Shown here piece by piece: positions 1 through 64,000 of a DNA stretch of 64,000 nucleotides (positions are counted from its first letter, which is position 1; every line of letters starts with the position of its first letter). The stretch is from Candidatus Woesebacteria bacterium GW2011_GWB1_39_10 (GTDB taxonomy: Bacteria > Patescibacteriota > Microgenomatia > UBA8517), in contig LBVU01000004.1 of the NCBI GenBank assembly GCA_000993205.1, forward strand, positions 124,113 through 188,112, written 5' to 3'. The notes beneath the pieces were generated by a model, which was not told the origin of the DNA, did not search any database, and saw only the letters and a program-made list of their open reading frames with translations. A program made the position numbers and the translations under genes.

Positions 1-579
1 ATAAATAAAGTACGGGCTGTTAACCTTTGTTTCACCCTGAACTATCCTTTTATCAAACCCTTCATATATTATCTCTATTTTTGAATCTGGGATATTATAA
101 TATTTCTTCAAACCTTCCTTAACTGCATATGACGGTACTATTATTCGGAAAGAAGCAAATACAGCTCTTCTGAAAACAAATTTGTATACGGCCTGTTTAA
201 AAAGATAAAGCGGTCCGGGTAATGTTGAGGCGGAAAGACCGGCAAAATCGTGCATCAACATATCGTGAATAGTAACAATAAATTTCCCCCGATAAAAAAT
301 TGGAACATTAAAGTGGGGGAAATGCACAAGATCAGGATTTTCTTTATTAATTAAACCCGGAAGTTTTACTTGTTCGTACAAACTATAATGACGAAAGTCA
401 GCCAAAACTTTTTTCCAATTTTTCGGAAGTTTCAGAGTATCAAAATATTTTTTCCGGAGAAGCAAAATGTAATCATTTTTGACATCAATTTTGGCCAGTT
501 CCGCGATAAGATTGATTTGGTATCTACCCAACCCTGCATTTTCCAAACCGTAAAGCCGGCCGTCAATCAATATTTTCAT
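1..579 (-). CDS. Glycosyltransferase family 4 (GT-B fold), N-terminal part; gene continues beyond the window start
   Basis: Not in the ORF track because it runs off the edge. The reverse complement from the ATG at 579..577 reads MKILIDGRLYGLENAGLGRYQINLIAELAKIDV..., a typical Glyco_transf_4 N-terminal domain. It shares a TAATG stop/start overlap with the upstream gene. The reading frame stays open to position 1. Confidence 0.7.
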   Translation of the reverse strand, partial: MKILIDGRLYGLENAGLGRYQINLIAELAKIDVKNDYILLLRKKYFDTLKLPKNWKKVLADFRHYSLYEQVKLPGLINKENPDLVHFPHFNVPIFYRGKFIVTIHDMLMHDFAGLSASTLPGPLYLFKQAVYKFVFRRAVFASFRIIVPSYAVKEGLKKYYNIPDSKIEIIYEGFDKRIVQGETKVNSPYFIY

Positions 580-1460
580 TAATACGAAGAAAGGAGAACC
601 ACACGAACATAACGGATAATTTTAAAAATGTTAATTCCAAAGAGCACAAAATAATCAAACCAAACCGGATATTTTCCCCACAAATTTTTTTTGAAAAATC
701 TTTCCATCGAGGCAACTCCTGCAAGTCTGATTTTTTTCCTTTGTATGGGAGTAACTTTGAATTTCCATTTCGCAACCTTTCCTTTTGTAACCCCTTTGAG
801 GTGAGTAATATATGCATCAGGATAATAGATCAACTTGTAACCCAATTTGTGGATCTGATAACAAAGATCCACATCCTCCCCATCAAAAAAATACCCTTCA
901 TCAAACCAGCCGACTTTATCCAATATTTTCTTCCAACTTAGGAAAAAGGCTCCCTGAATCGCTTCCACTTCGTGAGTAGACGTATCCGGGATATCTTCGT
1001 AATAATATTCGCGGGTTTTACCTAAAATTAATCTATTAAAAGAAATCCTGGGGACCGGAAATCTACGCCTTACATCTTTATCCATTGAGCCGTCCGGTAG
1101 AACCAATTTACATGTAACAGCACCAACTTTGGGATGCTCTTTTAGATAGCGCACGGTGAGTGCAAAAACATTCTCATGTACCAAAGTGTCGGGATTTAGA
1201 AAAAGTATCATCTCACCCTTAACAAGCGGTCTCGCACGATTGTTGCCTTTCGAAAATCCTTCATTCGGCCCCTCTATTAATTTTACCCAAGGGAACTTTT
1301 TTTTAATCATATCCGGACTTCCGTCGGTTGAAGCATTATCCGAAACAATAACTTCCATGGGAACTTCTTTTGAATGTAATTCAACCGAATTCAAACAATC
1401 CTCAAGAAGTTCTTTTGTATTGTAATTCAAAATTATTACAGAAAGTAACGGTTTGATCAT
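579..1460 (-). CDS. Glycosyltransferase family 2
   Basis: N-terminal LSVIILNYNTKELLEDCLNSV...VIVSDNASTDGS and a DxD-type region (LFLNPDTLV), which is the canonical GT2 signature. Confidence 0.85.
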   Translation of the reverse strand: MIKPLLSVIILNYNTKELLEDCLNSVELHSKEVPMEVIVSDNASTDGSPDMIKKKFPWVKLIEGPNEGFSKGNNRARPLVKGEMILFLNPDTLVHENVFALTVRYLKEHPKVGAVTCKLVLPDGSMDKDVRRRFPVPRISFNRLILGKTREYYYEDIPDTSTHEVEAIQGAFFLSWKKILDKVGWFDEGYFFDGEDVDLCYQIHKLGYKLIYYPDAYITHLKGVTKGKVAKWKFKVTPIQRKKIRLAGVASMERFFKKNLWGKYPVWFDYFVLFGINIFKIIRYVRVVLLSSY

Positions 1461-1463
1461 GGT

Positions 1464-2654
1464 TTATTCTAACAACTCGGAATAGGCTTTGTCGAGCCTT
1501 GAAACAATGGAATGCCAATCAAAATTGGCAGATACAAAAGATTTGCCTTCCGACGCAAGTTTTTCTGCTAATTTTTTATTACTTAAAACGTTTATTGTCA
1601 TCTCTGCCAAATCTTTTATATTTTGTGACACCAGAGCTTGTTTCCCCTGCGTTATTCCCAAACCCGCCACGCCAACTGGTGTTGAAACAACGGGGAGTCC
1701 CGAAGCCATCGCCTCTAAAACTTTAAGCCGTGTTCCACCGGGGCTCATAATCGGGGTAACAAGAACAGACGCTGCTTTATACGCATCTCTGTTATCCTTA
1801 AGTGACTCACTTATTTCTATATCATTATATTTTTTAGAAAATTCAATTATTTTCTCCGGAACATTTCTCCCTGATATCCAAAGTTTGACACCTTTAACCC
1901 TTGCTCTTACTACCGGCCATATCTCTTTAATTAATATGTTTACAGCTTCAACATTTTGCATCCATTTATAGTCACCGTGATACAAAGCCCTTGGGGGAAA
2001 CTTTCTTAAAACCTTTTTCTCCTCAAAATAATCTACGTCGACTCCGTTTGGAATAACCCCTACTTTTATTCCTGGTATTTCATCTTGCATAATTTTTTTG
2101 TCTTCTACCGACACTGCAAAAAGGCGGCTTGCTCTTTTCCAGTAAAACTTTTCCCAAAATTTCAATTTAATTACATCAAATAGATATATTGGTTTAAAGA
2201 AAAATGATACTTCGTTATCCACATAGTGTTGATAAACCGAAAACTCAATAGTGGGTTCAACCAAAACTATCGGGACAGAAGTCTTGGGAATATGTGGCAT
2301 GACATAAAATGTCTCAGCATGAATTACATCGTATTTATTGTTGGTAAGTTCTTTTTTTATTGCACTTCTCTCGTCCAACGACAGATTGCGGATAACCACC
2401 AATGGGTTAAAACTGATGGCTGTCAAAAATAAATTCCTAAAAGTCCAAGGTGACTTTGGTCTTTTAAAAACCATTACTTTTTCACAATATTTTTCTATTT
2501 CCGGCAAATATTCTTTTTCTTTGTTGTCTTTAATTAGGGACATCAAAGTTATGTTGTGTTTTTTGGAGAGGAGTTTAATCAAATGATACCAACGCGTTTG
2601 TCCTCCGGACATTTGATCGATTGGCAGAAATGGAACGAGCATCAATATCTTCAT
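1464..2654 (-). CDS. Glycosyltransferase family 4 (GT1/GT-B)
   Basis: C-terminal SPGGTRLKVLEAMASGLPVVSTPVG E-x7-E-type GT4 motif, 396 aa. Confidence 0.85.
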   Translation of the reverse strand: MKILMLVPFLPIDQMSGGQTRWYHLIKLLSKKHNITLMSLIKDNKEKEYLPEIEKYCEKVMVFKRPKSPWTFRNLFLTAISFNPLVVIRNLSLDERSAIKKELTNNKYDVIHAETFYVMPHIPKTSVPIVLVEPTIEFSVYQHYVDNEVSFFFKPIYLFDVIKLKFWEKFYWKRASRLFAVSVEDKKIMQDEIPGIKVGVIPNGVDVDYFEEKKVLRKFPPRALYHGDYKWMQNVEAVNILIKEIWPVVRARVKGVKLWISGRNVPEKIIEFSKKYNDIEISESLKDNRDAYKAASVLVTPIMSPGGTRLKVLEAMASGLPVVSTPVGVAGLGITQGKQALVSQNIKDLAEMTINVLSNKKLAEKLASEGKSFVSANFDWHSIVSRLDKAYSELLE

Positions 2655-4147
2655 TTGGTTTTTACAGTTTGATGCAAATCGATAATTATATATTTATTGG
2701 TTTTTTCTATTGTCTTAAACCTTGATACCATCATTTTTGTATCGGCGCTTTCTAAATCAACTGAAACATAATAGTCGGCCCCTTTTTCTATCACACGATC
2801 AATGGAATCGTCTATGGCAGGCCAGCCAGAACGTTTCGTTGCATATAAAAATGCTGTATCACCATTGTAAGGGGCTATAACAATCGCGTCTTTGGGAGTA
2901 ATTTTATCTACTTCAGCGCCCGCAGCAAGAATTTCGGGATGATTAATATTGTAATTTCCTGCAATCTGGTTCCATCCTGTAATGAGCATCACCCAAACAG
3001 AACTAACCAATATAATTCTTACCAACCACTTATTAAAAGTTTGTTGACGCCATAAATAGATAGATCCTGCCGCAAGGGTCAAAGCAATAACTGGAATTGA
3101 AGGAATCTGATAATAATCATGCATGACGTTAGCTGATGCCACAGCTACGACATACATAAATATTCCTGCCAAAAACCAATGAATAAATAAGTTTTTGACC
3201 TTAGTGTTAAAAACACCGAAAACAAATGGAATTAGGCCCATTGAACCAAGTATCAGGTGTCCCAGTCTTTCTCCAAAAATCCAATACCAAAAAGATGGTT
3301 TAAACCTGATTCTATCGCCGTTAAAAGCCCAAAGATAGAAAGGAATTCCTTCAGGAAATCTTGATATCCAAGCTCGCCAAAGTATGAACGGCAAAAATGC
3401 CAATACAAAAAAGGTGATTGCCTTAAAAAGAATTTTCCTGTCATTAAATATTTTCTTTAATTCATATTTTTTTAGCGCCAGGTAACATATCGGAACGATG
3501 TAAAAACCCATATAGGGTTTAATTAAAAGCATTGCTGCAAAAAATATTCCGGAAAGATACAAATAAGTATCCCCCTTATCGTCAAAGAATCTGACAAACA
3601 GCCAAAGTGAAATTATCCCAAAAGTTACACCCATAGGGTCGGGTAATATTACACGGGTAAAATAAATGTTATACGGAATGAATAAATAGAAAAATACACT
3701 CAGAATTCCTCCCCATTTACCGATAAATCTTTTACCAATTAAATATAGAAAAAAACCGGATGTAACGGCGGAAATGATCGAAACAAGTCTGGACAAAATT
3801 TCAAGAGAGATGGATTGAAAATTCACTGCAAGCACGGCCCCTATGGCATTATAAAATGGAAACTCAACCATTCTGTATCCGTTTGGATTAAATATACCGG
3901 TTTGAATGCTTGAAATATCGTGAAATTTGGGGTAAATGAGATTAATTCCATTTTCTACATATATTCGTGTAACAGACGCAGTATCCGCCTGTCTCCAGGA
4001 ATGCCAATCAGCTATAGGGCTTTGGATTTTGTAAAGCCTCACAACGAAGCCCATAATTATAATTATTGACAAAATTAAATACTCAAAATATTCTGACTTG
4101 AAAAACAGGGTACTATTCTTGCTCATATTGTTTATTTCTAACCACAT
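2651..4147 (-). CDS. Polytopic GT-C membrane glycosyltransferase, ArnT/PMT_2-like
   Basis: 498 aa, about 11 predicted TM helices. The first extracytoplasmic loop carries HSWRQADTASVTR, which is comparable to the ArnT PDETRYAEISR acidic motif. The protein has a C-terminal soluble tail. Confidence 0.6.
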   Translation of the reverse strand: MWLEINNMSKNSTLFFKSEYFEYLILSIIIIMGFVVRLYKIQSPIADWHSWRQADTASVTRIYVENGINLIYPKFHDISSIQTGIFNPNGYRMVEFPFYNAIGAVLAVNFQSISLEILSRLVSIISAVTSGFFLYLIGKRFIGKWGGILSVFFYLFIPYNIYFTRVILPDPMGVTFGIISLWLFVRFFDDKGDTYLYLSGIFFAAMLLIKPYMGFYIVPICYLALKKYELKKIFNDRKILFKAITFFVLAFLPFILWRAWISRFPEGIPFYLWAFNGDRIRFKPSFWYWIFGERLGHLILGSMGLIPFVFGVFNTKVKNLFIHWFLAGIFMYVVAVASANVMHDYYQIPSIPVIALTLAAGSIYLWRQQTFNKWLVRIILVSSVWVMLITGWNQIAGNYNINHPEILAAGAEVDKITPKDAIVIAPYNGDTAFLYATKRSGWPAIDDSIDRVIEKGADYYVSVDLESADTKMMVSRFKTIEKTNKYIIIDLHQTVKTK

Positions 4148-5486
4148 AAACAGCTAATCCCAACAATAACCAAAAAAGTGTAGCAAATTTTGAAGCTTCA
4201 AACAAATCTATAAAGAAAATGCTCAGGAATGTACCCAAAATTCCTCCAGAAATACCTACCACAAATCCAAGAGAGGGGGGGTCTAATTTGCGAATTGTTG
4301 GAATAGAACTGGTAAATATCTTTCCTATCCTAAGAAAGACAAGCCAAAAAGCTAAAAAGCCAAACAACCCTGTCTCACCCAAAATTCTCAAATAGTCATT
4401 GTCTGTTGCCAAATCAATCGAGGAATAGCCTGTTCCTAAAATTGGATTAATCATAAAACTCCTTATGGCTCTTGGCCATTCCACGTTTAACCGAATAGAT
4501 GTTGATCTATCTTCGATTACCGGAATTGGTAACGGTGTCTTCACTTGTAAATCAACCCTCCGGACAGGAAGGATTGCTTCGTCTGCATATACAGTAATTG
4601 ATGGACTAGCCATTCCAAAAACTTTTATTAGCTGTCTAAATCTTTGATTAACCCCAGATGACATTAGAATCAGAAATACACTGACAGCAAGAACGATTAT
4701 TAACGCTTTAAATTTTTTGACCAATATCAAAGCAAAAGTAACAGCTCCAAGATACGAAATTTGACCTGTCCTTGAAAGAGAATTGATAAGAAGCCAGAGC
4801 CCGGCTCCAGAAGCTATTATAAATAAGATTTTACTAAATTTCTCTCTCAACAAAAAAATTAGGGTAATAAAAATCGGTAAAACCAGAACAATAAATGCCG
4901 CTAAATCATAGTGTCCGGCAAAAGTTGAATTGATATGACTTCCCGGTGTCCAAAAAAGGGCAACGCCCTTGGAATACTCCATATTCTGAGTAATTATTAC
5001 AGGAAAACGAAAATACATTTCCCCAACCCCGTATATAAATACTGCAACAATCACCACAAACAATACTTTTATGTAATAATCCAGATTTTCGGACACCTTT
5101 TCCTTAGACAAAAGTGTTAGTACCGCAAAAAAAGGAACTGCGTATTCAATTCTTCTGGCCCAGTGAAGAAGACCAAGAGTCAATCCCGCTGTCCGTGTAA
5201 GATACACTCCTGCAAAAACAGACAAAAGTCCCACACCGAAAAATATTAAAAAGGCCTGTACAATTTCGTCTTTAAAAAAAGATTTAAAATTGGGTAGAAT
5301 CTTAATAAAGGTAAAGGCAGCCAAAATTAAAAGAAGCAGATCTTCAAAACGTACCGCGACATAAGTTCCGGGAACATTAATAAGCGGAAATTTGGGAAAT
5401 AGCGGAACTATTATTAAAACAGCTGCAATTAAATATTTTGAAACTGTGTTAAATTGAGACAAAAGCTTTGACATAAATTTTGGCAA
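4113..5486 (-). CDS. O-antigen ligase / polymerase family membrane protein (Wzy_C domain)
   Basis: 457 aa multi-TM protein. A large loop carries RLNVEWPRAIRSFMINPILGTGYSS...ATDNDYLRILGETGLFGFLAF, which matches the Wzy_C/WaaL consensus (R..W..A...F..NP..G.G......NxYL..L.E.G..G). Confidence 0.65.
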   Translation of the reverse strand: MPKFMSKLLSQFNTVSKYLIAAVLIIVPLFPKFPLINVPGTYVAVRFEDLLLLILAAFTFIKILPNFKSFFKDEIVQAFLIFFGVGLLSVFAGVYLTRTAGLTLGLLHWARRIEYAVPFFAVLTLLSKEKVSENLDYYIKVLFVVIVAVFIYGVGEMYFRFPVIITQNMEYSKGVALFWTPGSHINSTFAGHYDLAAFIVLVLPIFITLIFLLREKFSKILFIIASGAGLWLLINSLSRTGQISYLGAVTFALILVKKFKALIIVLAVSVFLILMSSGVNQRFRQLIKVFGMASPSITVYADEAILPVRRVDLQVKTPLPIPVIEDRSTSIRLNVEWPRAIRSFMINPILGTGYSSIDLATDNDYLRILGETGLFGFLAFWLVFLRIGKIFTSSIPTIRKLDPPSLGFVVGISGGILGTFLSIFFIDLFEASKFATLFWLLLGLAVYVVRNKQYEQE

Positions 5487-6378
5487 TTTTAGAATCGACT
5501 AAACCATAAAATAAGATCCTAAGAAAGGCCCCAAGTTTAAGAGTAGACGTTAGTACAGGAAGTTGCCAGCGAGAATAATGCTTTTTATAAAAAAGTTTTA
5601 GGTTCTGCATTTCAAAAATTGTAGCCTTTTCGCTTCCGTTAGTCATTTGTCCATAGTGAACTATTCTCCATTCAGGTAAATACCAGGATTCCCAACCGGT
5701 TTTATAAAATCTATATGCCAATTCAACCTCCTCCACATATAAAAAGAAGTCTTCATCAAAAAGCCCTGCGGAATCCATGGCGTTTTTACGCATTAAAAAA
5801 AATGCTCCTGTAACCCAATCCTGCTTCTGGGTTTTTTTGAAATACGCCTCATTTTTATGAAAAGGAGAACCGGGGTGAAGCGGATGGTAAGGCTTCATCA
5901 ACTTATCAACCCCGGGAATGTCATCAATAAAAGTCATCCAGGCAAAAACTCTTGGAAGTGTGGGGAAATATCCGCCGGAGCCCTGAAAGGTTTTTCTATC
6001 GGAATTAAGAAGGGCACAAGAGGAAAGGCCTACTTTGGGATGCGCATCCATCCAGGCAATCATTTCTTTAAATATTTTTCTATCGATTATCAGAGTATCG
6101 GAATTTAAAAGCAAAACATACCGCCCCCGTGCAATCTTCATTCCATAATTGTTGTTTTCTCCAAATCCGTGATTTTCATATTTTTTTATTAAAGTTACTT
6201 GAGGAAACTCTCTTGCAACCATATTGGGAGTGTTGTCGGTAGAGGCGTTATCTACAACAATGACTTCACCGAATATTCCATCGAGTGCCCTGTAAACGGA
6301 TTCAAGACAATCCCTAAGCATGTCCTCAATATTTGTAGATACTATTACGATTGAAATGTCTATATTTTTTCCTGACAT
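5449..6378 (-). CDS. Glycosyltransferase family 2
   Basis: ISIVIVSTNIEDMLRDCLESV...VIVVDNASTDNT, followed by LLLNSDTLI. Confidence 0.85.
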   Translation of the reverse strand: MSGKNIDISIVIVSTNIEDMLRDCLESVYRALDGIFGEVIVVDNASTDNTPNMVAREFPQVTLIKKYENHGFGENNNYGMKIARGRYVLLLNSDTLIIDRKIFKEMIAWMDAHPKVGLSSCALLNSDRKTFQGSGGYFPTLPRVFAWMTFIDDIPGVDKLMKPYHPLHPGSPFHKNEAYFKKTQKQDWVTGAFFLMRKNAMDSAGLFDEDFFLYVEEVELAYRFYKTGWESWYLPEWRIVHYGQMTNGSEKATIFEMQNLKLFYKKHYSRWQLPVLTSTLKLGAFLRILFYGLVDSKIAKIYVKAFVSI

Positions 6379-6386
6379 ATTTGGAA

Positions 6387-6938
6387 TTATACCTTAATTT
6401 TTTTGCCCCGAATATCAGAGAGCGTCTGTTCCCAGGATACGATAAGCACCCAAGCAAAAAATATTATCCCTGCAAAAACCGCAACACGTACGGGCACTAC
6501 GCTGGGAACATACTTTATAATTATCTTTTGCCTGAATTTTCGACCGTTAATTACTGAATAATTTTCTTCGCTTGCAGGTTCGTATCCGTTAACATAAATG
6601 CTTTCTCTGAACGGATGTGTTATCTGTTCCAAAAAGGTGCTTCTTGTTTGATCACGAATAATTGTTTGGGCGTTTTCCGGAGGATAATTTAAACGATAGG
6701 TAGGAAGCTGAATGTTATAAACTACTGATCTGTCAAACTGGTTTTTGTACCACACCATTACTTGCTCCCGAGTAAAATTTGTAAAATACCCACGTCTCTG
6801 CGGAGTTTCCAGGTCAGCCGGTTCGTCCGATTGTATTGAATCCGACGGAGGAATAGGAAAATCCGGATTCGGAAGCAACAAATAGAATAAAAATACTGCC
6901 GATAATACAACGCTTATCAATATTAAAATTTTCTTCAT
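6387..6938 (-). CDS. Hypothetical protein with N-terminal and C-terminal TM helices
   Basis: 183 aa. Hydrophobic N-terminus (ILILISVVLSAVFLFYLLL) and hydrophobic segment near the C-terminus (VAVFAGIIFFAWVLIV). No recognisable catalytic motif. Tightly packed in the operon. Confidence 0.5.
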   Translation of the reverse strand: MKKILILISVVLSAVFLFYLLLPNPDFPIPPSDSIQSDEPADLETPQRRGYFTNFTREQVMVWYKNQFDRSVVYNIQLPTYRLNYPPENAQTIIRDQTRSTFLEQITHPFRESIYVNGYEPASEENYSVINGRKFRQKIIIKYVPSVVPVRVAVFAGIIFFAWVLIVSWEQTLSDIRGKKIKV

Positions 6939-6948
6939 ACCATTATCA

Positions 6949-6972
6949 CTTAATTACTATATAGTAATTAAG
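6949..6972. repeat. 24-bp perfect palindrome cttaattactat|atagtaattaag between two co-directional genes
   Basis: Read directly: positions 6949-6960 are the exact reverse complement of positions 6961-6972. It lies in the 39-bp gap between the stop of the hydrolase gene and the start of the 6387..6938 gene. Confidence 0.8.
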
Positions 6973-6977
6973 TATTT

Positions 6978-7877
6978 CTATAACCAATCTGAAACTATCT
7001 GTGCTAATTCCTTTTCTTTTCCGTTGAACCCATGGTCGGCGTCTTTGATAATTTCGTATTTGAATTGAGGCTTTAGATCTTTTAATATATTTACTAACTT
7101 AGGTATTTCACCCCAGGCATATTCGTCGTCTTCTCCGTAAACAACGAGTGAGGATTTATTTATCTCTTTAAAATATCTAAACAAAGGCCTTTCGGATATT
7201 TTCGCCAATCCCAACGCTTGAGAAAAAGGAAAACAATTGTAGTCACCGTCAGGATTTGCGACATCAAAAAACCCTTTATTGGAAAGGATTTCATCAAATT
7301 TAATTAATTCTTCAATAATCTGTTCACCTTCCCCTTTTCGTATTTTTTCTTTGCTTTTATTTAAAAGCTTAAAAAACATTTTATCATCTAAAAGATCGTA
7401 ATAAATACCTGTATCATCACCTCCGCAAATCAGCACATATTTTGAAAATTCGTTTTTGGGTTTGTAATGGTTATAAACGCAGATCTTATTAGCTCCCGTT
7501 GACTTTCCCATCAGATAAAACTCTTTATACCCCAAGCTTTTGACAAAATCTAAAGCTCCGTCAATATCTAATACACATTCTTTTATAATCTCGTAAGCAC
7601 ACCCGTAAGATTTTCTATCTTTTTTTATTTTTTTTAAATTAATGTTCAACTTTTTTATAATATGCGCACCTCTATTGTTAAATTTTAGAAGAGATATCCC
7701 ATTGTTTGTGAGTGCCTCGGGAAGCATTCTATGCTCACTCTCGTCGTAAAAGATTGAGGAACTTCCGTTTCCGTGAATATTAATCGCTATTTTTTCGGAA
7801 TTACTAACTTCATAAAGAAGTCCCGGGAGAACTAAATGGTCCTGAGTTTTTAATTCAATAAATTTAGGTTCATTCAT
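6978..7877 (-). CDS. Alpha/beta-hydrolase fold serine hydrolase (putative esterase)
   Basis: HG oxyanion motif (INIHGNGSS), nucleophile elbow G-K-S-T-G (LMGKSTGANK), and a C-terminal DADHGF placing Asp and His as in an S-D-H triad. 299 aa. Confidence 0.6.
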   Translation of the reverse strand: MNEPKFIELKTQDHLVLPGLLYEVSNSEKIAINIHGNGSSSIFYDESEHRMLPEALTNNGISLLKFNNRGAHIIKKLNINLKKIKKDRKSYGCAYEIIKECVLDIDGALDFVKSLGYKEFYLMGKSTGANKICVYNHYKPKNEFSKYVLICGGDDTGIYYDLLDDKMFFKLLNKSKEKIRKGEGEQIIEELIKFDEILSNKGFFDVANPDGDYNCFPFSQALGLAKISERPLFRYFKEINKSSLVVYGEDDEYAWGEIPKLVNILKDLKPQFKYEIIKDADHGFNGKEKELAQIVSDWL

Positions 7878-8474
7878 TTATTGGAAAAGTCTTGCCCTTC
7901 CTAATTTATAATTTGGATTTTTATTTTTGCGTTCTCCAATAACTTTGGCGGGGACTCCGCCAACAATTTCAAAATCCGAAACATCTTTTGTAACGACAGC
8001 TCCGGCAGCAACAACTGCGCCTTTACCGATTTTTACCCCCGGAAGAATAATCACTCTCGGCCCAATAAACACATGGTCTCCAATTGCAACTGGCTCGACT
8101 CTCGCAGAAAAATCTTCACCCTCCAAATCGTGCTCGGAGTTATAAATCATGACGCCCGATGCAATATCAACATGGCTCCCAATTGTCAAACGGTCTCTTC
8201 CGTCTAAAAACGCATGGTCACCGACAATCGTATCATCTCCAATAACAATATTATTCGGATCAAAGAAGTTTGCCCACATGTGGATAACTGAACCTTTTCC
8301 AATCTTCATACCGGACAGAATATAGAAAAGCTTCCTCAAAATATGAGATGGTATATGGCCCGCCCACCTTAATACCATTAACTCAAAATCCAAAAAATAA
8401 TTATACAAACGATTAAATATTTTTGGCAAGGCCTGACTCGGAGTCAAATTTTTTCCGGTTTTATCATTAAACAT
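7878..8474 (-). CDS. Hexapeptide-repeat (LbH) sugar O-/N-acetyltransferase, WbbJ/WcaF-like
   Basis: Repeated [LIV]-G-x-x-x-x hexapeptides (IGDDTIVGDHAFL, IGSHVDIASGVMI, IGDHVFIGPRVII, IGKGAVVAAGAVV). C-terminal GGVPAKVIGER. Confidence 0.85.
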   Translation of the reverse strand: MFNDKTGKNLTPSQALPKIFNRLYNYFLDFELMVLRWAGHIPSHILRKLFYILSGMKIGKGSVIHMWANFFDPNNIVIGDDTIVGDHAFLDGRDRLTIGSHVDIASGVMIYNSEHDLEGEDFSARVEPVAIGDHVFIGPRVIILPGVKIGKGAVVAAGAVVTKDVSDFEIVGGVPAKVIGERKNKNPNYKLGRARLFQ

Positions 8475-8492
8475 AATATTGGTAACTAAATT

Positions 8493-9620
8493 CTAACGAA
8501 CACCCTCAAGAATCCTCAAGGTTTCTCTGGCTGTCTTTTCCCAAGAAAACTTTTTCGCCTGAGCCAAACCACGGGCGATCATACTATTATACTTCGCTGT
8601 AGAAGCATTTATCACCTCTAAAATTCCGCTCGCTATGCTTTCTGCGTCTGTAGGATTAACCAATATTCCGCCATTCCCTACTACTTCCGGAAGGCTACCC
8701 ACACCAGACGCAACCACAGGCACCCCGCAAGCCATAGCGTTAACCGCGTCAAGTCCAAAACCCTCCCAGAAGGATGGCAATACAAATACTTTCGCCCCTT
8801 TTATTAAAGCCGGTTTGTCTTCATCGGAAACAAAATCTGTAAATATAATTTTGTCTTTTAATTTCAACTCGCTTACCTTCTTATATATCGAATCAAAAAG
8901 CCAACCCTTCTTTCCCGCAATAACAAGCTTGATTCCATACCTTGTGTTTCTGATTCGAGAAAAAGCATCTATCAAACCCTCTATATTCTTGCTGGGTTTG
9001 AGGGTTCCAAGATATAACACATAGTCATCAACTATGGAGTACCGATTTTTGACACGTCGCACATCTTTTTCTGAAATGTCAGGATTAAATCGTTTTGGGT
9101 CAAAACCCAAGTAAGTAACGTAAACTTTTTCTTTAGAAAACGGATAGTGTCGTACAATGTCTTTCTTTGTACTATTTGATATCGCAATGACCGACTTTGA
9201 TACTAAAATACTAATAGCACTCCACACCTTTAACTGCCAAAAGTCTTTTTTTTGAAATTGCCCCGTATATTCGAGGTATCCCAGGTCCATAATTGAACAA
9301 ACCTTGGGGATGGGAGCAAACATAGGAACATAATGACTTGGTGAGAAAAAAATGTCCGGTCTAGCCGGATCGAACAATAGATTTGGAATAAGCTTTGTCA
9401 TTACCCAAATCCCAACACTCGGAATAACTTTATATTTAAAGTTTTGCGTTTCCTTCGGCATATCAGATCTTGGGTCGTTTTTAAGATAAACTATAAGTTT
9501 ATGAGGATTTTCTTCTTTTTCCTGTAGTTTCTGCAAATTCCAAAGGATCTGAAAAGCATATTCGTTTATACCAACTCTCTTTTCTATATTAGCTTCATTT
9601 CCATCTATACCGATTATCAT
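8493..9620 (-). CDS. Glycosyltransferase family 4
   Basis: MIIGIDGNEANIEKRVGINEYAF N-terminal domain and FWEGFGLDAVNAMACGVPVVASGVGSLPEVV C-terminal motif. Confidence 0.85.
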   Translation of the reverse strand: MIIGIDGNEANIEKRVGINEYAFQILWNLQKLQEKEENPHKLIVYLKNDPRSDMPKETQNFKYKVIPSVGIWVMTKLIPNLLFDPARPDIFFSPSHYVPMFAPIPKVCSIMDLGYLEYTGQFQKKDFWQLKVWSAISILVSKSVIAISNSTKKDIVRHYPFSKEKVYVTYLGFDPKRFNPDISEKDVRRVKNRYSIVDDYVLYLGTLKPSKNIEGLIDAFSRIRNTRYGIKLVIAGKKGWLFDSIYKKVSELKLKDKIIFTDFVSDEDKPALIKGAKVFVLPSFWEGFGLDAVNAMACGVPVVASGVGSLPEVVGNGGILVNPTDAESIASGILEVINASTAKYNSMIARGLAQAKKFSWEKTARETLRILEGVR

Positions 9621-10714
9621 TTTACTCCTTCATTATATACTTCAAGTGTTTGTTTGGCAGTCGCCTCCCAAGAGAATTGTTTAACTCTCTCAAACCCATC
9701 CGTAATCAATCGTTTAGGTCCACGTAGCGCCTTAGTAATTCCTTCGGCAATAGAGTTGATGTCATATGGGTCCACCAGTACCGCAGCTCCTCCTGCGACC
9801 TCAGGCATCGAAGAAATATCAGACGTAACCACAGGAGTTCCACAGGCAAATGATTCTAGGATCGGCATTCCGTAACCCTCATACAATGATGGATAAACTA
9901 AAACCTCTGCCCCGGAATAAAAAACCGGTAATTCATTAAAAGAGACATGTCCCGCAACCCTTATATTTCTGGTTTCTTCAATTTTAGAGTATTTAGAATG
10001 TCCGACAAAAACGAGCTTCAGATCCATTCCCGCTCCTGCCAAATCAAAGGCTTTAATAATCCTATCGGTGTTTTTCCTTACGTTTATTCCTACCGCCAAA
10101 ACGTATTTACCAGATATTTTGTACCTTTTCTTTAACTTTTCGATTTCGTAATTCGTAGATGGTTTAAAAATGTTTGCCGGGGCTTCCGGAATCACTCTAA
10201 CAATATCACCTGTAAAACCCAAATTAATCAGATCGTTTTTAGTCGCAACCGACGGCACAACTATTCTCTCAGATTCTTTTTTTACCCACGAAAGCCTTAA
10301 TTTGTGTGTTTGAACAATGTCCCGAATTGTATCCCTTGGAAACAAGTTGGGATGCAGAATGGGAGCAAGGTCGTGAATGGTTGTTACTTTAAATGCTCTG
10401 GAAGGAGGCTCTGTCCAATCGGAAGTGTGGAGAACATCAACCGACCCCAACAGCTTTTCGATGGGCATCGTGTGAAGTTTGTTCCAAACCAGATTTGCAA
10501 ATATAGGAGGGTAGGCAAATATTTTAGATTGGACATTGGAAGCCCTAAAGCTCTGTGCTAAATGTTGAAGTTCCTTGTATCTTCTTAAAGACCCTCCAAA
10601 TAAAAGGTAGTCATTATTTTTGTCAAGAGACAAAAGCCCTTGCACTAAACTCTTAGTATAGGTAGAAACTCCGGTTCCAAAGATTGCCTGGGAAATATCA
10701 ATTGCTATTCGCAT
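9617..10714 (-). CDS. Glycosyltransferase family 4
   Basis: MRIAIDISQAIFGTGVSTY...YEGYGMPILESFACGTPVVTSDISSMPEVAGG. 4-bp overlap with the downstream gene. Confidence 0.85.
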   Translation of the reverse strand: MRIAIDISQAIFGTGVSTYTKSLVQGLLSLDKNNDYLLFGGSLRRYKELQHLAQSFRASNVQSKIFAYPPIFANLVWNKLHTMPIEKLLGSVDVLHTSDWTEPPSRAFKVTTIHDLAPILHPNLFPRDTIRDIVQTHKLRLSWVKKESERIVVPSVATKNDLINLGFTGDIVRVIPEAPANIFKPSTNYEIEKLKKRYKISGKYVLAVGINVRKNTDRIIKAFDLAGAGMDLKLVFVGHSKYSKIEETRNIRVAGHVSFNELPVFYSGAEVLVYPSLYEGYGMPILESFACGTPVVTSDISSMPEVAGGAAVLVDPYDINSIAEGITKALRGPKRLITDGFERVKQFSWEATAKQTLEVYNEGVK

Positions 10715-11999
10715 ATTTGTAAAAAACTACTCCGTTAAAGTTGGATTCCTGCGTCCTATTATAACCTAAACTTTCGATTTTCAGTCTCACAGAATCTTTT
10801 GGATCAAATATTTCCCAAACATACCTTGATAGCCAGATTTCAGTGTCACTCTTGCTAAGATCAGAGGTGCTCACAATCTGTCCACTCTTGCCGTAATAGA
10901 TCAATGCTTCTTTCTGTGAATTTGCCGGTAAAATTATCTTTTGATCTCCTATAGCATTTGCCGCACTCCTCCAATCTTCTCTTTGAAATCTGAAATCAGT
11001 TAAATAATAAAAAGTGCTCAGAATATTAACTGAAATTACTAAAACTAATAATATTTTTGAAAATTTTCCGGATTTTTCGACTCCTTTCGAAACCAACAAA
11101 CAAAATGCCGGCAAACAGAAAAGGAACCTGAAATATGCAAGCGTGGGTATTTTAAAACTAATCAAGACTCCGAGTACAATCGGCAACACAAACCAACCAC
11201 AAAGTAATCTGGAGCTTTTTCTAGCCTTGTATAATAGAAAGCCGAACAAACATATTCCAGCCGATGAAATCGCTGCATATAACAATTTATCATCGAAGCT
11301 AATTCTTCCAAAAATAAATTTAATTGGTATCAAGACTGTATTTTTAAAATTAGCTGGACCTAAAATATTCCACCAGGCAGAGTCCTTTAGAGAAATCCCG
11401 GACATGAGCTGTTTTTGAAATATTGGTAACCAAACAGCAAATACCGCAAGCATTGGAATATGACTTAATGCTAATTTTTTCCAATCTTTCAAACTAAAGA
11501 CCCAGAAAACCGGAATTACTAAAAGTGATGCATAATCCGTCATCGAAAGCATTGCCAAAATAATCGAGAAGTAAATCCACCTTTTTTCTAAAAATAAATA
11601 TATCAATACGGAAACCAACAGTGCGGCCAACGAATACATTCTTGCTTCTTGCGAATAATAAATATGCAGTCCCGAAATTGTCAAAAGTACCGAAGCGGTC
11701 AAACCAATATTTTTACTGAAAAGTTTTTTACCGACCAAATAAACTAGATAAACTGTTAAAATTCCAAAGATTATCGAAGGAGTGCGCAACGCAAGCTCCG
11801 AGTATCCAAAAAACCCCGACCAGAATTTTAAAACTAAATAATAAAAAGGGGGGTGGAAATCACCCGGCAAAAATTTAGTGAAAATATCACCTATGGGCAT
11901 TTTTGCAACCAACGCGCTGGTTGCCTCATCAAGCCATAAAGATTGATTCAGAGAAATCAAACGGAGAATCAACCCAAGGATAAGAATCAGGTATATCAT
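10698..11999 (-). CDS. ArnT/PMT_2-family GT-C glycosyltransferase (polyprenyl-phosphate-sugar-dependent)
   Basis: LWLDEATSALVAKMPIGDIF...PPFYYLVLKFWSGFFG aligns with the ArnT N-terminal loop (WQPDETRYAEISREML...KPIAGYWINSIGQWLFG). 433 aa, more than 10 TM helices. Confidence 0.8.
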   Translation of the reverse strand: MIYLILILGLILRLISLNQSLWLDEATSALVAKMPIGDIFTKFLPGDFHPPFYYLVLKFWSGFFGYSELALRTPSIIFGILTVYLVYLVGKKLFSKNIGLTASVLLTISGLHIYYSQEARMYSLAALLVSVLIYLFLEKRWIYFSIILAMLSMTDYASLLVIPVFWVFSLKDWKKLALSHIPMLAVFAVWLPIFQKQLMSGISLKDSAWWNILGPANFKNTVLIPIKFIFGRISFDDKLLYAAISSAGICLFGFLLYKARKSSRLLCGWFVLPIVLGVLISFKIPTLAYFRFLFCLPAFCLLVSKGVEKSGKFSKILLVLVISVNILSTFYYLTDFRFQREDWRSAANAIGDQKIILPANSQKEALIYYGKSGQIVSTSDLSKSDTEIWLSRYVWEIFDPKDSVRLKIESLGYNRTQESNFNGVVFYKYANSN

Positions 12000-12832
12000 T
12001 TGGCACCCTTCTTTGTAAACAAATATTCCAAAATCCCCACAAATATTCCAAAATCATAAACAATTTTGAAAATCGTAAATCGTAAATCATAAATCTTAAA
12101 TCCTTTATACATTCCGATAACCAATGAGGTCGGGAAAAATGCTCTAATTAGTCCTCCCAGATACCCCAAATACCCAAATTTATATTTTCTTTTGCCCGCC
12201 CATTTGGCCTGGTCAAATATCTCAACTAAATCTTCCGGATTTTTGTGATAGAAAATTGCTCCATCCGCACTTACCGCCTCATACCCCAACTTTTTATAAA
12301 GGCTCCAGTCATCATCGTAACCTCCGGGGGTAAACCCCCCTACTCTGTCAAATTCACTTTTTAGAATTGCCCTAAAAACCGGCTGGTGGTTAGAGTAGTT
12401 TTTGGGGTGACGGCGTTTAGGTTCCCAACCTTCGTTAATATTCCAGCACGTGGCCCAAACATTGTCCCAATTGGCAACATATTCCTCCTTGCTAAATGTT
12501 CCCCTCGCCCTTCCTTTTTCGATCGGCGCCGTCAATTTCTTTAAAAAATCCTTATCAAAAGTCATATCAGCATCCACAAAAACCAATATCTTGCCCTTTG
12601 CTTTACTTGCCCCCAAGTTTCTCGCCGCCCCCGCCCCACCATGCTCTGCATGGAATTTTCGAATTTCGAATTTCGAATTTCGAATTTCTGACAACAACTT
12701 CCAGGTGTTGTCAGTCGATCCATCATCCACAACAATCACTTCAAAATCACCATACGTTTGAAGACCCAACGACTCCAAACAGGCTTCCAAGTTTTGTCTT
12801 TCATTGTAGGTTGGAATTATTATCGAGATCAT
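11996..12832 (-). CDS. Glycosyltransferase family 2 containing in-frame heptanucleotide tandem repeats
   Basis: MISIIIPTYNERQNLEACLESL...VIVVDDGSTDNT...ILVFVDADMTF. The coding sequence contains (gaatttc)x4-5 at 12653-12688 and a (aaatcNt)x5 array plus a 20-bp duplication at 12019-12104. Confidence 0.85.
   Translation of the reverse strand: MISIIIPTYNERQNLEACLESLGLQTYGDFEVIVVDDGSTDNTWKLLSEIRNSKFEIRKFHAEHGGAGAARNLGASKAKGKILVFVDADMTFDKDFLKKLTAPIEKGRARGTFSKEEYVANWDNVWATCWNINEGWEPKRRHPKNYSNHQPVFRAILKSEFDRVGGFTPGGYDDDWSLYKKLGYEAVSADGAIFYHKNPEDLVEIFDQAKWAGKRKYKFGYLGYLGGLIRAFFPTSLVIGMYKGFKIYDLRFTIFKIVYDFGIFVGILEYLFTKKGAK
12019..12104. repeat. Direct repeats at the 3' end of the GT2 gene: 20-bp duplication (acaaatattccaaaatc...) and (aaatcgt / aaatcat / aaatctt / aaatcct) x5
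   Basis: Read directly at 12019-12055 and 12070-12104. Encodes the C-terminal KIYDLRFTIFKIVYDFGIFVGILEYLF segment. Confidence 0.85.
12653..12688. repeat. Heptanucleotide tandem repeat (gaatttc) x4 perfect, plus one imperfect unit, inside the GT2 coding sequence
   Basis: Sequence ggaattttc gaatttc gaatttc gaatttc gaatttc tg read directly. It encodes EIRNSKFEIRKFH between the DDGSTD and ARN motifs of the GT2. Confidence 0.9.
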
Positions 12833-12890
12833 CTGAGCTTCAATTATATACTCCTTTGAATAAATACATACAGAGGGTTAAAATGTCAGA

Positions 12891-13544
12891 ATGAGAAAAT
12901 CAAATCAGGTGGGGGCACATTTCGATAAAATTGCAAATTCTTATGATTTATATAAAAAAAATAACCAATACTATTACGACAACCTCAAAATACTTCTTGC
13001 GTCGTTCATTCACTCAAAATCAAAGGTATTAGAGATCGGTTGCGGCACCGGCGACCTGATTGCTTCTCTCAAGCCTGAGTATGGAATGGGCTTTGATATA
13101 AGCAATAAAATGATCGCTATCGCAAAAAGAAAACATAGAAATATTCATTTTTCAACGCATTGGCCAAAACAAAAATTTGATTACATTTTTATGAGTGATG
13201 TAGTAGAACATCTTGAATATCCGGACGAAACATTTCGTAAAATTTCCAAGCTCATGAATTGTAAATCTATATTTATTTGCACCATGGCAAATCCGAAACT
13301 GGAGCCAATTTTGATGATCGCAGAAAAAATGAAATTAAAAATGCCGGAAGGACCACATTATAGAATTAAGTACAAGGATCTAAGATCGATGATTGAAGAT
13401 TCCGGAATGGAAATAAGAGAGCACAATTTTAAACTTTTAATACCAATCAAAATTCCGCTTATTACCTATTTTGCAAATAAATATTTGGAGAGGTTTTTTA
13501 GAAAATACGCATTTATTGAATACTTTACGGCTACCAAGTCTTAA
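12891..13544 (+). CDS. Class I SAM-dependent methyltransferase
   Basis: Motif I VLEIGCGTGDL. Motif II region DYIFMSDVVEHL. 217 aa. Confidence 0.85.
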   Translation: MRKSNQVGAHFDKIANSYDLYKKNNQYYYDNLKILLASFIHSKSKVLEIGCGTGDLIASLKPEYGMGFDISNKMIAIAKRKHRNIHFSTHWPKQKFDYIFMSDVVEHLEYPDETFRKISKLMNCKSIFICTMANPKLEPILMIAEKMKLKMPEGPHYRIKYKDLRSMIEDSGMEIREHNFKLLIPIKIPLITYFANKYLERFFRKYAFIEYFTATKS

Positions 13545-14697
13545 ACTCTTTAAAAGCGGAGGCAGCTGTAGCAAGAAGCATTAATCCGTGTTTAAATCTC
13601 CTAATATTGGTTGCCCCATATACTCTTTCTTTATATCTAACCGGAATTTCCACAACTTTCAGATTATTTCTGACTGCGCCAAATATCAAATCAAAATCTC
13701 CAAAAGGATCAGACTTTGAGTGTTTAAAATTCATATAATCTTTTCGGAAAAAGGCTTTCGTTCCACAAAGAGTATCTTTAAATCTCTGTCCCAAGATCCA
13801 GGAAAATATTAAGCTGAACATTTTGTTACCGATTTTGTTTAATGTCTGCATGGCTTGGGCTTCCATGGGGTAAACCAGCCGGCTGCCGTTGGCAAATTCT
13901 CCGACTCCGTCGGATAGGGCGTTGTAAAATTTATTCAAGTCACTGCCGTCCACAGTCCTGTCCGCGTCATATATCATTAATATTTCATTTGATGCTTTTG
14001 AAAAACCCATTCTTACGGCATCTGCTTTTCCAATTCCCTTCTGTTTAAAAACTTTTACATTTCCATGCTTGGCCGCCACTTTTTTGATTTCGTCCCATGT
14101 TGCGTCATTCGAATGTCCTTCAATAAATATGTACTCTTGAGCTTTCCCAAAAATGGGAATTGAGGGAATAATTTTTGCGATATTCTTTTCTTCGTTCCTT
14201 GCCGGAATGATTATGGAAACTGAATATTTTTTAGCCCCAATTGGCTTGGGCCTGGCAATAACCAGAGTTATTAAACAAAAATTATTTAATATGGGCAAGT
14301 TTGCCAGATATTTATTGAAAAATTCCGTGATCAAGGGAATTATGACGGGTATTAGAACTCTTTTTTGTGTACTAATTACCTCAAATCCGGCGAGGTTTAA
14401 AAGTCCCGCCAAGTCGTATTCGTCTAACCAGTTTTGAGTACCAACAGTTCTTCTTAGCCCCAATTTTGACGCAAAAGATAAGAGCGGTTCCCAAAGATGA
14501 TTGTAATATGTTATTAGGATTCTAGTGTTTTCCGGTTTTGCCTTGTGAAGTTTTTCAAAATATTTTTGCAAATCGGGAGTACTCCCGATCACATTGTCCA
14601 AAACCACAACATTTTTTCCTTTCCGACCACCCAAGAATCTTTTGTGAATTTTTAGAAGTTCTTTTTTATAAAATTTTTGAAAGATATTGTCCGCCAT
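13531..14697 (-). CDS. GT2 glycosyltransferase (DPM1/GtrB-like catalytic domain) fused to an N-terminal methyltransferase-like domain with a degenerate SAM motif
   Basis: The C-terminal half has YSVSIIIPARNEEKNIAKII...MIYDADRT..GTKAF. The N-terminal roughly 150 aa align with the neighbouring methyltransferase: ILITYYNHLWEPLLSFASKLGL versus IFICTMANPKLEPILMIAEKMKL, and KRVLIPVIIPLITEFFNKYL versus FKLLIPIKIPLITYFANKYL. Motif I is replaced by VVVLDNVIGSTPD. Confidence 0.8.
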   Translation of the reverse strand: MADNIFQKFYKKELLKIHKRFLGGRKGKNVVVLDNVIGSTPDLQKYFEKLHKAKPENTRILITYYNHLWEPLLSFASKLGLRRTVGTQNWLDEYDLAGLLNLAGFEVISTQKRVLIPVIIPLITEFFNKYLANLPILNNFCLITLVIARPKPIGAKKYSVSIIIPARNEEKNIAKIIPSIPIFGKAQEYIFIEGHSNDATWDEIKKVAAKHGNVKVFKQKGIGKADAVRMGFSKASNEILMIYDADRTVDGSDLNKFYNALSDGVGEFANGSRLVYPMEAQAMQTLNKIGNKMFSLIFSWILGQRFKDTLCGTKAFFRKDYMNFKHSKSDPFGDFDLIFGAVRNNLKVVEIPVRYKERVYGATNIRRFKHGLMLLATAASAFKEFKTW

Positions 14698-15645
14698 CTA
14701 TTTTCTAAGTAAACCAATGCCTGTTTCTATATCAATTTTGGCTTTCCAGGAAATTATCTTTTGTGCAAGGTGGCTATCGGAATATTTCCTTCTTTCTTCA
14801 TATTCCCCCCGGGGGTTGGGACGGATGTATATCGTCTTCCCTCCAATTATTCCAACCAGATCGTTTACAGAAACTTCTTTACCAAAACCGATATTCAATA
14901 TTATGTTTTTACCTTTTACAAGCGGGTTTTTCATCGCCTTATAATTTGCGGCAACTACATCATCAATATATGTATAATCTCTTGTTTGTTTCCCGTCACC
15001 AAAAACCGTCAGATTTTCATCCCGATCGGAAGACTTAAGAAACTTACCGATTACCAATGAATATTCTCCCGTATCGGGCTGCCTTTTGCCATAAACATTA
15101 AAATATCTAAGGGAGGCAACCCTAAGCCCGAATTTATCTGCATAAAATGTGCAATACATTTCAGACATCAGTTTTTGGATTGCATAATGAGAAATGGGAT
15201 TCGGGATCATCTTTTCATTCATCTTGGCAATTTTTTGCAATCCATAAACGCTTGATGATGATGAAAATATAAATTTTTCCACTTGTGTAACTTTGGCCGC
15301 TTCAAGCATTGAAAGCGTCGCTCTAACGTTCGCCTCGTGAGTGCCGACGGGATCATCTACCGATCTTAATATTCTGGGAAGGGCGGCAACATGATGAATT
15401 GTCGCAGGTTTAATTTTTGCCACCAGTTCAGAAACTTTTTTTGCATTGGTCAAATCAACCAGAACAAAATTAGCTTTTGGATTCACGAATTCCCTTCTTC
15501 CTGAAGAAAGATTGTCAAACACATAAACCTTGTAACCCTTCTCTATGAGAAAGTCTACAAGGTTGCTGCCGATAAAACCTGCGCCGCCTGTCACAAGGAC
15601 ACAAGGATTAGAAACTTTCGAGTAATTTTTCATATTGAAGCGCAA
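14698..15645 (-). CDS. NAD-dependent epimerase/dehydratase (extended SDR, UDP-hexose 4-epimerase-like)
   Basis: VLVTGGAGFIGSNLVDFL Rossmann motif, SSSSVYG, and catalytic YxxxK (YAIQK). The likely start is the internal Met at MKNYS. Confidence 0.85.
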   Translation of the reverse strand: MRFNMKNYSKVSNPCVLVTGGAGFIGSNLVDFLIEKGYKVYVFDNLSSGRREFVNPKANFVLVDLTNAKKVSELVAKIKPATIHHVAALPRILRSVDDPVGTHEANVRATLSMLEAAKVTQVEKFIFSSSSSVYGLQKIAKMNEKMIPNPISHYAIQKLMSEMYCTFYADKFGLRVASLRYFNVYGKRQPDTGEYSLVIGKFLKSSDRDENLTVFGDGKQTRDYTYIDDVVAANYKAMKNPLVKGKNIILNIGFGKEVSVNDLVGIIGGKTIYIRPNPRGEYEERRKYSDSHLAQKIISWKAKIDIETGIGLLRK

Positions 15646-16534
15646 TTATATCCCATTCAAATTTTTTTGCTTGTCGAATTGCTTTTTCAGACCATTTACC
15701 CTCCAAAACTGTTTTAATAGCCTTCGCATAGCCGGCAGTATCGGTGGGGTCAACTAATATCCCAGCATCACCAACAATTTCTTTTCTTATCGAATCATCT
15801 GTAGCTACAACCGGAAGGCCGGACGCCATTGCCTCTACCAATACATTTCCAAACGACTCAGATAATGCCGAGGGAAGGGTAAATACATCTGCCGCCCGGT
15901 AAACTTCAGGCATTTTCTCAAACGGAACACTCATTAATTTGAATCCATCACCCAATAATCGTTTACCTTCCTCACGAAGTTTTTCCTTTAAATCCCCGCC
16001 CCCGCCGACCATTAACAAACTCGCTCCAATCTTGGCCACAGCTTTAATCGCCAGATCCATTCTTTTTTGTTCAGTAAATGCCCCGACTGCTAAAACAATT
16101 GGCTTTTTTAAACTAACATGCAAGGACTGTCCTTGCATGTTAAATTTCTTAAGATCGACACCGTTGGGAATATAAACAGATTTTACAAAGGGATTGACTC
16201 CCTTTGCCCAAATTAACGCTTTAGTAGAAAGAGCGACGAAGATGTCCGGAAAACAGTAGAGATTAACTCTGTCATCCAAACCTTTCCCGGATTGACCCGA
16301 AACAATCATTTTTGCACCTGTCAGCCATGTAATAATTCTTACGATAACTACCTGTAAACGACCGTTTGTAGGAATTATTACATCGTATTTTTTCTTTAAC
16401 ATGTCAAAATAATTTACCTTTGAGATAGTATCAACTTCGTGATTTTTGGACAAACGTTTGGAAAGTTCGTATACAAAAGTTTCAGCCCCCCTATAAACTT
16501 TGTTTTGATAAATATTTATAAATGCTATCTTCAT
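15608..16534 (-). CDS. Glycosyltransferase family 4
   Basis: SESFGNVLVEAMASGLPVVATDDSIRKEIVGDAGILVDP. Confidence 0.85.
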   Translation of the reverse strand: MKIAFINIYQNKVYRGAETFVYELSKRLSKNHEVDTISKVNYFDMLKKKYDVIIPTNGRLQVVIVRIITWLTGAKMIVSGQSGKGLDDRVNLYCFPDIFVALSTKALIWAKGVNPFVKSVYIPNGVDLKKFNMQGQSLHVSLKKPIVLAVGAFTEQKRMDLAIKAVAKIGASLLMVGGGGDLKEKLREEGKRLLGDGFKLMSVPFEKMPEVYRAADVFTLPSALSESFGNVLVEAMASGLPVVATDDSIRKEIVGDAGILVDPTDTAGYAKAIKTVLEGKWSEKAIRQAKKFEWDIIALQYEKLLESF

Positions 16535-17922
16535 ACGTCCCCCTTTTTATACCAAACTTCAACTCCTGATCTTGTATTTTCTTTATGTACGTAATTTTTC
16601 GATATCCACTCAAAGATTATTTTGGGTTGGTAAGTTCCTAAATCAAACCAATTTCCAGGTGTAGGTGGTGTCCAGAAAATAATTTTTGGCGGGTTGGTCT
16701 CCCACCCCGCAATTACTTTTTCTTGCAAACCCGGAACTTCAAAATGCCAAACATAATTTTCAATCCAAGGTTTTGGTGGGATTCTACCGGCGTAAACATA
16801 TATTACAGAGTTTGGTCCTAATAAATAAATTTCATCGTTTGAGGTAGTAACCGAAACTATGTATTGAGCTAGTTGAATTTCGCTGTTTCCATAAAACCTG
16901 ACCACATCATTGAATTCAGGTAATATAAGTCTATATCTGTACAGACCTACATAAAACAAGGCCAATAATGCGAATGTCAAAAACATTTTATTCTTTTGCG
17001 ATATCAAAAATACAACCGCTATAACAAAGAAAGCTAAGAATGGCTGTAGATGAAAAAAGGAAAATCTGGGAAATGCTGATACAAGTAATGTTGACATGAC
17101 ACCGTAAATAAGTATTGTTTTAATATCATAAGTTTTCTTCCGAATACTTGACAATACCGCCGGAAGCGGAGAAATCATCATTAAAATTATTACAAGCAAT
17201 TCTTTTTTACCCGGCAGAATTTTATATCCCGAAAATTCAGGTAGCCAGAAAAGCGGAAATTGAAAGGTCCAGAAAAGATAATCATTAAAATCACCTTTAA
17301 GTACTAAAAGGAAAATCAACCCCAATAATGGAATCGTTCCCCCTGCAGCAAAAATTACAAACTCTTTAAATGAAATCTTTTTAGCCAAAAGGTAAACAAA
17401 AATCGGCAATCCCGCCAGTACCGCCTGTTGCTTTATCAGGCAAGCCAGAGCAAGAAAAAATCCTGAAAGGAAGATATCCTGCCATTTATTTTTGAACGGC
17501 CGTTTGGAAACAAAATAGACTGATAAAAGAAGTGGAATAATCATGGCAATATCGAACCACATCATATTTCCCTCAAATAGAGGCTGGAATACAATATATA
17601 AGCCCAATGGAATTAACGATACCCATTTGTTTTTAAATAACTGTTTTGAAACAACGAAAATCAGCAAATCGATTATTAATATCGATATCCATGTAAATAT
17701 CTTAAGCGATTCCGGAGAAAAACCTGCAAATTTGTAATACATAAGTAAAATAAAAGTCAGTAGCGGTTGGTAAACGTGGTGAAAATCCTTGTATATCAAA
17801 AAACCTTTATCAACCATGTACGGGAACGAGAGCATTTCCGGCCAGGCGGTAAACTGCAGTCTTGAAAGAATAAACAGGTGTATCCCTAAAAGTCCTAATA
17901 ATGTTACGTATATTCTTTTCAT
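16531..17922 (-). CDS. Polytopic membrane protein, probable GT-C-type glycosyltransferase of unassigned family
   Basis: 463 aa, at least 10 hydrophobic helices, with a conserved-looking first loop (PYMVDKGFLIYKDFHHVYQP). No soluble catalytic domain is present. Embedded among glycosyltransferase genes. Confidence 0.4.
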   Translation of the reverse strand: MKRIYVTLLGLLGIHLFILSRLQFTAWPEMLSFPYMVDKGFLIYKDFHHVYQPLLTFILLMYYKFAGFSPESLKIFTWISILIIDLLIFVVSKQLFKNKWVSLIPLGLYIVFQPLFEGNMMWFDIAMIIPLLLSVYFVSKRPFKNKWQDIFLSGFFLALACLIKQQAVLAGLPIFVYLLAKKISFKEFVIFAAGGTIPLLGLIFLLVLKGDFNDYLFWTFQFPLFWLPEFSGYKILPGKKELLVIILMMISPLPAVLSSIRKKTYDIKTILIYGVMSTLLVSAFPRFSFFHLQPFLAFFVIAVVFLISQKNKMFLTFALLALFYVGLYRYRLILPEFNDVVRFYGNSEIQLAQYIVSVTTSNDEIYLLGPNSVIYVYAGRIPPKPWIENYVWHFEVPGLQEKVIAGWETNPPKIIFWTPPTPGNWFDLGTYQPKIIFEWISKNYVHKENTRSGVEVWYKKGDV

Positions 17923-18701
17923 TTATTTTTGGCAATTATACTCATGCTATCACCCATATTTAATAAGGTTGCTAGAAAAGAATAGGGCAAGAATAAAATG
18001 TTAACAAAAAAACGTTTTTTGAAAATAGAAAATGACTGCCACAATTCCGATAGTGGATTGGCGAACTCAAAAAGACCGGATCTGCTTTCAAAATGGATTA
18101 TTTTAAATTTCGCGTTTATAATTTTCTTGGAAAGCGAGTCTTTAGTAAACTGGTAGTTGTGTTCATTGGGCAATTTTAGCGTCCATTTATCCCCCATTAT
18201 TTTTGACCCTAAACCACCAGCGTTGGGAACATCAACGTATAATATTCCGCCTTTTTTCAAAATTCTATGTATTTTTTTTAAAATCAAATCGGCATCATCG
18301 ACATGTTCCAGAGTGTGGTTCATTATCACCAAATCAAAAGAATTATCGGGAAAAGATGATTTTTCAAAATATATTCTCGAAATCTTATGTCCCTTTCTTT
18401 CCGCCGTCATACCCGATTCGGATGGTTCAACACCAAAAGTTTGCCACCCACGTTCTTTGCAAATATCCAGAAAGACTCCATTTGAACAACCAATATCTAA
18501 AACTTTACCCCTCGAAGCCCTGAGCAAAGTCGAATGGGCGAAGTGGGGCCATATTATATTAAAACGCTTTAAAAATATATTTCTAAACAATCTCTCGTTT
18601 TCAATATAGTCCGTATCCCTGTGATAATTATTATAGTTAGTACCCATGTTTTTGAAATCTAAGTAGTGTCCGTCTATATATTTTACGTAACGGGGTTTCA
18701 A
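17919..18701 (-). CDS. Class I SAM-dependent methyltransferase
   Basis: VLDIGCSNGVF motif I, DLVIMNHTLEHV motif II, and GGILYVDVPN. Confidence 0.85.
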   Translation of the reverse strand: MKPRYVKYIDGHYLDFKNMGTNYNNYHRDTDYIENERLFRNIFLKRFNIIWPHFAHSTLLRASRGKVLDIGCSNGVFLDICKERGWQTFGVEPSESGMTAERKGHKISRIYFEKSSFPDNSFDLVIMNHTLEHVDDADLILKKIHRILKKGGILYVDVPNAGGLGSKIMGDKWTLKLPNEHNYQFTKDSLSKKIINAKFKIIHFESRSGLFEFANPLSELWQSFSIFKKRFFVNILFLPYSFLATLLNMGDSMSIIAKNK

Positions 18702-19467
18702 TAAAAGCTCTGAATTTGTACTTCAGGTCGGGAGTATTCCAAACCGATGTGACAATTTTTGGTCTATCCTTAAAAAAAACTTCTGGGAAATAAAAATCTT
18801 TAGGAAATTCGTCACCTATTTCATACTTCAGTTTCTTAGATCTTTTATATACATCTTGATTTTTATCGGACCGGCGCAAGTGAGTTGCATGCAAATAAGG
18901 TGCTTCTACGAAAATCATTTTAGATTGATTCCTTTTTTCGATTCTTTTTCCTTCTGCGTCAAACCAGCCAAAGATTCCATGTTTTCCTTTTGTGGTAAGT
19001 CCCGGAATATGCCTATTAAAGGCTCGCAGAGCATAGTGACCAACCTTGCTCGCAAGATTATATCTGCCAGCTTTTTTTTCCTGATAATGGAATATGTCAC
19101 CAACCAAATTATATGTGGGTACAACGATCGATTCTATGTTGTCGCCACTCGAATTAATCGTATCAACAACTTGCTTTATCGAATCATCCCACCATACTTC
19201 ATCCGCATCTACAATAATTACCCAGTCACAATCATCTTTCTGAAGCATTTCATCTCTAATTTTTGCTTCATCAAACTTATTTACAGACAATTTTTTAAAA
19301 TCAATGTTTTCATTCAATTTCATAATATTCTCTATAATTTCTATTGTGCCATCGGTACTTCCTGTATCCCATATATGGGCCCTATCAACGTATTTAATAA
19401 CAGACATTATTGAATACCAGGCAAATCTATTTTCATTTTTTAATAAAATGTGGGTACTAATTTTCAT
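18637..19467 (-). CDS. GT2-like glycosyltransferase (Glyco_tranf_2_4 type)
   Basis: HILLKNENRFAWYSIMSV...WDTGSTDGTIEII followed by VIIVDADEVW (DxD). Confidence 0.6.
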   Translation of the reverse strand: MKISTHILLKNENRFAWYSIMSVIKYVDRAHIWDTGSTDGTIEIIENIMKLNENIDFKKLSVNKFDEAKIRDEMLQKDDCDWVIIVDADEVWWDDSIKQVVDTINSSGDNIESIVVPTYNLVGDIFHYQEKKAGRYNLASKVGHYALRAFNRHIPGLTTKGKHGIFGWFDAEGKRIEKRNQSKMIFVEAPYLHATHLRRSDKNQDVYKRSKKLKYEIGDEFPKDFYFPEVFFKDRPKIVTSVWNTPDLKYKFRAFIETPLRKIYRRTLLRFQKHGY

Positions 19468-20803
19468 TTTTAGAATGTCTAAATTTAGCCAGAACCCAAA
19501 GGCCGGGAACTATAAAATTAAATATATTTCCTAAAAGTACGGCGTATGCGGCTCCCATAAAACCATAGTTTGATATAAGATACCATCCTGCACCAACGGT
19601 AATTAGAATGTTTCCGAAAGAAATAAAAACAAAAAGTTTCGGGTACTCAAAATAATAGAATATGGATGTATGGGCGGGAACTGATATCAAAAAGATCGCT
19701 TGAGCAAAAAGTAAAACAATAAAAGGACCGATTGCCTGTAAATAACTGCCCCCGTATAAGATCGGTATTATAAATTTTGACAAGGGTATCCCGACAGCGA
19801 TCCCAAAAATTGCCATAAAAATTGTAAAAATCTGAACTTTTTTGAGATACAACTTTGCCTTTAAATCTGAGTCAAATCCCGCAAGCTTGGGGGCTACAAC
19901 GGTACCAATAGCAAAGACGATCTGTGGAATAATACTGGAGAGCTGTAGTGCCGAAGAATAAATCCCGACATCATGCAGTGATAAAAGACTTGTTGAAAGT
20001 AATGTGTCAACCCTGCCTCCGAATGCTGCAACCAGTGTAAACAACGCAATCCAAATGTTATAACGGAAAAATTCACCGGCAACCTCTTTTTCATTTTCAA
20101 CATCAAAGAATTTAGGCAAAAACATGAGTCCCGCCAAAAAACCCAAAAAAGGAACCAAAATATACACGCTCAAAAAAGTGTTTGCACTCAAGAAACCAAA
20201 ATAGATAAGAGCCAAGGTTATCAAAAGGCGTATTAAATTTGTACCAATATTAACGCCATTCCAAATCCAGTATTTTTGAAGAGATTGGAGAGCGTATGTA
20301 GAAAAGGAAAAAAGTAAATAGCTTCCCACACCAATAAGAGCAAGGCGCATAGGAAAAATAAGTTCTGGTTTGGCAAAAAATCCATTTACAATCCCCGGCA
20401 CCAGGAACCAGCCTATGGATAAAACTGCAAGCCAGATCATAATCCGGACCTTCAGTGACAATTTTAGAAACTTGAATGCGCGAATCTTATCGGTATTTAT
20501 GTACTTACCTACAAATCGCACCATTCCGGTATCGCTGCCTACGTTGGCAATATCCCCAATGAGTGTTAGGATGGCAACAGAGACCGAAAAGGTTCCAAAA
20601 GCCGCCGGACCAAGTTGTCTTGCTAAAACAAAATAAAATACTAAGCCAAGAATTCCGTTTACAATAGTTCCGGATGATGTAATTAATGTCTGAGAAATAG
20701 TCTTTGTGGACAGAATTTCCTTTACTTTATCTAGATTTACGGTAAATCGCATATGCCAAGTATGACACAAGAAGCACTGAAATTGAACCCAAACTGATTC
20801 CAT
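19457..20803 (-). CDS. wzx: Wzx-type oligosaccharide flippase (MOP/PST superfamily polysaccharide biosynthesis protein)
   Basis: About 14 TM helices, glycine-rich hydrophobic profile, N-terminal ...TLITSSGTIVNGILGLVFYFVLARQLGPAAFG typical of the PST family. The probable true start is the internal MRFTVNLDKV (about 20752). Confidence 0.8.
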   Translation of the reverse strand: MESVWVQFQCFLCHTWHMRFTVNLDKVKEILSTKTISQTLITSSGTIVNGILGLVFYFVLARQLGPAAFGTFSVSVAILTLIGDIANVGSDTGMVRFVGKYINTDKIRAFKFLKLSLKVRIMIWLAVLSIGWFLVPGIVNGFFAKPELIFPMRLALIGVGSYLLFSFSTYALQSLQKYWIWNGVNIGTNLIRLLITLALIYFGFLSANTFLSVYILVPFLGFLAGLMFLPKFFDVENEKEVAGEFFRYNIWIALFTLVAAFGGRVDTLLSTSLLSLHDVGIYSSALQLSSIIPQIVFAIGTVVAPKLAGFDSDLKAKLYLKKVQIFTIFMAIFGIAVGIPLSKFIIPILYGGSYLQAIGPFIVLLFAQAIFLISVPAHTSIFYYFEYPKLFVFISFGNILITVGAGWYLISNYGFMGAAYAVLLGNIFNFIVPGLWVLAKFRHSKNEN

Positions 20804-23255
20804 TACTCAATTTTAAATTCTTCTCGCCCGTAAATTTAACCGTTACTTGATCAGCGTCTCCCAGATAAAATCCGTTTATCATAGAAAAAACCGGCAAATG
20901 CAGGTTGGATACATCGGATTCCCATCCGCGGTCAAAATTCTGAGTATAAATAAGCCAACTGTCATCGTCGCTTAACTGGTATTCATTTGTTAAACCACCA
21001 TTTTCTTTAATTGAAACGTCGTGCCATTCGGAAAGTGATGGGTTGGAATTATCTGAAATTCCAAAACGAGACATATACGCCTCAGCCTGTTTAATGGAAT
21101 CATTAAATTCACCTTCTGAAACAACAGCAATCGTATTTAAAACTTCCAAGTTCGTATCATTTTCAATCTCATATTCAAACTTGCCGGACTTTAAGGTTCT
21201 TTGTTCGAAATTCCATGTTAGTTTTTGCTGCTTTAAAGTCCCAGATCTTTTGGCTATTACATATTTTCCATCTTTCGGAATTTCAAAAATATAGTTAATT
21301 TTTTCTCCCTTTTTTGTAGAAAATGCCAATCCGCACCCAAAATCAAAATCCCTAAACTTATAACCTCGAATTAAAAGTTCATATTTATACTTAAGGTATT
21401 GATTAGAACTATAAATAGCCCATTCTGATTTTGAAGCATCGCCTACAAATTTGAAGTACCGTTGCAAAAAACTCATAGCAAGGTCTGTGGAATTACCTCC
21501 GTTCAATACTATTTTTAAAGAGTCCGGTCTAATTTTTTCAAATATTTTGGGATCAAATTTACCGCTCTCAGCGTAAACAGCTGTCGGAATTTTACTGGTA
21601 GGGATAATGTCGGACCCGACAATAAGTGCCAGTTTCTTTACCGAATAAACTTCCGGTCTTGGATCTTCAATCCTAAAAACCGGAATCTTTGTTCCCCAAT
21701 CTTCTTTTGTAAGTCCCGGAGTCTGTGAAACCAATTTGTTTATTTCCTCCCAATTTTTTACATCGTTCCTTGTCGGATAAAGATTGCGGGGGTCACCGGA
21801 CAATATAATATATTTAACACCAAATACTCTTAGCCAGTTTACAAAACCCTGATTATTCAAAAAATTGTAAGGGTCTTCACCCTCGTTAATGGAAGCAAAT
21901 GGTCTATACGACACAAGTTGGTTAGCACTAAGGGCTGGTTTAGCTGAAGTTTCGAAAGCAACCTGTGGTTTTTCGTTAAACCATAACGTCTTGAAATTAT
22001 CGTTCACCTGATTCAAATTGTTATATATTATCTGATAATCACTGCTTTCACGCCTTGCAGATAAATTAAAGTTCATTTTTCCGATAATCGCTGGGGAAAT
22101 TAGTAAAATAAGGTATAGGTAGACCGCAACAAATACGAACCGCTTTAAGTGAATATTTCTAAATAAATTACAGGCCAAGTCAACCGTATTCCCAATTAAA
22201 ATTCCCCCCAAAAGGACCATGGGAATAAAAAACTTGCTTGAATCCCTGAAAATAGAACCGAATGGAACCCTGTTTACAAAAAATTCATACCAACTTCCCA
22301 ACGGGGGCGCGCTTCCTTTGGAAACAAAGGCAAAAAATAAAAATATCAGGGAGAAAATATAATATTTTTTATCCACCTTCCTGAACATTAATCCGCCGAA
22401 CGCCAAAGCAGGAATAAGGGAAAAGTAAAAAAACGGCTGAACGACTTTACCAAAAATGTTAGACGGCCAGTGAGGCGCAAATAAAAACAAAGAATTAAGG
22501 AGCGACGAAAGTTGGAGTTCTGTAACTGAAGTACTAAGCCCCCCCACTCCACCTTTCATTATAGGCAAGAGCCAGGAAGCATTCACGGGAATTAAAAGAA
22601 TTCCGGCCAACATTAACCAGAACAAATTTTTAACCCGGACTTCTAAAATTTGCCACAAAAATATTACCAGAAAAGACAAGGTTCCGATGCGGGGATCAAT
22701 ATAACAAAGAGTAACAGTTGCAAAAAGAGCAAGGGCAAATTTATGGATTGAAAAATTATCAAGAAACCTTTTCCAAAAAAGAACCGTAAATGGAAAAACA
22801 CCATAACTAAGAGCTATTCCCACCTGTCCGCCATCTATCAATAAAATAAAATAAGTATTCAAAAGATAAAAGAGTGAAGAAAAGAATTGCACAGTTTTTG
22901 ACAATTTTAGATATCTGGTCAAAAAATAAGGACCAAACCCGGCAAGTATTACAGACGGAAAATAAAAAAGAATTCTGACAATTGCGTCGTTTCCCAATCC
23001 AAGATATTTATTAAGGGCTCCATAAATCACCATCATTGGAGAAAGCCAAAGAGCGAGATTTCTTCCGCCAAAATCCGTACCATTTTGGGACCAAATCGAA
23101 AGCCCCGAAACAAGTTCCTTCAATCCTTCGGGGTAAAAATACGGAGCATCTCCCCAAGCCAAATGCAGATTTCTAAAAAAAGATATAAAAACAAAAAAGG
23201 AAGGGGTCAAAATCAAAAATACATAAAACAAGTTATTTATATGCTTTTTATTCAT
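20727..23255 (-). CDS. Large polytopic membrane protein (842 aa): N-terminal multi-TM domain, large extracytoplasmic domain and C-terminal TM anchor. Candidate GT-C glycosyltransferase (YfhO/AftD-like architecture)
   Basis: Hydrophobic N-terminal roughly 400 aa with acidic loop HLAWGDAPYFYPEG. Roughly 400 aa hydrophilic domain. The C-terminus ends ...INGFYLGD...ISLGSISVLLVSYLAYAIYRK (a TM helix). Confidence 0.45.
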   Translation of the reverse strand: MNKKHINNLFYVFLILTPSFFVFISFFRNLHLAWGDAPYFYPEGLKELVSGLSIWSQNGTDFGGRNLALWLSPMMVIYGALNKYLGLGNDAIVRILFYFPSVILAGFGPYFLTRYLKLSKTVQFFSSLFYLLNTYFILLIDGGQVGIALSYGVFPFTVLFWKRFLDNFSIHKFALALFATVTLCYIDPRIGTLSFLVIFLWQILEVRVKNLFWLMLAGILLIPVNASWLLPIMKGGVGGLSTSVTELQLSSLLNSLFLFAPHWPSNIFGKVVQPFFYFSLIPALAFGGLMFRKVDKKYYIFSLIFLFFAFVSKGSAPPLGSWYEFFVNRVPFGSIFRDSSKFFIPMVLLGGILIGNTVDLACNLFRNIHLKRFVFVAVYLYLILLISPAIIGKMNFNLSARRESSDYQIIYNNLNQVNDNFKTLWFNEKPQVAFETSAKPALSANQLVSYRPFASINEGEDPYNFLNNQGFVNWLRVFGVKYIILSGDPRNLYPTRNDVKNWEEINKLVSQTPGLTKEDWGTKIPVFRIEDPRPEVYSVKKLALIVGSDIIPTSKIPTAVYAESGKFDPKIFEKIRPDSLKIVLNGGNSTDLAMSFLQRYFKFVGDASKSEWAIYSSNQYLKYKYELLIRGYKFRDFDFGCGLAFSTKKGEKINYIFEIPKDGKYVIAKRSGTLKQQKLTWNFEQRTLKSGKFEYEIENDTNLEVLNTIAVVSEGEFNDSIKQAEAYMSRFGISDNSNPSLSEWHDVSIKENGGLTNEYQLSDDDSWLIYTQNFDRGWESDVSNLHLPVFSMINGFYLGDADQVTVKFTGEKNLKLSNGISLGSISVLLVSYLAYAIYRKSR

Positions 23256-23412
23256 TTTTTGAATAATTAATAATTACTCCGATTACCAAAACAAAAAACA
23301 TATAATTCGATATTTTTATTGCCACTCCTGAATGGTTTGTAAAAAGTAAAAAACCTGTTACCAAATAATCTAGTAACACAAAAGCCAAAATATATTTTCC
23401 CATTATTTTCAT
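23248..23412 (-). CDS. Small hypothetical membrane protein (54 aa, 2 TM), not in the ORF track
   Basis: The reverse complement reads MKIMGKYILAFVLLDYLVTGFLLFTNHSGVAIKISNYMFFVLVIGVIINYSKNE*. A TATAAT box lies 10 nt upstream. Its stop overlaps the ATG of the 842-aa gene (ATGAATAA). It fills an otherwise 170-bp gap. Confidence 0.35.
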   Translation of the reverse strand: MKIMGKYILAFVLLDYLVTGFLLFTNHSGVAIKISNYMFFVLVIGVIINYSKNE

Positions 23413-23426
23413 TTTAACAAATTATA

Positions 23427-24230
23427 CTAAACCCCCTCCGTCCAATATCTGCCAGTATAAAAACGAAACACCATAAATGTAAAACCCTTTAACGCCTTGT
23501 AAAGATACCTTAACTTAAGCTTATTGCCTTTTTTTGCGTTTCCATACTTTACAGGAACCATTTTGTATTTCGCTCCAAGTTTTAACGAAAGTACTCTCAA
23601 TTCCGTTTGTACCAAATGCGGAACAATGGTTACAGAAACCCATTTTTCTATGTCTGACTTAGAAAATAGTTGTTTTAAAAATTTTGAAGAGAAGGCTTCA
23701 TAACCACTGGTTAAGTCGGACAGAGGTGGATATATCCCAAAAAAAACATTAGAAAGAGAAGTTCCGATTTTACTAATGATTACTCTTTGTATAGGTAAAT
23801 TTTTAAAACCACCCCCTCTTGAAAATCTCGTGGAAAATACACAATCACATTTTTCTTCGATCAGCCCTTTTAAAAAAATTGGGATCTTATTGGGATCGTG
23901 CATGGCCACGTCCATCTCTATAACATAATCTACTCCATCGGCAACCGCCCTTTCAAAACCTGACAGGTAGGATCTGGCAAACGTCAATTTTTTATTTTTT
24001 ATTAGTTTATGATTGGATATTACCTTTTTATACTTTTTAGAAAGCTTGATGACAAAGTTGTAACTTTCGATGGGTGTGTAATCATCGGTAGTAAAAACAA
24101 TCTCAAATTTACCGAAATATTTGGTTTTTGAAAATACTTTATATATATCTTCAACAGTCTTTTCTAACGATTTAAAGGTTTCTCTACCAACACACAAACA
24201 CACAGCAATTTTGGGTTTATTTTTATACAT
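23427..24230 (-). CDS. GT2 glycosyltransferase, DPM1-like
   Basis: KIAVCLCVGRETFKSL..., EMDVAMHDP (a D-x-D..H motif like the Dpm1 DAD motif), and YGNAKKGNKLKL. Confidence 0.65.
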   Translation of the reverse strand: MYKNKPKIAVCLCVGRETFKSLEKTVEDIYKVFSKTKYFGKFEIVFTTDDYTPIESYNFVIKLSKKYKKVISNHKLIKNKKLTFARSYLSGFERAVADGVDYVIEMDVAMHDPNKIPIFLKGLIEEKCDCVFSTRFSRGGGFKNLPIQRVIISKIGTSLSNVFFGIYPPLSDLTSGYEAFSSKFLKQLFSKSDIEKWVSVTIVPHLVQTELRVLSLKLGAKYKMVPVKYGNAKKGNKLKLRYLYKALKGFTFMVFRFYTGRYWTEGV

Positions 24231-25446
24231 GCAATACTTTCTTTGAAAAAGAGATCGCTTGTTCTACTGCAACATCCGAATTCACATGTTCCCATCTCCC
24301 CCATCTTCCAATTCCAAAAATTTTATTTTTCTCTCCCCATTTTAAAATATCTGCTATTATTTTATTTTTCCCGATAACATTTACTGGGTATGAATATTCA
24401 TTTGTCTGTGAAAAAATTTTACTCTTACCCTTATTCATTCTGGCAGCGTTCGTTTCTGTCCAATGCCCGCGGGATCCTGTGACGAAATTGTGTCTATGTA
24501 AAATTCTGTGAAATGAAACTTTTTCATCGGGAATATATGTCCAATGTGCAGGAGAATCGAAATTGGTATTAAAATAATCAACACGTATTGGTACATGTTT
24601 TAATTTAAGCATCTTTTTATTTATATTGACAGGGAAATTGGAAACCCTAGATAAGGTTGGCCAAGGAATTGTATTTACTACACACTCAGCTTTATATTTC
24701 TTATTTATGATTTTATTTTTAAAATCAAATGACTTTACCGAACAATTATATACGATATGACCTTCCATACTTTTGGCGATTTTTAACCAAACTTCGCCAT
24801 ACCCTCCAATTTTAGGGTAATAAAATTTTTTATGTGCCGGGATTCTACCTTTTGCCATTTTACTTAAACAACTTTCGATTATTTCTTCAAGCGACACGTC
24901 TGGAATTTTATTAAACCACGTAGTACTTAAATTTTTAAAATGGTCTCCCCACAATTTTTTGTTGTAGGGGATCATGTAATTTTTGGCAATTTCATCTCCA
25001 TATTTAAGATAGACCCACTTATGAAACTTTTTTACATTTGTTAATTTATTACGCGATACACTGGAAACTTTAAACAAAGACTTAAGGTAAATTACCTGAA
25101 GATCAATAGGTAAGTGCCATATGTGAGATTCAATCGGATAATCTATAAGTTGTCCGTGAATCGCTATTTTTGAAATTCTTTTATAAATGTTCCAATTTTT
25201 CTTCGGTAAAAAACGAAATATAAATTTTAATACTTCTTTATTCCTAACATCCAAAAAGTGCCCACCACCAATATCAAGTGGCGTATCATCTACAATTTTG
25301 CTTCTACACAGGCCCCCAGCCTCTTTCTCTTTTTCTAAAATAATAAATGACTTTTCTCCTCTATCTAACAACGATCTTCCAAGTGCAAGCCCCGAAGGCC
25401 CCGCACCAAGAATTAAATATTTGTATTCTTTGACTTTATTAACCAT
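24223..25446 (-). CDS. glf: UDP-galactopyranose mutase
   Basis: Alignment blocks against E. coli Glf: YLILGAGPSGL (FAD GxGxxG), YNKKLWG versus YTEKQWG, FYYPKIGGYGEVWLKIAKSM versus YQGIPVGGYTKLIEKM, EYSYPVN versus EPYYPVN, and GIGRWGRWEHVNSDVAVEQAI versus FGGRLAEYKYYDMHQVISAAL. Confidence 0.8.
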   Translation of the reverse strand: MVNKVKEYKYLILGAGPSGLALGRSLLDRGEKSFIILEKEKEAGGLCRSKIVDDTPLDIGGGHFLDVRNKEVLKFIFRFLPKKNWNIYKRISKIAIHGQLIDYPIESHIWHLPIDLQVIYLKSLFKVSSVSRNKLTNVKKFHKWVYLKYGDEIAKNYMIPYNKKLWGDHFKNLSTTWFNKIPDVSLEEIIESCLSKMAKGRIPAHKKFYYPKIGGYGEVWLKIAKSMEGHIVYNCSVKSFDFKNKIINKKYKAECVVNTIPWPTLSRVSNFPVNINKKMLKLKHVPIRVDYFNTNFDSPAHWTYIPDEKVSFHRILHRHNFVTGSRGHWTETNAARMNKGKSKIFSQTNEYSYPVNVIGKNKIIADILKWGEKNKIFGIGRWGRWEHVNSDVAVEQAISFSKKVLHV

Positions 25447-25650
25447 ATAAAATTATTAGGCATAGTATAGCCGACAAATAGTCTTTATGATATATAATAC
25501 GAGGATGACAGAAGATATATCAAATGAACCGCCAGAGCATGGAGGTTAGAAAAGAACACTAGAGGCCGAACAGGGAGGGGTTTTTGCCTTAAAAGCTGGT
25601 TCTTACAATCAAGCGACGGGGGGTAAAGGCAAAACTTAAATTAAATTTTA
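25447..25650. other. GC-rich intergenic island with an internal stem-loop; possible small structured RNA or regulatory leader
   Basis: The local composition (ccgccagagcatggagg...ggccgaacagggaggggtttttgcc...gcgacggggggtaaaggcaaaac) contrasts with its AT-rich surroundings. ttttgcctt at about 25579 pairs with aaggcaaaa at about 25628. No ORF of 60 aa or more. Confidence 0.2.
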
Positions 25651-26019
25651 TTAGGAGCTTATAAACTTAATAATTACTATTACCAAAAAACCATAAATAT
25701 AATTACCGATCAATTCCGATAACGGCAACAGGCCAAGTGAATCAAAAAAATAGGAGATTATAAATAAACCGAAACAAAAATACAAAATCGTTTTCCAACC
25801 AATTTTAAATATCTGGAATAAACTAGTCAAAATTAAAAAAACAACCAATTCCTTCGTAAAAATTAAATTAAAATAAGGTAGCTGCGAAACTAACAGCCAA
25901 AAGGACATCGTAAATATAAAGAGAATTAAGCGAACCCTATTAATGTTTATCCACACAAAAGCTTTACTTAAATAACCATCTAATAAACTATCCAAATAAC
26001 CAGGTTTAATTTTTCTCAT
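25651..26019 (-). CDS. Small hypothetical integral membrane protein (122 aa, 3-4 TM)
   Basis: Hydrophobic segments LILFIFTMSFWLLV, VVFLILTSLFQIF and YFCFGLFIISYFF. 14-bp overlap with the upstream giant gene. Confidence 0.5.
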   Translation of the reverse strand: MRKIKPGYLDSLLDGYLSKAFVWININRVRLILFIFTMSFWLLVSQLPYFNLIFTKELVVFLILTSLFQIFKIGWKTILYFCFGLFIISYFFDSLGLLPLSELIGNYIYGFLVIVIIKFISS

Positions 26020-29000
26020 TTTTTATTGTTCGTACCCAAGCTATTAAATATAATATCGCCAATATTATTATCGAAGAGATCGAAATTTTTAGACCCTTGC
26101 TAAATAATTCTTGTGGCTGGTACACCAACAACAAATCATATTGTCTACCTCCTCCAGACAATAACCACCCATTTTCATAACCATTCACTGAAAAGTGATC
26201 TGTAATCGGAGTACCGTTCGCATCTGTAAGTTTCCACAGACCATTAAATGCTTGATTAAAAATCAAAACCATATCGCCATTAAATTTGTTTGTCGTAATA
26301 TTGTATCTTGTTGGATCTATTTTTTTGTAAGTGAGAGTTGTCGCTTCGACATTAATACTATTATTTTTAACTGCATAAATTTCCGGATTAAAAATCTCAA
26401 GAACATTTAATTTAACATTTTCGGGAATGGATCTGTCGTATCTACAAAGATAAATCAATGGAACGTTCGCTCCCACAGAAGGATCAAAAAAATACTTAAA
26501 CGAGTTGCCATCAGGGTTTAACGAAACATCCATTTCAATATCACCCCTTAAGAATTCATCTGTTGATTGATTTCTCTGGCTATTCTCTTTGATATATAGT
26601 CTCATGTTCGGTAAATAGATATCAGATGATAAGGTCAAAACGTAATTTCTGTATTTATTAAAATTATTGATTTTGCCTATTACGCATCCGCGAGTTCCTA
26701 AAGGAAAGTCCACCTCTTCTTTATTGATAACTTTAAATAGGTCTGGTAAATATTGAAAAATTAAATCTAACTCTCCGGTTTTAGGAAATTCCGCTGGATC
26801 AGTAAACATCCACTTTTTATCCTCAACGTTCTTGAGATTTAAGTTTTGACCGGTGCTCAACGCCATGTCTGACGGAATGACAACTCCACCTTTGTTGTCG
26901 CTGGGCAACGTAGCCTTATCGATAAGAAGACTGTACTGACCGCTGGACGGAAGACTAATATTGTAAATTTTATTCAAATTCCATTTCCCTCCGTCCCCTA
27001 TCAATCCATCATATTGTTTTTTTAACAATGTACTTTGCCAAAGGATTTTAAACATATTATTTTTAATATCCGATTTCTCATAACCAAAATTTGAATTACT
27101 TATATAATCTCTGAAATATCTCTGAATAGGATTCACTGTTTCGTAAATTCTGGAAGCAAAATAGAAATTTGATTTCAGAGAGTTTGACTTGAAAAGTATA
27201 TTATTTATATTTTCCAAATAGTTATTCAAATCATTTAATCCCAGGTTTATATATTTTTTATCGATCTGTAAATCAATCATCGACCTTATCTCGCTCAGTT
27301 TAGTCATCGCTAAACCTATATGCGCGGCAAGTCTTGAATTTTCATCATCGACACTCGACAATATTTTTTCATTTCTTTCTTTCTTGATCGCATAAAAAGG
27401 TGAATTGGGCAACACTCTTACAGGAGGAAGGTCTGCGTGTTTCCCTAAATTTTCGACAAGACATGATTCACAGTTTAGAGGATAATATTCCTGAAGAACC
27501 AACTTATCTAAACCGTTATTTACACTCTCTGAACTCAACCAATCTTTCGTGTTGTCTTTTGAGATTATAGGTTCTTTGGATATATATATATGATCCTTGG
27601 GAACTGAAAAAAAATTATTGACCAGTCTAAACGTATTATTTTCTTCTGTGTTTTTGATACGTAAAAGTGACCATGGTCCGACTGTTTTGACAAGTTTTAA
27701 CTCGTCGTTGTCAATAAAACTTTTTACTGCTGCAAAATATTCTTCGCTTACCTCACTATCCTCAGCCTGAAAATCACTTCTTATAAATAAATAGTTTATT
27801 CCGAGTTTTTTTGAGACATCAAAAAAAACAGGGCTTTTTTGCAATAAAAGCGCAAAGAGTTTGTTTATCTTGTCTGATTCGACGGAATTATTTATTACAT
27901 CGTTGACCATGAACGAACCGTTAGCAAACAATACAGACGGCAACGGGGAAAGGCTCCAATACCCCCAGGTATAATTATCATTACCCGATCCGCCATCAAA
28001 GGCCGGTAACATTAATGCCCTTCCGGTAAAATTTGTATCTTTTAGCCAATTGTTAAACTCAGTCGCATATTCAGGAACCTTTACAAGTGTGCTTTTATCC
28101 GGCTGCCATTTAAACAAAAAGTCCCGGTTAAACATTATAAAGTTATAAAATAACCACCCGACGGCAACCGTCAATACAAAAAGCGGGCCGGAAATGAGCA
28201 TCGTATTCTTTAATCTACGACCAATCAGATTGTTAATCTTTGAAAAAATAAATTCCCCCAGTATCGACAATGAATATGCAAGAAGAATTGAATAGGAAAT
28301 TATGAACGAGGTGGCAAATTTAAAATAAGGAGACCGGAATATCGAAAACCCCGGAATTTTTTCATATAAAGCGGTGTAGACAAATCCCAACGGGGAGTTT
28401 GTCCCGGCTGTAAAAAACATTGAAATAAGTAGTAAAAATAAAAAGAAGAAAATCAGATATTTTTTATCTTTTTCTTTAACAAATAACATACCGGAAAATG
28501 ATAATATCGGAAGCAAAAAACTGACTAATACCAATATGCGATTAGTCAAATATAATCCTGCATAAGAATATTCGGGATTTGGTAAACCGCCAGTCAAATA
28601 CCATTCCGGAACGCCCTGAAATCTAAATAGATTAATAAAAAAGGTCCCTCTGCTTATATAAATAAGCCATTCCTTTCCTGCTGCAATTGTTCCCTGTCCT
28701 ACAACAACTGCGTAATCTGAGCTAATTAATATAGAAATAAAAGGCAAGATCGAATACATATTAAGCAAAACAAAAAAAACAAAACTTAAAAGACAGAAGA
28801 TTAAAGTTCTTCTAAAATAAGAAAGGTCTTTTTCCTTTTTCGCAATTATTATGGCAAATAGCAAATAAACCATTCCTGCAACAAATAAACTGCCATAAAG
28901 AGGTAAACCTAACCAGCTACCGCCATTAAAAATGGAAAAAATAACGGAAAAAATAATCGAACTTCTTAAAACCGGTTTTTTCCTGTCAAACAATATCCCC

Positions 29001-29497
29001 AAGGCAAATGTCAGGAAAAGAAGAATGACACAAACTAGTTCATACTTTGCTCTCTCTAAAATAAATATCGATTGGAATATGAAAAAATTAAAAGTTAAAA
29101 ATAATGGGAAAAAATATGGAACAAGTCTTCCCAATTTTTGTTTCAGCGAATATGAAAAAATAGAAGAAAAAATAAAAAGCATACTTAACCAAAAAAACAC
29201 CGCAACTTGATTTCCGGCGAAAGAACTTGTCCCAAATAGAGACAAAGCGTAATCAATTGAGTGGAGCATTACACTCCCAAAATGCGGTGAGTTGTCAACT
29301 CCAAAATCAATACGGTCATCCCAAGCAAAAAATCTCGTTTTTAAAAAACTTTTCGCGTCTAATGCAAGACCTGAATCGTGTCCCGCAACCACATAACCCG
29401 AGGGAACCCACATCTTGGTCAAAAACCATATTCCGATTAAAGCCACGGCAACATAAACCAGATAATGTACCAGCTCTTTGTTAAAAAGGTTTTTCAT
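26006..29497 (-). CDS. Giant polytopic membrane protein (1163 aa): N-terminal GT-C-like transmembrane domain, roughly 650-aa extracytoplasmic domain and C-terminal TM anchor. Candidate novel GT-C glycosyltransferase (AftD/YfhO-like architecture)
   Basis: The N-terminal roughly 480 aa are highly hydrophobic, with the acidic loop FFAWDDRIDFGVDNSPHFG. The long hydrophilic region is rich in N/K/S. The C-terminus ...VNGYENGWLLSGGGRQYDLLLVYQPQ...ISISSIIILAILYLIAWV is a TM helix. Confidence 0.45.
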   Translation of the reverse strand: MKNLFNKELVHYLVYVAVALIGIWFLTKMWVPSGYVVAGHDSGLALDAKSFLKTRFFAWDDRIDFGVDNSPHFGSVMLHSIDYALSLFGTSSFAGNQVAVFFWLSMLFIFSSIFSYSLKQKLGRLVPYFFPLFLTFNFFIFQSIFILERAKYELVCVILLFLTFALGILFDRKKPVLRSSIIFSVIFSIFNGGSWLGLPLYGSLFVAGMVYLLFAIIIAKKEKDLSYFRRTLIFCLLSFVFFVLLNMYSILPFISILISSDYAVVVGQGTIAAGKEWLIYISRGTFFINLFRFQGVPEWYLTGGLPNPEYSYAGLYLTNRILVLVSFLLPILSFSGMLFVKEKDKKYLIFFFLFLLLISMFFTAGTNSPLGFVYTALYEKIPGFSIFRSPYFKFATSFIISYSILLAYSLSILGEFIFSKINNLIGRRLKNTMLISGPLFVLTVAVGWLFYNFIMFNRDFLFKWQPDKSTLVKVPEYATEFNNWLKDTNFTGRALMLPAFDGGSGNDNYTWGYWSLSPLPSVLFANGSFMVNDVINNSVESDKINKLFALLLQKSPVFFDVSKKLGINYLFIRSDFQAEDSEVSEEYFAAVKSFIDNDELKLVKTVGPWSLLRIKNTEENNTFRLVNNFFSVPKDHIYISKEPIISKDNTKDWLSSESVNNGLDKLVLQEYYPLNCESCLVENLGKHADLPPVRVLPNSPFYAIKKERNEKILSSVDDENSRLAAHIGLAMTKLSEIRSMIDLQIDKKYINLGLNDLNNYLENINNILFKSNSLKSNFYFASRIYETVNPIQRYFRDYISNSNFGYEKSDIKNNMFKILWQSTLLKKQYDGLIGDGGKWNLNKIYNISLPSSGQYSLLIDKATLPSDNKGGVVIPSDMALSTGQNLNLKNVEDKKWMFTDPAEFPKTGELDLIFQYLPDLFKVINKEEVDFPLGTRGCVIGKINNFNKYRNYVLTLSSDIYLPNMRLYIKENSQRNQSTDEFLRGDIEMDVSLNPDGNSFKYFFDPSVGANVPLIYLCRYDRSIPENVKLNVLEIFNPEIYAVKNNSINVEATTLTYKKIDPTRYNITTNKFNGDMVLIFNQAFNGLWKLTDANGTPITDHFSVNGYENGWLLSGGGRQYDLLLVYQPQELFSKGLKISISSIIILAILYLIAWVRTIKNEKN

Positions 29498-30162
29498 TTA
29501 TTTCTAAAAACCAGAAAGCAGGTACTGTTTATATACGGAAGGTTGGTTTTAATAGGAAATCCAAAACTAAAATATTTGCTTATTCTGTACATTAAAGGGA
29601 TAAAAGTCGCATAAACCACTTTTGTTCCGGAAAACCCCGCAGACTTACCCTTTTTTACCCACCAGAAAGCCGGATGGACATTGATATGCGTTGGGTCGGT
29701 AAGTGATCTTTTTGTGGGAAATGGGGTAGAAAAAACAAGGGTTCCGCCTTTTTTTAGCATACTCCTAATGTTTTTCAGAGATTTTTCAGGATTTTTGAGA
29801 TGTTCAAGAACCTCAAACGCGACTACAAAATCATACTTTTTATCTGTACTGTCTTTTTCCACGTCGAATTTGAAAAACTTAATATCTTTTTGGATTTTCC
29901 CAGCTTTACCGACTATAAATGAGGAAATATCGCTCCCGGTAACATCAAACCCTCTGTTTTTAAAAATTCTTGAAAAGTATCCCAATGAAGCCCCCAACTC
30001 ATGAAGACTTCTCCTTTCTCCTCTTTTAATATCCACATATTTATCTAAAAACCGAACCCAGCCGTCAGCCCAGTTGACATACATATCAAATTCAGATTTT
30101 GTATATTTATCAAAAAATCTTTTGTAATATTTCTTGTCGAAATTTGAATTCCCGTGTACCAT
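29494..30162 (-). CDS. Class I SAM-dependent methyltransferase
   Basis: LHELGASLGYFS motif I, DFVVAFEVLEHL motif II, and GGTLVFSTP. Confidence 0.85.
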   Translation of the reverse strand: MVHGNSNFDKKYYKRFFDKYTKSEFDMYVNWADGWVRFLDKYVDIKRGERRSLHELGASLGYFSRIFKNRGFDVTGSDISSFIVGKAGKIQKDIKFFKFDVEKDSTDKKYDFVVAFEVLEHLKNPEKSLKNIRSMLKKGGTLVFSTPFPTKRSLTDPTHINVHPAFWWVKKGKSAGFSGTKVVYATFIPLMYRISKYFSFGFPIKTNLPYINSTCFLVFRNK

Positions 30163-31246
30163 TTTTTACATTGACTCGTTAGACCTATGGGTGCATAATA
30201 TCACCGTGGCCAGGCCTATTCAACCTCAAAAGATATTAATAACCGGATCCGCCGGATTTATCGGCGGTTATCTTGTTCAAGAATTCCTTGATCGGGGACA
30301 CACAGTAATCGGTATTGATAATTACTCCAAGTACGGGAAAGTTAAAAAAAGCTATGACAATCACCCGAATTACAAGCTTTATGTCCACGACGTCAAAGAC
30401 ACTAAATTTTTGACTAAGATCGTAAAAGATTGCGATTATATTGTGGCTCTTGCCGCCATGATTGGAGGAATCACATACTTCCACAAGTTTGCTTATGATC
30501 TATTGGCCGAAAATGAACGAATTATGGCCTCAACCTTTGACGCAGCAATAGAAGCGCACAAAAATGGCAAACTTAAAAAAATAGTAGTTTTAAGCAGTAG
30601 CATGGTTTTTGAATCTACCAATGTTTATCCAACACCTGAAAATGTTCTAAACAATACCCCTTCTCCAAAGTCTACTTATGGTTTTCAAAAACTTGCAACC
30701 GAATATTTTTGCAAAGGGGCCTGGGAACAATATCAACTCCCATATACGATTCTTAGACCATTTAATTGTGTCGGAATCGGAGAAAAACGTGCAAAAAATG
30801 AGGTCGAAATTAAAAGCGGAAATGTCAAACTTGCAATGAGCCACGTAGTCCCCGATCTTGTACAAAAAGTGTTGGCCGGACAAGACCCGTTGCACATTCT
30901 GGGCAAGGGTAATCAAATCCGCTGTTATACATATGGGGCAGATCTAGCAAAAGGAATTGTTACGGCCACTTTCTCACCCAAGGCCAAAAACGAAGATTTC
31001 AACCTTTCAACCAACGAAGCAACCTCGGTTTTACAGCTTGCAAAAGCAATTTGGAAAAAAATCAACGGAAACAAACCTTTCCATTATGTTTCGGGTGAAG
31101 CGTTCACCTACGACGTACAAAAAAGAATCCCAGATACGAGTAAAGCCAAGAAAATGTTGGGTTATGAGGCAAAAACAACTTTAGACCAGATGCTAGACGA
31201 AGCAATCCCCTGGATAAAAGAACAGGTTAAATTAGGAGGTATTTAA
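30134..31246 (+). CDS. NAD-dependent epimerase/dehydratase family protein (extended SDR)
   Basis: ILITGSAGFIGGYLVQEFL Rossmann motif and YGFQK catalytic YxxxK. The true start is probably GTG at 30191 or 30206, to avoid a 29-bp overlap with the divergent gene. Confidence 0.8.
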   Translation: MSKFEFPCTIFYIDSLDLWVHNITVARPIQPQKILITGSAGFIGGYLVQEFLDRGHTVIGIDNYSKYGKVKKSYDNHPNYKLYVHDVKDTKFLTKIVKDCDYIVALAAMIGGITYFHKFAYDLLAENERIMASTFDAAIEAHKNGKLKKIVVLSSSMVFESTNVYPTPENVLNNTPSPKSTYGFQKLATEYFCKGAWEQYQLPYTILRPFNCVGIGEKRAKNEVEIKSGNVKLAMSHVVPDLVQKVLAGQDPLHILGKGNQIRCYTYGADLAKGIVTATFSPKAKNEDFNLSTNEATSVLQLAKAIWKKINGNKPFHYVSGEAFTYDVQKRIPDTSKAKKMLGYEAKTTLDQMLDEAIPWIKEQVKLGGI

Positions 31247-31253
31247 AAACCGT

Positions 31254-32567
31254 TTATTTTTTGGGCTCTTTGTTCAACTTCGGAACAAAATCGTGAATCC
31301 TGAAGACTATCTTGCCCGTACCAAACATATTCCAAATATCACAAATCAGACAGCCCTTTGATACGACTTTACTGATATCACCCAACGACAGATCTTTATA
31401 AGCATCGTGGTTGGTGCCTACCATTACTATATCCGCATCTTTTAGCGTTTCATCCAGCGGCTCCGAATACATAAGAGGGTCTGTTATGGAAACCTTTCCG
31501 CCTTCTGCTGCAAAATACTTGGCCAGTTTCGGCACAAGTGAAAATCTGGAGTCATCAATATTCTTCTTGAATGCTAAACCTAATATTGCAACCTTCTTCT
31601 CGTTAACATTCCCGACTTCGGCTTTAACCCTCTTAAAAAGATAGCCCGGAATGTTTTCATTAAGTCTCCAGGAAGCCATAACAAGCTCCATAAAAGGACT
31701 TTTATCAATCAGGAAAAAACCATCCTTTACCAAACATGGCCCCGCAGTAAGCCCGGGCGACTTGAGTCCGGCACGTTTGTAACCATTGTTCACCAGATTT
31801 AATACTTCGTAAATATCGCATCCATAATCTTCCGCAATCATCATGAACTCGTTGCCGATTGCAAAATCGATATAACGGTACATATTGCAAAAAAGTTTTG
31901 AAAGCTCGGCCGCTTCCGGTTTTGAATAATGAATAATCTTTGTAATTTTTGAAAAGATTTTCGTTGCCTGCTTGGCGCTTTCGGGCTCGGTTGTTCCAAT
32001 TATTTGTGGTATTTGAACCAATTCTTCGACTGACTTGCCCTCTGCAATACGTTCCGGGCAATAAGCCATATAAATGTCCTTCCCAACTTTAAGTTTTGTA
32101 CGTTCCTCGACGAATCTGACGAGTTGTCTTAAACTTCCCGGGGAAATTGTACTTCGCAGAATTATTACATGCTCCTTTTGTATAAATGGGGTGAGCTCTG
32201 AAAAAAGTTTCTCTATCTGACTGTGGTCGGGGCTATAAGTTGAGTCGATTGGGGTTCCTAACGTAAGAATTATGTATTTATTCTCAGAAAGCGATTCTTT
32301 AATATGATCCGAAGAATAAATTCTAAATTTATTACCGATATATTTTTGAAGCAGCTCATCGGCCCCCTCTTCCAAAAAAGGCATTTTTTTACTTTGAAGA
32401 AAAGCAACTCTTGCCGGGTCTACATCAATTCCCGAGACATTAAAGCCTTTATCAGCAAGGACAAGAGCTAATGGTAACCCAACTCTTCCGATCCCAAAAA
32501 CCACTATGTTATTTTCCTTAAGCACACGGCTATGGTACATAAAGATCATTTGTTTATCAAGAAGCAA
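31254..32567 (-). CDS. Nucleotide-sugar dehydrogenase (UDP-glucose/GDP-mannose dehydrogenase family; WecC/WbpA/Cap5O-like UDP-N-acetylhexosamine 6-dehydrogenase)
   Basis: IVVFGIGRVGLPLALVLA Rossmann motif, catalytic region MAYCPERIAEGKSVEEL, and C-terminal UDPG_MGDP_dh_C-like domain (KVAILGLAFKKNIDDSR). The likely start is the internal MYHSRV. Confidence 0.8.
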   Translation of the reverse strand: MLLDKQMIFMYHSRVLKENNIVVFGIGRVGLPLALVLADKGFNVSGIDVDPARVAFLQSKKMPFLEEGADELLQKYIGNKFRIYSSDHIKESLSENKYIILTLGTPIDSTYSPDHSQIEKLFSELTPFIQKEHVIILRSTISPGSLRQLVRFVEERTKLKVGKDIYMAYCPERIAEGKSVEELVQIPQIIGTTEPESAKQATKIFSKITKIIHYSKPEAAELSKLFCNMYRYIDFAIGNEFMMIAEDYGCDIYEVLNLVNNGYKRAGLKSPGLTAGPCLVKDGFFLIDKSPFMELVMASWRLNENIPGYLFKRVKAEVGNVNEKKVAILGLAFKKNIDDSRFSLVPKLAKYFAAEGGKVSITDPLMYSEPLDETLKDADIVMVGTNHDAYKDLSLGDISKVVSKGCLICDIWNMFGTGKIVFRIHDFVPKLNKEPKK

Positions 32568-32578
32568 TCCGATATTAT

Positions 32579-33820
32579 ATGAAGGTTAATTTGATTATGC
32601 TAACCTACGACAGCCGAATATTAATAGCCACCTTCTCACCTTGGAAAAACGGCAAAAGACTGCCTACAAACGGAATGGTCGAACCATTGGTTGATTATTT
32701 TTCCGGCAGGTATACAGATGTCTATCTTTTAGATCAGCCGCACCCCGGTTCCGATATTCTTGTTCCAAGGATTGAAGTTTACAAAAACGGTAAATTTAGT
32801 AAGATTAAAAGCTCCTCTTTTTTTGTTTCGGCACTCTCCCCTCTCCTTGCTGCCCAAAACGTTTCGGCAACACAGATCTCATTTAAACTCAGGGATTTTT
32901 TGTCTGTAATCGATCTGGTGATCGGACAAAAGCTAAAAATCGACTTATTTATCGGATTCGAATCAGTTAACGCGATAGCGGGAATTTTTCTTAAAAAGGT
33001 TGGCTTTATAAAAAAAGTTGTTTATTATGTTTCCGACTTTTCTCCAAAGAGGTATAAATCTAAGTGGTTTAATAAATTTTATCTATTTCTTGATAAAACG
33101 GCTGTCAGGTATTCCGATGCAACATGGAACGTTTCGGATGCAATGACTGTGGCCAGAAAAGAACTTGGTTATAATATGGAAAAATTTTCCCCTCAAATAC
33201 TGGCACCCAATGCTTTTTTTAAAAAGGAAATCAAATTCTTGCCGTTCGAGAAAACAAAACCTTACAGCATTATTTATGCCGGAACTTTAGGTCTGGAAAA
33301 CGGCCCAGACCTGGCAATACAAATGATGCCGCAAATAATTAAAAAATTTCCGTCAGCTTCTTTAACAATAGCAGGTGGAGGAAGGCCGGAAGATGAAAGT
33401 CTACTCAAGAGCTTAATTCAAAAACTAAATCTTGAAAAGAATGTTAATTTCGTAGGGTTCGTTCCTACCAATAGGGAACTATATGAACTTGTTCGAAAAC
33501 ACAGGCTTCTGATTGCACCATACAAAGCCATACGTGAATCCGTCAGATGGTATGCCGACGCAGTAAAAATAAGAATGGCTCTGGCATGTGGTTTGCCTGT
33601 AGTCACAACCCAAGTCCCACCCAATGGAAAGTTGGCTGAAAAAGCAGGGGCCGGAATAATCACCAAGGACAACCCCAAAGATTTGGCAAAAACTGTAATA
33701 GATATTTTTTCCAACAAAAAACAATATTTAAAAATGATGAACGCGGCAAGAGTGGCGGCAAAAGAAAATACCTGGGAAAATTCATATACAAACGCACTGA
33801 AGAAAATGGGGTTAATATGA
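32579..33820 (+). CDS. Atypical GT4-family glycosyltransferase (paralog group A, member 1)
   Basis: C-terminal GT-B motif RESVRWYADAVKIRMALACGLPVVTTQVPPNG. The N-terminal domain (YYVSDFSPKRY...YSDATWNVSDAM) is shared with 42843..43976 and 49789..50856. Confidence 0.7.
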   Translation: MKVNLIMLTYDSRILIATFSPWKNGKRLPTNGMVEPLVDYFSGRYTDVYLLDQPHPGSDILVPRIEVYKNGKFSKIKSSSFFVSALSPLLAAQNVSATQISFKLRDFLSVIDLVIGQKLKIDLFIGFESVNAIAGIFLKKVGFIKKVVYYVSDFSPKRYKSKWFNKFYLFLDKTAVRYSDATWNVSDAMTVARKELGYNMEKFSPQILAPNAFFKKEIKFLPFEKTKPYSIIYAGTLGLENGPDLAIQMMPQIIKKFPSASLTIAGGGRPEDESLLKSLIQKLNLEKNVNFVGFVPTNRELYELVRKHRLLIAPYKAIRESVRWYADAVKIRMALACGLPVVTTQVPPNGKLAEKAGAGIITKDNPKDLAKTVIDIFSNKKQYLKMMNAARVAAKENTWENSYTNALKKMGLI

Positions 33821-33834
33821 AGTCTTATTGATTA

Positions 33835-35808
33835 TTAATAGTAATAAGGAATGTCCTTGCCCTGAATTTCTGTGAACGTAAGATTTCTAATCACTGAATT
33901 TAAAATTCGTATCTTTGCTCCTGTCGGATAACCGTCAATCATAATTTTTTGAATCGCTAGCCCACCAGGAGGTAAATATAAATTGTATGTATGGGGATAG
34001 CCATCAGCTAAAATATCAATATCTTTTGCATAAAAATTTTGATAAGTATTTCTCCTCTCCGTCATCCACCAAATTTTTATACTAACGGTGTTACCAATCA
34101 TATTTTTAGATGTTTTCTGATCGAGCAGCAATGTCAAATTTAAAACTGTCGGAACAAGGCTTGGATAACCAACTTCAGATTCCACAAAGTGATTTTTAGA
34201 ATAATCCCACCTATCAATGACTAACGGTTTTAATCTTTGTGTTAATTCTTTTCTGAAATCTTCAGTCGTCGGAACAAAGCCCAATTTTTCTGAAGCAAAA
34301 AAAGTATAAACATTTTCTAATTTATATTTACCACTTATTATAAGGTCATAAACCTCAGGAAATGTATCGACCATTTTAGTAATTCCCTCGTAATTATAAA
34401 AAATTGAAATTCCAGTCTCCCCCATACCTGCCAAAACATTATTCTTCACACGAGGCTCATCCTCAGTATCAATAAAGAAAACGGTATCTTTATCAACCTT
34501 TGGAACATTGGCCATAATTATTTTGTAAGCATTTTGTGTTGGAAAACTTACATAGTTAACAATTTCGTCCTGAACCTTTTGTGATTGAAAAATCAAATAT
34601 ACACAAAACACACCAATAAATAGATAGGCAAGAAATCTTCCATATCTTTTAGAGAAAAATAAATGGTCTTTGATAATTAAAAATAATCCTGAATAAATAA
34701 AGGTTGTTCCCACAAAAGATGGCAGCGCATAGCGGCTAATTGAATCTAAACTGTTTGTAGGATTGTAAACAAAATAACTTACGATATTACCAACAACAAC
34801 AACCAGTCCCAACAAAAGAATATTCGAAATTGTTTTGGCCTTTTTCCTAATAAAAAGACCGACTGATACAATAAACAGTGTAATCAATAATCCGTTCAGG
34901 TGAGAAAGGCTTTCCAAGGAAATTTTAATCTTAAACAAAAGCTGTAGAAAATCAGAAAAATTCTTTACCAATAAATCTGGGACAATAATATGAGAAATCA
35001 TACCAAATAAATTACCTATTGAAATCACAAATTGACCTCCCAAAAAATTTTTCAGTAGTGTCCCCATGAAGCCGGATGACTGTGCGCCTGAGGATTCCGA
35101 AGGATTTGTGTATATATGTATATACATAAATAAATAAATTACTAGAAATGGCAGAAACTTAATAATGAGGTTGATAACGTTCTTAAGACCCTTCCTAAAA
35201 CCCAGGAGAAAAATTAAGGCAAACATTATAATAACCACTCCGTGCGAACGAAGAAACAGGAATTGAATAGTTATAATGTAGAAAATCAAGGAAATGGCAT
35301 AAAATTTAGTTCCTCTTCCCAAAAGATATTTAACCAAGAGTAGAGCGGTAAGATTGATGAAAATTGCCGTTAGACTAAATTGGTAGGACTCATTAACCCT
35401 ATAAAGAGCAAAAGAAGCAATATATCCACTGGCATAAATGGTTGATGCTATAAAACCAGCCAGTTTATTTCTAGTAATTTCTTTTGCCAAAAGGTAGACG
35501 GTAAAAGCTGCAAGAAAATACAGGAAAAGGCCAATCGCAAAGTACGGCATGGCGTTAGTACCAAACAACGGATAAAGAAGGATGAACGGAGTTGCAGTGT
35601 ATTTATACGCACCCTGACCTAAAATTCCAGCTCCAATGTAGCCCACGGAAGACCCCGGGTGAACCATTTTATAAAGAAGTGTCCAATCATCAACCCACCA
35701 GTACATCAGTAACGTCTTACCGTAGGAAATGTAACTAACTAATAATAACCAGAGAAAAATCAAGTATTCGGAATATTTTTGAAAAATATGATCAAACTTT
35801 TTCAACAT
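33835..35808 (-). CDS. Large polytopic membrane protein (657 aa), candidate GT-C glycosyltransferase; member of the W-x-D-D/E-W loop paralog trio
   Basis: About 13 TM helices, then a roughly 250-aa C-terminal soluble domain. The first loop is LLMYWWVDDWTLLYKMVHPGSS. Confidence 0.45.
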   Translation of the reverse strand: MLKKFDHIFQKYSEYLIFLWLLLVSYISYGKTLLMYWWVDDWTLLYKMVHPGSSVGYIGAGILGQGAYKYTATPFILLYPLFGTNAMPYFAIGLFLYFLAAFTVYLLAKEITRNKLAGFIASTIYASGYIASFALYRVNESYQFSLTAIFINLTALLLVKYLLGRGTKFYAISLIFYIITIQFLFLRSHGVVIIMFALIFLLGFRKGLKNVINLIIKFLPFLVIYLFMYIHIYTNPSESSGAQSSGFMGTLLKNFLGGQFVISIGNLFGMISHIIVPDLLVKNFSDFLQLLFKIKISLESLSHLNGLLITLFIVSVGLFIRKKAKTISNILLLGLVVVVGNIVSYFVYNPTNSLDSISRYALPSFVGTTFIYSGLFLIIKDHLFFSKRYGRFLAYLFIGVFCVYLIFQSQKVQDEIVNYVSFPTQNAYKIIMANVPKVDKDTVFFIDTEDEPRVKNNVLAGMGETGISIFYNYEGITKMVDTFPEVYDLIISGKYKLENVYTFFASEKLGFVPTTEDFRKELTQRLKPLVIDRWDYSKNHFVESEVGYPSLVPTVLNLTLLLDQKTSKNMIGNTVSIKIWWMTERRNTYQNFYAKDIDILADGYPHTYNLYLPPGGLAIQKIMIDGYPTGAKIRILNSVIRNLTFTEIQGKDIPYYY

Positions 35809-35848
35809 AACTACTTCAAAATCTTGGGAGTTTCCAGATAAGAATCTA

Positions 35849-36010
35849 TTAAGTATAATTAACAGGCCCCCGTGTTAATGGAACAACAACCAATTCTCTT
35901 ATTATACTACCAGTATTCGATAAATCTATATTTATTTTTTGACTCCCTGAACTTGAGAAAAATAACAACCATATCACAAGAAAAGCGATAATGGAGTTCT
36001 TGTTTTGAAA
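35849..36010 (-). pseudogene. Decayed duplicate of the 3' end of a paralog of the 37004..39475 membrane-protein gene
   Basis: About 80 percent nucleotide identity between 35880-36000 and 37061-37190. One frame reads FSSSGSQKINIDLSNTGSIIRELVVVPLTRGPVNYT*, versus the C-terminus FSQVQGIKNISLDLANTGSMIRGLVVVPLSLVPVN of the 823-aa protein. The frame is lost upstream. Confidence 0.6.
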
Positions 36011-36078
36011 CAGGCTCAAAGACTATATTCTTCAAGACCTTCTTTATTCTTCGATGTATTATATACTCTGAAACAGAG

Positions 36079-36981
36079 ATGATAATTATAACGGGAGGAA
36101 ACGGGTTTGTCGGAAGTGTTTTGACTCCTCTTCTCCGGAAAAAATACAGAGGAGAAAAAATATTTATTTTGGATAAACCGAGATACGACTTGGTTACAGG
36201 CAAAAACCTGGACAAAATCCCCAAAAATCCAAGACTGGTCATTCATTTGGCGGCAGCAACCGATACCGCAAAACCCGATCACAGAACAAATGACTTGGGA
36301 ACAATAAATTTATTTCAGCATTTGAAAATCGGGCCCGGAACTCATTTTATTTTTACAAGTTCCCTGGCAGTATATTCGGGGAGAACGGGATGCGATAAAG
36401 CGATCGGCCCAAAGACTTCACCCGCAGTAAATAACAGATACGGTGCAACGAAACTCAAAGCCGAAAAAATATTGGTAAACGCAGCCAAAGAAAATGGCTT
36501 CAAACTAACGATTCTTAGGCTTCCGACAGTTTGGGGAAATAATCCCCGAAAGAATAGTTTTCTGAATTTTTTAAAGAATTTGGTTAAAAACAATTCTATT
36601 TTTGCCAGACTGAATTGGCCCGGAAAAACGGCCCTTATAAACGTAAGTGATATTGCAAAACATATTTCGGAAATATCAAAAAAGTCTCCCAAAAATACGC
36701 AAATTATTCCGCTTGCCGTGGAAAACATGACACTTGCCGCAATTTTCAAGACTTTATATTTGCAGGCGGAAAAAGATTATGGTGAAATAAAGGTTCCGAA
36801 ATTTGTTTGGAGTTTTGCAAGATTTTTAAGGCCATTCCTGGGCTATTTTGAACCTATTTTACCATCTTCTTTCTACAACTACTTTTGGCGCGCATCAATT
36901 GTTGTGGACAGCCCCCTTTGGTGTAAAGTGAACTTGAAGGGAAGAAAATTTGCAAACGCCAATCAAAGAAGAATGAAATAA
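36079..36981 (+). CDS. NAD-dependent epimerase/dehydratase-like SDR
   Basis: MIIITGGNGFVGSVL glycine-rich motif and YGATK (YxxxK). 300 aa. Confidence 0.8.
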   Translation: MIIITGGNGFVGSVLTPLLRKKYRGEKIFILDKPRYDLVTGKNLDKIPKNPRLVIHLAAATDTAKPDHRTNDLGTINLFQHLKIGPGTHFIFTSSLAVYSGRTGCDKAIGPKTSPAVNNRYGATKLKAEKILVNAAKENGFKLTILRLPTVWGNNPRKNSFLNFLKNLVKNNSIFARLNWPGKTALINVSDIAKHISEISKKSPKNTQIIPLAVENMTLAAIFKTLYLQAEKDYGEIKVPKFVWSFARFLRPFLGYFEPILPSSFYNYFWRASIVVDSPLWCKVNLKGRKFANANQRRMK

Positions 36982-37003
36982 TTGTAAAATTTTTTCCACA
37001 TAA

Positions 37004-39475
37004 CTACTTGAGTATTTTAGGACTTTGTAAGTACGAATCGAGAACTTCTATATTTACCGGAACCAAAGACAAGGGAACAACAACCAACCCTCTTATCATA
37101 CTACCGGTATTTGCCAAATCCAAACTAATATTTTTAATTCCCTGAACCTGAGAAAAATGACAAATAGAATAAAAGCGCTGATTATGTTTGGTAGAGAAAA
37201 AATCTTTTTTATCTATTGGGGACAATTTTGAATAAAAAGAATCCGGCTCACCAATCCAGATAATAAAAAGGGAAATACCATTATTCGTTAGTTGTTTTTC
37301 GCATACCATTTTTTCATTTACATTTGCGTTAGATAAAATATTTGAGAGATCAGAGAAACTTTTTGAAGATACAACTGAATAGTACTGCGCCAACGAGTCT
37401 AATCCGCTAGCGTCTGGAAGATCCCAATGGGTCAGAATATTCGAAAGTATTCCCGCTCTCAAATCGATAAAGTTCATTTGACCTTTGTTAATAGTTGTAT
37501 TTAATTTTATGTTTAACCTGGGTGTGAATACTGCGGGAAAATTAAGATCAGTTAACGTCAGGGTCGGGTTTTTGAAATATGTTAATTTGTTTATATCGTC
37601 AGTTATAATTTCCGGTACAAATAAATTGTCGATGGTTTTCCCCCAATACAAACCCCAATCTTTCAAAAATATTGCCTGAGTTTTTGGATTGCGAATTTGC
37701 TCTTTTAATACAGCAGAAAGATCCTGCTCTATTGCTCCATCATCGTAGTCTGTAAAAATAGCATAAAGATTGTCCATAAAATCATTTTTTTGGGAATCAG
37801 CTAACCCGTCCAAATACAGCTTAAGTTCATTATCGCCCCAAAAGATTCTAATTTTTGAAAAATTCCAAAACGCGGCAAAATAATATTCTGAAGGCCTATA
37901 ATTATCTTTTCGTTTGGAATAGCCGTCATCATAGAAGATATTTATGTTATTAGCGTTTACAGGAATGTGTTTTCTATAAGAATCAAAAAAGAATTGTTGC
38001 CTTGTGACAGAAACTCCTTTGGCAAAATCTAAAAAAAATGTATACCTGTCATTAATCAATTTATAACTAAGTGTAATTGACCCTAATATTATTAGCCCGA
38101 TAACAATTCGTCCAAAAGGCCTTTTTATTTTATCTACAAAAGCAATGATTTGATAAAAAATATATGACCAAATCATAATAGCTCCAGCGCACGCAACATA
38201 TGAAAGGTGATGGGTGCGTGTCGCAATATCTATCTCACGGTCCGTTGATGGAAGATGGGGAGCAAATAGAACATAGAATAAAATCGATGTTGTAAGCCAA
38301 AAAAAACCGATAGATAAGGTTAGTGGAATTTTTTTTCTACGAAGTTTTGTGAATAAACAATAAAACAAGAAAAGAGCCAAAAAAAGAAATCCCATATAGA
38401 CAGTTAATGTTCCTGGATTAATCGTTGAATTTGTCCACCTACTTAAAGATATATAAAATTCAACCGGTACTGAGGAAATACCAATCATGTACAAATATAT
38501 CCTGTAAAAGGAGGCTGTGGTTACTTCGGTCTTGATATTTCTAATTTGCCATAGACCTCTGATAGTAAGGAAGAGAACAATCGGTAAATAGTAAGGAATC
38601 TGATTTAATAACAAGTTTTTTAACCATATAAATATTTTTTTTGGATTAAAAAATTCTACCGATACTAAAAATATTACAATTGACATAAACGGCAAAATAA
38701 AACCGACCCGCGCGATACCAGACATGAATGCAGGCAAAATCAAAAAAGCTGAAAGGTAGGGAATATTCGTACCCCCTTTTTTCCTAATTTCCCAAACGCA
38801 AGCAACTACTGAGAGACAAACCAAAAACGCCTGCCAAGCTATATTTATGGGGTTCATATAATATTCAAAAGCTTCAAATGATATTGTAGTAGTCGAAACA
38901 AAAAAGGCCGCCATCAATCCAATATAATTATTTTTTGAAATATATTTTGTCAATAGAAAAACCCCAACGGCAAAAAGAAAATGTAGAAGCAGTATTGAGA
39001 ACTGGTATGGAATTATCGAATAATCAAAAAAATGCCTAATCACCTCCCATGTCCACGCCGGAAAAGATGACAGCCAGGGCCCCCAAGTAAAAAAACTATA
39101 ACCACCCCCGATACGATTTAAAAATAAATAGAAATCATCTTTCCAAAAATATGTAGAAAATTGCTTAAAACGAAAAACAAATATCGTGATAAATAAAAAA
39201 ATAATTCCGTACCAATCTTGTTTAGAGATCTTAATTCTAAAATTCTTATAAAAATTTCTTATATACAGCACGGATAGCAATGCAAAAAAAAATATTCCAA
39301 TTATCTCGGGCATGATTTTTGCAGCAGGTAATCCACCATATTTATTGAAAAATTTCCAAGATGATTGTGAATAATTTATTGCAACGAAAACCATTGAAAT
39401 AATCCCATAGAATAATTTATTTGATATTCCACAACATCTCTTGATTTCTTTAAAGACGGTTAGAAATTTGATCAT
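37004..39475 (-). CDS. Large polytopic membrane protein (823 aa), candidate GT-C glycosyltransferase; paralog trio member
   Basis: About 14 TM helices in the N-terminal 480 aa, then a roughly 330-aa soluble domain. The first loop is FSTYFWKDDFYLFLNRIGGGY. Confidence 0.45.
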   Translation of the reverse strand: MIKFLTVFKEIKRCCGISNKLFYGIISMVFVAINYSQSSWKFFNKYGGLPAAKIMPEIIGIFFFALLSVLYIRNFYKNFRIKISKQDWYGIIFLFITIFVFRFKQFSTYFWKDDFYLFLNRIGGGYSFFTWGPWLSSFPAWTWEVIRHFFDYSIIPYQFSILLLHFLFAVGVFLLTKYISKNNYIGLMAAFFVSTTTISFEAFEYYMNPINIAWQAFLVCLSVVACVWEIRKKGGTNIPYLSAFLILPAFMSGIARVGFILPFMSIVIFLVSVEFFNPKKIFIWLKNLLLNQIPYYLPIVLFLTIRGLWQIRNIKTEVTTASFYRIYLYMIGISSVPVEFYISLSRWTNSTINPGTLTVYMGFLFLALFLFYCLFTKLRRKKIPLTLSIGFFWLTTSILFYVLFAPHLPSTDREIDIATRTHHLSYVACAGAIMIWSYIFYQIIAFVDKIKRPFGRIVIGLIILGSITLSYKLINDRYTFFLDFAKGVSVTRQQFFFDSYRKHIPVNANNINIFYDDGYSKRKDNYRPSEYYFAAFWNFSKIRIFWGDNELKLYLDGLADSQKNDFMDNLYAIFTDYDDGAIEQDLSAVLKEQIRNPKTQAIFLKDWGLYWGKTIDNLFVPEIITDDINKLTYFKNPTLTLTDLNFPAVFTPRLNIKLNTTINKGQMNFIDLRAGILSNILTHWDLPDASGLDSLAQYYSVVSSKSFSDLSNILSNANVNEKMVCEKQLTNNGISLFIIWIGEPDSFYSKLSPIDKKDFFSTKHNQRFYSICHFSQVQGIKNISLDLANTGSMIRGLVVVPLSLVPVNIEVLDSYLQSPKILK

Positions 39476-41160
39476 AAGCCTATTATTATTTGTGACGTTA
39501 TATCCTCTATCGTATTCGCTTTGGAATTGTAATAAAAAGCCTTAACAGCAGTCTTCTCAATTTTTTTCTCTTTAAATACACTCCTCAAACTGTCCAGATC
39601 AGAAAAATATCCAAACCCATACTCGCTTGATTCTTTATATCCCTTACTTCCTATCTCAAACAAATAACTTTGATCGAGAAACTCTGTGGGGATTTTGCCA
39701 GAATTATAATACAAAGACATCAAATTGTACCCCATTCCCGTTTGAAACGGTACTTTATTTCCAACTAAATAAAAATCAGAGTCCCCTGTTATGTAAAATA
39801 TATTTTTATTATTTTCCAAGGTTGGTTTGATTCTCTTTATTTGATCAATAATTCCAATTCTGACCTGGGAATCTTTAACTAGTTGATTTAAATTTTTTTG
39901 AGCAGCGTTTATGTGAGCAAAAAGGAAGAATAAAAATGCTATGAGTATTAAAAATTGCAATAATCTTATTTTAATTTTTTCCTCACAAACCTTTAATACC
40001 CAAGCAAAAATAACAGCCCAAGCGACACTCGCCACATAATAATATCTGGATTCTAGATATGAATAGCTTTTAGAAATTATTATATATGGAAGGAAACTCG
40101 CTAATAAAAAAATAAACCAAAAGATTACATGCTTTCTTATCTTTATCTCCGTTAGTTTCAATATAATAAATGAAATAACACCGATGACAGCTGACAAAAC
40201 AATCGCCAGAAGATCCAAAACTGCTGTTTGAGCAATTAAGATAAATTGTCCCTCAGGAACAAATGGGTAGTAAACGTTTGTTATATATCTTGCAAAATTT
40301 AGGAAGATGTCGGGGGGAACGATCGAGAGAGAAAGCGAAGTTAATGGATACAAAACCGATCTGACAACTAGAGAGTCTAAAAAGTATTTTGATGAACCCG
40401 TGAGAAAGAGAACCTCTTCATGAGGAACAGATTTAAACTCATATAATCTAAATACTACGATGAGACCCATTGTTAAAAAGAAATACCAATACTTTTTGAT
40501 AAACTCAATAATGGAATATTTTTTATAGACAAATGAAAAAAGAGGCAATAGTAAAAATAAAAATAATCCGGTTTCTTTAAAAAACAAGGATAAATAAATA
40601 GAAATAAAACTACAAAATAACCATTTATTTTCAAAAAGATCGACAAACTTAAAATAAAATAAGACGGCTAAAAGAATTAATGTTGTGGAAGGTAGTGTAT
40701 TAACCGATGCAGCAATCCAGGTTATCGAACTTTGAGAAACACTATTTACAGCGAAGAAAAGGCTGCCAAAAAAAGCATGTAAATCTTTCCTGAATATTTT
40801 TTTTGCGAGTAGAAAAACTAAAATTGTATTTGTTGCATGTAAAATAATGGAAAACCACGCAACGGGGGTAACATCCAGCGGAAACTCTTTGTAAAACTCA
40901 TATTGAAGAAAGCGAGTAAAAATTCTTCCTTCTCCTAAAAATATATTAATTAACCCATTGGTATCTAAAAATATTGATCCTAAATTTTTAGACAAGTACG
41001 TTGCGCTTGAAAAAATCATTGCCGGCCCATTTGCTAAATACATTCCATAACCATGCCATTCATCCTGCTGATAAAAAGTTTTTGTTAATGGAAAATAAAT
41101 AACTAAAACTACAATAACTAAAATCAAACAAGGAAGCATGATTTTAGAAAAAAATTTCAT
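39472..41160 (-). CDS. Large polytopic membrane protein (562 aa from MKFFSKIM), candidate GT-C glycosyltransferase; paralog trio member
   Basis: The ORF track extends to 41235, but the ATG at 41160 forms an ATGA overlap with the stop of the upstream methyltransferase gene. The first loop is FYQQDEWHGYGMYLANGP. About 13 TM helices plus a C-terminal soluble domain. Confidence 0.45.
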   Translation of the reverse strand: MKFFSKIMLPCLILVIVVLVIYFPLTKTFYQQDEWHGYGMYLANGPAMIFSSATYLSKNLGSIFLDTNGLINIFLGEGRIFTRFLQYEFYKEFPLDVTPVAWFSIILHATNTILVFLLAKKIFRKDLHAFFGSLFFAVNSVSQSSITWIAASVNTLPSTTLILLAVLFYFKFVDLFENKWLFCSFISIYLSLFFKETGLFLFLLLPLFSFVYKKYSIIEFIKKYWYFFLTMGLIVVFRLYEFKSVPHEEVLFLTGSSKYFLDSLVVRSVLYPLTSLSLSIVPPDIFLNFARYITNVYYPFVPEGQFILIAQTAVLDLLAIVLSAVIGVISFIILKLTEIKIRKHVIFWFIFLLASFLPYIIISKSYSYLESRYYYVASVAWAVIFAWVLKVCEEKIKIRLLQFLILIAFLFFLFAHINAAQKNLNQLVKDSQVRIGIIDQIKRIKPTLENNKNIFYITGDSDFYLVGNKVPFQTGMGYNLMSLYYNSGKIPTEFLDQSYLFEIGSKGYKESSEYGFGYFSDLDSLRSVFKEKKIEKTAVKAFYYNSKANTIEDITSQIIIGL

Positions 41161-41882
41161 ATTTTTGTTGCTAAAACAAAATAACCAAAACAAAGTTGTT
41201 TTTCTGACCCAGTAGAGAATTTTGATACAAACCAAACCATCATTACAACTGGTATTATAATAAAGTAAAGAAGGTAAGGTAAATAACCCAAACTGCTATA
41301 TTTCTTCAAGGTAATTGGTAGCCTGCTCAACTCTTGATTGATATAATCGAAAAAATTGCCGTTCGATTGTATTTTTAATATTTTTAATCCATTATCAACC
41401 AAGAGCCTCTTGTACCAATTTATGCTAAACCCTGTAGAAAAAAAATATGGTGAAAAGTGTGTTTGAGATGCAAATGGAGCAGTCAAGATAAGCTTTCCTT
41501 TTTTCTTCAATATTCTTGATATTTCTTTTACTGCTAAATCAGGGTATGGAACGTGTTCTAAAACTTCTGTACACAATATATTGTCAAACGAAAAATTTTT
41601 GACAGGTATTTTTGTTATATCTGAAACGATATCAATCTTTGACATATCCCATTCCCCCATTTGCAAACCAATCATATCTCCATCTCCCTTATATTGCCCA
41701 AGATCCTGGCTCGTGTATTTCAAATGTTTAGAATATTTTCTAAATCTCCCTTCCCCCGCTCCAACGTCAATGATACTCTTACCACCCGGTATCTTGCCTA
41801 TTTCTTTTATAACCCACCTAACCCTATTTTGTTCATTCAATAGAAATGGAAAAAGGAAAAATTTAATATTTTCTAAATTCAT
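41157..41882 (-). CDS. Class I SAM-dependent methyltransferase
   Basis: IIDVGAGEGRF motif I and NILCTEVLEHV motif II. Hydrophobic C-terminal tail. Confidence 0.85.
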   Translation of the reverse strand: MNLENIKFFLFPFLLNEQNRVRWVIKEIGKIPGGKSIIDVGAGEGRFRKYSKHLKYTSQDLGQYKGDGDMIGLQMGEWDMSKIDIVSDITKIPVKNFSFDNILCTEVLEHVPYPDLAVKEISRILKKKGKLILTAPFASQTHFSPYFFSTGFSINWYKRLLVDNGLKILKIQSNGNFFDYINQELSRLPITLKKYSSLGYLPYLLYFIIIPVVMMVWFVSKFSTGSEKQLCFGYFVLATKI

Positions 41883-41892
41883 TTATAACATT

Positions 41893-42840
41893 TTATTTTT
41901 TATTTAAAAGCATCGCATATTTTGATCTTTTAACTATATTTAAACAAGGTGCTGCCAGAATATCCTTCAATTCTCCTTCAGAATAAAATTTTTGATATTT
42001 ATGAGAACCTAAAATATCATAAATATCGAGCCAGGTTTCTTTAAATCCATGGTTAAGAGGAAGAGACTTTCTAAGCCAAGTGCTTAAATAGGGTGTGTGT
42101 GATAAAAGAAAAGAAAATATAGTAATAATAAACGATAAATTTTTTAGCAAAACGGGTGGAATCAATTTTGTGACCTTTCTTACAAGATCCAAAAACTTTA
42201 TAAAATTTTCCCTCCCTTTCTTTAAGTAAATATTAAAAATAAAATCTGTTTTCTTATTCATCAGTTTCGAAATCCCCATAACTGCCAATTTAGCATCTTT
42301 TGTGTGTTGAATAACATTTATACAATAAATCAAACCAATCTTTATATTTTTAGTATCTATTGGTGGATTAGATATATCACATTGGATAACAAAAATTTTG
42401 TGGTTTGTTATATCCGCAACCTTTTTTGTTATCATTCTAGAGGCATCAGAGAGCTCTAAAGCAAAAACAAACTTGGCCCCCGCCTGAACCATCCACAAAC
42501 TTTGCCGACCCGAACCAGCTCCACAATCTACAATTATTTTGTCCTTAAAATACTCCAAGCTTTCAACTGTTGGTTTTACTATATCTGATAACCAACCCTT
42601 TTTACCATAATCAAAGTCAAACTCATTCCATTCATACGCGAAGCTTACAACAGTGGAAATCGCCTGAGAACTCTTGGTTAACAATATTGGTACACCATTT
42701 TTGATTTTGTAATAATTGCCAGATTTGCTCTTTAACACGCCAGACACAACATCGTCTCCATGTTTTTTTGTGATTTTGCAAAAATCTAATTTAGATTTAT
42801 CTAGAGGATCACAAATATATTCTACCCATTGAATTTTCAT
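41893..42840 (-). CDS. SAM-dependent methyltransferase with N-terminal Trm112-like zinc-ribbon domain
   Basis: The N-terminus YICDPLDKSKLDF...GVLKSKSGNYYKIKNGVPILL resembles the Trm112/DUF343 fold. This is followed by IVDCGAGSGRQSL motif I. Confidence 0.75.
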   Translation of the reverse strand: MKIQWVEYICDPLDKSKLDFCKITKKHGDDVVSGVLKSKSGNYYKIKNGVPILLTKSSQAISTVVSFAYEWNEFDFDYGKKGWLSDIVKPTVESLEYFKDKIIVDCGAGSGRQSLWMVQAGAKFVFALELSDASRMITKKVADITNHKIFVIQCDISNPPIDTKNIKIGLIYCINVIQHTKDAKLAVMGISKLMNKKTDFIFNIYLKKGRENFIKFLDLVRKVTKLIPPVLLKNLSFIITIFSFLLSHTPYLSTWLRKSLPLNHGFKETWLDIYDILGSHKYQKFYSEGELKDILAAPCLNIVKRSKYAMLLNKK

Positions 42841-42842
42841 AC

Positions 42843-43976
42843 CTAGATTTTCAAATCAGAAAATATATTTTCATAATCAAATCTTTCTGAATAGCTAATA
42901 GCATTTTTCCTAAATTTATCATTTATACTCGATTTCATGAGAAATGATAACTTTTTTATCAGATCTTTACCATCGTCGCGAATTATTAGACCGCATTTGT
43001 TTTTTTCAATTTCTTTTGCATTCCATGGTAGATCGGTTAGAAGAATCGGAATACCACAGGCTAGATAAGTTTTTATTTTTCCAGGATCTGAATAATGAGT
43101 GTATGAGTCTTTTGTTTTTAAATAAGGCGCAATCGCCACTGCCGACTTGGCAATTTCATTTTCCAATTTAAGAGTATCTATTTTGCCAAGAAACTTGCAA
43201 TATTTACCTACTGAAATTTTGTTGGCCAATTTAACAAGTTGACCTTTATAATTTCCGTCTCCGATTATTTTAAATATAAAATTTGGATTCTTTTTTATTA
43301 TTTCAGGTATTTTTTTGATAACCATACCAACCCCTTGTTTTGCCAGTAAATGACCCATAAATACTAAGGTACTTTTTTGACATGATTTATATGGCAACCT
43401 TTTAATACGATCCGTCCAAACCCCATATGGCACAACTCTGTGAAATTTATAATCACGCTCATTGACTCTAAAAAATATTTTCCTACCCTTAATCATTTTT
43501 GGTGAAAGGTCCCAGACTTCGTCAGCATTTTTACAAGCGAAGATATTTATTCTATGATAAATTGAGTTCTTCCATTCGCTTTCAAATCGGCCCAAAGGAA
43601 CAAAGTCCATATTCCAATACACAACCTTCTTGCAAACACCAAAAGCTTTTAAAATTATCCCAAAAAAGGAACATAGTCCGTCCATTCCAACAAACAAGTC
43701 AACTTTTCTTTTTGCAGATAATAGCCACTTTGCCGTAAAAAAGAACTCCTTAAAATAAATTAGCGACTCGGGAAGAAATGTGTAGTCCAATGACTTCTCT
43801 CTTTTGGTTTTTTTCCAATTCGGATATAGATCAAGAGCACTTCTTCGATCTTTTGTATCCGAAAAACTATGCTTGATATGGAAAATGTTATATCCGTTCT
43901 TCCTATGAAGGAAGTAAACCAAATCATCGTCTGGCTGGGGGAGGTGTTTGTGAGCAACAATTGCGATATTTTTCAT
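42843..43976 (-). CDS. Atypical GT4-family glycosyltransferase (paralog group A, member 2)
   Basis: VYWNMDFVPLGRFESEWKNSIYHRINIFACKNADEVWDLSPKM and the C-terminal YLACGIPILLTDLPWN motif. Confidence 0.7.
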   Translation of the reverse strand: MKNIAIVAHKHLPQPDDDLVYFLHRKNGYNIFHIKHSFSDTKDRRSALDLYPNWKKTKREKSLDYTFLPESLIYFKEFFFTAKWLLSAKRKVDLFVGMDGLCSFFGIILKAFGVCKKVVYWNMDFVPLGRFESEWKNSIYHRINIFACKNADEVWDLSPKMIKGRKIFFRVNERDYKFHRVVPYGVWTDRIKRLPYKSCQKSTLVFMGHLLAKQGVGMVIKKIPEIIKKNPNFIFKIIGDGNYKGQLVKLANKISVGKYCKFLGKIDTLKLENEIAKSAVAIAPYLKTKDSYTHYSDPGKIKTYLACGIPILLTDLPWNAKEIEKNKCGLIIRDDGKDLIKKLSFLMKSSINDKFRKNAISYSERFDYENIFSDLKI

Positions 43977-43978
43977 TT

Positions 43979-45826
43979 TTAAAAAAATTTATTAATCCAA
44001 TTAGACAAAGTCAGAAGGGCAAAAATATTGTTGTGATAACCCAAATCACTTGAATAATATTCGTTTATGTAGCTATCAAGTTTGCTGTCGTCAAATATTC
44101 CGGATTGTCTAAACTTTTTGGAATTTAATTGGCTCAACGTATATTCCTTCAAATCAGTTTGCAACCAATCTCCAATCGGGGCATTAAACCCCATCTTGGG
44201 ACGATTAACAATATTTTCCGGTAGTATATTTTTTTCTAGTAACATTCTTTTGAAAATATACTTTTTATTGAAATTCCGAATCTTTAAGTAGGATGGTATT
44301 TTCGCAGTCAATTCCATTAGTTGGTAATCCAAAAGTGGAGCTCTTACCTCAAGACTTGCGCTCATTGACGCTATATCCATTTTGTAAAGCAAATCCTCGG
44401 GTAAATACGAATTTATATCAGCTTTTAAGGCATTGTCAATATCGGTTAACTTGTTATCAAATTGTTCTTTATCAATCAAAAACGTATCTTTTCCCGAGTT
44501 AGAAAGTATAAAGTCCTTATCGTCATTATTAAAGAAACTTTTATAATTCATATATCTCTTATAAAACGGTTCTTCAAAAGTGTCTGAAAATGTTTTAAGC
44601 CTGGAGGTTAAAAGATTTGGAGAAAGATTAAAAAGCGAGCTAATAACCGGCTTAACTAGATAATTTCTCAACTTTCTCGGTAATAAACGAAAGTATTCGC
44701 CAAAGGCAACAACACTGTATCTATCATAACCGGCAAAATTTTCATCCCCCCCATCTCCGCTGAGCGCAACGGTTACGTCTTTTCTGACAAATCTTGAAAG
44801 AAAAAGTGTCGGAATTAGGGAATTGTCTGCAAACGGTTCATCATAATAATCAGAAATCTTCGGAAGTTCTTCTTTGAATGTTTTTGCATCAATCTTGATG
44901 AACGAATGATCGGTGCAATACAGTTCCGCAATCTGTTTTGAATATTTAGTTTCGTCAAATTTCGGGTCAGTAAACCCTACACTGAAAGTTTTGATGCGTT
45001 TTGTAGAATTCATTGCCATAAAAGCGGTTGTTGCGCTAGAATCAACCCCACCGCTTAAAAATGCTCCAACAGGAACATCGGATATCATCCGGTCCTTGAC
45101 CGACTTGTTAACTTTTTCTTCCAATATCTCAACCCACTCGTTCTCGTTCAAATTAAGTTTTTTAGAAAAATCCAAACTCCAATATTTATTAATTTTTAAT
45201 TTTCTCTCTTTAAAGACAAAATAACTTGCAGAGGGCAATTTATATATGTTCTGAAAACCGGTCTTTGGTGCCGGTATATACTGGAGTGTTAGATAATCAC
45301 CTATTGCTTCAATGTCCATCTTCGGTTTATCTTTAAGAACTGACAAAATCCCTTTTATCTCTGAAGCAAAAACAAATGTTTTACCGTCAAAAAAATATTT
45401 TAAGGGTTTTTCACCTCGTCTATCTCTTGCACCAAAAAGTAAGTTATTCTTGATATCATAAATCACAAAGGCAAACATGCCGTTTAATCGTTTTAAACAG
45501 TTAATACCCCATTTTTTATATGCGTAAATAATTACTTCGGTGTCAGAATTGCTCTTAAACTTATACTCTTTTCCCAACTGATTTCTGACTTCCATGAAGT
45601 TGTATATCTCGCCGTTATAGACGATGCAAATACTTTTTTCATTGTCGAACATCGGTTGATGGCCCTTTGGAGAAACATCTATAATAGCGAGTCTACTATT
45701 ACCCAAACCTATATTTCCTTTTATAAAAATCCCACTATCATCCGGACCACGGTGATGAGTTGCTTGAAGCATTTTCTCCAACTTATTTCTATCAACATCC
45801 CCCACGTAACCCACAATTCCACACAT
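43979..45826 (-). CDS. asnB: Asparagine synthase (glutamine-hydrolysing) family amidotransferase, likely sugar-acid amidating (WbpS-like context)
   Basis: N-terminal MCGIVGY (Ntn Cys2), the GATase-2 domain, and the PP-loop SGGVDSS. 615 aa. Confidence 0.8.
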   Translation of the reverse strand: MCGIVGYVGDVDRNKLEKMLQATHHRGPDDSGIFIKGNIGLGNSRLAIIDVSPKGHQPMFDNEKSICIVYNGEIYNFMEVRNQLGKEYKFKSNSDTEVIIYAYKKWGINCLKRLNGMFAFVIYDIKNNLLFGARDRRGEKPLKYFFDGKTFVFASEIKGILSVLKDKPKMDIEAIGDYLTLQYIPAPKTGFQNIYKLPSASYFVFKERKLKINKYWSLDFSKKLNLNENEWVEILEEKVNKSVKDRMISDVPVGAFLSGGVDSSATTAFMAMNSTKRIKTFSVGFTDPKFDETKYSKQIAELYCTDHSFIKIDAKTFKEELPKISDYYDEPFADNSLIPTLFLSRFVRKDVTVALSGDGGDENFAGYDRYSVVAFGEYFRLLPRKLRNYLVKPVISSLFNLSPNLLTSRLKTFSDTFEEPFYKRYMNYKSFFNNDDKDFILSNSGKDTFLIDKEQFDNKLTDIDNALKADINSYLPEDLLYKMDIASMSASLEVRAPLLDYQLMELTAKIPSYLKIRNFNKKYIFKRMLLEKNILPENIVNRPKMGFNAPIGDWLQTDLKEYTLSQLNSKKFRQSGIFDDSKLDSYINEYYSSDLGYHNNIFALLTLSNWINKFF

Positions 45827-46644
45827 TATTTTTTCCTCCTTAAAAGATTAAACAGCCAAAATTTCATTTTTGCGGGCACTATAAACATTACTATTATGCG
45901 TAAGATTATATATAACCAATCTACCAAACGCGCAGAATATCCATATTCAAAAATGCCTTTAATTCTCGCATATATTGCATATTTTTCCTGGATAATATTT
46001 CTTGAGCTTGAACTGGAATCTGTGTGCATCCTCAATTTAACCAGTTTATCTTTAATGTTTGCAAATTTAGATATTGAACCCAATCTAAAATACAGCTCGG
46101 CGTCCTGACTTAAGGGAATATTTTCGTTATAACCTCTCAAATTAACTAAAAGTTCTCTATTCCAAATAGTAGCAGGATGAGCAAAAGGGCTATATAAAAA
46201 AATTATTTTTCTTAAATCACCATCTGTCTGTGGATATTCCCTGACATTTAATACCTGTAAATTTTTGTCACAAACCTCAATTGTCCCACCGCTTACTCCA
46301 ACTTTGGGACGAGCCTCCATATAATCATATTGTGTTTGAAGTCTATTCGGGTAGCTCCAGTCATCTACGTCCATACGAACAATATATTTGCCACAGGCTT
46401 TTGACAAACCGACATTAAGTGTTTTTGAAGTTTTGAGATTAATTTTATTTTGTAATGCAACTATTCTTTTGTCTTTTTTCTTATAATCGTTAATAATCTT
46501 CCACGAGTCATCGGTTGAATCATCATCAACAATAATAAATTCAAAATCCTGGAATGTTTGATCTAGAATACTTTCGATGGAGGTCATTAAATATTTCTCA
46601 CCATTATAAACCGGCATTAATACAGAAATTTTAGGATTATTCAT
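45826..46644 (-). CDS. Glycosyltransferase family 2
   Basis: ISVLMPVYNGEKYLMTSIESIL...FEFIIVDDDSTDDS and RMDVDDWS (DxD). Confidence 0.85.
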   Translation of the reverse strand: MNNPKISVLMPVYNGEKYLMTSIESILDQTFQDFEFIIVDDDSTDDSWKIINDYKKKDKRIVALQNKINLKTSKTLNVGLSKACGKYIVRMDVDDWSYPNRLQTQYDYMEARPKVGVSGGTIEVCDKNLQVLNVREYPQTDGDLRKIIFLYSPFAHPATIWNRELLVNLRGYNENIPLSQDAELYFRLGSISKFANIKDKLVKLRMHTDSSSSSRNIIQEKYAIYARIKGIFEYGYSARLVDWLYIILRIIVMFIVPAKMKFWLFNLLRRKK

Positions 46645-46668
46645 GATATTCTAACAAGCTATTGCTTA

Positions 46669-47223
46669 TTATTCTTTAGTTCTTCTGAGAATCTTTGCTG
46701 GCACACCACCGACAACACTGTTAGAAGGAACATCTTTCACAACAACAGCATTGGCTCCAATCTGAACATTATTTCCTATCGTAACCCGCCCAACGATACG
46801 AGCTCCTATAAAAACAGTAACACCATTACCCAATTTAGGTACTTCAAGATTTCTACTATGTCCTTTTGTTCCCAATGTTAGCGGTCCAATGAGCGTCAAG
46901 TTGTTACCAGCAACCGACCCATCCGCAACAATCACTCCCCGATTATGAATATATAGACTTTTGTCTATTTTGACCAACGGAGAGATGTTAATATCTAAAA
47001 CATAATATGTAACGATAAAATAAAACGGATATAAAACTGCTCCAATGATTTTCCAGACAACAAAAGTGTTTGATAGTAGATAATTTTCTATACGATAAAT
47101 AACAGAAAAAAACATACCTGGGTTGTGAAATAAAACGGCCAAGAACAATAGTGGATTCATCTTTTTATGAAGTTTTAAATATCTTCTCCAGTCGGACCAA
47201 ATAAGTTGTATTGTTTTAACCAC
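46669..47223 (-). CDS. Serine-acetyltransferase-like (CysE/WcaB family) hexapeptide O-acetyltransferase
   Basis: N-terminal SAT-like helix (IQLIWSDWRRYLK), then LbH repeats IGARIVGRVTIGNNVQIGANAVV and GGVPAKILR. Confidence 0.75.
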   Translation of the reverse strand: MVKTIQLIWSDWRRYLKLHKKMNPLLFLAVLFHNPGMFFSVIYRIENYLLSNTFVVWKIIGAVLYPFYFIVTYYVLDINISPLVKIDKSLYIHNRGVIVADGSVAGNNLTLIGPLTLGTKGHSRNLEVPKLGNGVTVFIGARIVGRVTIGNNVQIGANAVVVKDVPSNSVVGGVPAKILRRTKE

Positions 47224-47289
47224 GTGGATTCAAAGCATTATATCAAAACGTAGACAAACAACTGAGCAAAGTATAGACTATAGCCACAA

Positions 47290-48240
47290 ATGACAAAAAA
47301 ACAACTTATTTCAATAGTCTCTCCAGCTTTTAACGAGGCAAAAAACATATCCAAGATAGCCAAAGAGGTTGATGGGGTAATGGTTAAACTCAAAAAATTT
47401 GATTATGAATATCTTTTTGTAGATGATGGAAGTAGCGACGATACCTGGAATGAAATTATAAAAACATCTCACCAAAACAAAAAGGTCAGAGGAATCAGGT
47501 TTACAAGAAATTTCGGCCAACAAATTGCAATAACTGCTGGTATTGATATGGCAAAGGGCGAAGCTGTAATTTATTGTGATTCGGATTTGCAACACCCCCC
47601 TACATTATTCCCAAAATTAATTAACAAATGGATAAAGGGCGCAAAAGTAGTGCATACAAGGCGCGTGGAAACAGAAGGAATCGGACTATTTAAAAAAATA
47701 ATGTCCAAATTTTTCTATATTTCAGCAAATGCTCTATCCGATATTCAAATGGAAAATGGTATAGCAGATTTTAAATTATTGGATAAAGAGGTTTATTCCA
47801 AACTAAAATCAATGAAGGAAAAGAACAGATTTTTACGGGGCATGGTTTCTTGGATGGGCTATCCATCAACTACCATCAACTATCAAGCAAGAAAAAGAAT
47901 GGCGGGGAGGCCCTGGTATAATTTTTCAAGAAATTTGGAATTTGCAAAAACTGGCATAGTATCCCTTTCAACTAAACCTTTAAAGTATATTTTAAATTTT
48001 GGACTTTTTCTAATTGCAATTTCGTCGATAAGCCTAGTTACCGTTATTGCTACAATACTTTATCAAAGAAATTTAAGATTCTTTTCACCAACGATTATTC
48101 TTGCAATATTCAACACTCTCCTCATTGGTTTTGTCATAGCGTCCTTGGGAATAGTAGCTATTTATATTAGTTACCTTTACAAAGAAATCATAAAAAGACC
48201 GACATATCTTGTCTCTGAGAGAGTAAACCTCAAAAAATGA
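47290..48240 (+). CDS. Polyprenyl-phosphate glycosyltransferase (GT2, GtrB/ArnC/DPM1-like) with two C-terminal TM helices
   Basis: ISIVSPAFNEAKNI...YLFVDDGSSDDT...IYCDSDLQHPP. The C-terminus has two hydrophobic helices (FGLFLIAISSISLVTVIA and ILAIFNTLLIGFVIASLGIVAIYI). Confidence 0.8.
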   Translation: MTKKQLISIVSPAFNEAKNISKIAKEVDGVMVKLKKFDYEYLFVDDGSSDDTWNEIIKTSHQNKKVRGIRFTRNFGQQIAITAGIDMAKGEAVIYCDSDLQHPPTLFPKLINKWIKGAKVVHTRRVETEGIGLFKKIMSKFFYISANALSDIQMENGIADFKLLDKEVYSKLKSMKEKNRFLRGMVSWMGYPSTTINYQARKRMAGRPWYNFSRNLEFAKTGIVSLSTKPLKYILNFGLFLIAISSISLVTVIATILYQRNLRFFSPTIILAIFNTLLIGFVIASLGIVAIYISYLYKEIIKRPTYLVSERVNLKK

Positions 48241-48253
48241 CATATAATAAGCC

Positions 48254-48907
48254 ATGAACTTGAAACTTTTTATTTGTGGTTTACCCGAAAATTTAAGATA
48301 TCCATCGGCGAAAGTTATTTCAAATATGGAAGTCTTATTGTGGAATATTAAAAATAATCCTGTTCCGGTTCCTCACAAAATAAAGGTCAGGATAATTTCC
48401 GGTTATGCACAAAAGTTCCATACTCAAATATTAATCGAGACTGGAACATACTTAGGCCAAACTGTTGACGATCTAAAAAATGAATTTAATAAAATTTATT
48501 CAATTGAATTAGATAAAACTCTCTACAGGAATGCAAGGAAAATGTTTTCCAAAAACAGAAATATAAAAATCATTCAGGGCGATAGCACCACCATTCTTCC
48601 CAATTTAATTAGAGAGGCAAAAAAACCCACCCTATTTTGGTTAGATGCGCACTATTCCGGTGGAATTACTGCAAAAGGGAAAAAAGAAACTCCAATACTT
48701 AACGAGCTTAAATCGATTTCAAAAAGTAAAATTAAAAATCATGTAATCTTAATTGATGATGCTCGTAACTTTACAGGATTGTGTGATTATCCCACAATTA
48801 AGGAAATAAAATTATTTGTTTCTAGATATTTCCCCCATTACAAAATTGAAATAAAAGACGATATAATCCGAATCTATCCTTATGAGAAAAACATTCTGGA
48901 AAAATAA
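48254..48907 (+). CDS. Class I SAM-dependent O-methyltransferase, TylF/CmcI (Methyltransf_24)-like
   Basis: ILIETGTYLGQT glycine motif and FWLDAHYSGG, comparable to the Methyltransf_24 D-x-D-H-s-y-e block. Immediately upstream of fcl. Confidence 0.6.
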   Translation: MNLKLFICGLPENLRYPSAKVISNMEVLLWNIKNNPVPVPHKIKVRIISGYAQKFHTQILIETGTYLGQTVDDLKNEFNKIYSIELDKTLYRNARKMFSKNRNIKIIQGDSTTILPNLIREAKKPTLFWLDAHYSGGITAKGKKETPILNELKSISKSKIKNHVILIDDARNFTGLCDYPTIKEIKLFVSRYFPHYKIEIKDDIIRIYPYEKNILEK

Positions 48908-49841
48908 AGTTGTGGTTGTAACCGGCGGAAATGGTTTTTTGGGAAGCCATTTGGTCAAAAAACTTTTGAAGTTAGAGCCGAAGAAAATATTTGTTCCTGA
49001 AAGAAATAAATTTGATTTGAGAGATTATGAATCTTGCCTTAAGGCATTTAAAAATGCAGATATTGTTATTCATTTGGCTGGAAACGTGGGTGGAATCGGA
49101 TACAACCAAGACAGACCCGCAGAACTTTTCGATGACAATATTTTAATGGGAGTAAATACAATGCGTGCCGCAAGGGCCTGCAATGTGAAAAAAGTCGTTA
49201 TAATCGGCACCATTTGTGCTTATCCAAAATTTACTCCGATTCCCTTTAAAGAAAAAGATCTTTGGAACGGGTATCCTGAGGAGACGAATGCTCCTTATGG
49301 ACTTGCAAAAAAAATGTTACTAGTTCAATCGCAAGCATACAGACAACAATATGGCTTTAATTCTATTTATCTCCTGCCCGTAAATTTATACGGTCCTGAA
49401 GACAATTTTAACCCAAATTCATCTCATGTTATTCCGGCTCTTATCAAAAAATTCGTTGAAGCTAAAGATAAAAAGTCAAAAGAAGTTGTTATTTGGGGGT
49501 CTGGTAAACCAACTAGAGAGTTCCTTTACGTGGGGAATGCAGCAGAGGGGATATTAATGGCAACTGAAAAATACGACAAACCCAATCCTGTCAATCTTGG
49601 CTCCGGCTTTGAGATCTCTATTAAAAACCTTGCCAAAACAATTTCAGAGATTGTCGGATTTGAGGGAAAAATTGTTTTTGACAAAACAAAACCTGATGGC
49701 CAACCAAGAAGAAGGCTGGATGTAGGCAGGGCCAAAAAAGAATTCGGATTTAAAGCAAAAACAAATTTTAAAACAGGACTAAGCAATACTATAGATTGGT
49801 ACTTAAAATCGAATCTATATCAAAATCCCGACCTAGCTTAA
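48882..49841 (+). CDS. fcl: GDP-L-fucose synthase (GDP-4-keto-6-deoxy-D-mannose 3,5-epimerase/4-reductase)
   Basis: Blockwise match to E. coli Fcl: [24 protein letters not shown] versus [39 protein letters not shown] versus VVWGSGTPMREFLHV, and [16 protein letters not shown] versus FDASKPDGTPRKLLDV. Confidence 0.9.
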   Translation: [319 protein letters not shown]

Positions 49842-50856
49842 TTGCGTTTTCTCTATATTTTAACCATAGTTTGTTATCCCTTATAATTTTCTCAATTGCC
49901 TGGGTCAATTCTTCGACGCTCAATTTAATGACCAGGCCGGCGTCATATTTTCTAACATCCTCAGATGTCCCAACCACATCAGTAATCACAATCGGCACTC
50001 CACAAGCCAAATATTCTCTGGCCTTTTTTGAGTCACCATAATAAACCCAAGAATAATTTTTTGAAAAAGTATAAATAGCCAAAGCAAGACTTGATTTAGA
50101 CACCTCCTCCAAGAGATCTTTATTGGATAGCTGACCTAGCAATTTTACATTTTTTGACAACCTCATCTTGCTAACTTTAGCAGCAAGTTTTCCCTGATAC
50201 ACCCCCGTTCCAATTAGGGAGAGATTTAAATTAGGTAATTCTTTTGATACTTTTTTAAAAGATTTAAGAACTAAGTCAAATATCGGACTATGTGTAAGGC
50301 CCATCACCATGACAATCTTATTTCTATCAATTTTATTTATTGGTAGTCTGGGACATTTATCAAAACTTGGTGAATTTGGAATAAATTTAATTTTCTCATT
50401 GGCTACACCTTGTTTTTTTCTAACCTCAATAATTCTGGTTGAAACGTTCCACACTTCATCTGAATTTTTTGCACAAAATTCATCTATTTTCAAATAACAA
50501 ATATTTAAGAATTTATTTTCAAATCTGGTGGGGGTATAATCTACACAATAAAAAATAGTCTTGTTTACCAAATCTAGTTTCTTAAGAACAATGCCGGCAA
50601 AGGCGTTTAGAGGGTCTATACCAATAAAGATATCTGGTTTATATGAAATACTTTTAAAAATCGTGTTTATTGTTTCAAAAAATGATTTAATTATTAATGG
50701 CAATTTTGAGACAAGTGGATATCCAATTAGTAAATATTTTCTTTTTTTGTTCTCCAGATAATCTTTTATGACATTTACCGGTCCATAAACCGGACCAGAG
50801 TCTGTGTAATAAATATGGCTAACCAGAAGAATTTTAGTGTCTCTCATACCATTCAA
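49789..50856 (-). CDS. Atypical GT4-family glycosyltransferase (paralog group A, member 3)
   Basis: IFYCVDYTPTRFENKFLNICYLKIDEFCAKNSDEVWNVSTRI and the C-terminal YLACGVPIVITDVVGTSE motif. Confidence 0.7.
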   Translation of the reverse strand: MNGMRDTKILLVSHIYYTDSGPVYGPVNVIKDYLENKKRKYLLIGYPLVSKLPLIIKSFFETINTIFKSISYKPDIFIGIDPLNAFAGIVLKKLDLVNKTIFYCVDYTPTRFENKFLNICYLKIDEFCAKNSDEVWNVSTRIIEVRKKQGVANEKIKFIPNSPSFDKCPRLPINKIDRNKIVMVMGLTHSPIFDLVLKSFKKVSKELPNLNLSLIGTGVYQGKLAAKVSKMRLSKNVKLLGQLSNKDLLEEVSKSSLALAIYTFSKNYSWVYYGDSKKAREYLACGVPIVITDVVGTSEDVRKYDAGLVIKLSVEELTQAIEKIIRDNKLWLKYRENAIKLGRDFDIDSILSTNL

Positions 50857-51721
50857 TTGTCTTTTTCAGACCATCTTCAAATGAAGTTTTCGCTTCCCAG
50901 TTGAGCTCTTTTCTCGCAAGAGATAAGGCCTGATTTATGTTAAAAACCTTTCCTTCCTCGTTTGAACTAAAATCAACTTTAATACCTTTACCCAATACCT
51001 TTTTAAAAACTTCGAGAACTTCTAAAACCGAATATTTTTTAGTCGCTCCCAAATTAAAAATTCCCGCTTTCTTTATTCGTATTACCGTTGAAAATGCTTC
51101 TACAATGTCACCTACATACAAATAATCTCTCTCCTGCTTCCCATCGCCATAAATAACCACTTTACCATCGTCTTTAATATTTGAATAAAATGTATATATA
51201 ATCCCTTTAAAATTTCCCGGACCATAAATATTAAAGGGGCGAAAAATAGTTGCGGGTTCACCGATTTTTGTAGACCAATATTGGACTATTTTTTCGGCAA
51301 GATATTTAGTCAACCCATATTCGGTATTCGGAAAACATTCATCAGTTTCCTTAAATTTATTTTTTTTATCCTTTCCATAAACAGCGACTGATGAAGTAAA
51401 TATGAATTGTTTTATGGGATGTTTTAGCGCCTCCATTATTAGGTTGCGGGTAGCCATAACGTTATCTTTAATTAGTTCTTCTTCCGGAGGTAAATTCCTC
51501 CCAGCCAGATGGATAACTACATCAACATCTTTCAAAAATTCCGAGATACCCTCTCCACTAACCAAATTTCCACGTACCCACTCTATACCTCTAGGAAGTG
51601 GGGGGTTTTCTTCAATCACAAACGCTTTTATTGAATAACCATCAGAAAGAAGTTTACTTATAAGGTGTCCTCCTAAAAAGCCAGTCGCTCCGGTTATTCC
51701 AATTTTCATTTCTAAACCCAA
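50834..51721 (-). CDS. NAD-dependent epimerase/dehydratase (SDR)
   Basis: KIGITGATGFLGGHLISKL and YGLTK (YxxxK). The likely start is the MKIGITG Met at about 51709. Confidence 0.8.
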   Translation of the reverse strand: MGLEMKIGITGATGFLGGHLISKLLSDGYSIKAFVIEENPPLPRGIEWVRGNLVSGEGISEFLKDVDVVIHLAGRNLPPEEELIKDNVMATRNLIMEALKHPIKQFIFTSSVAVYGKDKKNKFKETDECFPNTEYGLTKYLAEKIVQYWSTKIGEPATIFRPFNIYGPGNFKGIIYTFYSNIKDDGKVVIYGDGKQERDYLYVGDIVEAFSTVIRIKKAGIFNLGATKKYSVLEVLEVFKKVLGKGIKVDFSSNEEGKVFNINQALSLARKELNWEAKTSFEDGLKKTIEWYERH

Positions 51722-52710
51722 CCCTCTTTTTCCAATAAAGAGCGGAGTTCTTTTTTACCGATCTGCTCGGTGGTGTCTGAAGCATATCTAAATTCCTTTA
51801 GTGTTTTTTTACCTGCGTATTTTTTTTCTACTGCAGGGATAGATATTTGAGGTAAAATTACATAATAATCTCCGAACTCTACTGTTCTCACGCTTTCTGC
51901 GGGACTAATAAGTGTTTCGTGAATTTTCTCACCGGGACGGATTCCCATTTTAACTATACTTTCAGTATTTTTACCATTGGCCTCTAAAAGAACTTCTGCA
52001 AGGTCAACTATGGAATGACCCGGCATCTTTCTTACAAACACCTCACCACCAACACCTTCTGTCATTGCTGTTAATACCAACTCAACGCTTTTTTGGAGAG
52101 TTAGAATAAAACGGGTCATTCGGGAATCTGTAATGGTCAAGGGTTTGCCTTCTTGAATCAACTTTTTAAAGTGTGGTACAACCGACCCCCTTGAACCAAG
52201 AACATTTCCGTATCTGGTAGAAACAAATACAGTATTGCCTACATCATAGAGATTTGCAGTTGTAATGAGCCGTTCCTGAAGAGCTTTGGCCATTCCGTAG
52301 GCATTTATCGGCTCAACAGCTTTATCTGTAGAAAGCGCAACAACTTTTTCTACTCCTTCATCCCTAGCCGCTTCAATTATATTTTCAGCGCCAATAACGT
52401 TAGTCTTGATCCCCTCCCAAACATTATATTCAACCTCGGTGATCCATTTTAGGGCAGCAGCATGGACTACAATATCTACACCGCGCATGGCCTCACGAAC
52501 ACTTCTAAAATCTCTGATGTCCCCCAATACAAAACGAGTACTTTGCTCATTGTTGTATTCCAACCGCATAGCACCCTGCTTGTCTTCGTCCCTGCTAAAA
52601 ACGATTATTTCCTTTGGCCTATACTTTAGAATTTCTCCAATAAACATACGTCCAAAAGATCCGGTCCCACCGGTAACTAATATTCTCTTACCGCTAAGTA
52701 TTTTTGTCAT
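51712..52710 (-). CDS. UDP-N-acetylglucosamine 4,6-dehydratase, short PseB/FlaA1/CapE-like (Polysacc_synt_2)
   Basis: Matches H. pylori PseB blocks: ILVTGGTGSFG, IVVHAAALKWI, LSTDKAVEPINAYGMAKA, TRYGNVLGSRGSVVPHF, and KPLTITDSRMTRF. Confidence 0.8.
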   Translation of the reverse strand: MTKILSGKRILVTGGTGSFGRMFIGEILKYRPKEIIVFSRDEDKQGAMRLEYNNEQSTRFVLGDIRDFRSVREAMRGVDIVVHAAALKWITEVEYNVWEGIKTNVIGAENIIEAARDEGVEKVVALSTDKAVEPINAYGMAKALQERLITTANLYDVGNTVFVSTRYGNVLGSRGSVVPHFKKLIQEGKPLTITDSRMTRFILTLQKSVELVLTAMTEGVGGEVFVRKMPGHSIVDLAEVLLEANGKNTESIVKMGIRPGEKIHETLISPAESVRTVEFGDYYVILPQISIPAVEKKYAGKKTLKEFRYASDTTEQIGKKELRSLLEKEGWV

Positions 52711-53575
52711 GTTTGGCTGTCACGATTATACCAGAATTAATTGCACCTAGGAATGCGCCCGTTCCTTCAAAAATCTTTACTATTAGCATGCCTAACGTTA
52801 ACCCGGGGTGAGAAATCATTTTTTTCCATTTTTTAAAAAAAATCGGCCTCAAAATTAGGTTGCCAAGACTTAAAACTTGTTCCGGATGTCTTTTCAAAAA
52901 CGTACCGGAATGGGAAGCGTAATAGTATTTCTTTTTGGCTGATTTAAACGGAGAGAACCTACCTTCGTCGTGATATATATAACTTTTAATACGACCAATT
53001 TTAACTCCGGCCTTTCGCATTCTGAGTGGTAAATCATAATCTTCGGGACCGGTTATGCCCGTATCATAGCCATTAAACTTTTTAAAAGTAGTTTTTTTGA
53101 AAAATCTTGGGGCTTCAATTGTCTTATCGCCAACATAAAACTCCCTTTCGAAAACCTTATACTTTGTCCAAAAACCAATACCGAACGATTTCTCGGGGAT
53201 GATGAGTGCCCCCACTTTGGGGTCATTTGTAACAACACCGATACAATCTGCCAATACCCCCGGAGCTAAAGTCATATCTGCATCCAAGACAAGTATATAT
53301 TGACCCCGTGATACTTGCACACCATAGTTTCTCTGAGCAGACCTCTCCGGTCCTTTATCAAAAACCCGTGCCCCAAATTTTCTGGCTATATCTTTAGTGC
53401 CATCGGTTGAGGCATTATCAACCACAATCGTTTCGAAATCTTTGAATGTTTGCAACTTTAGACTCTTGAGAAGTCTTGGTAAATGGAGGGACTCATTCTT
53501 TGAAGTTATTGTAATTGAAATCATATTTTTCTCCATACTCTTGTAAAATGATACCATACTGGAATATAATCCCAT
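52694..53575 (-). CDS. Glycosyltransferase family 2
   Basis: MISITITSKNESLHLPRLLKSL...IVVDNASTDGT...ILVLDADMTL. The likely start is the internal MISITI. Confidence 0.85.
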   Translation of the reverse strand: MGLYSSMVSFYKSMEKNMISITITSKNESLHLPRLLKSLKLQTFKDFETIVVDNASTDGTKDIARKFGARVFDKGPERSAQRNYGVQVSRGQYILVLDADMTLAPGVLADCIGVVTNDPKVGALIIPEKSFGIGFWTKYKVFEREFYVGDKTIEAPRFFKKTTFKKFNGYDTGITGPEDYDLPLRMRKAGVKIGRIKSYIYHDEGRFSPFKSAKKKYYYASHSGTFLKRHPEQVLSLGNLILRPIFFKKWKKMISHPGLTLGMLIVKIFEGTGAFLGAINSGIIVTAKHDKNT

Positions 53576-53578
53576 TGT

Positions 53579-54079
53579 ATGACATTTTTTAAATTACGTC
53601 TTTTGGCAGCATTTTCAGTCTTTGCCCTCTTCCTGTCAATTACCCCCACTGTTTTTGCCCAATCTCCGGAATCTTTCGGACTCACACCTCAAAAAACTCT
53701 TCCTGGTAGTTCCGGATATTTGTTCAAAAGGGTAAAGGAAAAAGTAACAAAAGTGTTTAAGTTTTCTAAAAACTCTAAATACCAATTCCAAAAAGGATTG
53801 CTTGAAAGAAGAGTTTCCGAATATGTCAGCCTTGTTGAAAAAAATGAACAATCACAAATTTCAGATGCTTCGCAAAGGTTGGCTTTCGAGGCAGGAATTC
53901 TTGCTGAAAGTTCGGTTGAAGAGTCCAAAGAAAAGAAAACTGAAATCATTAGCTTGTTTGAAAAATACAAACCAATTCTTGGAAAAATGAGGGACAACTT
54001 CCCTGCCAACACCCCTTTCTGGCTCTTGTCCCAACAAGACATTGATACAATGAATATCTTAACCGAAAAACTCAAGTAA
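53579..54079 (+). CDS. Secreted hypothetical protein with cleavable signal peptide
   Basis: MTFFKLRLLAAFSVFALFLSITPTVFA|QSP shows an n-h-c signal peptide with an AxA-like cleavage site. The mature part is predicted helical and K/E-rich. The overlapping minus-strand ORF 53689..54096 is rejected. Confidence 0.6.
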   Translation: MTFFKLRLLAAFSVFALFLSITPTVFAQSPESFGLTPQKTLPGSSGYLFKRVKEKVTKVFKFSKNSKYQFQKGLLERRVSEYVSLVEKNEQSQISDASQRLAFEAGILAESSVEESKEKKTEIISLFEKYKPILGKMRDNFPANTPFWLLSQQDIDTMNILTEKLK

Positions 54080-55023
54080 TGGCTAAAGTTCCACAAATAT
54101 CGTTTGTTATCCCTGCCAAGGATGAAGAAAAGACAATTTTATTGCTTCACGATCAGATCGTTGATGAAATGAAGAAAATTCATAAATCATTCGAGGTTAT
54201 TTTTGTCGACGACGGCTCTACAGACTCCACCCTTGAAATCGCAAAAAAACTTAACCGCAAAAATAAAAATGTAAAAATCGTAAAACACCGAGGAAATTTT
54301 GGTAAATCGATCGCACTACAAAGCGGTTTTGAAGCGAGTCAGGGTGAAATAATAATCACAATGGATGCAGATCTTCAGGACAATCCCAAGGAAATACCAA
54401 AATTTATTAAAAAAATCGAAGAAGGTCACGACCTGGTCTCAGGTTGGAAAAAGAAAAGATTCGACCCACTAAGCAAAACCATTCCCTCAAAAATGGGTAA
54501 TTGGCTAACTAGAAAACTAACGGGGGTCAAAATCCACGACTTAAATTGCGGTTTTAAAGCCTACAGAAAAAATGTCCTAGCAAATATTCATCTTTATGGG
54601 GAACTCTACAAATTCATTCCCGTACTTGTTACTCATCAAAATTTTAAAGTTACGGAGATTGTGGTATCCCATAAGCCAAGAAAATACGGTAAAAGCAAAT
54701 TTGGAATGGAAAGAAATATCAAAGGAGTACTTGATTTGATAACAGTAGTTTTCCTTACCGGTTACATTCGACGCCCCGGACATTTTTTTGGTTTTTGGGG
54801 AATGGTTTCGTTTTTTGTTGGATTTGTAATTGGCATTTACATAACATATTTGCGAGTCGTCACAGGAACAATCCAGGACAGACAACCATTACTCATTCTT
54901 GGAATGCTTCTTATGATTATTGGTATTCAATTAATTTCGACCGGTTTAGTATCGGAGATGATAGTTAGTCTTAATCAAAAAGATTCCTCTACGGAAAAAT
55001 ATATCGAAGAGAAAATTATTTAA
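54079..55023 (+). CDS. Polyprenyl-phosphate glycosyltransferase (GT2; dolichyl/undecaprenyl-phosphate mannose or glucose synthase, GtrB/DPM1-like) with two C-terminal TM helices
   Basis: ISFVIPAKDEEKTI...VIFVDDGSTDST...IITMDADLQDNP (DxD..Q). C-terminal TM helices FGFWGMVSFFVGFVIGIYITYL and LLILGMLLMIIGIQLISTGLV. TAATG overlap with the preceding gene. Confidence 0.85.
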   Translation: MAKVPQISFVIPAKDEEKTILLLHDQIVDEMKKIHKSFEVIFVDDGSTDSTLEIAKKLNRKNKNVKIVKHRGNFGKSIALQSGFEASQGEIIITMDADLQDNPKEIPKFIKKIEEGHDLVSGWKKKRFDPLSKTIPSKMGNWLTRKLTGVKIHDLNCGFKAYRKNVLANIHLYGELYKFIPVLVTHQNFKVTEIVVSHKPRKYGKSKFGMERNIKGVLDLITVVFLTGYIRRPGHFFGFWGMVSFFVGFVIGIYITYLRVVTGTIQDRQPLLILGMLLMIIGIQLISTGLVSEMIVSLNQKDSSTEKYIEEKII

Positions 55024-57131
55024 GGAAGCGTTTTTAATCCATACACATTTACCTCAAAATTCTTGAGCAAACATGAATTTTCAATCTGTGGGTCCAGCAT
55101 TATATAACGCGTATTTTTTCCGGCAAAAAGATAGACAAAATTTGTGTCATTCCACCCAATTATCTTTTCATCAACATTCGGTGCTACTTGCGGTGAGGTA
55201 ATGGGGTCAATTTGTTGTTGCCAGACCTTCTTGTCGCTTGATAAAGCGATATATCCCAAAGATCCGTTTTGACAACCATTTTTCGCATGATGGACAACTA
55301 ACTTTGTAATAAACACATTCTTACCCAAATCAATGTTTAGGGCCGACCCCAATATATTTTTATCAATAGACGTAAACTTTGGCAAATACGAAATTTCTTC
55401 CTTAAAAATGCTTTTTGTATGTTCCATATCATTTTTCCAAACCTTCAAAATTGGTACGCCATCAACAGAATAAACATAAACAGGCTCAAGATATTTATCA
55501 TAATACTGGAAACTATACCAGTATTTCATTGGCCATTCAAAATACATTTCAATACCATACTCTCCCTCCCGATTTGGGCCAGACCAGTTCGGTTTAGAAT
55601 AGTGCAAGTCGCTTCTAAACATTGTTCTTGAGATATTCGACATGACCCCAAGGGGAAGAGCAATTTTAGCTTCTATTTCGGAATTTTCATTTATCCATTT
55701 AACGCCTTGCAAATAAACTGATCCGTAAGTGTTGCCCCAATACGGAATATTTTTTAATTGGGCACCTTTTAATCCTCCCACCAGTTGATTAAAATATATA
55801 TTTTCATTAGGATGAATTTTCACCATTTCAAAAATAGAAAAAAACAGTCCTACTACAATCAAAGCAAGTGAAACTTTTCTGAAACGAAATCTAAGCAAAG
55901 TATACGTACCAACCCCTGAGAGAATAGCCAAAGCGGGCACATATTCCATAATTTGCCTCACACCGCCGTAAATATCAGCGTTTGGCCACGAAACCCTGAC
56001 AATTGAAACAAATAGCCAAAGTATTGCGAATAAATAGAACTCCATTTTTCTTAATCTAGCAAACAACCAGAAAGACAATATCCCAACTACCGAAAGAACC
56101 AAAACAGGGAGCGTTGTTGTTACGGATATCCAATAGGCAGGGTAAATATTCCAACCATAAAGAATATATTTAGACATTTCAGCAGGAGTTCCAATTCCTA
56201 TCTGGGTGTAATATCCCAAAATATTGAAGGTATTTCGTGCCGGATCTTGCCATAAATACGGCCAAAAAATATACACGATACCCAAAGAAATTGGCAAATA
56301 GACAACGAATGACAACAAGAGCATCCTTCTATCATTTAAAAATTGGGCTACCTTTGTAATCGAAAAATTTGGGGAAAACTTATTTATTAAATAAAAAACA
56401 ATCCATGGCACAACAATAACTGCGGCAAAAATAATATTTAATTTAGTTCCTAATGCCAAACCAGCCGCGATCGATGAAATTAAAATAAACTTCCATTTAT
56501 TTTTTACCACACCCAAATAAAAAAACATTATAGCTAGTCCGAAAAAAGACGCCTCCGGGGGATCCTTTATATTGAAATGGGATTCTGAAAAGAATAATGG
56601 ATAGCTGGCCAGAACAATTGAGCTAACAATTGCTGGAAACGTGCCGAGCTCTTGGCACACAAAATATGCAATTCCAATTATTAGCAAAAAGCTCGTAAAT
56701 AGAATAAACAAATGATGAGAGACGTTATCGCCCAATATTCCCAATTTTTGATAAAATAAATAGTTTGATAAAGCTGCCAAAATGTCATTTACAGGAGGGT
56801 GACCGCTATCGTTGACTACCCAAAATTCGTAATTATAATAATCATTTTGATAATAACTCCGCCTGAAACCGCCACCGGGGCACGAAGGCAACAAGAGCCC
56901 CAGATTTCCGGAGTTGCAGTTTGAATAAACCAGAGGCGGAAAATCATTGTAATTTTTCTTTCCCGTCAAAAAGAAATTAAGATAAGATTGGCCCCTGCTG
57001 AAATGTACAAAGCTGTCCCAATTGATTCCATAATCTGGTATTGTAGCTATTCCAATTATTAAAAACAAAACAGGAACAATTAGTATCAAAAAATGTGGTG
57101 AAATTAATATTTGTCTAAACTTTCTAAACAT
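55020..57131 (-). CDS. PMT/ArnT-family GT-C glycosyltransferase (protein O-mannosyltransferase-like), paralog 1
   Basis: The first loop DYGINWDSFVHFSRGQSYL is comparable to the PMT DE-VHFG and ArnT DETRYAEISR motifs. 703 aa, about 12 TM helices. A SESHFNIKDPPE block is shared with the paralog at 60760..62739. Confidence 0.8.
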   Translation of the reverse strand: MFRKFRQILISPHFLILIVPVLFLIIGIATIPDYGINWDSFVHFSRGQSYLNFFLTGKKNYNDFPPLVYSNCNSGNLGLLLPSCPGGGFRRSYYQNDYYNYEFWVVNDSGHPPVNDILAALSNYLFYQKLGILGDNVSHHLFILFTSFLLIIGIAYFVCQELGTFPAIVSSIVLASYPLFFSESHFNIKDPPEASFFGLAIMFFYLGVVKNKWKFILISSIAAGLALGTKLNIIFAAVIVVPWIVFYLINKFSPNFSITKVAQFLNDRRMLLLSFVVYLPISLGIVYIFWPYLWQDPARNTFNILGYYTQIGIGTPAEMSKYILYGWNIYPAYWISVTTTLPVLVLSVVGILSFWLFARLRKMEFYLFAILWLFVSIVRVSWPNADIYGGVRQIMEYVPALAILSGVGTYTLLRFRFRKVSLALIVVGLFFSIFEMVKIHPNENIYFNQLVGGLKGAQLKNIPYWGNTYGSVYLQGVKWINENSEIEAKIALPLGVMSNISRTMFRSDLHYSKPNWSGPNREGEYGIEMYFEWPMKYWYSFQYYDKYLEPVYVYSVDGVPILKVWKNDMEHTKSIFKEEISYLPKFTSIDKNILGSALNIDLGKNVFITKLVVHHAKNGCQNGSLGYIALSSDKKVWQQQIDPITSPQVAPNVDEKIIGWNDTNFVYLFAGKNTRYIMLDPQIENSCLLKNFEVNVYGLKTLP

Positions 57132-58190
57132 TTAGACCGAGGTTTTCCGATAATTATATTTATTAATCAGTTTAGCTATCTTTTCTACTTCTTTATCCGT
57201 CACAACAGCATCAAGCGGTATGGTTGCAACTCTTGGCCCAACGTATTCTGTAATCGGTAGTTTTTTATTCTTATAACCTTTAAAGGCCGGTTGTTGATGG
57301 AGAGGAGTAAAATTAAAGGAACAGCCAATTCCATTTTCTTTCATGAAATTGAAAAAATCATCTCTATTTTCGACCAAAATTGGGTATAGATGAGTTCCTT
57401 TGTTTTTCAATCCCAAAAGTTTATTATATAAATCCACAACATGGCGCCTTCTCTTTTCAAAACTTGGGAGTCTTTTCAATTGAACTCTGCCAATTGACGA
57501 ATTTAGATCAGTTGTATTAAATTTCCAACCGGAAAATTCAACCGTATAAACCCACTTAGATTGCAGACCATATCTTTTCCAAGCATCGCGTGACAGTCCA
57601 TGGAGTCTGGCCATCCTTAGCCAGTCTGCTACCTTACTATCCGACGTGGTAATCATTCCACCTTCGCCCGTCGTCATATTCTTGGTGGCATAAAAAGAAT
57701 AACAGGAAGCGAAAGCTTTTATATTTTCTCCATCTTTTTCTATTAGATGCGCACTGTCTTCGATTACAGGAATAGATGTTTTGATATGCGCTCTATTCGC
57801 AGCATAATGAACAGGGATAATAGCTTTAGTTTTTTTTGTAATGGCTGCGTCGAGCGACTTCTGGTCCATTGTAAAATCGTCTTCACGGATATCTACAAAA
57901 ACAGGGGTGGCACCACAGTGCACAACCACATTCGCAGTTGCAGCAAAAGTAAAAGAGGGAACAATGACTTCATCGCCATTTTTAATCCCAAGAGCTTTGA
58001 GTGCCAAAAACAACCCTGACGTTGCGCTATTAACCGCTATTGCATGTTTAGCGCCAACATATTTTGCAAATTCTTCCTCAAAAGCTTGCGTTTCGGGACC
58101 CATGGTAAGCCACCCACTTTTTAATACTTTTGTTACTGCTTTTATCTCTTCTTTACCTATACTTGGTCTTTCGAATGGTATTTGTTTCAT
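57132..58190 (-). CDS. DegT/DnrJ/EryC1/StrS-family PLP-dependent sugar aminotransferase (PglE/PseC/ArnB-like)
   Basis: The N-terminus IPFERPSIGKEEIKAVTKVLKSGWLTMGPETQAFEEEFAKYVGAKHAIAVNSATSGL is typical, and the lysine region FYATKNMTTGEGGM is present. Confidence 0.85.
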   Translation of the reverse strand: MKQIPFERPSIGKEEIKAVTKVLKSGWLTMGPETQAFEEEFAKYVGAKHAIAVNSATSGLFLALKALGIKNGDEVIVPSFTFAATANVVVHCGATPVFVDIREDDFTMDQKSLDAAITKKTKAIIPVHYAANRAHIKTSIPVIEDSAHLIEKDGENIKAFASCYSFYATKNMTTGEGGMITTSDSKVADWLRMARLHGLSRDAWKRYGLQSKWVYTVEFSGWKFNTTDLNSSIGRVQLKRLPSFEKRRRHVVDLYNKLLGLKNKGTHLYPILVENRDDFFNFMKENGIGCSFNFTPLHQQPAFKGYKNKKLPITEYVGPRVATIPLDAVVTDKEVEKIAKLINKYNYRKTSV

Positions 58191-58210
58191 ATAGCCATAT
58201 TAAAATAGTA

Positions 58211-59626
58211 TTATCTCACTATATTTATCCCGGGTGCAACACTTCTCAGAATATTGACCACTTCTTTCTTATCGTCCATTTTACGGAGTAGTTTACCTAC
58301 TACATTGACTATATTCACAGCTTCTTTTTTTCCTTTGATTAAAAATATCCGCTCACTAATTGTTTTTTGCTTATCTTCTGTATCATTGATCAGTTTTTCA
58401 TGCAATTTTTCTCCACGCCTAATACCGGAGTACTTTATTTTAATATCAGTTTCTGGGCTCAGACCGGAAAGTTTTATCATAAGCCTGGCCAAGTCGTCAA
58501 TCTTAATCGATTCGCCCATATCAAGCATAAACACTTCTCCCCCATCTTTGATTAAAAAACCTGCATATAAAACCAGCTGAACTGCTTCAGGAATTGTCAT
58601 AAAGTACCTGGTCATTTGTTTGTCTGTCACGATAACCGGACCGCCTTTAGCAATCTGTTTCTTGAACGTAGGGATAACACTTCCTTGGCTTCCTAAGACA
58701 TTTCCAAATCTAACCGAGCAAAATTTTGTCTTCCCTTTCGAATTGTAAAATGTCACTAGTTTCTCTGACAACAATTTAGTTGCGCCCATTATGCTCGACG
58801 GCTCAACTGCTTTATCGGTTGAAATATTAACAAATTTTTTTACTCCGAATTTTATTGCCGACAATATAATATTTTTTGTACCAAACACGTTGTTTTTAAT
58901 TGCTTCTTGCGGAAATTCTTCCATTAAAGGAACGTGCTTATATGCAGCGGCATGAAAAATTATCTCAGGTTTAGTACTATTGAAAATTTCTTCGATTCTT
59001 TTTTTGTCTTGAATATTGGCAACTATGCATTCAAAATCATTTTTGCCTCCGATATCAGATAACTCCAAGCCAAGTTCGTAAAGACCACTCTCCCAAAAAT
59101 CTAAAGCTATCAATTTTTTTGGGTTAAATGACAATATTTGCCTACATATCTCAGAACCAATTGACCCGGCTGCGCCGGTTATTAAAACAGTTTTATTTTT
59201 AAACTCATTCTTAAATAAAGATTGTTCCGATTGAACAATGGCCCTACCAAGTAAATCGCTTATCTCAATTTCCCTGACTTTGGAAAGTTTTACCTTCCCT
59301 TCTACGATTTCTAAAAGTCTGGGAACTATTTTAAAAATGACTTTGTGCTCTTCACAGTTTTTAATAACCTCTCTAATTAAAGAGCCGTTAGCTGATGGTA
59401 TCGCTATAAAAACTTCAGAAATTTTAAATTTTTTGATTAACCTTGAAAGTTCGCTGATTCTACCTATGATTTTAATACCATTTACTTTCTTAAAATTCAA
59501 ATCTTCTTTATCGTCTAGAAAACCTGCAATTTTATACCGATTTCTGAAATGTTTTTGAATTTCCTCCGAAAGTTCTTCGCCGGCAACTCCGGCACCAACA
59601 ATTATTATATTTTCTTTCTTATTCAT
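58211..59626 (-). CDS. UDP-N-acetylglucosamine 4,6-dehydratase, long soluble CapD/PglF/WbpM-like (Polysacc_synt_2 with N-terminal CoA-binding-like domain)
   Basis: IIIVGAGVAGEEL N-terminal domain. The dehydratase domain has VLITGAAGSIGSE, IFHAAAYKHVPLME, ISTDKAVEPSSIMGATK, VRFGNVLGSQGSVIPTF and MTRYFM. 471 aa, with no TM segments. Confidence 0.8.
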   Translation of the reverse strand: MNKKENIIIVGAGVAGEELSEEIQKHFRNRYKIAGFLDDKEDLNFKKVNGIKIIGRISELSRLIKKFKISEVFIAIPSANGSLIREVIKNCEEHKVIFKIVPRLLEIVEGKVKLSKVREIEISDLLGRAIVQSEQSLFKNEFKNKTVLITGAAGSIGSEICRQILSFNPKKLIALDFWESGLYELGLELSDIGGKNDFECIVANIQDKKRIEEIFNSTKPEIIFHAAAYKHVPLMEEFPQEAIKNNVFGTKNIILSAIKFGVKKFVNISTDKAVEPSSIMGATKLLSEKLVTFYNSKGKTKFCSVRFGNVLGSQGSVIPTFKKQIAKGGPVIVTDKQMTRYFMTIPEAVQLVLYAGFLIKDGGEVFMLDMGESIKIDDLARLMIKLSGLSPETDIKIKYSGIRRGEKLHEKLINDTEDKQKTISERIFLIKGKKEAVNIVNVVGKLLRKMDDKKEVVNILRSVAPGINIVR

Positions 59627-60759
59627 ATCTTATTAATAAAATCCATTATTTTTCGCGCCGATTCATTGATGTTGAAATCTCCAGCTGCAACAATGGTATT
59701 TTTTGAAAACCTATTCCTTTTTTTCTTTTGATTTGGCAATTGTACTATTAAATTGGCTAACTGTCTAAAATTCTCTTTTTCAAATGTTACACCTACTTTG
59801 TATTTATTAACCAGATATTTAAGATCCGGTAAATTTGATGCAATTATCGGAGTTCCGACTTTCATTGCCTCAGAAAAAACAAGCGGAATACTATCGCTTC
59901 TGGAAGGAATTACCAACCAATCTGACCCCGCAATGACATTACTTATTTTTTGAAAATCGTTTACATTCCCATAAAAATTTATTTGTTTACCTAAACCATA
60001 TTTCTCGGCTTTTTGTCTAAGCATGACTTGAAGCGACCCCCCCCCAATAAAATTAATTTTGTATTTAGATAAATCATTTCTAACCAGAAACAATGCCTCT
60101 AACAATATATCGGGACCTTTAACAGATTCCATCCGTCCAACAAAAGTTAAAACTATTTTGTTTATTTTTTCCTTGACCATATTGATCTTGAAACTTGCCT
60201 TTGTTGCCGAAGGTATAAAAATACATTTTTTACCCGACAATTCAGTCGTTTTTTCTGCCAAATCAATACCGTCAGCAAAAACAAAATCCGCATTACTCAA
60301 CACACGCTCAATGATCTGTTTAAGGATAGGTTTTTTGCTATAAACATAAATATCAGATCCAAGGCACCATACAACGTATGGTATTCCGAAAATTTTTTTG
60401 GCAATATAAGCAAACACACCCGATGGAAATGCCCACATAACTATGTTTATTGAAATTTTATTTTTCTTGATAAATAGAGGTAGATAATACATTCCTCCAA
60501 TAAAAAAAGCGGTAAATTTTAAAATATCTATCGGGTTCCAAAATCTTAAGCTTCCCAACTTATTACCCTTAGTGACTACAAAGTTAGTTATTTTAACTTT
60601 TCCAATTTTATCGGCGCGGTTATTTTCAATGGGGGTAAGTACGAATACCTTTTCGCTTTCTGCTAATTCCTGGGCAATGTCATTAACAAATATTCCGGCA
60701 TTTTGCCTATCTTTCAAACTTGTTGGAAAATTATGTGTAATAATGCCAATATTTTTCAT
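59623..60759 (-). CDS. Glycosyltransferase family 4
   Basis: SDSIPLVFSEAMKVGTPIIASNLPDLKYLV. The start ATG abuts the TAA of the upstream PMT-like gene. Confidence 0.85.
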   Translation of the reverse strand: MKNIGIITHNFPTSLKDRQNAGIFVNDIAQELAESEKVFVLTPIENNRADKIGKVKITNFVVTKGNKLGSLRFWNPIDILKFTAFFIGGMYYLPLFIKKNKISINIVMWAFPSGVFAYIAKKIFGIPYVVWCLGSDIYVYSKKPILKQIIERVLSNADFVFADGIDLAEKTTELSGKKCIFIPSATKASFKINMVKEKINKIVLTFVGRMESVKGPDILLEALFLVRNDLSKYKINFIGGGSLQVMLRQKAEKYGLGKQINFYGNVNDFQKISNVIAGSDWLVIPSRSDSIPLVFSEAMKVGTPIIASNLPDLKYLVNKYKVGVTFEKENFRQLANLIVQLPNQKKKRNRFSKNTIVAAGDFNINESARKIMDFINKI

Positions 60760-62739
60760 TTATTTAAGTCCCCAAAATTCAATATTTGGCGATTTGAGAA
60801 AGCAGGAATCTGAATCTGGAAACAAAATGCGAAGATATTTTAAATCTCTCGCTGCGAAAAAAAATGGAGATGTGTCTTTGGGCAAATTACCAACACTAAC
60901 CTGGATTGCTGGAATTGATTCCAGCTCGGTTGTCCATTTTACACGATCGAGGGATGTTTCAATATGTGCCGTTGCACTTGTACATTTATTATCTGGTATG
61001 TAATGCAAAAAAAATCGCGTGATCGTTTCTGATTGATTAAATATTATATTTAATTCTTTTTCGCCACTTTCCAAACGATAATCCCAAAGTTTTACCTCAA
61101 GTTTTTGATATTTAGAGTTTGTGTGGGCCAAATCGTTCTTCCAAATTTTAGCAATCGCTACTCCGTCAACTTTGACCTCGTAAACAGGAATCAACACCTT
61201 ATCGACATATTCCCAAACATACGGATAAGCATTATTTTGGCCGCCGTAAATCATCTCAAATAGATACTCCCCACCTCTATTCATACCAGTCCAGTTCATA
61301 TTCCCAAAATCAAGATCCGACCTCAACTGCGGCAACGCAACATTTGAACCCGTGCCTTGTACCAATCCAAGCTTTGCTCCTGGTTCGACGTTTATATTAA
61401 GCCATCTAATTGCTTGCCAATAAGAATTACCAAAACTATTCCCCCAATATGGTATCTTTTTCTGCGAAGCACCTTTTAAACCACCAACCAAAAAGTTGAA
61501 ATACACATTTTCATTTGGATGCAATCTAATCAAAACAACTACTTGGGGTATAAATAAAATAAGCAAAATGCCGAAAATTGTATATTTAGAAAAACTTGTA
61601 TTTTTAATAATCCAGTCAAAAATAACTTTTGCCCCCAATCCAGACAAAAGCGCCATCGCAGGAACATATTCCATTATCTGGCGTATTCCACCATAAATTG
61701 TCGTATTGGGCAACATAACTCTAGAAATAGGAACTAAAAACCACAACAGCCAAAGCCATTCTGTCTTTCTTTTAGACAACTTCCCAAAAAGAATACGCGT
61801 CGTGCCGACTAGCGTCAAGAATAAAGAAAATGGTTGGGTTGTAATTGCGACCCAATAGATCGGAAACAGATTTATTTTCTTAAACAAAAAATATCTAGGA
61901 TCATTGATACCCCCAATGCCGATTCCTTTATAATAACCAAACGCATCAATAAAATTTTTAAGAGGATCTCTCCATAAATAAGGCCAAAGAACTAGAAAAA
62001 TTAAAAATACAATAGCGGGAGAGAAAATAAGCATAAATTTGTAACATTTGGGAATCCCCCTAATCCAAACTCCCGGTTTCCTGAACTTTTCCCGATATCT
62101 AATTAAAAGATATGGAACCAGAATGAAGGGCAAAAAAACAATATTAAACTTCGTACCCAATCCAAAAGCACAAAAAACAAGCGATGTAAGAAGCCAAATC
62201 CAATTACCTTTCTGCAACGATTTCCAAAAAGAAAAAACAGTAATTGTAAAAAATGCAGTTTCTACTGGATCTTTTATGTTGAAATGTGATTCACTAAAAA
62301 AGATTGGATATGTAGCTAGAGTCAGACCACAAACCAAGGCCCCCACAAGGCCGATCTCTTCATAAGCAAAGAGAGTGACAGAAAGCACTGTCAGGGTTGA
62401 AACAAAAATAATGAATAAATGATAACTATCGAGATCTCCTAAAATATTCAACTTTTGATAAAAAATGTAATTAAAAAAAGCTGAAAAAATATCACCCGTC
62501 GGTGGATGAGCACTGTCATTTTTAAGAAAATATGTTCCATTATACGAGTCATTTTGATAATAACTTCTTCGACTTTGATCTTTCGCGTATGTTTTTCGGC
62601 CAGATATTAAATACTGCAAAAACGCCTGCCCGCGCGAATAGTGGATCGAGTCATCCCAGTTAATACCATAATCTTTGAGCGTAACGAAAGAAACAATAAA
62701 AAAAAGAATGGAAACGCCTACGATTATATTTTTTTTCAT
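60760..62739 (-). CDS. PMT/ArnT-family GT-C glycosyltransferase (protein O-mannosyltransferase-like), paralog 2
   Basis: LKDYGINWDDSIHYSRGQAFLQY and YPIFFSESHFNIKDPVE closely parallel 55020..57131. 659 aa. Confidence 0.8.
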   Translation of the reverse strand: MKKNIIVGVSILFFIVSFVTLKDYGINWDDSIHYSRGQAFLQYLISGRKTYAKDQSRRSYYQNDSYNGTYFLKNDSAHPPTGDIFSAFFNYIFYQKLNILGDLDSYHLFIIFVSTLTVLSVTLFAYEEIGLVGALVCGLTLATYPIFFSESHFNIKDPVETAFFTITVFSFWKSLQKGNWIWLLTSLVFCAFGLGTKFNIVFLPFILVPYLLIRYREKFRKPGVWIRGIPKCYKFMLIFSPAIVFLIFLVLWPYLWRDPLKNFIDAFGYYKGIGIGGINDPRYFLFKKINLFPIYWVAITTQPFSLFLTLVGTTRILFGKLSKRKTEWLWLLWFLVPISRVMLPNTTIYGGIRQIMEYVPAMALLSGLGAKVIFDWIIKNTSFSKYTIFGILLILFIPQVVVLIRLHPNENVYFNFLVGGLKGASQKKIPYWGNSFGNSYWQAIRWLNINVEPGAKLGLVQGTGSNVALPQLRSDLDFGNMNWTGMNRGGEYLFEMIYGGQNNAYPYVWEYVDKVLIPVYEVKVDGVAIAKIWKNDLAHTNSKYQKLEVKLWDYRLESGEKELNIIFNQSETITRFFLHYIPDNKCTSATAHIETSLDRVKWTTELESIPAIQVSVGNLPKDTSPFFFAARDLKYLRILFPDSDSCFLKSPNIEFWGLK

Positions 62740-62876
62740 ATGATCAATTTTTTGAAATTATATAAGCTACGTATGTCGTCGGATAAAGTATCTTTTAGGT
62801 TAGTCTTTCAACAACACCCACAAGCTTCAGGTAGCCAGTTAAGATATTTTTGTACTTAAGGGGGAGTTCTCTCATA

Positions 62877-63644
62877 TCACCGGCGATGGCTTCTCTGTTT
62901 TCGAAGCACAAATAAATAATTGGGAATCATTGGATAAAGTATTCTTAGTGCAAAACCTGGGATTTTGAATACGAAAGAATTTTTTTTGATAAGGTCATCC
63001 ACATAATACCTAAACGGGGACCTGATAACTTTCAATGTGAAATCTTCAACTATAAAATTTCCCATCAATTTTTTAATCCCTATTATTGTCCTTAAACGAG
63101 GCTCGTAATATTCACCAGACTTTGTCCATCGTACATAAAAATCGGCAAGCCAAATGGGAAGCCATGAAACAAATGGAAGATTTGGATAGTGCGCATCTCT
63201 AATAACTAATCTGTTGCCGGCACCCAAAAAACAGATTCCATCCTGTTTTAACACGCGATATATTTCATCCATTAATAATTTTGGGTTTTCTGCGTGTTCA
63301 TATATCTGATTTGCTACAATAATATCAAATGAGTTATCTCCGAAAGGGAAGCTACCATCCGGCTTTAATAATTTGAAACTAAGATTTTTCTTTTTATGTT
63401 TGCTCGCCCTGCGAATAGCGACCCTATCAACATCAACCCCAACGACATATCTAAAATATGGCGATAAATATGATGAAATTATTCCTTCCGCACAACCAAC
63501 ATCAAGAAGTTTCGCTTTTTTTATTTGAGGACCAAAAGCATCTTTTAAAATTCTAATGATCTTTTTAGTTTTCCTGAGTCTGCTCTTTTTCTCGTAAACT
63601 AAATCTGCACCATATACCTGACTGTGAAATTGTTTTGTTATCAT
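62877..63644 (-). CDS. Class I SAM-dependent methyltransferase
   Basis: LLDVGCAEGIISSYL motif I and DIIVANQIYEHA motif II. Confidence 0.85.
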   Translation of the reverse strand: MITKQFHSQVYGADLVYEKKSRLRKTKKIIRILKDAFGPQIKKAKLLDVGCAEGIISSYLSPYFRYVVGVDVDRVAIRRASKHKKKNLSFKLLKPDGSFPFGDNSFDIIVANQIYEHAENPKLLMDEIYRVLKQDGICFLGAGNRLVIRDAHYPNLPFVSWLPIWLADFYVRWTKSGEYYEPRLRTIIGIKKLMGNFIVEDFTLKVIRSPFRYYVDDLIKKNSFVFKIPGFALRILYPMIPNYLFVLRKQRSHRR

Positions 63645-63697
63645 ATAGTTAATTCTAACTCAATCGCTTATTTAATTAAAGGAGTGATCTAAGTTGT

Positions 63698-64000
63698 TTA
63701 GCCGATATTTTGATTTCGCCCCTCGACAACCTTTAAACTCAATTTGCGTGAAATTCTCCATTCAAAATTTTTAACCCATTTTTTTGATGTGTTACATAAA
63801 CGCCGATATCTAGAGTCAGATTTTAATATTTCATTAACTGAATTAAATAATCCCAAGGGGGTATTGTCTCTTACAAAAATTCCGCTTTCACCATGCTTTA
63901 CAGAATCTACCAAGCCTGAAGATTTGTACGCTACAACGGGGGTTCCAACGGCATTGGCTTCAATATTCACAAGGCCCCAACCTTCATGAGCAGATGGATT
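63698..64000 (-). CDS. Glycosyltransferase family 4, C-terminal part; gene continues beyond the window end
   Basis: The reverse complement through the window end reads ...NPSAHEGWGLVNIEANAVGTPVVAYKSSGLVDSV (the GT4 EX7E region). The listed 90-aa ORF is an internal-Met truncation. Confidence 0.7.
   Translation of the reverse strand, partial: NPSAHEGWGLVNIEANAVGTPVVAYKSSGLVDSVKHGESGIFVRDNTPLGLFNSVNEILKSDSRYRRLCNTSKKWVKNFEWRISRKLSLKVVEGRNQNIG

What the first reader, a model, noticed from the sequence alone, without database searches (positions are those of the whole stretch)
1..64000. 64-kb contiguous glycoconjugate-assembly super-locus with about 30 glycosyltransferases and 7 methyltransferases
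The window holds about 58 genes. About 10 are GT4, about 10 are GT2 and about 10 are GT-C-type polytopic membrane proteins. It also carries a Wzx flippase, a Wzy_C-type ligase/polymerase and enzymes for at least five activated sugars (Galf via Glf, L-fucose via Fcl, a 4-amino-4,6-dideoxy-HexNAc via PglF-like plus DegT, a PseB-type 6-deoxy-HexNAc, and an amidated uronic acid via dehydrogenase plus AsnB-like). This is a far larger and more GT-C-rich locus than a typical O-antigen or capsule cluster. It implies an elaborate extracytoplasmic glycan or a heavily glycosylated surface protein layer. If the organism is a CPR-type bacterium, such structures are essentially uncharacterised.
Basis: partly seen in the sequence, partly recalled or inferred. 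Interest (0 to 1): 0.75.

Follow-up and report, generated by a model that had tools for sequence, protein, structure and literature searches.

The report
Giant surface-sugar gene island in CPR bacterium
The whole 64-kb window is one uninterrupted stretch of sugar-polymer-building genes (about 30 glycosyltransferases, ten of them membrane-embedded "GT-C" enzymes) from an ultra-small groundwater Woesebacteria (CPR) bacterium. The island continues to at least 79 kb, roughly 7% of a genome the size of its closest complete relative, so this cell invests heavily in an uncharacterised surface glycan.

Summary
Pfam/NCBIfam scans give 54 complete and 2 edge-cut genes with no housekeeping gene among them.

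- **Glycosyltransferases:** 10 GT4 (8 full, 2 cut by the window ends), 10 GT2 (9 above cut-off, 1 weak) and 10 GT-C.
- **Other genes:** 6 firm and 1 weak methyltransferase, one Wzx flippase, one Wzy_C protein, 2 acetyltransferases and about 11 sugar-nucleotide enzymes.
- **The four GT-C candidates Pfam did not assign:** fold search, profile comparison or homologue annotation places all four in GT-C. The refutation test "they are transporters" therefore fails.
- **Assembly:** the same gene order occurs at 99.7-100% identity in at least four independent groundwater assemblies, so it is not chimeric.
- **Organism:** closest relatives are Candidatus Woesebacteria (CPR), one with a complete 1.08-Mb chromosome.
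- **Extent:** the island runs past both window ends to at least 79 kb. The extensions add a PglC-like initiating transferase, a second flippase and an eleventh GT-C, giving about 35 glycosyltransferases.

Most likely mechanism: a lipid-linked glycan is assembled in the cytoplasm, flipped by Wzx and handled by the Wzy_C protein. It is then heavily elaborated outside the membrane by GT-C enzymes using polyprenyl-phosphate sugars made by ArnC/PgfS-like GT2s.

Specific sugar identities (Galf, fucose) are only family-level guesses. I rate it a new variant of a known kind, of moderate to high interest.

The parts
1..579 (-). GT4 glycosyltransferase, N-terminal part (gene continues left of the window; 378 aa in full)
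   Evidence: Translation. The full gene in L008/L009 carries Glyco_transf_4 and Glycos_transf_1.
579..1460 (-). GT2 glycosyltransferase, 293 aa, one C-terminal TM helix
   Evidence: PF00535 63 bits, PF13641 66 bits; TM helix
1464..2654 (-). GT4, 396 aa
   Evidence: PF13692 73.6 bits, PF00534 44.5 bits
2651..4147 (-). GT-C (PMT_2/ArnT-like), 498 aa, polytopic
   Evidence: PF13231 63 bits against a cut-off of 26; TM profile
4113..5486 (-). Wzy_C-domain polytopic protein (polymerase, ligase or O-oligosaccharyltransferase class)
   Evidence: PF04932 45.2 bits against 31.7; no sequence hit in the PDB
5449..6378 (-). GT2, 309 aa
   Evidence: PF00535 75 bits
6387..6938 (-). 183-aa membrane protein, no family assigned
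   Evidence: No Pfam hit at E<=1; TM segments
6978..7877 (-). DUF1749 protein (alpha/beta-hydrolase-like by my own knowledge of that family)
   Evidence: PF08538 32 bits
7878..8474 (-). Hexapeptide acetyltransferase, WcaF-family-like
   Evidence: PF00132 59 bits; NF007797 101 bits, below cut-off
8493..9620 (-). GT4, 375 aa
   Evidence: PF00534 135.6 bits
9617..10714 (-). GT4, 365 aa
   Evidence: PF00534 92 bits
10698..11999 (-). GT-C (PMT_2), 433 aa, with a W-L-D-E motif after TM1
   Evidence: PF13231 40.5 bits; motif
11996..12832 (-). GT2, 278 aa, C-terminal TM helix
   Evidence: PF00535 126.5 bits
12891..13544 (+). SAM methyltransferase, 217 aa
   Evidence: PF13489 62.8 bits
13531..14697 (-). 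GT2 with an N-terminal methyltransferase remnant, 388 aa
   Evidence: PF00535 64.8 bits; PF13489 partial at 21.5 bits
14698..15645 (-). SDR sugar-nucleotide epimerase/dehydratase, GalE/TviC-like
   Evidence: PF01370 211 bits; galE 180 bits, below cut-off
15608..16534 (-). GT4, 308 aa
   Evidence: PF00534 98 bits
16531..17922 (-). GT-C (PMT_2), 463 aa
   Evidence: PF13231 40.5 bits
17919..18701 (-). SAM methyltransferase with a C-terminal TM helix
   Evidence: PF13489 87 bits; TM helix
18637..19467 (-). GT2, 276 aa
   Evidence: PF00535 43 bits
19457..20803 (-). Wzx-type MOP flippase
   Evidence: PF01943 61.9 bits, PF13440 48.5 bits
20727..23255 (-). GT-C (AftD/OST-like fold) with a C-terminal CBM6/35-like domain, 842 aa
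   Evidence: PTPS_related is only weak, 18 bits. The AF2 model has pLDDT 91.9. Foldseek top hits are AftD at 6.5e-9, then AglB, STT3, PglB and ArnT. D36 after TM1 is invariant.
23427..24230 (-). GT2-like soluble protein resembling Dol-P-Man synthase, 267 aa
   Evidence: PF00535 20.9 bits, below the 23.3 cut-off. The only PDB hit is 5mlz, a Dol-P-Man synthase, at E 4e-7.
24223..25446 (-). UDP-galactopyranose-mutase-like flavoenzyme, closest to eukaryote-type UGMs
   Evidence: The 18 best PDB sequence hits are UGMs, best E 2.6e-23. TIGR00031 scores only 47.8 bits against a cut-off of 304.
25651..26019 (-). 122-aa protein with four predicted TM helices; candidate lipid-sugar flippase (inference only)
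   Evidence: ORF; TM profile; no Pfam hit; conserved next to the AftD-like gene in L011 at 44% identity
26006..29497 (-). AftD-like GT-C, 1163 aa
   Evidence: PF11847 27.1 bits against 26. The C-terminus matches the AftD structures 6w98/6wbx at E 6e-4. W-D-D motif after TM1.
29494..30162 (-). SAM methyltransferase, 222 aa
   Evidence: PF13489 71.9 bits
30134..31246 (+). SDR epimerase/dehydratase, 370 aa
   Evidence: PF01370 136 bits
31254..32567 (-). NDP-sugar 6-dehydrogenase, closest to UDP-ManNAc dehydrogenases
   Evidence: TIGR03026 302.6 bits, passing the 189.8 cut-off
32579..33820 (+). GT4, 413 aa
   Evidence: PF00534 84.6 bits
33835..35808 (-). GT-C-fold protein from a family Pfam does not model, 657 aa
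   Evidence: No Pfam hit at E<=1. Twelve homologue clusters, the distant ones carrying C-terminal F5/8 type C domains. W38, D40 and D41 are invariant. hhalign to the 823-aa family gives 98.3%, E 1.3e-14.
36079..36981 (+). SDR reductase/epimerase, 300 aa
   Evidence: PF01370 73 bits
37004..39475 (-). GT-C-fold protein with a C-terminal CBM-like beta-sandwich, 823 aa, from a family Pfam does not model
39472..41160 (-). GT-C, GT39/PMT_2-like, 562 aa from the ATG at 41160 (the longest ORF reaches 41235)
   Evidence: No Pfam hit itself. Of 259 homologues, many carry PF13231 and some are named 'glycosyltransferase family 39 protein' by NCBI. Gene start as called.
41157..41882 (-). SAM methyltransferase with a C-terminal TM helix
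   Evidence: PF08241 47.9 bits
41893..42840 (-). SAM methyltransferase, 315 aa
   Evidence: PF13649 28.5 bits, PF08241 27.8 bits
42843..43976 (-). GT4, 377 aa
   Evidence: PF13692 59.9 bits
43979..45826 (-). AsnB-type glutamine amidotransferase, closest to EPS-associated amidotransferases
   Evidence: PF00733 286.8 bits; TIGR03108 530 bits, below cut-off, and TIGR01536 456 bits, passing
45826..46644 (-). GT2, 272 aa, C-terminal TM helix
   Evidence: PF00535 110 bits
46669..47223 (-). Hexapeptide O-acetyltransferase, EpsC/CysE/WcaB-like
   Evidence: PF00132 28.3 bits; NF041874 104 bits, below cut-off
47290..48240 (+). Polyprenyl-phosphate sugar synthase-type GT2 (PgfS/ArnC/GtrB-like) with two C-terminal TM helices
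   Evidence: PF00535 93.6 bits; PgfS 246 bits full length and ArnC 110 bits, both below cut-off; TM helices
48254..48907 (+). Probable methyltransferase (weak)
   Evidence: PF00398 22 bits against 24; PDB KsgA-type methyltransferases at E 1.5e-5 over the SAM motif only
48882..49841 (+). Fcl-like NDP-4-keto-6-deoxyhexose 3,5-epimerase/4-reductase
   Evidence: NF047922 293.5 bits full length, below the 500 cut-off
49789..50856 (-). GT4, about 352 aa
   Evidence: PF00534 66 bits
50834..51721 (-). SDR reductase/epimerase, about 291 aa
   Evidence: PF01370 162 bits
51712..52710 (-). PseB/FnlA-type UDP-HexNAc 4,6-dehydratase
   Evidence: PF02719 327 bits; PseB 364.5 bits against a cut-off of 407.75, FnlA 290 bits
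52694..53575 (-). GT2, 276-293 aa, C-terminal TM helix
   Evidence: PF00535 83 bits
53579..54079 (+). DUF5667 membrane-anchored protein
   Evidence: PF18915 35 bits
54079..55023 (+). Polyprenyl-phosphate sugar synthase-type GT2 (ArnC/PgfS/AglJ-like) with two C-terminal TM helices
   Evidence: PF00535 117.8 bits; ArnC 178 bits full length, PgfS 138 bits, AglJ 99.5 bits; TM helices
55020..57131 (-). GT-C (PMT_2), 703 aa; paralogue of 60760-62739
   Evidence: PF13231 29.7 bits; 39% identity to the 659-aa GT-C, E 2e-153
57132..58190 (-). DegT/ArnB/PseC-type sugar aminotransferase
   Evidence: PF01041 321 bits; ArnB 288 bits and PseC 268 bits, both below cut-off
58211..59626 (-). PglF/CapD-like UDP-HexNAc 4,6-dehydratase with no TM helices
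   Evidence: PF02719 376 bits, PF13727 53 bits; no TM helices
59623..60759 (-). GT4, 378 aa
   Evidence: PF00534 109 bits
60760..62739 (-). GT-C (PMT_2 and PMT), 659 aa, W-D-D motif after TM1
   Evidence: PF13231 44.6 bits, PF02366 33.9 bits; motif
62877..63644 (-). SAM methyltransferase, 255 aa
   Evidence: PF08241 75.6 bits
63698..64000 (-). GT4, C-terminal part (379 aa in full; the gene starts right of the window)
   Evidence: Translation; full gene in L005 with Glycos_transf_1

Best explanation
The window is the core of an envelope-glycan biosynthesis island of at least 79 kb in a Candidatus Woesebacteria (CPR/Patescibacteria) bacterium. It most likely works in two stages.

**Stage 1, cytoplasmic face.** A small PglC-type phosphoglycosyl transferase, just left of the window, primes a polyprenyl phosphate. 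Soluble or peripheral GT4 and GT2 enzymes then extend a lipid-linked oligosaccharide. Their nucleotide sugars come from the island's own tailoring enzymes: PglF-like and PseB/FnlA-like 4,6-dehydratases, a DegT aminotransferase, several SDR epimerases/reductases, a nucleotide-sugar dehydrogenase, an AsnB-like amidotransferase and acetyltransferases. A Wzx-type flippase exports the product, and the Wzy_C protein polymerises it or transfers it to its final acceptor.

**Stage 2, outer face.** ArnC/PgfS/GtrB-like GT2 enzymes make polyprenyl-phosphate monosaccharides. Ten GT-C enzymes in the window (eleven in the island) use these to branch or extend the glycan outside the membrane. Several GT-Cs carry carbohydrate-binding-module-like domains that would hold a polysaccharide acceptor. 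Six to seven methyltransferases and two acetyltransferases add non-sugar decorations.

**Shown:** the gene families, the GT-C folds, the gene order, its conservation and the taxon.
**Inferred:** donor and acceptor identities, the order of steps, and whether the island makes one product or several.
For: **Gene content.** Family assignments cover all 56 genes, and none is a housekeeping gene.

**GT-C status.** All ten large membrane proteins are GT-C. Six pass a Pfam cut-off. One is placed by homologue annotation, two by predicted fold and one by profile-profile homology. Eight show an acidic W-x-D-[DE]-type motif directly after TM1 and a ninth a looser R-Q-A-D; none was seen in 16531-17922.

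**Donor supply.**
- Two GT2s match ArnC/PgfS/AglJ over their full length and have the two C-terminal TM helices of GtrB-type synthases.
- In 7 of 17 homologues of the 823-aa GT-C, a GT2 domain is fused to its N-terminus. The three scanned (P0013, P0006, P0010) best match PpgS, AglJ, ArnC and PgfS, all polyprenyl-phosphate sugar synthases. This is Rosetta-stone evidence for synthase and GT-C working together.

**Acceptor.** CBM-like C-terminal domains occur on the 823-aa and 842-aa GT-Cs, F5/8 type C domains on homologues of the 657-aa GT-C, and an AftD-like C-terminus on the 1163-aa GT-C. CBMs on GT-Cs bind polysaccharide acceptors in Emb, AftD and GT136 (PMC11127046).

**Pathway completeness.** The initiator (Bac_transf, 203 aa), ManC, a second flippase and another GT-C lie just outside the window.

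**Reality of the locus.** Independent assemblies give identical order. Modules are conserved but shuffled in Woesebacteria and other Patescibacteria genomes and in groundwater metagenome contigs.

**Background.** The CPR genome described in PMC5220378 lacks lipid A genes, and that paper says the envelope of CPR bacteria is unresolved.
Against: - No enzyme was assayed, and no sugar-nucleotide enzyme reaches an NCBIfam equivalog cut-off.
- No Wzz/PCP chain-length regulator and no GtrA-family flippase turned up in the Pfam scans. The only flippase candidate for lipid-phosphate sugars is an unassigned 122-aa four-TM protein.
- Only two or three clear lipid-phosphate-sugar synthases would have to serve ten GT-Cs.
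- Two flippases, divergent sub-operons and module-wise presence or absence in relatives suggest more than one product.
- The Wzy_C domain cannot distinguish polymerase, ligase and protein O-oligosaccharyltransferase.
- PMT-type GT-Cs can glycosylate proteins.
Confidence: 0.7

Rival explanations
1. The island is mainly a protein-glycosylation machine. The lipid-linked glycan is transferred en bloc to S-layer, pilin or other surface proteins by the Wzy_C protein acting as an O-oligosaccharyltransferase (PglL/WsaB-like). The PMT_2/GT39-type GT-Cs O-glycosylate Ser/Thr residues directly, as do actinobacterial Pmt and streptococcal PgfM1/M2.
For: - Six GT-Cs hit PMT_2, and one also hits PMT.
- One GT2 matches PgfS best, the lipid-sugar synthase of the streptococcal Pgf protein-glycosylation system. 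The other also hits AglJ, which acts in archaeal S-layer N-glycosylation.
- Wzy_C domains occur in O-oligosaccharyltransferases (my own knowledge).
- CPR cells depend on pili and surface proteins, and their glycosylation is unexplored (PMC11623550; PMC8080830).
Against: - No MIR domain, TPR domain or other protein-acceptor-binding domain was found on any GT-C.
- Four GT-Cs carry, or are related to proteins carrying, carbohydrate-binding modules instead.
- No candidate acceptor protein (S-layer protein or pilin) is encoded in the 79 kb examined.
- PMT_2 is a broad family that also includes lipid- and glycan-modifying enzymes such as ArnT.
Confidence: 0.2
2. The 'super-locus' is not one pathway. 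It is a co-located set of several independent glycan systems, for example a Wzx/Wzy heteropolysaccharide, a second flippase-dependent glycan and separate three-component decoration modules. Recombination and module swapping keep them together in a variable genomic island.
For: - There are two MOP flippases, one in the window and one 5-6 kb to its right.
- Nine genes sit in divergent + strand blocks.
- Relatives keep modules but delete, duplicate or reorder them. The 823-aa and 657-aa GT-Cs are absent from L012-L014, the AsnB block is absent from L020/L029, and L028 has tandem copies of the 823-aa family.
- Strain-level SNPs and a nonsense allele are concentrated in one GT-C.
Against: - Only one initiating phosphoglycosyl transferase and one Wzy_C protein were seen in 79 kb.
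- Genes overlap or abut almost everywhere (98% coding), consistent with long co-transcribed units.
- This reading overlaps the best explanation rather than excluding it.
Confidence: 0.4
3. The finding is an artefact, either a chimeric metagenome assembly or a misreading of transporters as glycosyltransferases.
For: - The sequence comes from metagenome assemblies.
- Four of the large membrane proteins have no significant Pfam hit.
Against: - The gene order is the same at 99.7-100% identity in assemblies ERZ978281, ERZ27254728, ERZ28564302/4 and Logan SRR29904084.
- GC content (0.31-0.40) and GC skew are uniform.
- Synteny is conserved in a complete Woesebacteria chromosome.
- All four unassigned proteins resolve to GT-C.
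Confidence: 0.02

Closest known systems
Mycobacterial arabinogalactan/LAM biosynthesis (AftA-D, EmbA/B/C, Glf, GlfT, PpgS with Rv3779)
   Same: - Many GT-C enzymes act outside the membrane on a growing cell-wall polysaccharide, using polyprenyl-phosphate sugar donors.
- GT-Cs carry CBM domains.
- Two proteins here are AftD-like.
- A UGM-like gene sits beside them.
- GT2 domains fused to GT-C homologues match PpgS best.
- Methylated sugars are implied by the methyltransferases.
   Different: - No DPA pathway genes (UbiA-type DPPRS, DprE1/E2) were detected in the window.
- Identity to AftD is marginal (27 bits; Foldseek E 6.5e-9).
- The organism is a roughly 1-Mb CPR bacterium rather than an actinobacterium.
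- Wzx/Wzy_C components are present here but are not part of arabinogalactan synthesis.
Three-component extracytoplasmic glycosylation systems (GtrA/GtrB/GtrC; Arn pathway ArnB/ArnC/ArnT; GT136 pentofuranose systems, PMC11127046; CsbB/YfhO)
   Same: - GtrB/ArnC-type GT2s with two C-terminal TM helices lie next to GT-C genes. 54079-55023 abuts 55020-57131, with DegT (best NCBIfam hit ArnB) and a dehydratase beside them.
- The GT-C plus CBM architecture matches GT136 ORF12.
   Different: - Known systems add a single side-chain sugar with one GT-C. Here ten or eleven GT-Cs are clustered.
- No GtrA, SMR or MATE flippase family hit was found.
- Two of the GT-C families (823 aa and 657 aa) match no Pfam model.
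Wzx/Wzy-dependent O-antigen, capsule or S-layer-glycan (slg) gene clusters
   Same: The island has a PglC-like initiator (outside the window), GT4/GT2 Leloir transferases, a MOP flippase, a Wzy_C protein and nucleotide-sugar tailoring genes of PglF/DegT and PseB/FnlA type.
   Different: - The size is at least 79 kb with about 35 glycosyltransferases, against typically 10-30 kb with 3-8 (my own knowledge).
- No Wzz/PCP was found.
- CPR genomes described so far lack lipid A genes, so the product is not a classical O antigen (PMC5220378).
- The GT-C density is far higher.
Streptococcus mutans Pgf protein O-glycosylation (PgfS, PgfM1, PgfE, PgfM2)
   Same: 47290-48240 matches PgfS best, at 246 bits over its full length. 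GT-C partners and an epimerase-type SDR lie nearby.
   Different: The score is below the equivalog cut-off of 500. No adhesin-type acceptor is evident. The scale is ten times larger.

Membership tests
GT-C glycosyltransferase superfamily (applied to the ten large membrane proteins) | 7-13 transmembrane helices with the catalytic extracytoplasmic loop after TM1 (definition as in PMC11127046) | tested here: met
   A Kyte-Doolittle scan shows roughly 8-13 hydrophobic helices in the N-terminal ~450 residues of all ten. The AF2 models of the 823-aa and 842-aa proteins show the helical bundle.
GT-C glycosyltransferase superfamily | Conserved acidic residue(s) in the first extracytoplasmic loop | tested here: met
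   D113/D114 are invariant in the 823-aa family, D40/D41 in the 657-aa family and D36 in the 842-aa family. W-x-D-[DE]-like motifs follow TM1 in eight of ten, with a looser R-Q-A-D in 2651-4147; none was seen in 16531-17922. No catalytic role was tested.
GT-C glycosyltransferase superfamily | Sequence or fold similarity to established GT-C enzymes | tested here: met
GT-C glycosyltransferase superfamily | Use of a lipid-phosphate-linked sugar donor | not testable with these tools
   Only indirect support: adjacent ArnC/PgfS-like GT2s and GT2-GT-C fusions in homologues.
Wzx/Wzy-dependent polysaccharide pathway | Initiating polyprenyl-phosphate phosphoglycosyl transferase | tested here: met
   There is none in the window. 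A 203-aa Bac_transf (PF02397) gene lies about 3 kb left of window position 1 on the same contigs.
Wzx/Wzy-dependent polysaccharide pathway | MOP-family flippase | tested here: met
   PF01943 61.9 bits for 19457-20803; a second copy lies right of the window.
Wzx/Wzy-dependent polysaccharide pathway | Wzy polymerase | tested here: inconclusive
   The Wzy_C domain is present (45.2 bits). The domain is shared with WaaL ligases and O-oligosaccharyltransferases, and no PDB relative was found by sequence.
Wzx/Wzy-dependent polysaccharide pathway | Chain-length regulator (Wzz/PCP) | tested here: not met
   No Wzz/PCP family appears in any Pfam scan of the window or in the pre-computed Pfam lists for the flanks. 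A DUF4012 protein of unknown role ends the island.
Three-component (GtrABC/Arn-like) extracytoplasmic glycosylation | GtrB/ArnC-type GT2 with a C-terminal TM anchor that makes polyprenyl-phosphate sugar | tested here: met
   47290-48240 and 54079-55023 match PgfS and ArnC over their full length, below the equivalog cut-offs. Each has two C-terminal TM helices.
Three-component (GtrABC/Arn-like) extracytoplasmic glycosylation | Dedicated small flippase (GtrA, SMR or MATE) | tested here: inconclusive
   No family hit. A 122-aa four-TM protein (25651-26019) has the right size and position but no detectable homology.
UDP-galactopyranose mutase (Glf) | Match to the family model at its trusted cut-off | tested here: not met
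   TIGR00031 scores 47.8 bits against 303.75, and there is no PF03275 hit. The 18 best PDB sequence hits are nevertheless UGMs, E 2.6e-23, over residues 10-227 (up to 330 for 4dsg). It therefore resembles a UGM, but membership is unproven.
GDP-L-fucose pathway (Gmd plus Fcl) | Both GDP-mannose 4,6-dehydratase and GDP-fucose synthase are present | tested here: not met
   The Fcl-like protein scores 293.5 bits against 500. No protein in the window matches Gmd above 61 bits, against a cut-off of 415. ManC lies outside the window.
Protein O-mannosyltransferase (GT39/PMT) | PMT catalytic domain plus a lumenal MIR domain | tested here: not met
   PF02366 scores 33.9 bits in 60760-62739 only. No MIR domain hit was found in any protein.
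Mycobacterial AftD arabinofuranosyltransferase | GT-C_AftD domain plus C-terminal CBM-rich region, with a DPA donor pathway | tested here: inconclusive
   PF11847 scores 27.1 bits against 26, and the C-terminus hits 6w98/6wbx at E 6e-4. No DPPRS or DprE1/E2 was detected in the window.

The most novel reading that the evidence does not exclude
This CPR lineage builds a mycobacterium-style cell-wall heteropolysaccharide that is largely polymerised and branched outside the membrane by about eleven GT-C enzymes. These would include GT-C families Pfam does not model and natural synthase-GT-C fusion enzymes.

The island would also contain a hexofuranose 'three-component' module with no characterised precedent. 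In it, the UGM-like enzyme makes UDP-Galf, and the Dol-P-Man-synthase-like GT2 (23427-24230) makes polyprenyl-P-Galf. The 122-aa four-TM protein flips it, and the two AftD-like GT-Cs (26006-29497 and 20727-23255) add the furanose outside the membrane.
Probability: 0.2. Interest if true: 0.8.

Novelty: new variant of a known kind. Interest (0 to 1): 0.58.

Why it matters
The envelope of CPR/Patescibacteria is essentially uncharacterised. PMC5220378 states that its structure and formation remain unclear for all CPR studied. These cells live attached to hosts, so the surface is where their biology happens.

- **Scale.** A genome of about 1 Mb, judged from the closest complete relative, spends roughly 7% of its length on one glycan island. 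The island holds about 35 glycosyltransferases, more than the 20 reported for an entire Parcubacterium genome. That points to a large, elaborate glycan as a central feature of the cell.
- **Testable parts.** The island supplies ten or eleven GT-C enzymes, two from families absent from Pfam, natural synthase-GT-C fusions, and membrane-anchored methyltransferases. All can be expressed and assayed.
- **Evolution.** The island's mosaic variation between strains and relatives suggests surface-antigen diversification, possibly driven by phage or host interaction.

Tried and rejected
- **Genome scan with the 823-aa family.** Searching GTDB species representatives with its alignment found nothing. A second scan with the AsnB-like protein gave the taxon.
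- **Extending the right flank.** An exact-DNA search of JGI metagenomes found nothing, so the right boundary of the island is still unknown.
- **Relating the 842-aa family to the 823-aa family.** hhalign gave 1.4% probability. They are separate GT-C lineages.
- **Sequence-only PDB searches.** The 823-aa family profile and the Wzy_C protein gave nothing useful.
- **AFDB50 fold search.** The library was unavailable.
- **DGR check.** A bAvd-like gene lies next to the island, but no repeat of 40 nt or more occurs within 10 kb.
- **RNA and repeats.** No tRNA, no Rfam family and only two trivial 7-nt tandem repeats are present.
- **Literature.** Searches for CPR/Woesebacteria GT-C-rich loci found no paper describing such a locus.
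- **Readings rejected.**
  - A lipopolysaccharide O antigen is unlikely, because the CPR genome described in PMC5220378 lacks lipid A genes.
  - A recent tandem amplification is unlikely. Only one GT-C pair (55020-57131 and 60760-62739) shows clear full-length similarity, at 39% identity; two other pairs give only short weak local matches.
  - A mobile element is unlikely, given uniform composition, no integrase or tRNA, and conserved synteny.

Full report
**1. What is in the window**

ORF listing and six-frame reading of the ends give 54 complete genes and two genes cut by the window edges. Coding density is about 98%. Forty-five genes lie on the - strand and nine on the + strand.

GC content is 0.31-0.40 throughout, and GC skew is negative in 30 of the 32 two-kb windows, being zero or near zero in the two that hold + strand genes. 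There are no tRNAs, no Rfam matches and no meaningful tandem repeats.

I scanned every protein against Pfam, and the sugar-tailoring and ambiguous ones against NCBIfam as well. No gene has a housekeeping assignment. Every gene is either glycan-related or unassigned.

**2. Checking the counts**

- **GT4:** eight complete genes plus the two edge fragments. On longer contigs the fragments are complete GT4 genes of 378 and 379 aa.
- **GT2:** nine pass the PF00535 gathering score. One (23427-24230) is below it at 20.9 bits against 23.3. Its only PDB sequence relative is the Pyrococcus Dol-P-Man synthase, E 4e-7.
- **Methyltransferases:** six are firm and one is weak (48254-48907). A methyltransferase remnant is fused to the GT2 at 13531-14697.
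- **Wzx and Wzy_C:** both pass their Pfam cut-offs.

**3. Are the large membrane proteins really GT-C?**

Six proteins pass PMT_2, PMT or GT-C_AftD. Four did not, and I resolved each as follows.

(a) 39472-41160 has 259 homologues. Many carry PF13231, and NCBI names some of them GT39.

(b) 37004-39475 (823 aa) has no Pfam hit even at E<=1, and the word-indexed search of 5.8 billion proteins found only 17 homologue clusters.
- Its alignment shows invariant D113-D114 in the loop after an early TM helix.
- The AlphaFold model has pLDDT 79.6 and pTM 0.62.

(c) 33835-35808 (657 aa) also has no Pfam hit and has 12 homologue clusters. The distant ones end in F5/8 type C domains. It has invariant W38, D40 and D41. 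It aligns to the 823-aa family over 535 columns at 98.3% hhalign probability.

(d) 20727-23255 (842 aa) has only a weak PTPS_related hit.
- An exhaustive HMMER search found 1,492 relatives.
- A 53-sequence alignment gave a model with pLDDT 91.9 and pTM 0.89.
- The best Foldseek hits are AftD (E 6.5e-9), AglB, STT3, PglB, ArnT and ALG9, with CBM6/35-like matches for the C-terminus.

Eight of the ten show a W-x-D-[DE]-type motif just after TM1, 2651-4147 has a looser R-Q-A-D, and none was seen in 16531-17922. The "transporters" alternative is rejected.

**4. Is it a real, single piece of DNA, and whose is it?**

Exact-protein look-ups place the genes on contigs from several groundwater assemblies. 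These are ENA ERZ978281 (run SRR1658344, PRJNA268031), ERZ27254728, ERZ28564302/4 and Logan SRR29904083/4, including contigs of 0.2-1 Mb.

The overlapping parts are 99.7-100% identical and co-linear with the window. Chimerism is therefore excluded.

Against GTDB species representatives, the AsnB-like protein is:
- 87% identical to a MAG labelled 'uncultured Gammaproteobacteria' (a label I take to be an error, given the company it keeps);
- 84% identical to Candidatus Woesebacteria CP066686.1, a complete 1,078,985-bp chromosome;
- 76% identical to a Patescibacteria MAG;
- 73% identical to another Woesebacteria MAG.

Neighbouring proteins reach 93-96% identity. Woesebacteria belong to the Microgenomates group of Patescibacteria.

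**5. The locus is bigger than the window**

To the left, continuing on the - strand, come the rest of the GT4, another GT4, a ManC-type nucleotidyltransferase and a 203-aa Bac_transf phosphoglycosyl transferase. That transferase is the initiator missing from the window. A DUF4012 protein follows, and RecO with an ABC transporter mark the end about 5.4 kb out.

To the right come the rest of the GT4, a bAvd-like gene, a 626-aa unknown, a GT2, a second Polysacc_synt flippase and an SDR. A Mannosyl_trans2 GT-C, a GT4, a short-chain dehydrogenase and another GT2 follow. The run is still glycan genes 9.6 kb out, where the fetched DNA ends.

The island is therefore at least 79 kb with about 69 genes: 12 GT4, 12 GT2, 11 GT-C and one initiating transferase. 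If the genome is about the size of its closest complete relative, that is roughly 7% of the chromosome. This scaling is an inference.

**6. Conservation**

The block from about 29.5 to 55 kb is syntenic in L012-L014 and in GCA_040960375.1. It is also syntenic in JGI and Hainich groundwater metagenome contigs. It behaves as a mosaic:
- the 823-aa and 657-aa GT-Cs are absent from the closest genomes;
- the AsnB block is absent from some contigs;
- L028 has two tandem 823-family genes plus a 657-family gene.

Seven of the 17 homologues of the 823-aa GT-C are about 1,050 aa long and carry an N-terminal GT2 domain. For the three scanned (P0013, P0006, P0010), the best NCBIfam matches are PpgS, AglJ, ArnC, PgfS and a Dol-P-hexose transferase. 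All of these are polyprenyl-phosphate sugar synthases. The fusion is direct genomic evidence that this GT-C family consumes a lipid-phosphate sugar made by such a GT2.

**7. Mechanism**

The component list fits a two-stage assembly.

Stage 1 is a classical lipid-linked pathway: a PglC-like initiator, Leloir GT4/GT2 enzymes, a Wzx flippase and a Wzy_C protein.

Stage 2 is extracytoplasmic elaboration of the GtrABC/Arn/mycobacterial type.
- Two GT2s (47290-48240 and 54079-55023) match PgfS and ArnC over their full length. Both have the two C-terminal TM helices of GtrB-type enzymes.
- 54079-55023 abuts a GT-C (55020-57131). Next come a DegT aminotransferase whose best NCBIfam hit is ArnB, a PglF-like dehydratase, a GT4 and a paralogous GT-C at 39% identity.

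CBM-type domains on GT-Cs bind polysaccharide acceptors in Emb, AftD and GT136 enzymes (PMC11127046). Their presence here favours a polysaccharide acceptor.

A second coherent run reads, in order of transcription:
- a methyltransferase;
- the AftD-like GT-C (1163 aa);
- a 122-aa four-TM protein;
- the UGM-like flavoenzyme;
- the Dol-P-Man-synthase-like GT2;
- the AftD/OST-like GT-C (842 aa);
- Wzx.

This looks like a furanose-adding three-component module, but that reading is inference only. The UGM-like and GT2 pair is missing from the same position in L011.

**8. What is not supported**

No sugar-nucleotide enzyme reaches an equivalog cut-off.
- "Galf via Glf" rests on a protein that fails the UGM model, although its nearest solved relatives are eukaryote-type UGMs.
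- "L-fucose via Fcl" lacks a Gmd in the window.
- The dehydrogenase passes only the generic NDP-sugar dehydrogenase model, and it lies about 11 kb from the AsnB-like gene.

Five or more tailoring routes are plausible at family level, but the named sugars are guesses. No Wzz/PCP and no recognisable GtrA, SMR or MATE flippase was found.

**9. Comparison and novelty**

The closest functional analogues are mycobacterial arabinogalactan/LAM synthesis and the three-component decoration systems. The closest formal class is a Wzx/Wzy-type polysaccharide cluster.

None of these matches in scale or GT-C density. Two of the GT-C families are not modelled in Pfam and appear rare.

Full-text searches found no description of such loci in CPR. 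Published CPR genome papers mention "several" or "20" glycosyltransferases per genome and call the envelope unresolved.

I classify the finding as a new variant of a known kind. It is interesting for CPR cell biology and for GT-C enzymology, but it is not a new principle.

**10. Verdict**

Interest is 0.58.

Noticed in passing
window 37218-37377 (within gene 37004-39475): Differences between independent assemblies cluster here. Six of the nine differences seen across 21.8 kb in L001 fall in this 160-nt stretch, which encodes the CBM-like C-terminal domain of the 823-aa GT-C. One of them, G37377T, creates a stop codon and a 699-aa allele in two assemblies (L001 and L003). This could be strain-level diversification or loss of acceptor binding.
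   Followed up: partly
homologues P0004, P0006, P0007, P0010, P0013-P0015; loci L011 10001-13153, L022, L024, L028: These are natural fusions of a polyprenyl-phosphate-sugar-synthase-type GT2 domain to the N-terminus of the 823-aa-family GT-C. They would be single-polypeptide donor-maker plus donor-user enzymes.
   Followed up: partly
window 20727-30162: The run reads methyltransferase, AftD-like GT-C, 122-aa four-TM protein, UGM-like enzyme, Dol-P-Man-synthase-like GT2, then AftD/OST-like GT-C. It looks like a hexofuranose version of the three-component systems described for pentofuranoses (PMC11127046). The UGM-like and GT2 pair is absent at the same position in L011.
   Followed up: partly
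window 24223-25446: The UGM-like flavoenzyme is much closer to eukaryote-type UDP-galactopyranose mutases (Aspergillus, Trypanosoma; E about 1e-23) than to bacterial Glf structures (E about 1e-7).
   Followed up: no
L005 8350-8724 (about 1 kb right of window position 64000): A 124-aa bAvd / 23S_rRNA_IVP four-helix-bundle gene is embedded in the glycan island next to a 626-aa unknown protein. No template/variable repeat pair of 40 nt or more lies within 10 kb, so there is no sign of a diversity-generating retroelement.
   Followed up: yes
window 17919-18701, 41157-41882, 41893-42840: Three SAM methyltransferases each carry a predicted C-terminal transmembrane helix. This suggests methylation at the membrane, on lipid-linked intermediates.
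   Followed up: no
window 55020-57131 and 60760-62739: Only one GT-C pair shows clear full-length similarity (39% identity, E 2e-153; two other pairs give only short weak local matches). The two genes bracket the PglF-like, DegT and GT4 genes. The other GT-Cs are too diverged for BLAST, so the GT-C richness is not a recent amplification.
   Followed up: yes
window 47908-47934 (gene 47290-48240): A second small SNP cluster (three differences in 27 nt between assemblies) lies in the PgfS-like GT2.
   Followed up: no
L006, L010 (same locus in other assemblies): Several island genes are split into two ORFs in some assemblies: the GT4 of 333 aa, the 626-aa unknown and DUF4012. This may reflect population-level pseudogenisation or assembly errors.
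   Followed up: no
L012 (CAZBTH010000005.1): The closest GTDB representative (87% AsnB-like identity, with a syntenic locus) is labelled 'uncultured Gammaproteobacteria bacterium'. This is almost certainly a taxonomic mislabel of a Woesebacteria MAG.
   Followed up: no

What the first reader, a model, noticed from the sequence alone, without database searches (positions are those of the whole stretch)
12019..12688. Heptanucleotide tandem repeats inside a GT2 coding sequence: possible slipped-strand phase-variation switch
Within the GT2 gene at 11996..12832 there is a perfect (gaatttc)x4 array with a fifth imperfect unit (12653-12688). Near the 3' end there is a second 7-bp array (aaatcgt/aaatcat/aaatctt/aaatcct, 12070-12104) next to a 20-bp direct duplication. 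Seven is not a multiple of three, so gain or loss of one unit would frameshift the enzyme. The first array lies in a variable linker between the DDGSTD and ARN motifs, where length changes are tolerated only in units of three repeats. Repeat-mediated ON/OFF switching of glycosyltransferases is well known in host-associated bacteria, but it has not been described for this kind of organism.
Basis: partly seen in the sequence, partly recalled or inferred. Interest (0 to 1): 0.6.

Follow-up and report, generated by a model that had tools for sequence, protein, structure and literature searches.

The report
Slippery 7-base repeat in glycosyltransferase
A perfect 7-base tandem repeat sits inside a sugar-transferase gene of an ultra-small groundwater bacterium; a sister population has lost one unit, which breaks the gene, but here it is always intact, so it is a proven frameshift hot-spot and only a possible on/off switch.

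Summary
Window 12653-12688 holds (GAAATTC)x4 plus a fifth 8-nt unit on the coding (-) strand of a 278-aa GT2 gene. The run is 32 nt; the maximum in 200 simulated windows was 20.

The organism is a Microgenomates/Woesebacteria CPR bacterium from Rifle groundwater.

The repeat is not private to this gene. Orthologs in other species carry perfect 7-nt arrays at the same codons with different units (ACTGTTC, AGTTTAC, AACTGTC, AATCTCC, AATTTCC). This segment changes far faster than the rest of the gene.

A related Woesebacteria species carries the identical array. One of its contigs (L240) has one unit fewer. That splits the gene into 87-aa and 196-aa ORFs and is its only frame-breaking lesion, so slippage happens in nature.

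In the window's own species every assembly is ON with the same copy number. Predicted +/-1, 2 and 3-unit products are absent from 15 billion proteins. Overall about 57 contigs are ON and 1 is OFF, against 65.6% OFF for the benchmark NeuO.

Identical arrays also sit in frame in essential genes elsewhere (LeuRS, GatA, UppS, PolA).

Verdict: a frameshift-prone coding microsatellite. An adaptive phase-variation switch is plausible but unproven, at about 0.3.

The parts
11996..12832 (-). GT2 (GT-A fold) glycosyltransferase gene, 278 aa, acceptor unknown
   Evidence: ORF. Pfam PF00535 E = 1.3e-36. AF2 mean pLDDT 92. Foldseek hits to GT-A enzymes CgT, RmlT and TarS. The exact protein is on 20 contigs of Rifle groundwater assemblies and is named Microgenomates/Woesebacteria.
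12653..12688 (-). Heptanucleotide array 1: (GAAATTC)x4 + GAAAATTC = 36 nt = codons 49-60 (EIRNSKFEIRKF). The perfectly periodic run is 12657-12688. It is the slippage-prone element.
   Evidence: statistics. (end of alpha2, loop, beta3). (+/-1 or 2 units give 71-94 aa products; +/-3 units give 271 or 285 aa). (ssDNA hairpin, -9.4 kcal/mol, z = -2.0). The homologous array in L240 lacks one unit.
12070..12104 (-). Heptanucleotide array 2, degenerate: (nGATTTA)x5 on the coding strand, codons about 244-255 (GFKIYDLRFTIF). Only 19 nt are perfectly periodic.
   Evidence: The peptide IYDLRFT is the exact translation of (GATTTAC)3. Homolog P0005 has IYNLQFT, which is the translation of (AATTTAC)3. The DNA-level array is shared only with L008, the 77% ortholog. 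A +/-1 unit change would alter only the C-terminal helix.
12020..12055 (-). 20-bp-period near-duplication (GATTTTGGAATATTTG twice on the coding strand), encoding DFGIF and GILEYL in two different frames
   Evidence: The peptide YDFGIFVGILEYL and the 20-nt periodicity are conserved across orthologs (mean period-20 score 0.41, many at 0.5 or above). It is an old coding feature, not a recent duplication.
12710..12727 (-). DDGSTD nucleotide-sugar-binding motif (residues 36-41), immediately upstream of array 1
12566..12574 (-). DAD (DxD) catalytic metal-binding motif (residues 87-89). It is lost in every +/-1 or +/-2 unit frameshift product.
11996..11999 (-). ATGA overlap: the GT2 stop codon overlaps the start codon of the downstream gene, so translational coupling is likely
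   Evidence: ORF coordinates (GT2 11996..12832, downstream gene 10698..11999). Coupling itself is an inference.
10698..11999 (-). Downstream PMT_2 (GT-C, family 39-like) membrane glycosyltransferase, 433 aa. Probable operon partner, and probably affected by polarity when the GT2 gene is frameshifted.
   Evidence: Pfam PF13231 E = 4.2e-10. The GT2-PMT_2 adjacency is conserved in every related locus examined.

Best explanation
Array 1 is a coding heptanucleotide microsatellite. It belongs to the widespread, still unexplained class of prokaryotic heptamer tandem repeats.

It occupies 12 codons of the GT-A core of a GT2 glycosyltransferase: the end of alpha2, a loop, and most of beta3. All three reading phases of the 7-nt unit are translated.

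Slipped-strand mispairing changes the unit number. This step is shown by a natural -1-unit allele in a related species carrying the identical array. A change of 1 or 2 units shifts the frame and gives a 71-94 aa stump without the DxD motif, so the enzyme is null. It probably also lowers translation of the overlapping downstream GT-C gene (inferred). A change of 3 units stays in frame.

Over evolutionary time this segment turns over much faster than the rest of the gene. Arrays become homogenised to new units, and whole cassettes are swapped by recombination between co-occurring strains.

In the window's organism the gene is kept ON by purifying selection, and the short array (4.6 copies) probably slips only rarely (inferred). 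The element is therefore a frameshift hot-spot that can produce loss-of-function variants of a surface-glycan pathway. It has not been shown to be a selected, reversible, high-frequency switch.
For: - Non-random perfect array that forces rare codons.
- Among 81 orthologous genes, perfect arrays of 3 or more copies with periods 5-11 number 8. All have period 7 and all start at aligned residues 49-54. The period-7 score peaks there at a mean of 0.51, against a background of 0.275 +/- 0.10.
- Different units occupy the same codons: GAAATTC, ACTGTTC, AGTTTAC, AACTGTC, AATTTCC and AATCTCC (predicted from the peptide).
- The window unit differs from the L070 unit at position 4 in every copy, which is the mark of concerted change.
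- Backbones that are 85-95% identical carry unrelated site-1 segments: L010/L026 95%, L028/L031 89%, window/L008 85%.
- L247 and L248 encode an identical PMT_2, but one has the array cassette and the other a non-array cassette. Divergence is confined to two patches.
- Natural -1-unit allele L240: 3.6 copies, ORFs of 87 + 196 aa, 98.7% identical to L011 with this single gap, and the frame is otherwise intact. Its 87-aa product is in the protein collection, which serves as a positive control for the exact look-up.
- ON predominance: 20 contigs of the window species; no frameshifted allele through either neighbour look-up; no +/-1, 2 or 3 products; 80 of 80 species representatives single-frame; 13 of 13 contigs of the (AATCTCC) lineage ON.
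- (GAAATTC)3.6-4.9 arrays lie in frame in LeuRS, IleRS/ValRS-type synthetase, GatA, UppS, MurG, LepA, PolA, HisRS, TrmD, MiaA, LigA and Map in other metagenome contigs.
- Heptamer over-representation and a preference for about 4 units are already reported.
Against: - Two heptamer arrays lie in one 837-nt gene, when 0.03 are expected per 64 kb.
- The array lies early in the gene (17-21% of its length).
- The gene is a surface-glycan enzyme, the classic target of contingency loci.
- A second glycosyltransferase in the window carries a G9 tract in a 35% GC genome.
- Perfect arrays persist in several lineages despite their mutational cost.
- The OFF allele in L240 has no other frame-disrupting lesion.

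All of these fit a selected phase-variation locus. Consensus assemblies cannot see minority variants at 1e-2 to 1e-4, so low-frequency switching in the window species is not excluded. The L240 allele rests on one assembled contig and was not checked against reads.
Confidence: 0.6

Rival explanations
1. This is a true contingency locus. The array is maintained by second-order selection as a reversible ON/OFF switch of a GT2 and GT-C surface-glycosylation step. Sub-populations of this episymbiotic CPR bacterium would then differ in surface glycan, for example to escape phages or to change host attachment.
For: - A -1-unit OFF allele with no other frame-disrupting lesion in a related species with the identical array.
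- Frameshift products lack the DxD motif.
- The array lies in the first fifth of the gene.
- Two arrays in one gene against 0.03 expected per window.
- Perfect arrays with lineage-specific units persist at the same codons in the family.
- A G9 tract in another glycosyltransferase of the same window.
- The array forms an ssDNA hairpin of -9.4 kcal/mol, which may favour slippage.
- Heptanucleotide switches of surface-modifying enzymes are known, such as NeuO.
Against: - About 57 contigs are ON and 1 is OFF, and 80 of 80 species representatives are ON. NeuO is 65.6% OFF with 3-53 copies.
- The copy number never exceeds about 5.
- No variant product of the window species exists among 15 billion proteins.
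- In many orthologs the array has decayed.
- Identical arrays occur in essential genes, where switching cannot be the function.
- Reversibility and switching rate are untested.
Confidence: 0.3
2. The repeat acts at the nucleic-acid level. It could be a binding-site array or a hairpin that regulates transcription or translation of the GT2/PMT_2 operon. On this view the peptide is only tolerated.
For: - The array is quasi-palindromic (it contains TTCGAA) and folds as ssDNA at -9.4 kcal/mol, z = -2.0.
- In some high-GC metagenome contigs the same arrays lie upstream of genes or as inverted pairs (L154, L184, L167, L172, L195).
Against: - Orthologs carry unrelated, non-palindromic units at the same codons. 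A sequence-specific binder or a conserved hairpin is therefore unlikely.
- Array 2 has no structure (-0.7 kcal/mol).
- No Rfam family matches anywhere in the window.
- Within one species an array cassette and a non-array cassette occur next to an identical downstream gene.
Confidence: 0.05
3. The repeat is a recent, neutral, private duplication in this genome with no special dynamics, or a chance or assembly artefact.
For: No copy-number variation is seen within the window species.
Against: - The same 32-nt array is present in independent assemblies from several samples and assemblers.
- It is also present in at least two other lineages about 71-72% identical in protein (L010, L011).
- Other units occur at the same codons in more distant orthologs.
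- Simulations never reach even 21 nt.
Confidence: 0.03

Closest known systems
NeuO, the phage-borne K1-capsule O-acetyltransferase of E. coli, with (AAGACTC)n in the 5' coding region (PMC13001214)
   Same: A heptanucleotide repeat inside the coding sequence of a surface-polysaccharide-modifying enzyme. Full-length translation occurs only at certain unit numbers. All three phases of the unit are translated into a 7-aa periodic peptide.
   Different: NeuO has 3-53 units, with 20-21 common. It is OFF in 65.6% of 64 genomes, and minority alleles of 20 and 22 units were measured in culture. Its repeat forms an N-terminal extension. Here there are 4.6 units and the count is fixed. The repeat encodes core alpha2-beta3 elements, about 57 contigs are ON against 1 OFF, and no switching rate has been measured.
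Haemophilus influenzae heptanucleotide SSRs: (TGAAAGA)n upstream of hmw1A/hmw2A, (AATTTTG)14 inside hmw1A of strain PittAA, and (AACAACC)n in a TonB-dependent receptor gene (PMC2651432)
   Same: Heptamer SSRs associated with surface proteins. The intragenic tracts produce frameshifted or truncated ORFs in some strains.
   Different: Those tracts have 8-38 units and their number differs between strains. The organism is a host-adapted pathogen. The hmw promoter tracts modulate transcription rather than the reading frame.
Neisseria pglE, a pilin-glycan glycosyltransferase with CAAACAA heptanucleotide repeats (recalled from memory, not checked here)
   Same: A glycosyltransferase whose reading frame depends on the number of heptanucleotide units.
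   Different: As I recall it, the repeat number differs between strains in a human pathogen. I did not test this comparison with the tools.
Generic prokaryotic heptamer tandem repeats: Mori et al. 2019 SPADE (PMC6344855); GGGNATC arrays of Xanthomonas and Nostoc (PMC4692102); cyanobacterial STRR
   Same: The unit length is 7 nt and the preferred array size is about 4 units. Period 7 is over-represented relative to neighbouring periods, as my own counts also show. Function is unknown.
   Different: Published arrays are mostly intergenic, and in Xanthomonas and Nostoc they are G-rich and thought to form quadruplexes. This array is AT-rich, cannot form a G4, lies in frame in a coding sequence, and sits at a site that carries such arrays across a whole gene family.
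Hypervariable PTD-repeat gene of a Gracilibacterium, a CPR bacterium (PMC6851277)
   Same: A slippage-prone tandem repeat inside a gene of a CPR bacterium, discussed there in terms of slipped-strand mispairing and population diversity.
   Different: That repeat has a 9-nt unit, so it is always in frame and varies only in peptide length and composition. It forms a long array in an extracellular protein. It is not an ON/OFF frameshift.

Membership tests
SSR-driven phase-variable (contingency) locus | A tandem repeat whose unit is not a multiple of 3, lying inside the ORF or promoter, so that unit changes alter expression | tested here: met
   A 7-nt unit with 4.6 perfect copies at codons 49-60. 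A change of 1 or 2 units gives 71-94 aa products without the DxD motif.
SSR-driven phase-variable (contingency) locus | Repeat-number polymorphism between strains or within populations of the same species | tested here: inconclusive
   Window species: none in 20 contigs, none through either neighbour look-up, and no +/-1, 2 or 3 products. Related species with the identical array: one -1-unit allele (L240), against 11 full-length cluster-member sequences listed on 19 contigs.
SSR-driven phase-variable (contingency) locus | A substantial share of OFF genotypes and a wide range of unit numbers across genomes (benchmark NeuO: 65.6% OFF, 3-53 units) | tested here: not met
   About 57 contigs ON and 1 OFF. 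All 80 species-representative orthologs are single-frame. Perfect arrays range only from 2.9 to 4.9 copies.
SSR-driven phase-variable (contingency) locus | High-frequency, reversible switching measured in a clonal population | not testable with these tools
   This needs read pile-ups, amplicon sequencing or a reporter assay. The organism is uncultivated.
SSR-driven phase-variable (contingency) locus | The switch changes a surface or host-interaction phenotype | not testable with these tools
   Only the context supports it. The gene lies in a glycan cluster with GT4, GT-C (PMT_2), a methyltransferase, an epimerase and a second GT2.
Glycosyltransferase family 2 (GT-A fold) | A match to PF00535 above its cut-off, the DDGSTD and DxD motifs, and a GT-A fold | tested here: met
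   126.5 bits against a cut-off of 23.3. D36-D41 and D87-A-D89 are invariant in 33 homologs. AF2 mean pLDDT is 92, and Foldseek E-values to CgT, RmlT, TarS and SpsA are 1e-13 to 1e-11.
Prokaryotic heptamer tandem-repeat class | Tandem 7-nt units, arrays of about 4 units, and period 7 over-represented relative to periods 5, 6 and 8-11 | tested here: met
   In 504 kb of Microgenomates loci there are 11 period-7 arrays against 0-2 for each of periods 5, 6 and 8-11. Metagenome (GAAATTC) arrays peak at 25-27 nt and 30-34 nt. The literature agrees.
Prokaryotic heptamer tandem-repeat class | Predominantly intergenic location | tested here: not met
   This array and many metagenome (GAAATTC) arrays lie in frame inside intact ORFs.

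The most novel reading that the evidence does not exclude
Woesebacteria/Microgenomates (CPR bacteria) keep a hypervariable heptamer-array cassette at a fixed site of a GT2 gene as a genuine contingency locus. Slippage would switch a GT2 and GT-C surface-glycosylation step OFF and ON, while unit turnover and cassette recombination diversify the locus. This would be the first frameshift-type phase variation described in the Candidate Phyla Radiation and in a free-living groundwater community.
Probability: 0.25. Interest if true: 0.75.

Novelty: new member of a known kind. Interest (0 to 1): 0.6.

Why it matters
Frameshift switching by simple sequence repeats is a hallmark of host-adapted pathogens. 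If it operates in CPR bacteria, these minimal, probably episymbiotic cells also hedge their surface-glycan phenotype, most plausibly against phages or in host attachment.

The locus is directly testable. Public Rifle time-series reads already exist, and one natural OFF allele has been found.

Independently of the switch question, this gene family offers a clean natural example of how a coding microsatellite evolves when all three phases of its unit are translated. The array stays at a fixed site with a fixed size, while its units are replaced in concert and whole cassettes are exchanged.

It also bears on the old, unexplained excess of 7-nt repeats in prokaryotes. The preference for about 4 units holds for an AT-rich unit that cannot form a G-quadruplex, and such arrays survive in frame inside essential genes.

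Tried and rejected
1. The metagenome scan for (GAAATTC)x3 was meant to give the copy-number spectrum of the GT2 array.

2. A composite query made of out-of-frame tail peptides, run against 5.8 billion proteins, found nothing. It also missed the OFF product P0255, which is known to be in the collection. This negative result is therefore uninformative.

I worked around this by using homologs returned.

4. Logan contigs (assumed here to be built with k = 31) break inside the array, at gene nt 148/149 and 173/174. I considered this as evidence for heterogeneity and rejected it. Fully periodic 31-mers are shared with other loci carrying the same array, which is enough to break a k = 31 graph.

5. 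I asked whether (GAAATTC)n is a special dispersed element. Probably not: viral contigs give 3 hits, against 10 and 5 for composition-matched, six-frame-open control units.

6. I asked whether array units are filtered for being free of stop codons. They are not: 25 of 52 are open in all six frames, against 50% expected.

7. I rejected DGR, CRISPR, DNA-uptake-sequence and transposon-footprint ideas by reasoning. There is only one array per 64 kb here, the units differ between lineages, and there is no template repeat.

8. Rfam found nothing in the window.

9. The G9 tract in the GT4 gene: predicted G8 and G10 products are absent from the collection.
Full report
**What is there**

The ORF at 11996-12832 on the - strand encodes a 278-aa family-2 glycosyltransferase. 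Pfam PF00535 matches at E = 1.3e-36. The AlphaFold model has mean pLDDT 92, and the closest solved folds are generic GT-A enzymes: CgT, RmlT, TarS/TarP and SpsA.

The exact protein is annotated in four Rifle groundwater MAGs of the Microgenomates/Woesebacteria group, part of the Candidate Phyla Radiation.

The gene sits in a glycan cluster with GT4 genes, a methyltransferase, a second GT2 and an epimerase. Its stop codon overlaps, as ATGA, the start of a PMT_2 (GT-C) membrane glycosyltransferase.

On the coding strand, 12653-12688 reads (GAAATTC)x4 followed by GAAAATTC. That is 36 nt, or codons 49-60, EIRNSKFEIRKF. The perfectly periodic run is 32 nt.

In 200 second-order-Markov simulations of the window, the longest period-7 run never exceeded 20 nt. 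Runs of 19 nt or more are expected 0.03 times per window, yet two occur, both in this gene.

Given the peptide, the chance of drawing these codons from local usage is 9.5e-7. The repeat forces the rare codons CGA, TCG and TTC.

The second array (12070-12104) and the 20-bp near-duplication (12020 and 12040) are also real.

The array does not lie in a free linker. It encodes the last residue of helix alpha2, a loop, and most of strand beta3 of the Rossmann-like core. It aligns without gaps to chondroitin synthase.

**The family picture**

A scan of one genome per species returned 80 orthologs at 47-77% identity.

Among these and the window gene, perfect tandem arrays of 3 or more copies with periods 5-11 number eight. 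All eight have period 7, and all start at aligned residues 49-54.

The units differ by lineage:

| Lineage | Unit |
|---|---|
| window, L010, L011 | GAAATTC |
| L028 | ACTGTTC |
| L069 | AGTTTAC |
| L082 | AACTGTC |
| L087 | AATTTCC |
| L070 | alternating AATTTCC/AATTTCA |

Arrays of 2.9-3.0 copies occur in L020, L045, L054 and L074.

I predicted a further unit, AATCTCC, from the peptide NLQSPISNL and then confirmed it in DNA.

The period-7 score peaks at this site, with a family mean of 0.51 against a background of 0.275 +/- 0.10. About a third of orthologs score 0.68 or above.

The common family peptide TISNFxF is itself the translation of an (AATTTCC)-type array. The window unit differs from the L070 unit at position 4 in every copy. 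These are the marks of concerted change within an array.

**Turnover is fast and partly recombinational**

Backbones that are 85-95% identical outside this segment carry unrelated segments: L010/L026 at 95%, L028/L031 at 89%, and window/L008 at 85%.

Contigs L247 and L248 encode an identical PMT_2 protein. One has the array cassette and the other a non-array cassette, and divergence is confined to two short patches. This explains why the identical 32-nt array is found in genes only about 71-72% identical overall.

**Does it slip?**

Yes. A related Woesebacteria species (the L011 lineage) carries the identical array, although its protein is only 71% identical to the window's.

The 90% cluster of P0007 contains a 196-aa member, P0128. 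Its 75,954-nt contig, L240, carries TCG(GAAATTC)x3GAAAATTG. That is 3.6 copies instead of 4.6, and it splits the gene into 87-aa and 196-aa ORFs.

The L240 gene is 98.7% identical to the ON allele L011, with four mismatches and this one 7-nt gap. The rest of the frame is intact.

A contig with a nearly identical PMT_2 (L241) is ON.

The 87-aa product is present in the protein collection. This also validates exact look-up as a detector of OFF alleles.

**Is it a switch in this organism?**

There is no evidence for that.

- Twenty contigs from several samples and assemblers encode the exact ON protein.
- Look-ups through the two neighbouring genes read 19 and 24 contigs. They showed either the intact gene or a contig end, never a frameshift.
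- All loci that span the array have the same 32 nt and no mismatch in the gene.
- The predicted products of -3, -2, -1, +1, +2 and +3 units are absent from about 15 billion proteins.

Across array-bearing lineages I count about 57 ON contigs and 1 OFF. All 80 species representatives are single-frame.

The validated heptanucleotide switch NeuO shows 3-53 units and is OFF in 65.6% of 64 genomes. Here perfect arrays never exceed 4.9 copies.

**Context that weakens the adaptive reading**

The metagenome scan for (GAAATTC)x3 hit its limit at 120 loci, and none is a GT2 ortholog.

The arrays are 21-45 nt long, with peaks at 25-27 nt and 30-34 nt, in contigs of 30-70% GC. Many lie in frame inside intact housekeeping genes. 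Pfam confirmed LeuRS, an IleRS/ValRS-type synthetase, GatA, UppS, MurG, LepA, PolA, HisRS, HutH, TrmD, MiaA, LigA, a Mur ligase and Map.

Two GatA proteins 47.7% identical, and two UppS proteins 38.9% identical, share the same IRNSKFEIRNL array at the same site. I interpret this as repeated expansion of a proto-repeat by 21 nt. The conserved peptide EIRN, written GAAATTCGAAAT, is already 1.7 copies. Adding three units gives the 32-34 nt peak.

Control units are as frequent as GAAATTC in viral contigs, so this unit is not special.

Period 7 is strongly over-represented relative to periods 5, 6 and 8-11 in every data set I hold. This agrees with published but unexplained observations, including a preference for about four units.

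An in-frame heptamer array of 4-5 copies is therefore not, by itself, a sign of a selected switch.

**What still favours a switch**

- Two arrays lie in one gene.
- The array lies early in the gene.
- The gene's function is in surface glycans.
- The natural OFF allele has no other frame-disrupting lesion.
- Another glycosyltransferase of the window carries a G9 tract in a 35% GC genome.
- The array forms a moderately stable ssDNA hairpin.

Consensus assemblies cannot see minority alleles.

**The other two features**

Array 2 is degenerate, because its units differ in their first base. At DNA level it is shared only with the 77% ortholog L008. It has no secondary structure. Its peptide IYDLRFT is nevertheless the exact translation of (GATTTAC)3, and a homolog has IYNLQFT, the translation of (AATTTAC)3. 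It therefore looks like an older, decayed array.

The 20-bp duplication encodes the conserved DFGIF and GILEYL peptides in two different frames. It is conserved across the family, so it is not recent.

**Verdict**

The finding is real and far from chance.

The claim that this is a functioning phase-variation switch in this organism is not supported by the available consensus data. I put it at about 0.3.

The best-supported description is a persistent, concertedly evolving, recombining coding microsatellite that acts as a frameshift hot-spot. No paper in the searchable library describes frameshift phase variation in CPR bacteria.

Noticed in passing
window 60037-60045 (inside the ORF at 59623-60759, - strand): A C9 tract, G9 on the coding strand, encodes GGG in the motif FIGGGSL of a 378-aa GT4-type glycosyltransferase. 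It sits in a genome of about 35% GC. It is the longest G/C homopolymer in the window and is the classic phase-variation type of repeat. Predicted G8 and G10 products are not in the protein collection, and the wild type is on 14 contigs.
   Followed up: partly
L088-L207 (metagenome loci), e.g. L175:435-2996, L197:7324-8787, L185:1522-2235, L125:3122-6052: (GAAATTC) arrays of 3.6-4.9 copies lie in frame inside intact essential genes (LeuRS, GatA, UppS, PolA, LepA, MurG, HisRS, TrmD and others) in contigs of 30-70% GC. How an in-frame array of 7-nt units arises in an essential gene without a lethal frameshift intermediate is unexplained.
   Followed up: partly
L197 vs L205 (GatA); L185 vs L194 (UppS): Proteins only 47.7% and 38.9% identical share the identical IRNSKFEIRNL heptamer array at the same position. 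This suggests repeated +21-nt expansion from a conserved proto-repeat: EIRN written as GAAATTCGAAAT is already 1.7 copies.
   Followed up: partly
L135, L148, L157, L162, L180, L133 (metagenome loci): Some contigs carry 4-7 heptamer arrays with different units within 8-15 kb. Of the 120 loci, 53 have two or more arrays. Periods 5, 6 and 8-11 are almost absent. Heptamer-rich genomes therefore exist across a wide GC range. The preference for about 4 units holds for AT-rich units too, which argues against the G-quadruplex explanation proposed for Xanthomonas and Nostoc.
   Followed up: partly
L247:647-1504 vs L248:273-1109; L240 vs L241 (gene nt 673-769): The GT2 gene is a recombination mosaic within species. 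Next to identical or near-identical PMT_2 genes, short patches are replaced by strongly divergent sequence. The patches are site 1, an indel region around residues 100-112, and a C-terminal patch that includes site 2.
   Followed up: partly
L209, L210, L219, L220 (Logan contigs of the window species): These contigs end inside the array, at gene nt 148/149 and 173/174. The fully periodic 31-mers are shared with other loci carrying the same array, assuming the assemblies use k = 31. This is a practical warning that short-k assemblies fragment at such repeats.
   Followed up: yes
L002:7230-7450 (NCBI MAG LBXI01000010.1), corresponding to the window GT4 gene at 9617-10714: In the 2015 MAG the neighbouring GT4 gene lacks 124 nt and has about 30 divergent bases at the junction. 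This splits it into 68-aa and 213-aa ORFs, whereas other assemblies have the intact 365-aa gene. It could be a local mis-assembly or a real deletion variant.
   Followed up: partly
window 13531-14697 (- strand): A 388-aa protein combines the C-terminal part of a methyltransferase-like domain (residues 29-109) with a GT2 domain (residues 161-306). It lies next to a separate, divergently transcribed methyltransferase gene.
   Followed up: no
window 12335-12340 and 11848-11853: Short C6 and G6 tracts lie inside and just downstream of the GT2 gene. They are probably too short to matter.
   Followed up: no

What the first reader, a model, noticed from the sequence alone, without database searches (positions are those of the whole stretch)
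12891..14697. Convergent gene pair in which a GT2 carries a degenerate copy of its neighbour's methyltransferase fold
The N-terminal roughly 150 aa of the GT2 at 13531..14697 align along their length with the stand-alone methyltransferase at 12891..13544 (for example ILITYYNHLWEPLLSFASKLGL versus IFICTMANPKLEPILMIAEKMKL). The SAM-binding GxGxG is replaced by DNVIGSTPD. This suggests a catalytically dead methyltransferase-like module retained as a binding or scaffolding domain. The two genes overlap tail-to-tail by 14 bp. This looks like local duplication and fusion, and it may link methylation and glycosyl transfer on the same substrate.
Basis: seen in the sequence. Interest (0 to 1): 0.5.

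Follow-up and report, generated by a model that had tools for sequence, protein, structure and literature searches.

The report
Glycosyltransferase carrying a dead half-methyltransferase remnant
A sugar-transferring enzyme in an ultra-small (CPR) bacterium keeps a conserved remnant of a methyltransferase domain that has lost its cofactor-binding half; the remnant descends from an old, widespread two-enzyme fusion and is not a copy of the intact methyltransferase gene beside it, so this is a tidy but fairly ordinary case of a domain becoming a pseudo-enzyme.

Summary
Both ORFs and their 14-bp tail-to-tail overlap are real. The similarity between them is well beyond chance (BLASTP E=1e-11; Smith-Waterman z=17; family profiles 99.6%, E=3e-24). 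The GT2 N-terminus matches the MT's N-terminal helix and its C-terminal half (strands b4-b7). The MT's SAM-binding core (b1-b3, including GCGTG) is deleted, not mutated. DNVIGSTPD aligns with the MT's SDVVEHLEYPD.

The module is not a copy of its neighbour. It is 35-49% identical to the matching half of the MT domain in full-length, roughly 470-aa MT-GT2 fusions from many phyla, but only 26% identical to the neighbour. NCBI names those fusions [quoted passage not shown].

The SAM-binding half was lost in one Patescibacteria clade and, independently, in Omnitrophota. The remnant is under strong purifying selection (dN/dS about 0.07). Every truncated CPR locus examined (8/8) has the intact stand-alone MT nearby, against 3 of about 70 full-length loci.

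The GT2 domain resembles polyprenyl-phosphate glycosyltransferases (DPMS, ArnC, GtrB). It lies in a 30-kb envelope-glycan cluster with four GT-C enzymes.

Verdict: a pseudo-methyltransferase module kept for a non-catalytic role. This is a new variant of a known kind and of modest interest.

The parts
12891..13544 (+). Stand-alone class I SAM-dependent methyltransferase, 217 aa, intact. It is the only + strand gene in a run of - strand genes spanning about 30 kb.
   Evidence: ORF. Pfam Methyltransf_23 E=4e-17, 62.8 bits against a cut-off of 27. 100% identical to 'Methyltransferase type 12 [Microgenomates group bacterium GW2011_GWC1_39_7b]'. Strand context.
13038..13052 (+). Motif I (G50-C-G-T-G54) of the stand-alone MT, the SAM-binding loop. 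It has no counterpart in the GT2.
   Evidence: G50, C51, T53 and G54 are invariant in the 48-sequence family alignment. The motif lies in the stretch with no counterpart in the GT2 family profile.
13179..13541 (+). C-terminal half of the stand-alone MT (residues 97-217: b4-b7 plus the b6-b7 insertion). This is the part homologous to the GT2 module.
   Evidence: BLASTP, hhalign, and tblastn of the module against the window hitting 13179-13487.
13531..13544 (.). 14-bp tail-to-tail overlap of the two stop regions.
   Evidence: The same 14-bp overlap is present in L001, L082 and L083.
13531..14697 (-). 388-aa protein: a pseudo-methyltransferase module fused to a GT2 (GT-A) catalytic domain.
   Evidence: ORF. 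The start codon abuts the stop of the upstream epimerase gene (14698..15645), so no longer N-terminus is possible. AF2 model pLDDT 88.3, pTM 0.86.
14230..14697 (-). Pseudo-MT module, residues 1-156: N-terminal helix (5-22), deletion scar, then b4 (30-34), b5 (59-65), b6 (105-113), a helical insertion (about 121-138) and b7 (143-150).
   Evidence: hhalign against the MT family: 99.6%, E=3e-24. Pfam Methyltransf_23 profile positions 83-163 of 164, E=3.7e-5, 23.9 bits, below the cut-off of 27. Secondary structure. In Foldseek the top 50 PDB hits are all class I MTs. dN/dS 0.06-0.07.
14614..14634 (-). Deletion scar, residues about 22-28 (LGGRKGK). In full-length fusions this position holds roughly 55-60 residues forming b1, motif I, b2 and b3.
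   Evidence: Alignment of full-length and truncated forms and hhalign.
13534..14229 (-). GT2 / GT-A catalytic domain, residues 157-388, of the polyprenyl-phosphate glycosyltransferase type. It ends in an amphipathic helix (367-385) and has no C-terminal TM helices.
   Evidence: Pfam PF00535 E=1e-17. NCBIfam AglJ E=4e-34, below its cut-off. PDB sequence hits DPMS 5mlz, ArnC and GtrB. Foldseek hits ArnC 9b77 at E=2e-14, DPMS and GtrB.
13960..13968 (-). DxD motif (D244-A-D246) of the GT2 domain.
   Evidence: D244 and D246 are invariant in 64 homologues. The motif aligns with DAD of DPMS 5mlz.

Best explanation
The 388-aa protein is the Patescibacteria (Microgenomates/Woesebacteria-type) descendant of an ancient, widespread bifunctional enzyme. 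That enzyme has an N-terminal class I SAM-dependent methyltransferase fused to a C-terminal GT2 of the polyprenyl-phosphate glycosyltransferase type.

In this lineage an internal deletion of roughly 55 residues, plus loss of the extreme N-terminal cap, removed strands b1-b3 and with them motif I and the rest of the SAM site. What remains is one N-terminal helix, the b4-b5-b6-b7 half-sheet and the b6-b7 insertion. This remnant is a pseudo-enzyme module.

Shown: its homology, its origin from the fused MT rather than from the neighbour, the absence of the SAM-binding elements, strong purifying selection, and recurrent independent loss of the same half in another phylum.

Inferred: the remnant is kept because the GT2 half needs it, as a structural support, an oligomerisation surface, or a membrane- or acceptor-binding surface. 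This fits a GT2 domain that lacks the C-terminal TM helices of DPMS, GtrB and ArnC. Whatever methylation the pathway still needs would then be supplied in trans by the intact paralogous MT encoded convergently next door.

Also inferred: the GT2 half makes a polyprenyl-phosphate-linked hexose that feeds the four GT-C enzymes of the surrounding 30-kb envelope-glycan cluster.
For: Homology and register:
- BLASTP E=1e-11.
- Shuffle z=17 for the C-terminal half and z=0.8 for the N-terminal half.
- hhalign 99.6%, E=3e-24, with MT residues about 44-95 unmatched.

No SAM motif:
- None of the 120 closest homologues has GxGxG in its first 150 residues.
- The AF2 models show only four strands in the module.
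- Foldseek of the module alone hits only class I MTs, best E=5e-5.

Origin:
- Orthologues at 47-51% identity in other phyla are in-frame MT-GT2 fusions of about 465-480 aa with E[IV]GCGxG.
- The module is 35-49% identical to their C-terminal MT half and 26% identical to the neighbour.
- NCBI names the full form 'bifunctional class I SAM-dependent methyltransferase/glycosyltransferase family 2 protein'.

Decay series and independent loss:
- The alignment shows intermediate forms.
- On a catalytic-domain NJ tree the CPR truncated forms are monophyletic, while truncated Omnitrophota L039 and L072 nest among full-length Omnitrophota and Planctomycetota forms.

Selection:
- dN/dS is 0.074 and 0.063 for the module, 0.040 and 0.041 for the catalytic domain, and 0.127 for the neighbour MT.
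- Y10, N66, W69 and W90 are invariant.

Structural integration (weak evidence):
- pLDDT of residues 111-140 is 85-86 in the full-length model but 55-66 in the isolated module.

Conserved pairing:
- The stand-alone MT subfamily is present at 8 of 8 truncated CPR loci (window, L001-L004, L007, L082, L083). It is convergent and abutting in 7 of them.
- It is present at 3 of about 70 full-length loci.
- At least 23 contig lengths are shared between the GT2 and MT hit lists.

GT2 type and context:
- DPMS, ArnC and GtrB are the best sequence and fold matches, and the DAD motif is conserved.
- The cluster holds three PMT_2 GT-C enzymes, one AftD-like GT-C, Wzy_C and a Wzx-like flippase.
Against: - No direct evidence shows what the remnant does. 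The scaffold role is argued from conservation and from a pLDDT difference only.
- The link to the neighbour MT is correlative, and the eight CPR loci are phylogenetically non-independent.
- The two independently truncated Omnitrophota loci have no such MT within 4 kb.
- Three full-length fusions also have the stand-alone MT directly downstream (L006, L028, L054). The neighbour is therefore not simply a replacement that arose after the loss.
- Some CPR members (359-377 aa) have also lost the b6-b7 insertion, so that element is not indispensable.
- The polyprenyl-phosphate acceptor is inferred from homology below every curated NCBIfam cut-off. The protein also lacks the TM helices of its solved relatives.
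- No member of the family, full-length or truncated, was found characterised in the literature searched.
Confidence: 0.7

Rival explanations
1. One reading: the neighbouring methyltransferase gene was duplicated locally, the copy fused to the GT2, and the copy then degenerated, with GxGxG mutated to DNVIGSTPD.
For: The two genes are adjacent and clearly homologous.
Against: - The module is closer to fused MT domains of distant phyla (35-49% identity) than to its neighbour (26%).
- The fusion architecture is present in many phyla with an intact MT.
- The b4 motif D-x-x-I-G-D-x-x-D-x-Q is already typical of full-length fused MTs, whereas the neighbour type has SDVxEH.
- GxGxG lies in a deleted segment and was not substituted.
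Confidence: 0.03
2. Pseudo-enzyme/enzyme pair: the half-MT module is kept mainly as a docking surface for the intact neighbouring MT. It would form a pseudo-dimer through the conserved C-terminal-half surface, so that methylation and glycosyl transfer are physically coupled. This would be analogous to METTL14 supporting METTL3.
For: - The two are paralogues that share the whole C-terminal half, including the unusual b6-b7 insertion (IP-L-I-T-x-F-x-N-K-Y-L).
- Co-location is strict in the CPR clade, 8 of 8, with a conserved tail-to-tail overlap.
- The module is under purifying selection.
- There is a precedent for pseudo-methyltransferase partners (PMC6112310).
Against: - No interaction evidence exists, and no complex prediction was possible with these tools.
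- Truncated Omnitrophota forms have no such neighbour.
- The 359-377-aa CPR forms have lost the shared insertion yet keep the neighbour.
- Residues invariant in the module (N66, W69, W90, the QNWLD block) differ from those invariant in the MT family (KMPEGPHxR, H178).
Confidence: 0.2
3. The remnant is a neutral relic or mere linker with no function of its own. Alternatively, the short N-terminus is an artefact, such as a wrong start, a frameshift or a pseudogene.
For: - The Pfam hit to the module is below the gathering threshold.
- The module evolves somewhat faster than the catalytic domain.
- Module size varies among CPR members from 334 to 445 aa total protein length.
Against: - dN/dS of 0.06-0.07 is lower than for the intact neighbour MT.
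- Residues are invariant across 64 sequences.
- The same half was retained after an independent loss in Omnitrophota.
- More than 100 cluster representatives at 90% identity have the same intact ORF architecture.
- The ORF start abuts the upstream gene's stop, and no start codon lies further upstream in frame.
- No SAM-half remnant occurs elsewhere in the window.
Confidence: 0.05

Closest known systems
Bifunctional class I SAM-dependent methyltransferase / glycosyltransferase family 2 protein (NCBI protein name; about 465-480 aa; Bacteroidota such as Saccharicrinis, Carboxylicivirga, Maribellus and Thermophagus, and many other phyla)
   Same: The GT2 domain is orthologous (50-59% identity). 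The C-terminal half of the MT domain is collinear, including the YYN-x-x-WEP and QNWLD blocks and the b6-b7 insertion (35-49% identity). The domain order is the same.
   Different: The window protein lacks the N-terminal cap, b1, motif I (E-I-G-C-G-x-G), b2 and b3, so it cannot be bifunctional. In its clade it is always accompanied by a separate intact MT paralogue. As far as my searches show, the full-length family is itself uncharacterised experimentally.
Polyprenyl-phosphate glycosyltransferases of family GT2: DPMS (PDB 5mlz), ArnC (9b77, 9bhc), GtrB (5ekp, 9nyd), archaeal AglJ
   Same: GT-A fold, a DxD (DAD) motif, and a C-terminal amphipathic helix after the catalytic domain. These are the best sequence and structure matches. 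The genomic context, with GT-C enzymes that consume polyprenyl-phosphate sugars, also fits.
   Different: There are no C-terminal transmembrane helices. An N-terminal 156-residue pseudo-MT module is present instead. Scores are far below the curated cut-offs for AglJ and its relatives (118 bits against 325).
Pseudo-methyltransferase domain of animal fatty acid synthase (Psi-ME / Psi-MT)
   Same: A class I MT-derived domain inside a multidomain enzyme. It is catalytically inactive, structurally important, and derived from an active MT in related enzymes (PMC10764717).
   Different: The FAS pseudo-MT keeps a recognisable whole-domain fold (from my own knowledge). Here half of the Rossmann sheet is physically deleted. 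The protein context and lineage are unrelated, so the resemblance is one of principle, not of membership.
METTL14 in the METTL3-METTL14 m6A writer
   Same: A pseudo-methyltransferase paralogue that supports an active methyltransferase paralogue (PMC6112310). This is relevant to the docking rival.
   Different: METTL14 is a separate, full-length MT-fold protein acting on RNA. No interaction has been shown here.

Membership tests
Class I SAM-dependent methyltransferase (GT2 residues 1-156) | Motif I (GxGxG-type loop after strand b1) that contacts SAM | tested here: not met
   Absent from the window protein and from all 120 closest homologues. The region has no counterpart in the profile-profile alignment or in the multiple alignment with full-length fusions.
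Class I SAM-dependent methyltransferase (GT2 residues 1-156) | Acidic residue at the end of b2 that binds the ribose hydroxyls | tested here: not met
   The b2 segment (G-x-D-I-S in the MT family, with D69 invariant) lies inside the deletion.
Class I SAM-dependent methyltransferase (GT2 residues 1-156) | Seven-stranded sheet (order 3-2-1-4-5-7-6) | tested here: not met
   The AF2 models show four strands only (30-34, 59-65, 105-113, 143-150).
Class I SAM-dependent methyltransferase (GT2 residues 1-156) | Sequence and fold homology to the family | tested here: met
   hhalign 99.6%, E=3e-24. In Foldseek the top 50 PDB hits are all class I MTs. Pfam PF13489 E=3.7e-5, but 23.9 bits is below the cut-off of 27. 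The module is homologous but not a functional member.
Class I SAM-dependent methyltransferase (stand-alone protein 12891..13544) | Pfam score above threshold, motif I present, b2 acidic residue present | tested here: met
   PF13489 62.8 bits against a cut-off of 27. G50, C51, T53, G54 and D69 are invariant.
Bifunctional class I SAM-dependent MT / GT2 family protein | Orthologous GT2 domain with a collinear MT-derived N-terminal region | tested here: met
   47-56% identity over query residues 1 or 29 to 386 in 80 loci. Module 35-49% identity and catalytic domain 50-59% identity to full-length forms.
Bifunctional class I SAM-dependent MT / GT2 family protein | Complete MT domain capable of binding SAM (this is what makes the protein bifunctional) | tested here: not met
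   See the rows above. The window protein is therefore a derived, monofunctional variant of this family.
Polyprenyl-phosphate glycosyltransferase (DPMS / GtrB / ArnC type GT2) | GT-A fold with a DxD motif | tested here: met
   Foldseek ArnC E=2e-14, DPMS E=9e-14, GtrB E=2.5e-10. DAD 244-246 aligns with DAD of 5mlz. D244 and D246 are invariant.
Polyprenyl-phosphate glycosyltransferase (DPMS / GtrB / ArnC type GT2) | C-terminal transmembrane helices anchoring the enzyme | tested here: not met
   The protein ends after one helix (367-385). The most hydrophobic 19-residue windows lie at 105-149 in the module, and the model folds these as b6, insertion and b7.
Polyprenyl-phosphate glycosyltransferase (DPMS / GtrB / ArnC type GT2) | Transfer of a sugar from a nucleotide sugar to polyprenyl phosphate | not testable with these tools
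   Inferred only from homology and from the presence of four GT-C genes in the cluster. All NCBIfam hits are below their cut-offs.
Pseudo-enzyme scaffold domains (for example Psi-MT of FAS) | Loss of catalytic or cofactor residues together with retention under purifying selection | tested here: met
   Loss. Selection: dN/dS 0.06-0.07.
Pseudo-enzyme scaffold domains (for example Psi-MT of FAS) | Demonstrated structural or regulatory role | not testable with these tools
   There is only an indirect hint. The b6-b7 insertion is modelled confidently only when the GT-A domain is present.

The most novel reading that the evidence does not exclude
The half-methyltransferase module is a dedicated docking platform. 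It pairs with the intact neighbouring paralogue through the shared b4-b7 half, forming an enzyme/pseudo-enzyme heterodimer on the glycosyltransferase. A lipid-linked sugar would then be made and methylated in one complex. The recurrent loss of only the SAM-binding half would reflect a general route by which fused methyltransferases turn into adaptor domains.
Probability: 0.2. Interest if true: 0.5.

Novelty: new variant of a known kind. Interest (0 to 1): 0.3.

Why it matters
- **Annotation.** Hundreds of Patescibacteria proteins labelled simply "glycosyltransferase", some carrying a sub-threshold Methyltransf_23 hit, are derived monofunctional versions of a bifunctional MT-GT2 enzyme. They should not be predicted to methylate anything.
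- **Evolution.** This is a clean natural example of a pseudo-enzyme arising by physical deletion of half a Rossmann fold. It happened at least twice independently, and the substrate-side half was kept each time. That argues the retained half does something for the glycosyltransferase. It also gives a ready-made experiment, comparing the full form with the natural deletion, for a widespread fusion family that is still uncharacterised.
- **Envelope biology.** The protein sits in the main envelope-glycan cluster of a CPR bacterium, an organism whose surface chemistry is largely unknown.
- **Overall.** None of this overturns current understanding. It is a modest, well-defined refinement.

Tried and rejected
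- **Transmembrane hairpin.** The hydrophobic stretch 113-150 looked like a possible TM hairpin. Its Kyte-Doolittle maxima lie there, but both AF2 models fold it as b6, a short helical insertion and b7 of the MT fold. I rejected it as a classical TM anchor. A peripheral membrane role is not excluded.
- **Split enzyme.** I searched the whole window with the N-terminal halves of seven full-length fusions. The only hit was the stand-alone MT itself. Rejected.
- **Wrong start or frameshift.** The ORF start abuts the upstream stop, and the same architecture is seen in more than 100 homologues. Rejected.
- **Promoters and terminators.** The scan around the convergent pair found promoter-like sites at the shuffle level (9 against 7.6 expected) and no terminators. 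It was uninformative.
- **Neighbourhood census.** Pfam analysis of the immediate neighbours at 75 loci showed that generic class I MTs are the commonest neighbour (12 of 75 upstream, 23 of 75 downstream). There was no otherwise conserved context, so it did not reveal the substrate.
- **Exhaustive representative search with the module.** It found 914 clusters, 441 of them at E<=1e-10. Many are metagenomic fragments, so my architecture tally was too noisy to use beyond family size.
- **Literature.** Searches for the fusion family and for CPR pseudo-enzymes found nothing specific.
- **Curated families.** NCBIfam gave no curated family for either protein.
Full report
**1. What is at the coordinates**

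The two ORFs exist exactly as described. One is a 217-aa protein on the + strand (12891..13544). The other is a 388-aa protein on the - strand (13531..14697). Their stop regions overlap by 14 bp: TAA at 13542-13544, and TAG at 13531-13533 on the - strand.

The 217-aa protein is a clear class I SAM-dependent methyltransferase (Methyltransf_23, 62.8 bits against a cut-off of 27). The 388-aa protein has a GT2 domain from residue about 160 onward.

The MT is 100% identical to a protein of "Microgenomates group bacterium GW2011_GWC1_39_7b", so the window comes from a CPR/Patescibacteria genome. The MT is the only + strand gene in a run of - strand genes from 579 to 30162.

**2. Is the similarity real?**

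Yes. BLASTP aligns MT 97-199 with GT2 29-131 without gaps, at 29% identity and E=1e-11.

A Smith-Waterman score of 117 compares with 31 +/- 5 for 2000 shuffles (maximum 77), giving z=17.

**3.

MT residues 1-96 hold the SAM-binding motif G50-C-G-T-G54. They show no similarity to the GT2 N-terminus (z=0.8).

Pfam matches the GT2 N-terminus only to profile positions 83-163 of the 164-position Methyltransf_23 model. The score (E=3.7e-5, 23.9 bits) is just below the gathering threshold.

I compared a 48-sequence alignment of the MT family with a 64-sequence alignment of the GT2 family. The result was 99.6% probability and E=3e-24. It shows the following:
- MT 24-43 (an N-terminal helix, YY-x-N-L-K-x-L-L) aligns with GT2 6-24.
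- MT residues about 44-95 have no counterpart. This stretch contains b1 with motif I, b2 with the acidic residue, and b3.
- MT 96-217 aligns collinearly with GT2 28-151, right to the MT's C-terminal end.

DNVIGSTPD therefore aligns with SDVVEHLEYPD (strand b4 and the following turn). GxGxG has been deleted, not replaced.

**4. This is a family feature, not a local event**

The 120 closest homologues (53-90% identity, 334-445 aa, named Microgenomates or Patescibacteria where named) all share the I-L-D-N-x-I-G-D-x-x-D-L-Q ... Y-Y-N-H-L-W-E-P block. None has a GxGxG in the first 150 residues.

The convergent MT/GT2 pair with the same 14-bp overlap recurs in relatives at 90%, 82% and 73% identity (L082, L083, L001). 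At least 23 contig lengths are shared between the GT2 and MT hit lists.

**5. Where the module comes from**

A scan of one genome per species found at least 596 relatives. Outside Patescibacteria the orthologue is 47-51% identical over query residues 29-386. It occurs in Bacteroidota, Nitrospirota, Omnitrophota, Verrucomicrobiota, Deltaproteobacteria, Elusimicrobia, a Peribacteria MAG, an archaeal MAG and others.

In those genomes it is an in-frame protein of about 465-480 aa. Its N-terminus is a complete MT domain with E-[IV]-G-C-G-x-G. NCBI names such proteins [quoted passage not shown].

Over the module (residues 29-151), the window protein is 35-49% identical to the equivalent half of these fused MT domains. 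It is only 26% identical to its own neighbour.

The b4 motif of full-length fused MTs is already D-Y-I-I-x-S-D-x-x-G-x-x-x-D-x-Q. The neighbour type instead has S-D-V-x-E-H-L-E-x-P and a K-M-P-E-G-P-H-x-R block.

The module is therefore orthologous to the ancient fused MT domain, and the neighbour is a more distant paralogue. The local duplication-and-fusion reading is not supported.

**6. A decay series and independent losses**

The alignment shows graded states:

| State | Examples |
|---|---|
| Full MT domain | L006, L011, L012, L045, L059, L018 |
| Degenerate motif I (VLEIEPRGGE) with partial deletion | L053 |
| b1 remnant kept, but motif I through b3 deleted | Omnitrophota L039 and L072; 410-aa CPR forms P0022 and P0071 |
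| b1 also lost (388 aa) | window, L001 |
| b6-b7 insertion additionally lost (359-377 aa) | L002, L007, P0027 |

On a neighbour-joining tree of the catalytic domain alone, the CPR truncated forms are one clade. The truncated Omnitrophota forms nest among full-length Omnitrophota and Planctomycetota proteins. The SAM-binding half was therefore lost at least twice, and the C-terminal half was kept each time.

**7. Is the remnant functional?**

Nei-Gojobori estimates against the 90%-identical relative give:
- dN/dS = 0.074 for the module (dS 0.71).
- dN/dS = 0.040 for the catalytic domain.
- dN/dS = 0.127 for the intact neighbour MT.

Against the 82% relative, the module gives 0.063 and the catalytic domain 0.041. 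Y10, N66, W69 and W90 are invariant in 64 sequences. This is strong purifying selection and not neutral decay.

**8. Structure**

The full-length AF2 model is confident (pLDDT 88.3, pTM 0.86). The module has one long N-terminal helix and four strands (30-34, 59-65, 105-113, 143-150) with intervening helices, followed by the GT-A domain.

The hydrophobic stretch 113-150 is modelled as b6, a helical insertion and b7. It is not modelled as transmembrane helices.

Modelled alone (pLDDT 76), the module finds only class I SAM methyltransferases among its top 50 PDB matches (best 3l8d, E=5e-5, TM about 0.5). With b1-b3 gone there is no canonical SAM pocket.

Residues 111-140 are confident in the full-length model (85-86) but not in isolation (55-66). 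This is a weak hint that the insertion leans on the GT-A domain.

**9. The GT2 half and its setting**

The best sequence and fold matches are polyprenyl-phosphate glycosyltransferases:
- DPMS 5mlz (profile E=1e-16).
- ArnC (Foldseek E=2e-14).
- GtrB.
- NCBIfam AglJ at E=4e-34, below its cut-off.

The DAD motif (244-246) is invariant and aligns with that of DPMS. Unlike those enzymes, the protein has no C-terminal TM helices.

The surrounding 30-kb - strand cluster encodes five GT2, four GT4, three PMT_2-type GT-C enzymes and a 1163-aa AftD-like GT-C. It also encodes Wzy_C, a Wzx-like flippase, an epimerase, a hexapeptide acyltransferase and three further MTs. A polyprenyl-phosphate-sugar synthase feeding GT-C enzymes fits this setting. 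That is inference only.

**10. Relation to the neighbour**

The specific stand-alone subfamily (PEGxH, NPxWEP) is distributed as follows:
- Present at all eight truncated CPR loci examined, and convergent and abutting in seven of them.
- Present directly downstream on the same strand at only 3 of about 70 full-length loci (L006, L028, L054).
- Absent within 4 kb at the two truncated Omnitrophota loci.

The pair thus probably predates the deletion. Having a second MT nearby may have made the fused MT's activity dispensable. The correlation rests on one clade and is not proof.

No separate gene for the missing SAM half exists in the window.

**11. Comparison with what is known**

The protein is a derived, monofunctional variant of the annotated but, as far as my searches show, uncharacterised bifunctional MT/GT2 family.

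In principle it resembles the pseudo-methyltransferase domain of animal fatty acid synthase, which is inactive but structurally important (PMC10764717). If the docking rival is right, it would resemble METTL14 supporting METTL3 (PMC6112310). These are analogies, not memberships.

**12. Verdict**

The homology, the overlap and the absence of a SAM motif are real. The alignment register and the "replacement" of GxGxG are wrong.

A dead, retained MT-like module is supported. Local duplication and fusion is not.

This is a new variant of a known kind. Interest is modest (0.3).

Noticed in passing
window 579..30162: About 30 kb of genes, almost all on the - strand, form one large envelope-glycan cluster. 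It holds five GT2, four GT4, three PMT_2-type GT-C, Wzy_C, a Wzx-like flippase, an epimerase, a hexapeptide acyltransferase and several class I MTs. The MT at 12891..13544 is the only + strand gene, which looks like a single-gene inversion. That inversion is conserved in relatives (L001, L082, L083).
   Followed up: partly
window 26006..29497 (-): A 1163-aa ORF whose only Pfam hit is a marginal match to the AftD-type arabinofuranosyltransferase GT-C domain (27.1 bits against a cut-off of 26). This is unusual for a CPR genome and is otherwise unannotated.
   Followed up: no
window 20727..23255 (-), 23427..24230 (-) and 6387..6938 (-): ORFs of 842, 267 and 183 aa inside the glycan cluster have no Pfam match at E<=1e-5.
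   Followed up: no
L006:5077-5796, L028:5117-5827, L054:1498-2211: In three non-CPR genomes the full-length MT-GT2 fusion is followed directly, on the same strand, by a stand-alone MT of the same subfamily as the window's MT (PEGxH and NPxWEP motifs). This may be the ancestral arrangement from which the CPR pair arose by inversion plus decay of the fused MT.
   Followed up: partly
L053 (Gammaproteobacteria MAG), fusion ORF of 442 aa: An intermediate decay state. Strand b1 is kept, but motif I reads VLEIEPRGGE and part of b2-b3 is deleted. This is a separate lineage from both the CPR and the Omnitrophota truncations.
   Followed up: partly
P0285 (913 aa), P0298 (936 aa), P0364 (880 aa): Cluster representatives in which the MT-GT2 unit starts at around residue 450-560. 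These are longer fusions carrying an additional, unexamined N-terminal region.
   Followed up: no
75 loci, immediate neighbours of the fusion gene: Generic class I methyltransferases (Methyltransf_11) are the most frequent neighbours of the full-length fusion across phyla (12 of 75 upstream, 23 of 75 downstream). The pathway may therefore involve more than one methylation.
   Followed up: partly
L003:5192-5851 (-): The stand-alone MT next to this truncated CPR form did not match my simple patterns for motif I and PEGxH, although it scores 340 bits against the family profile. It may be a diverged or itself degenerating copy.
   Followed up: no
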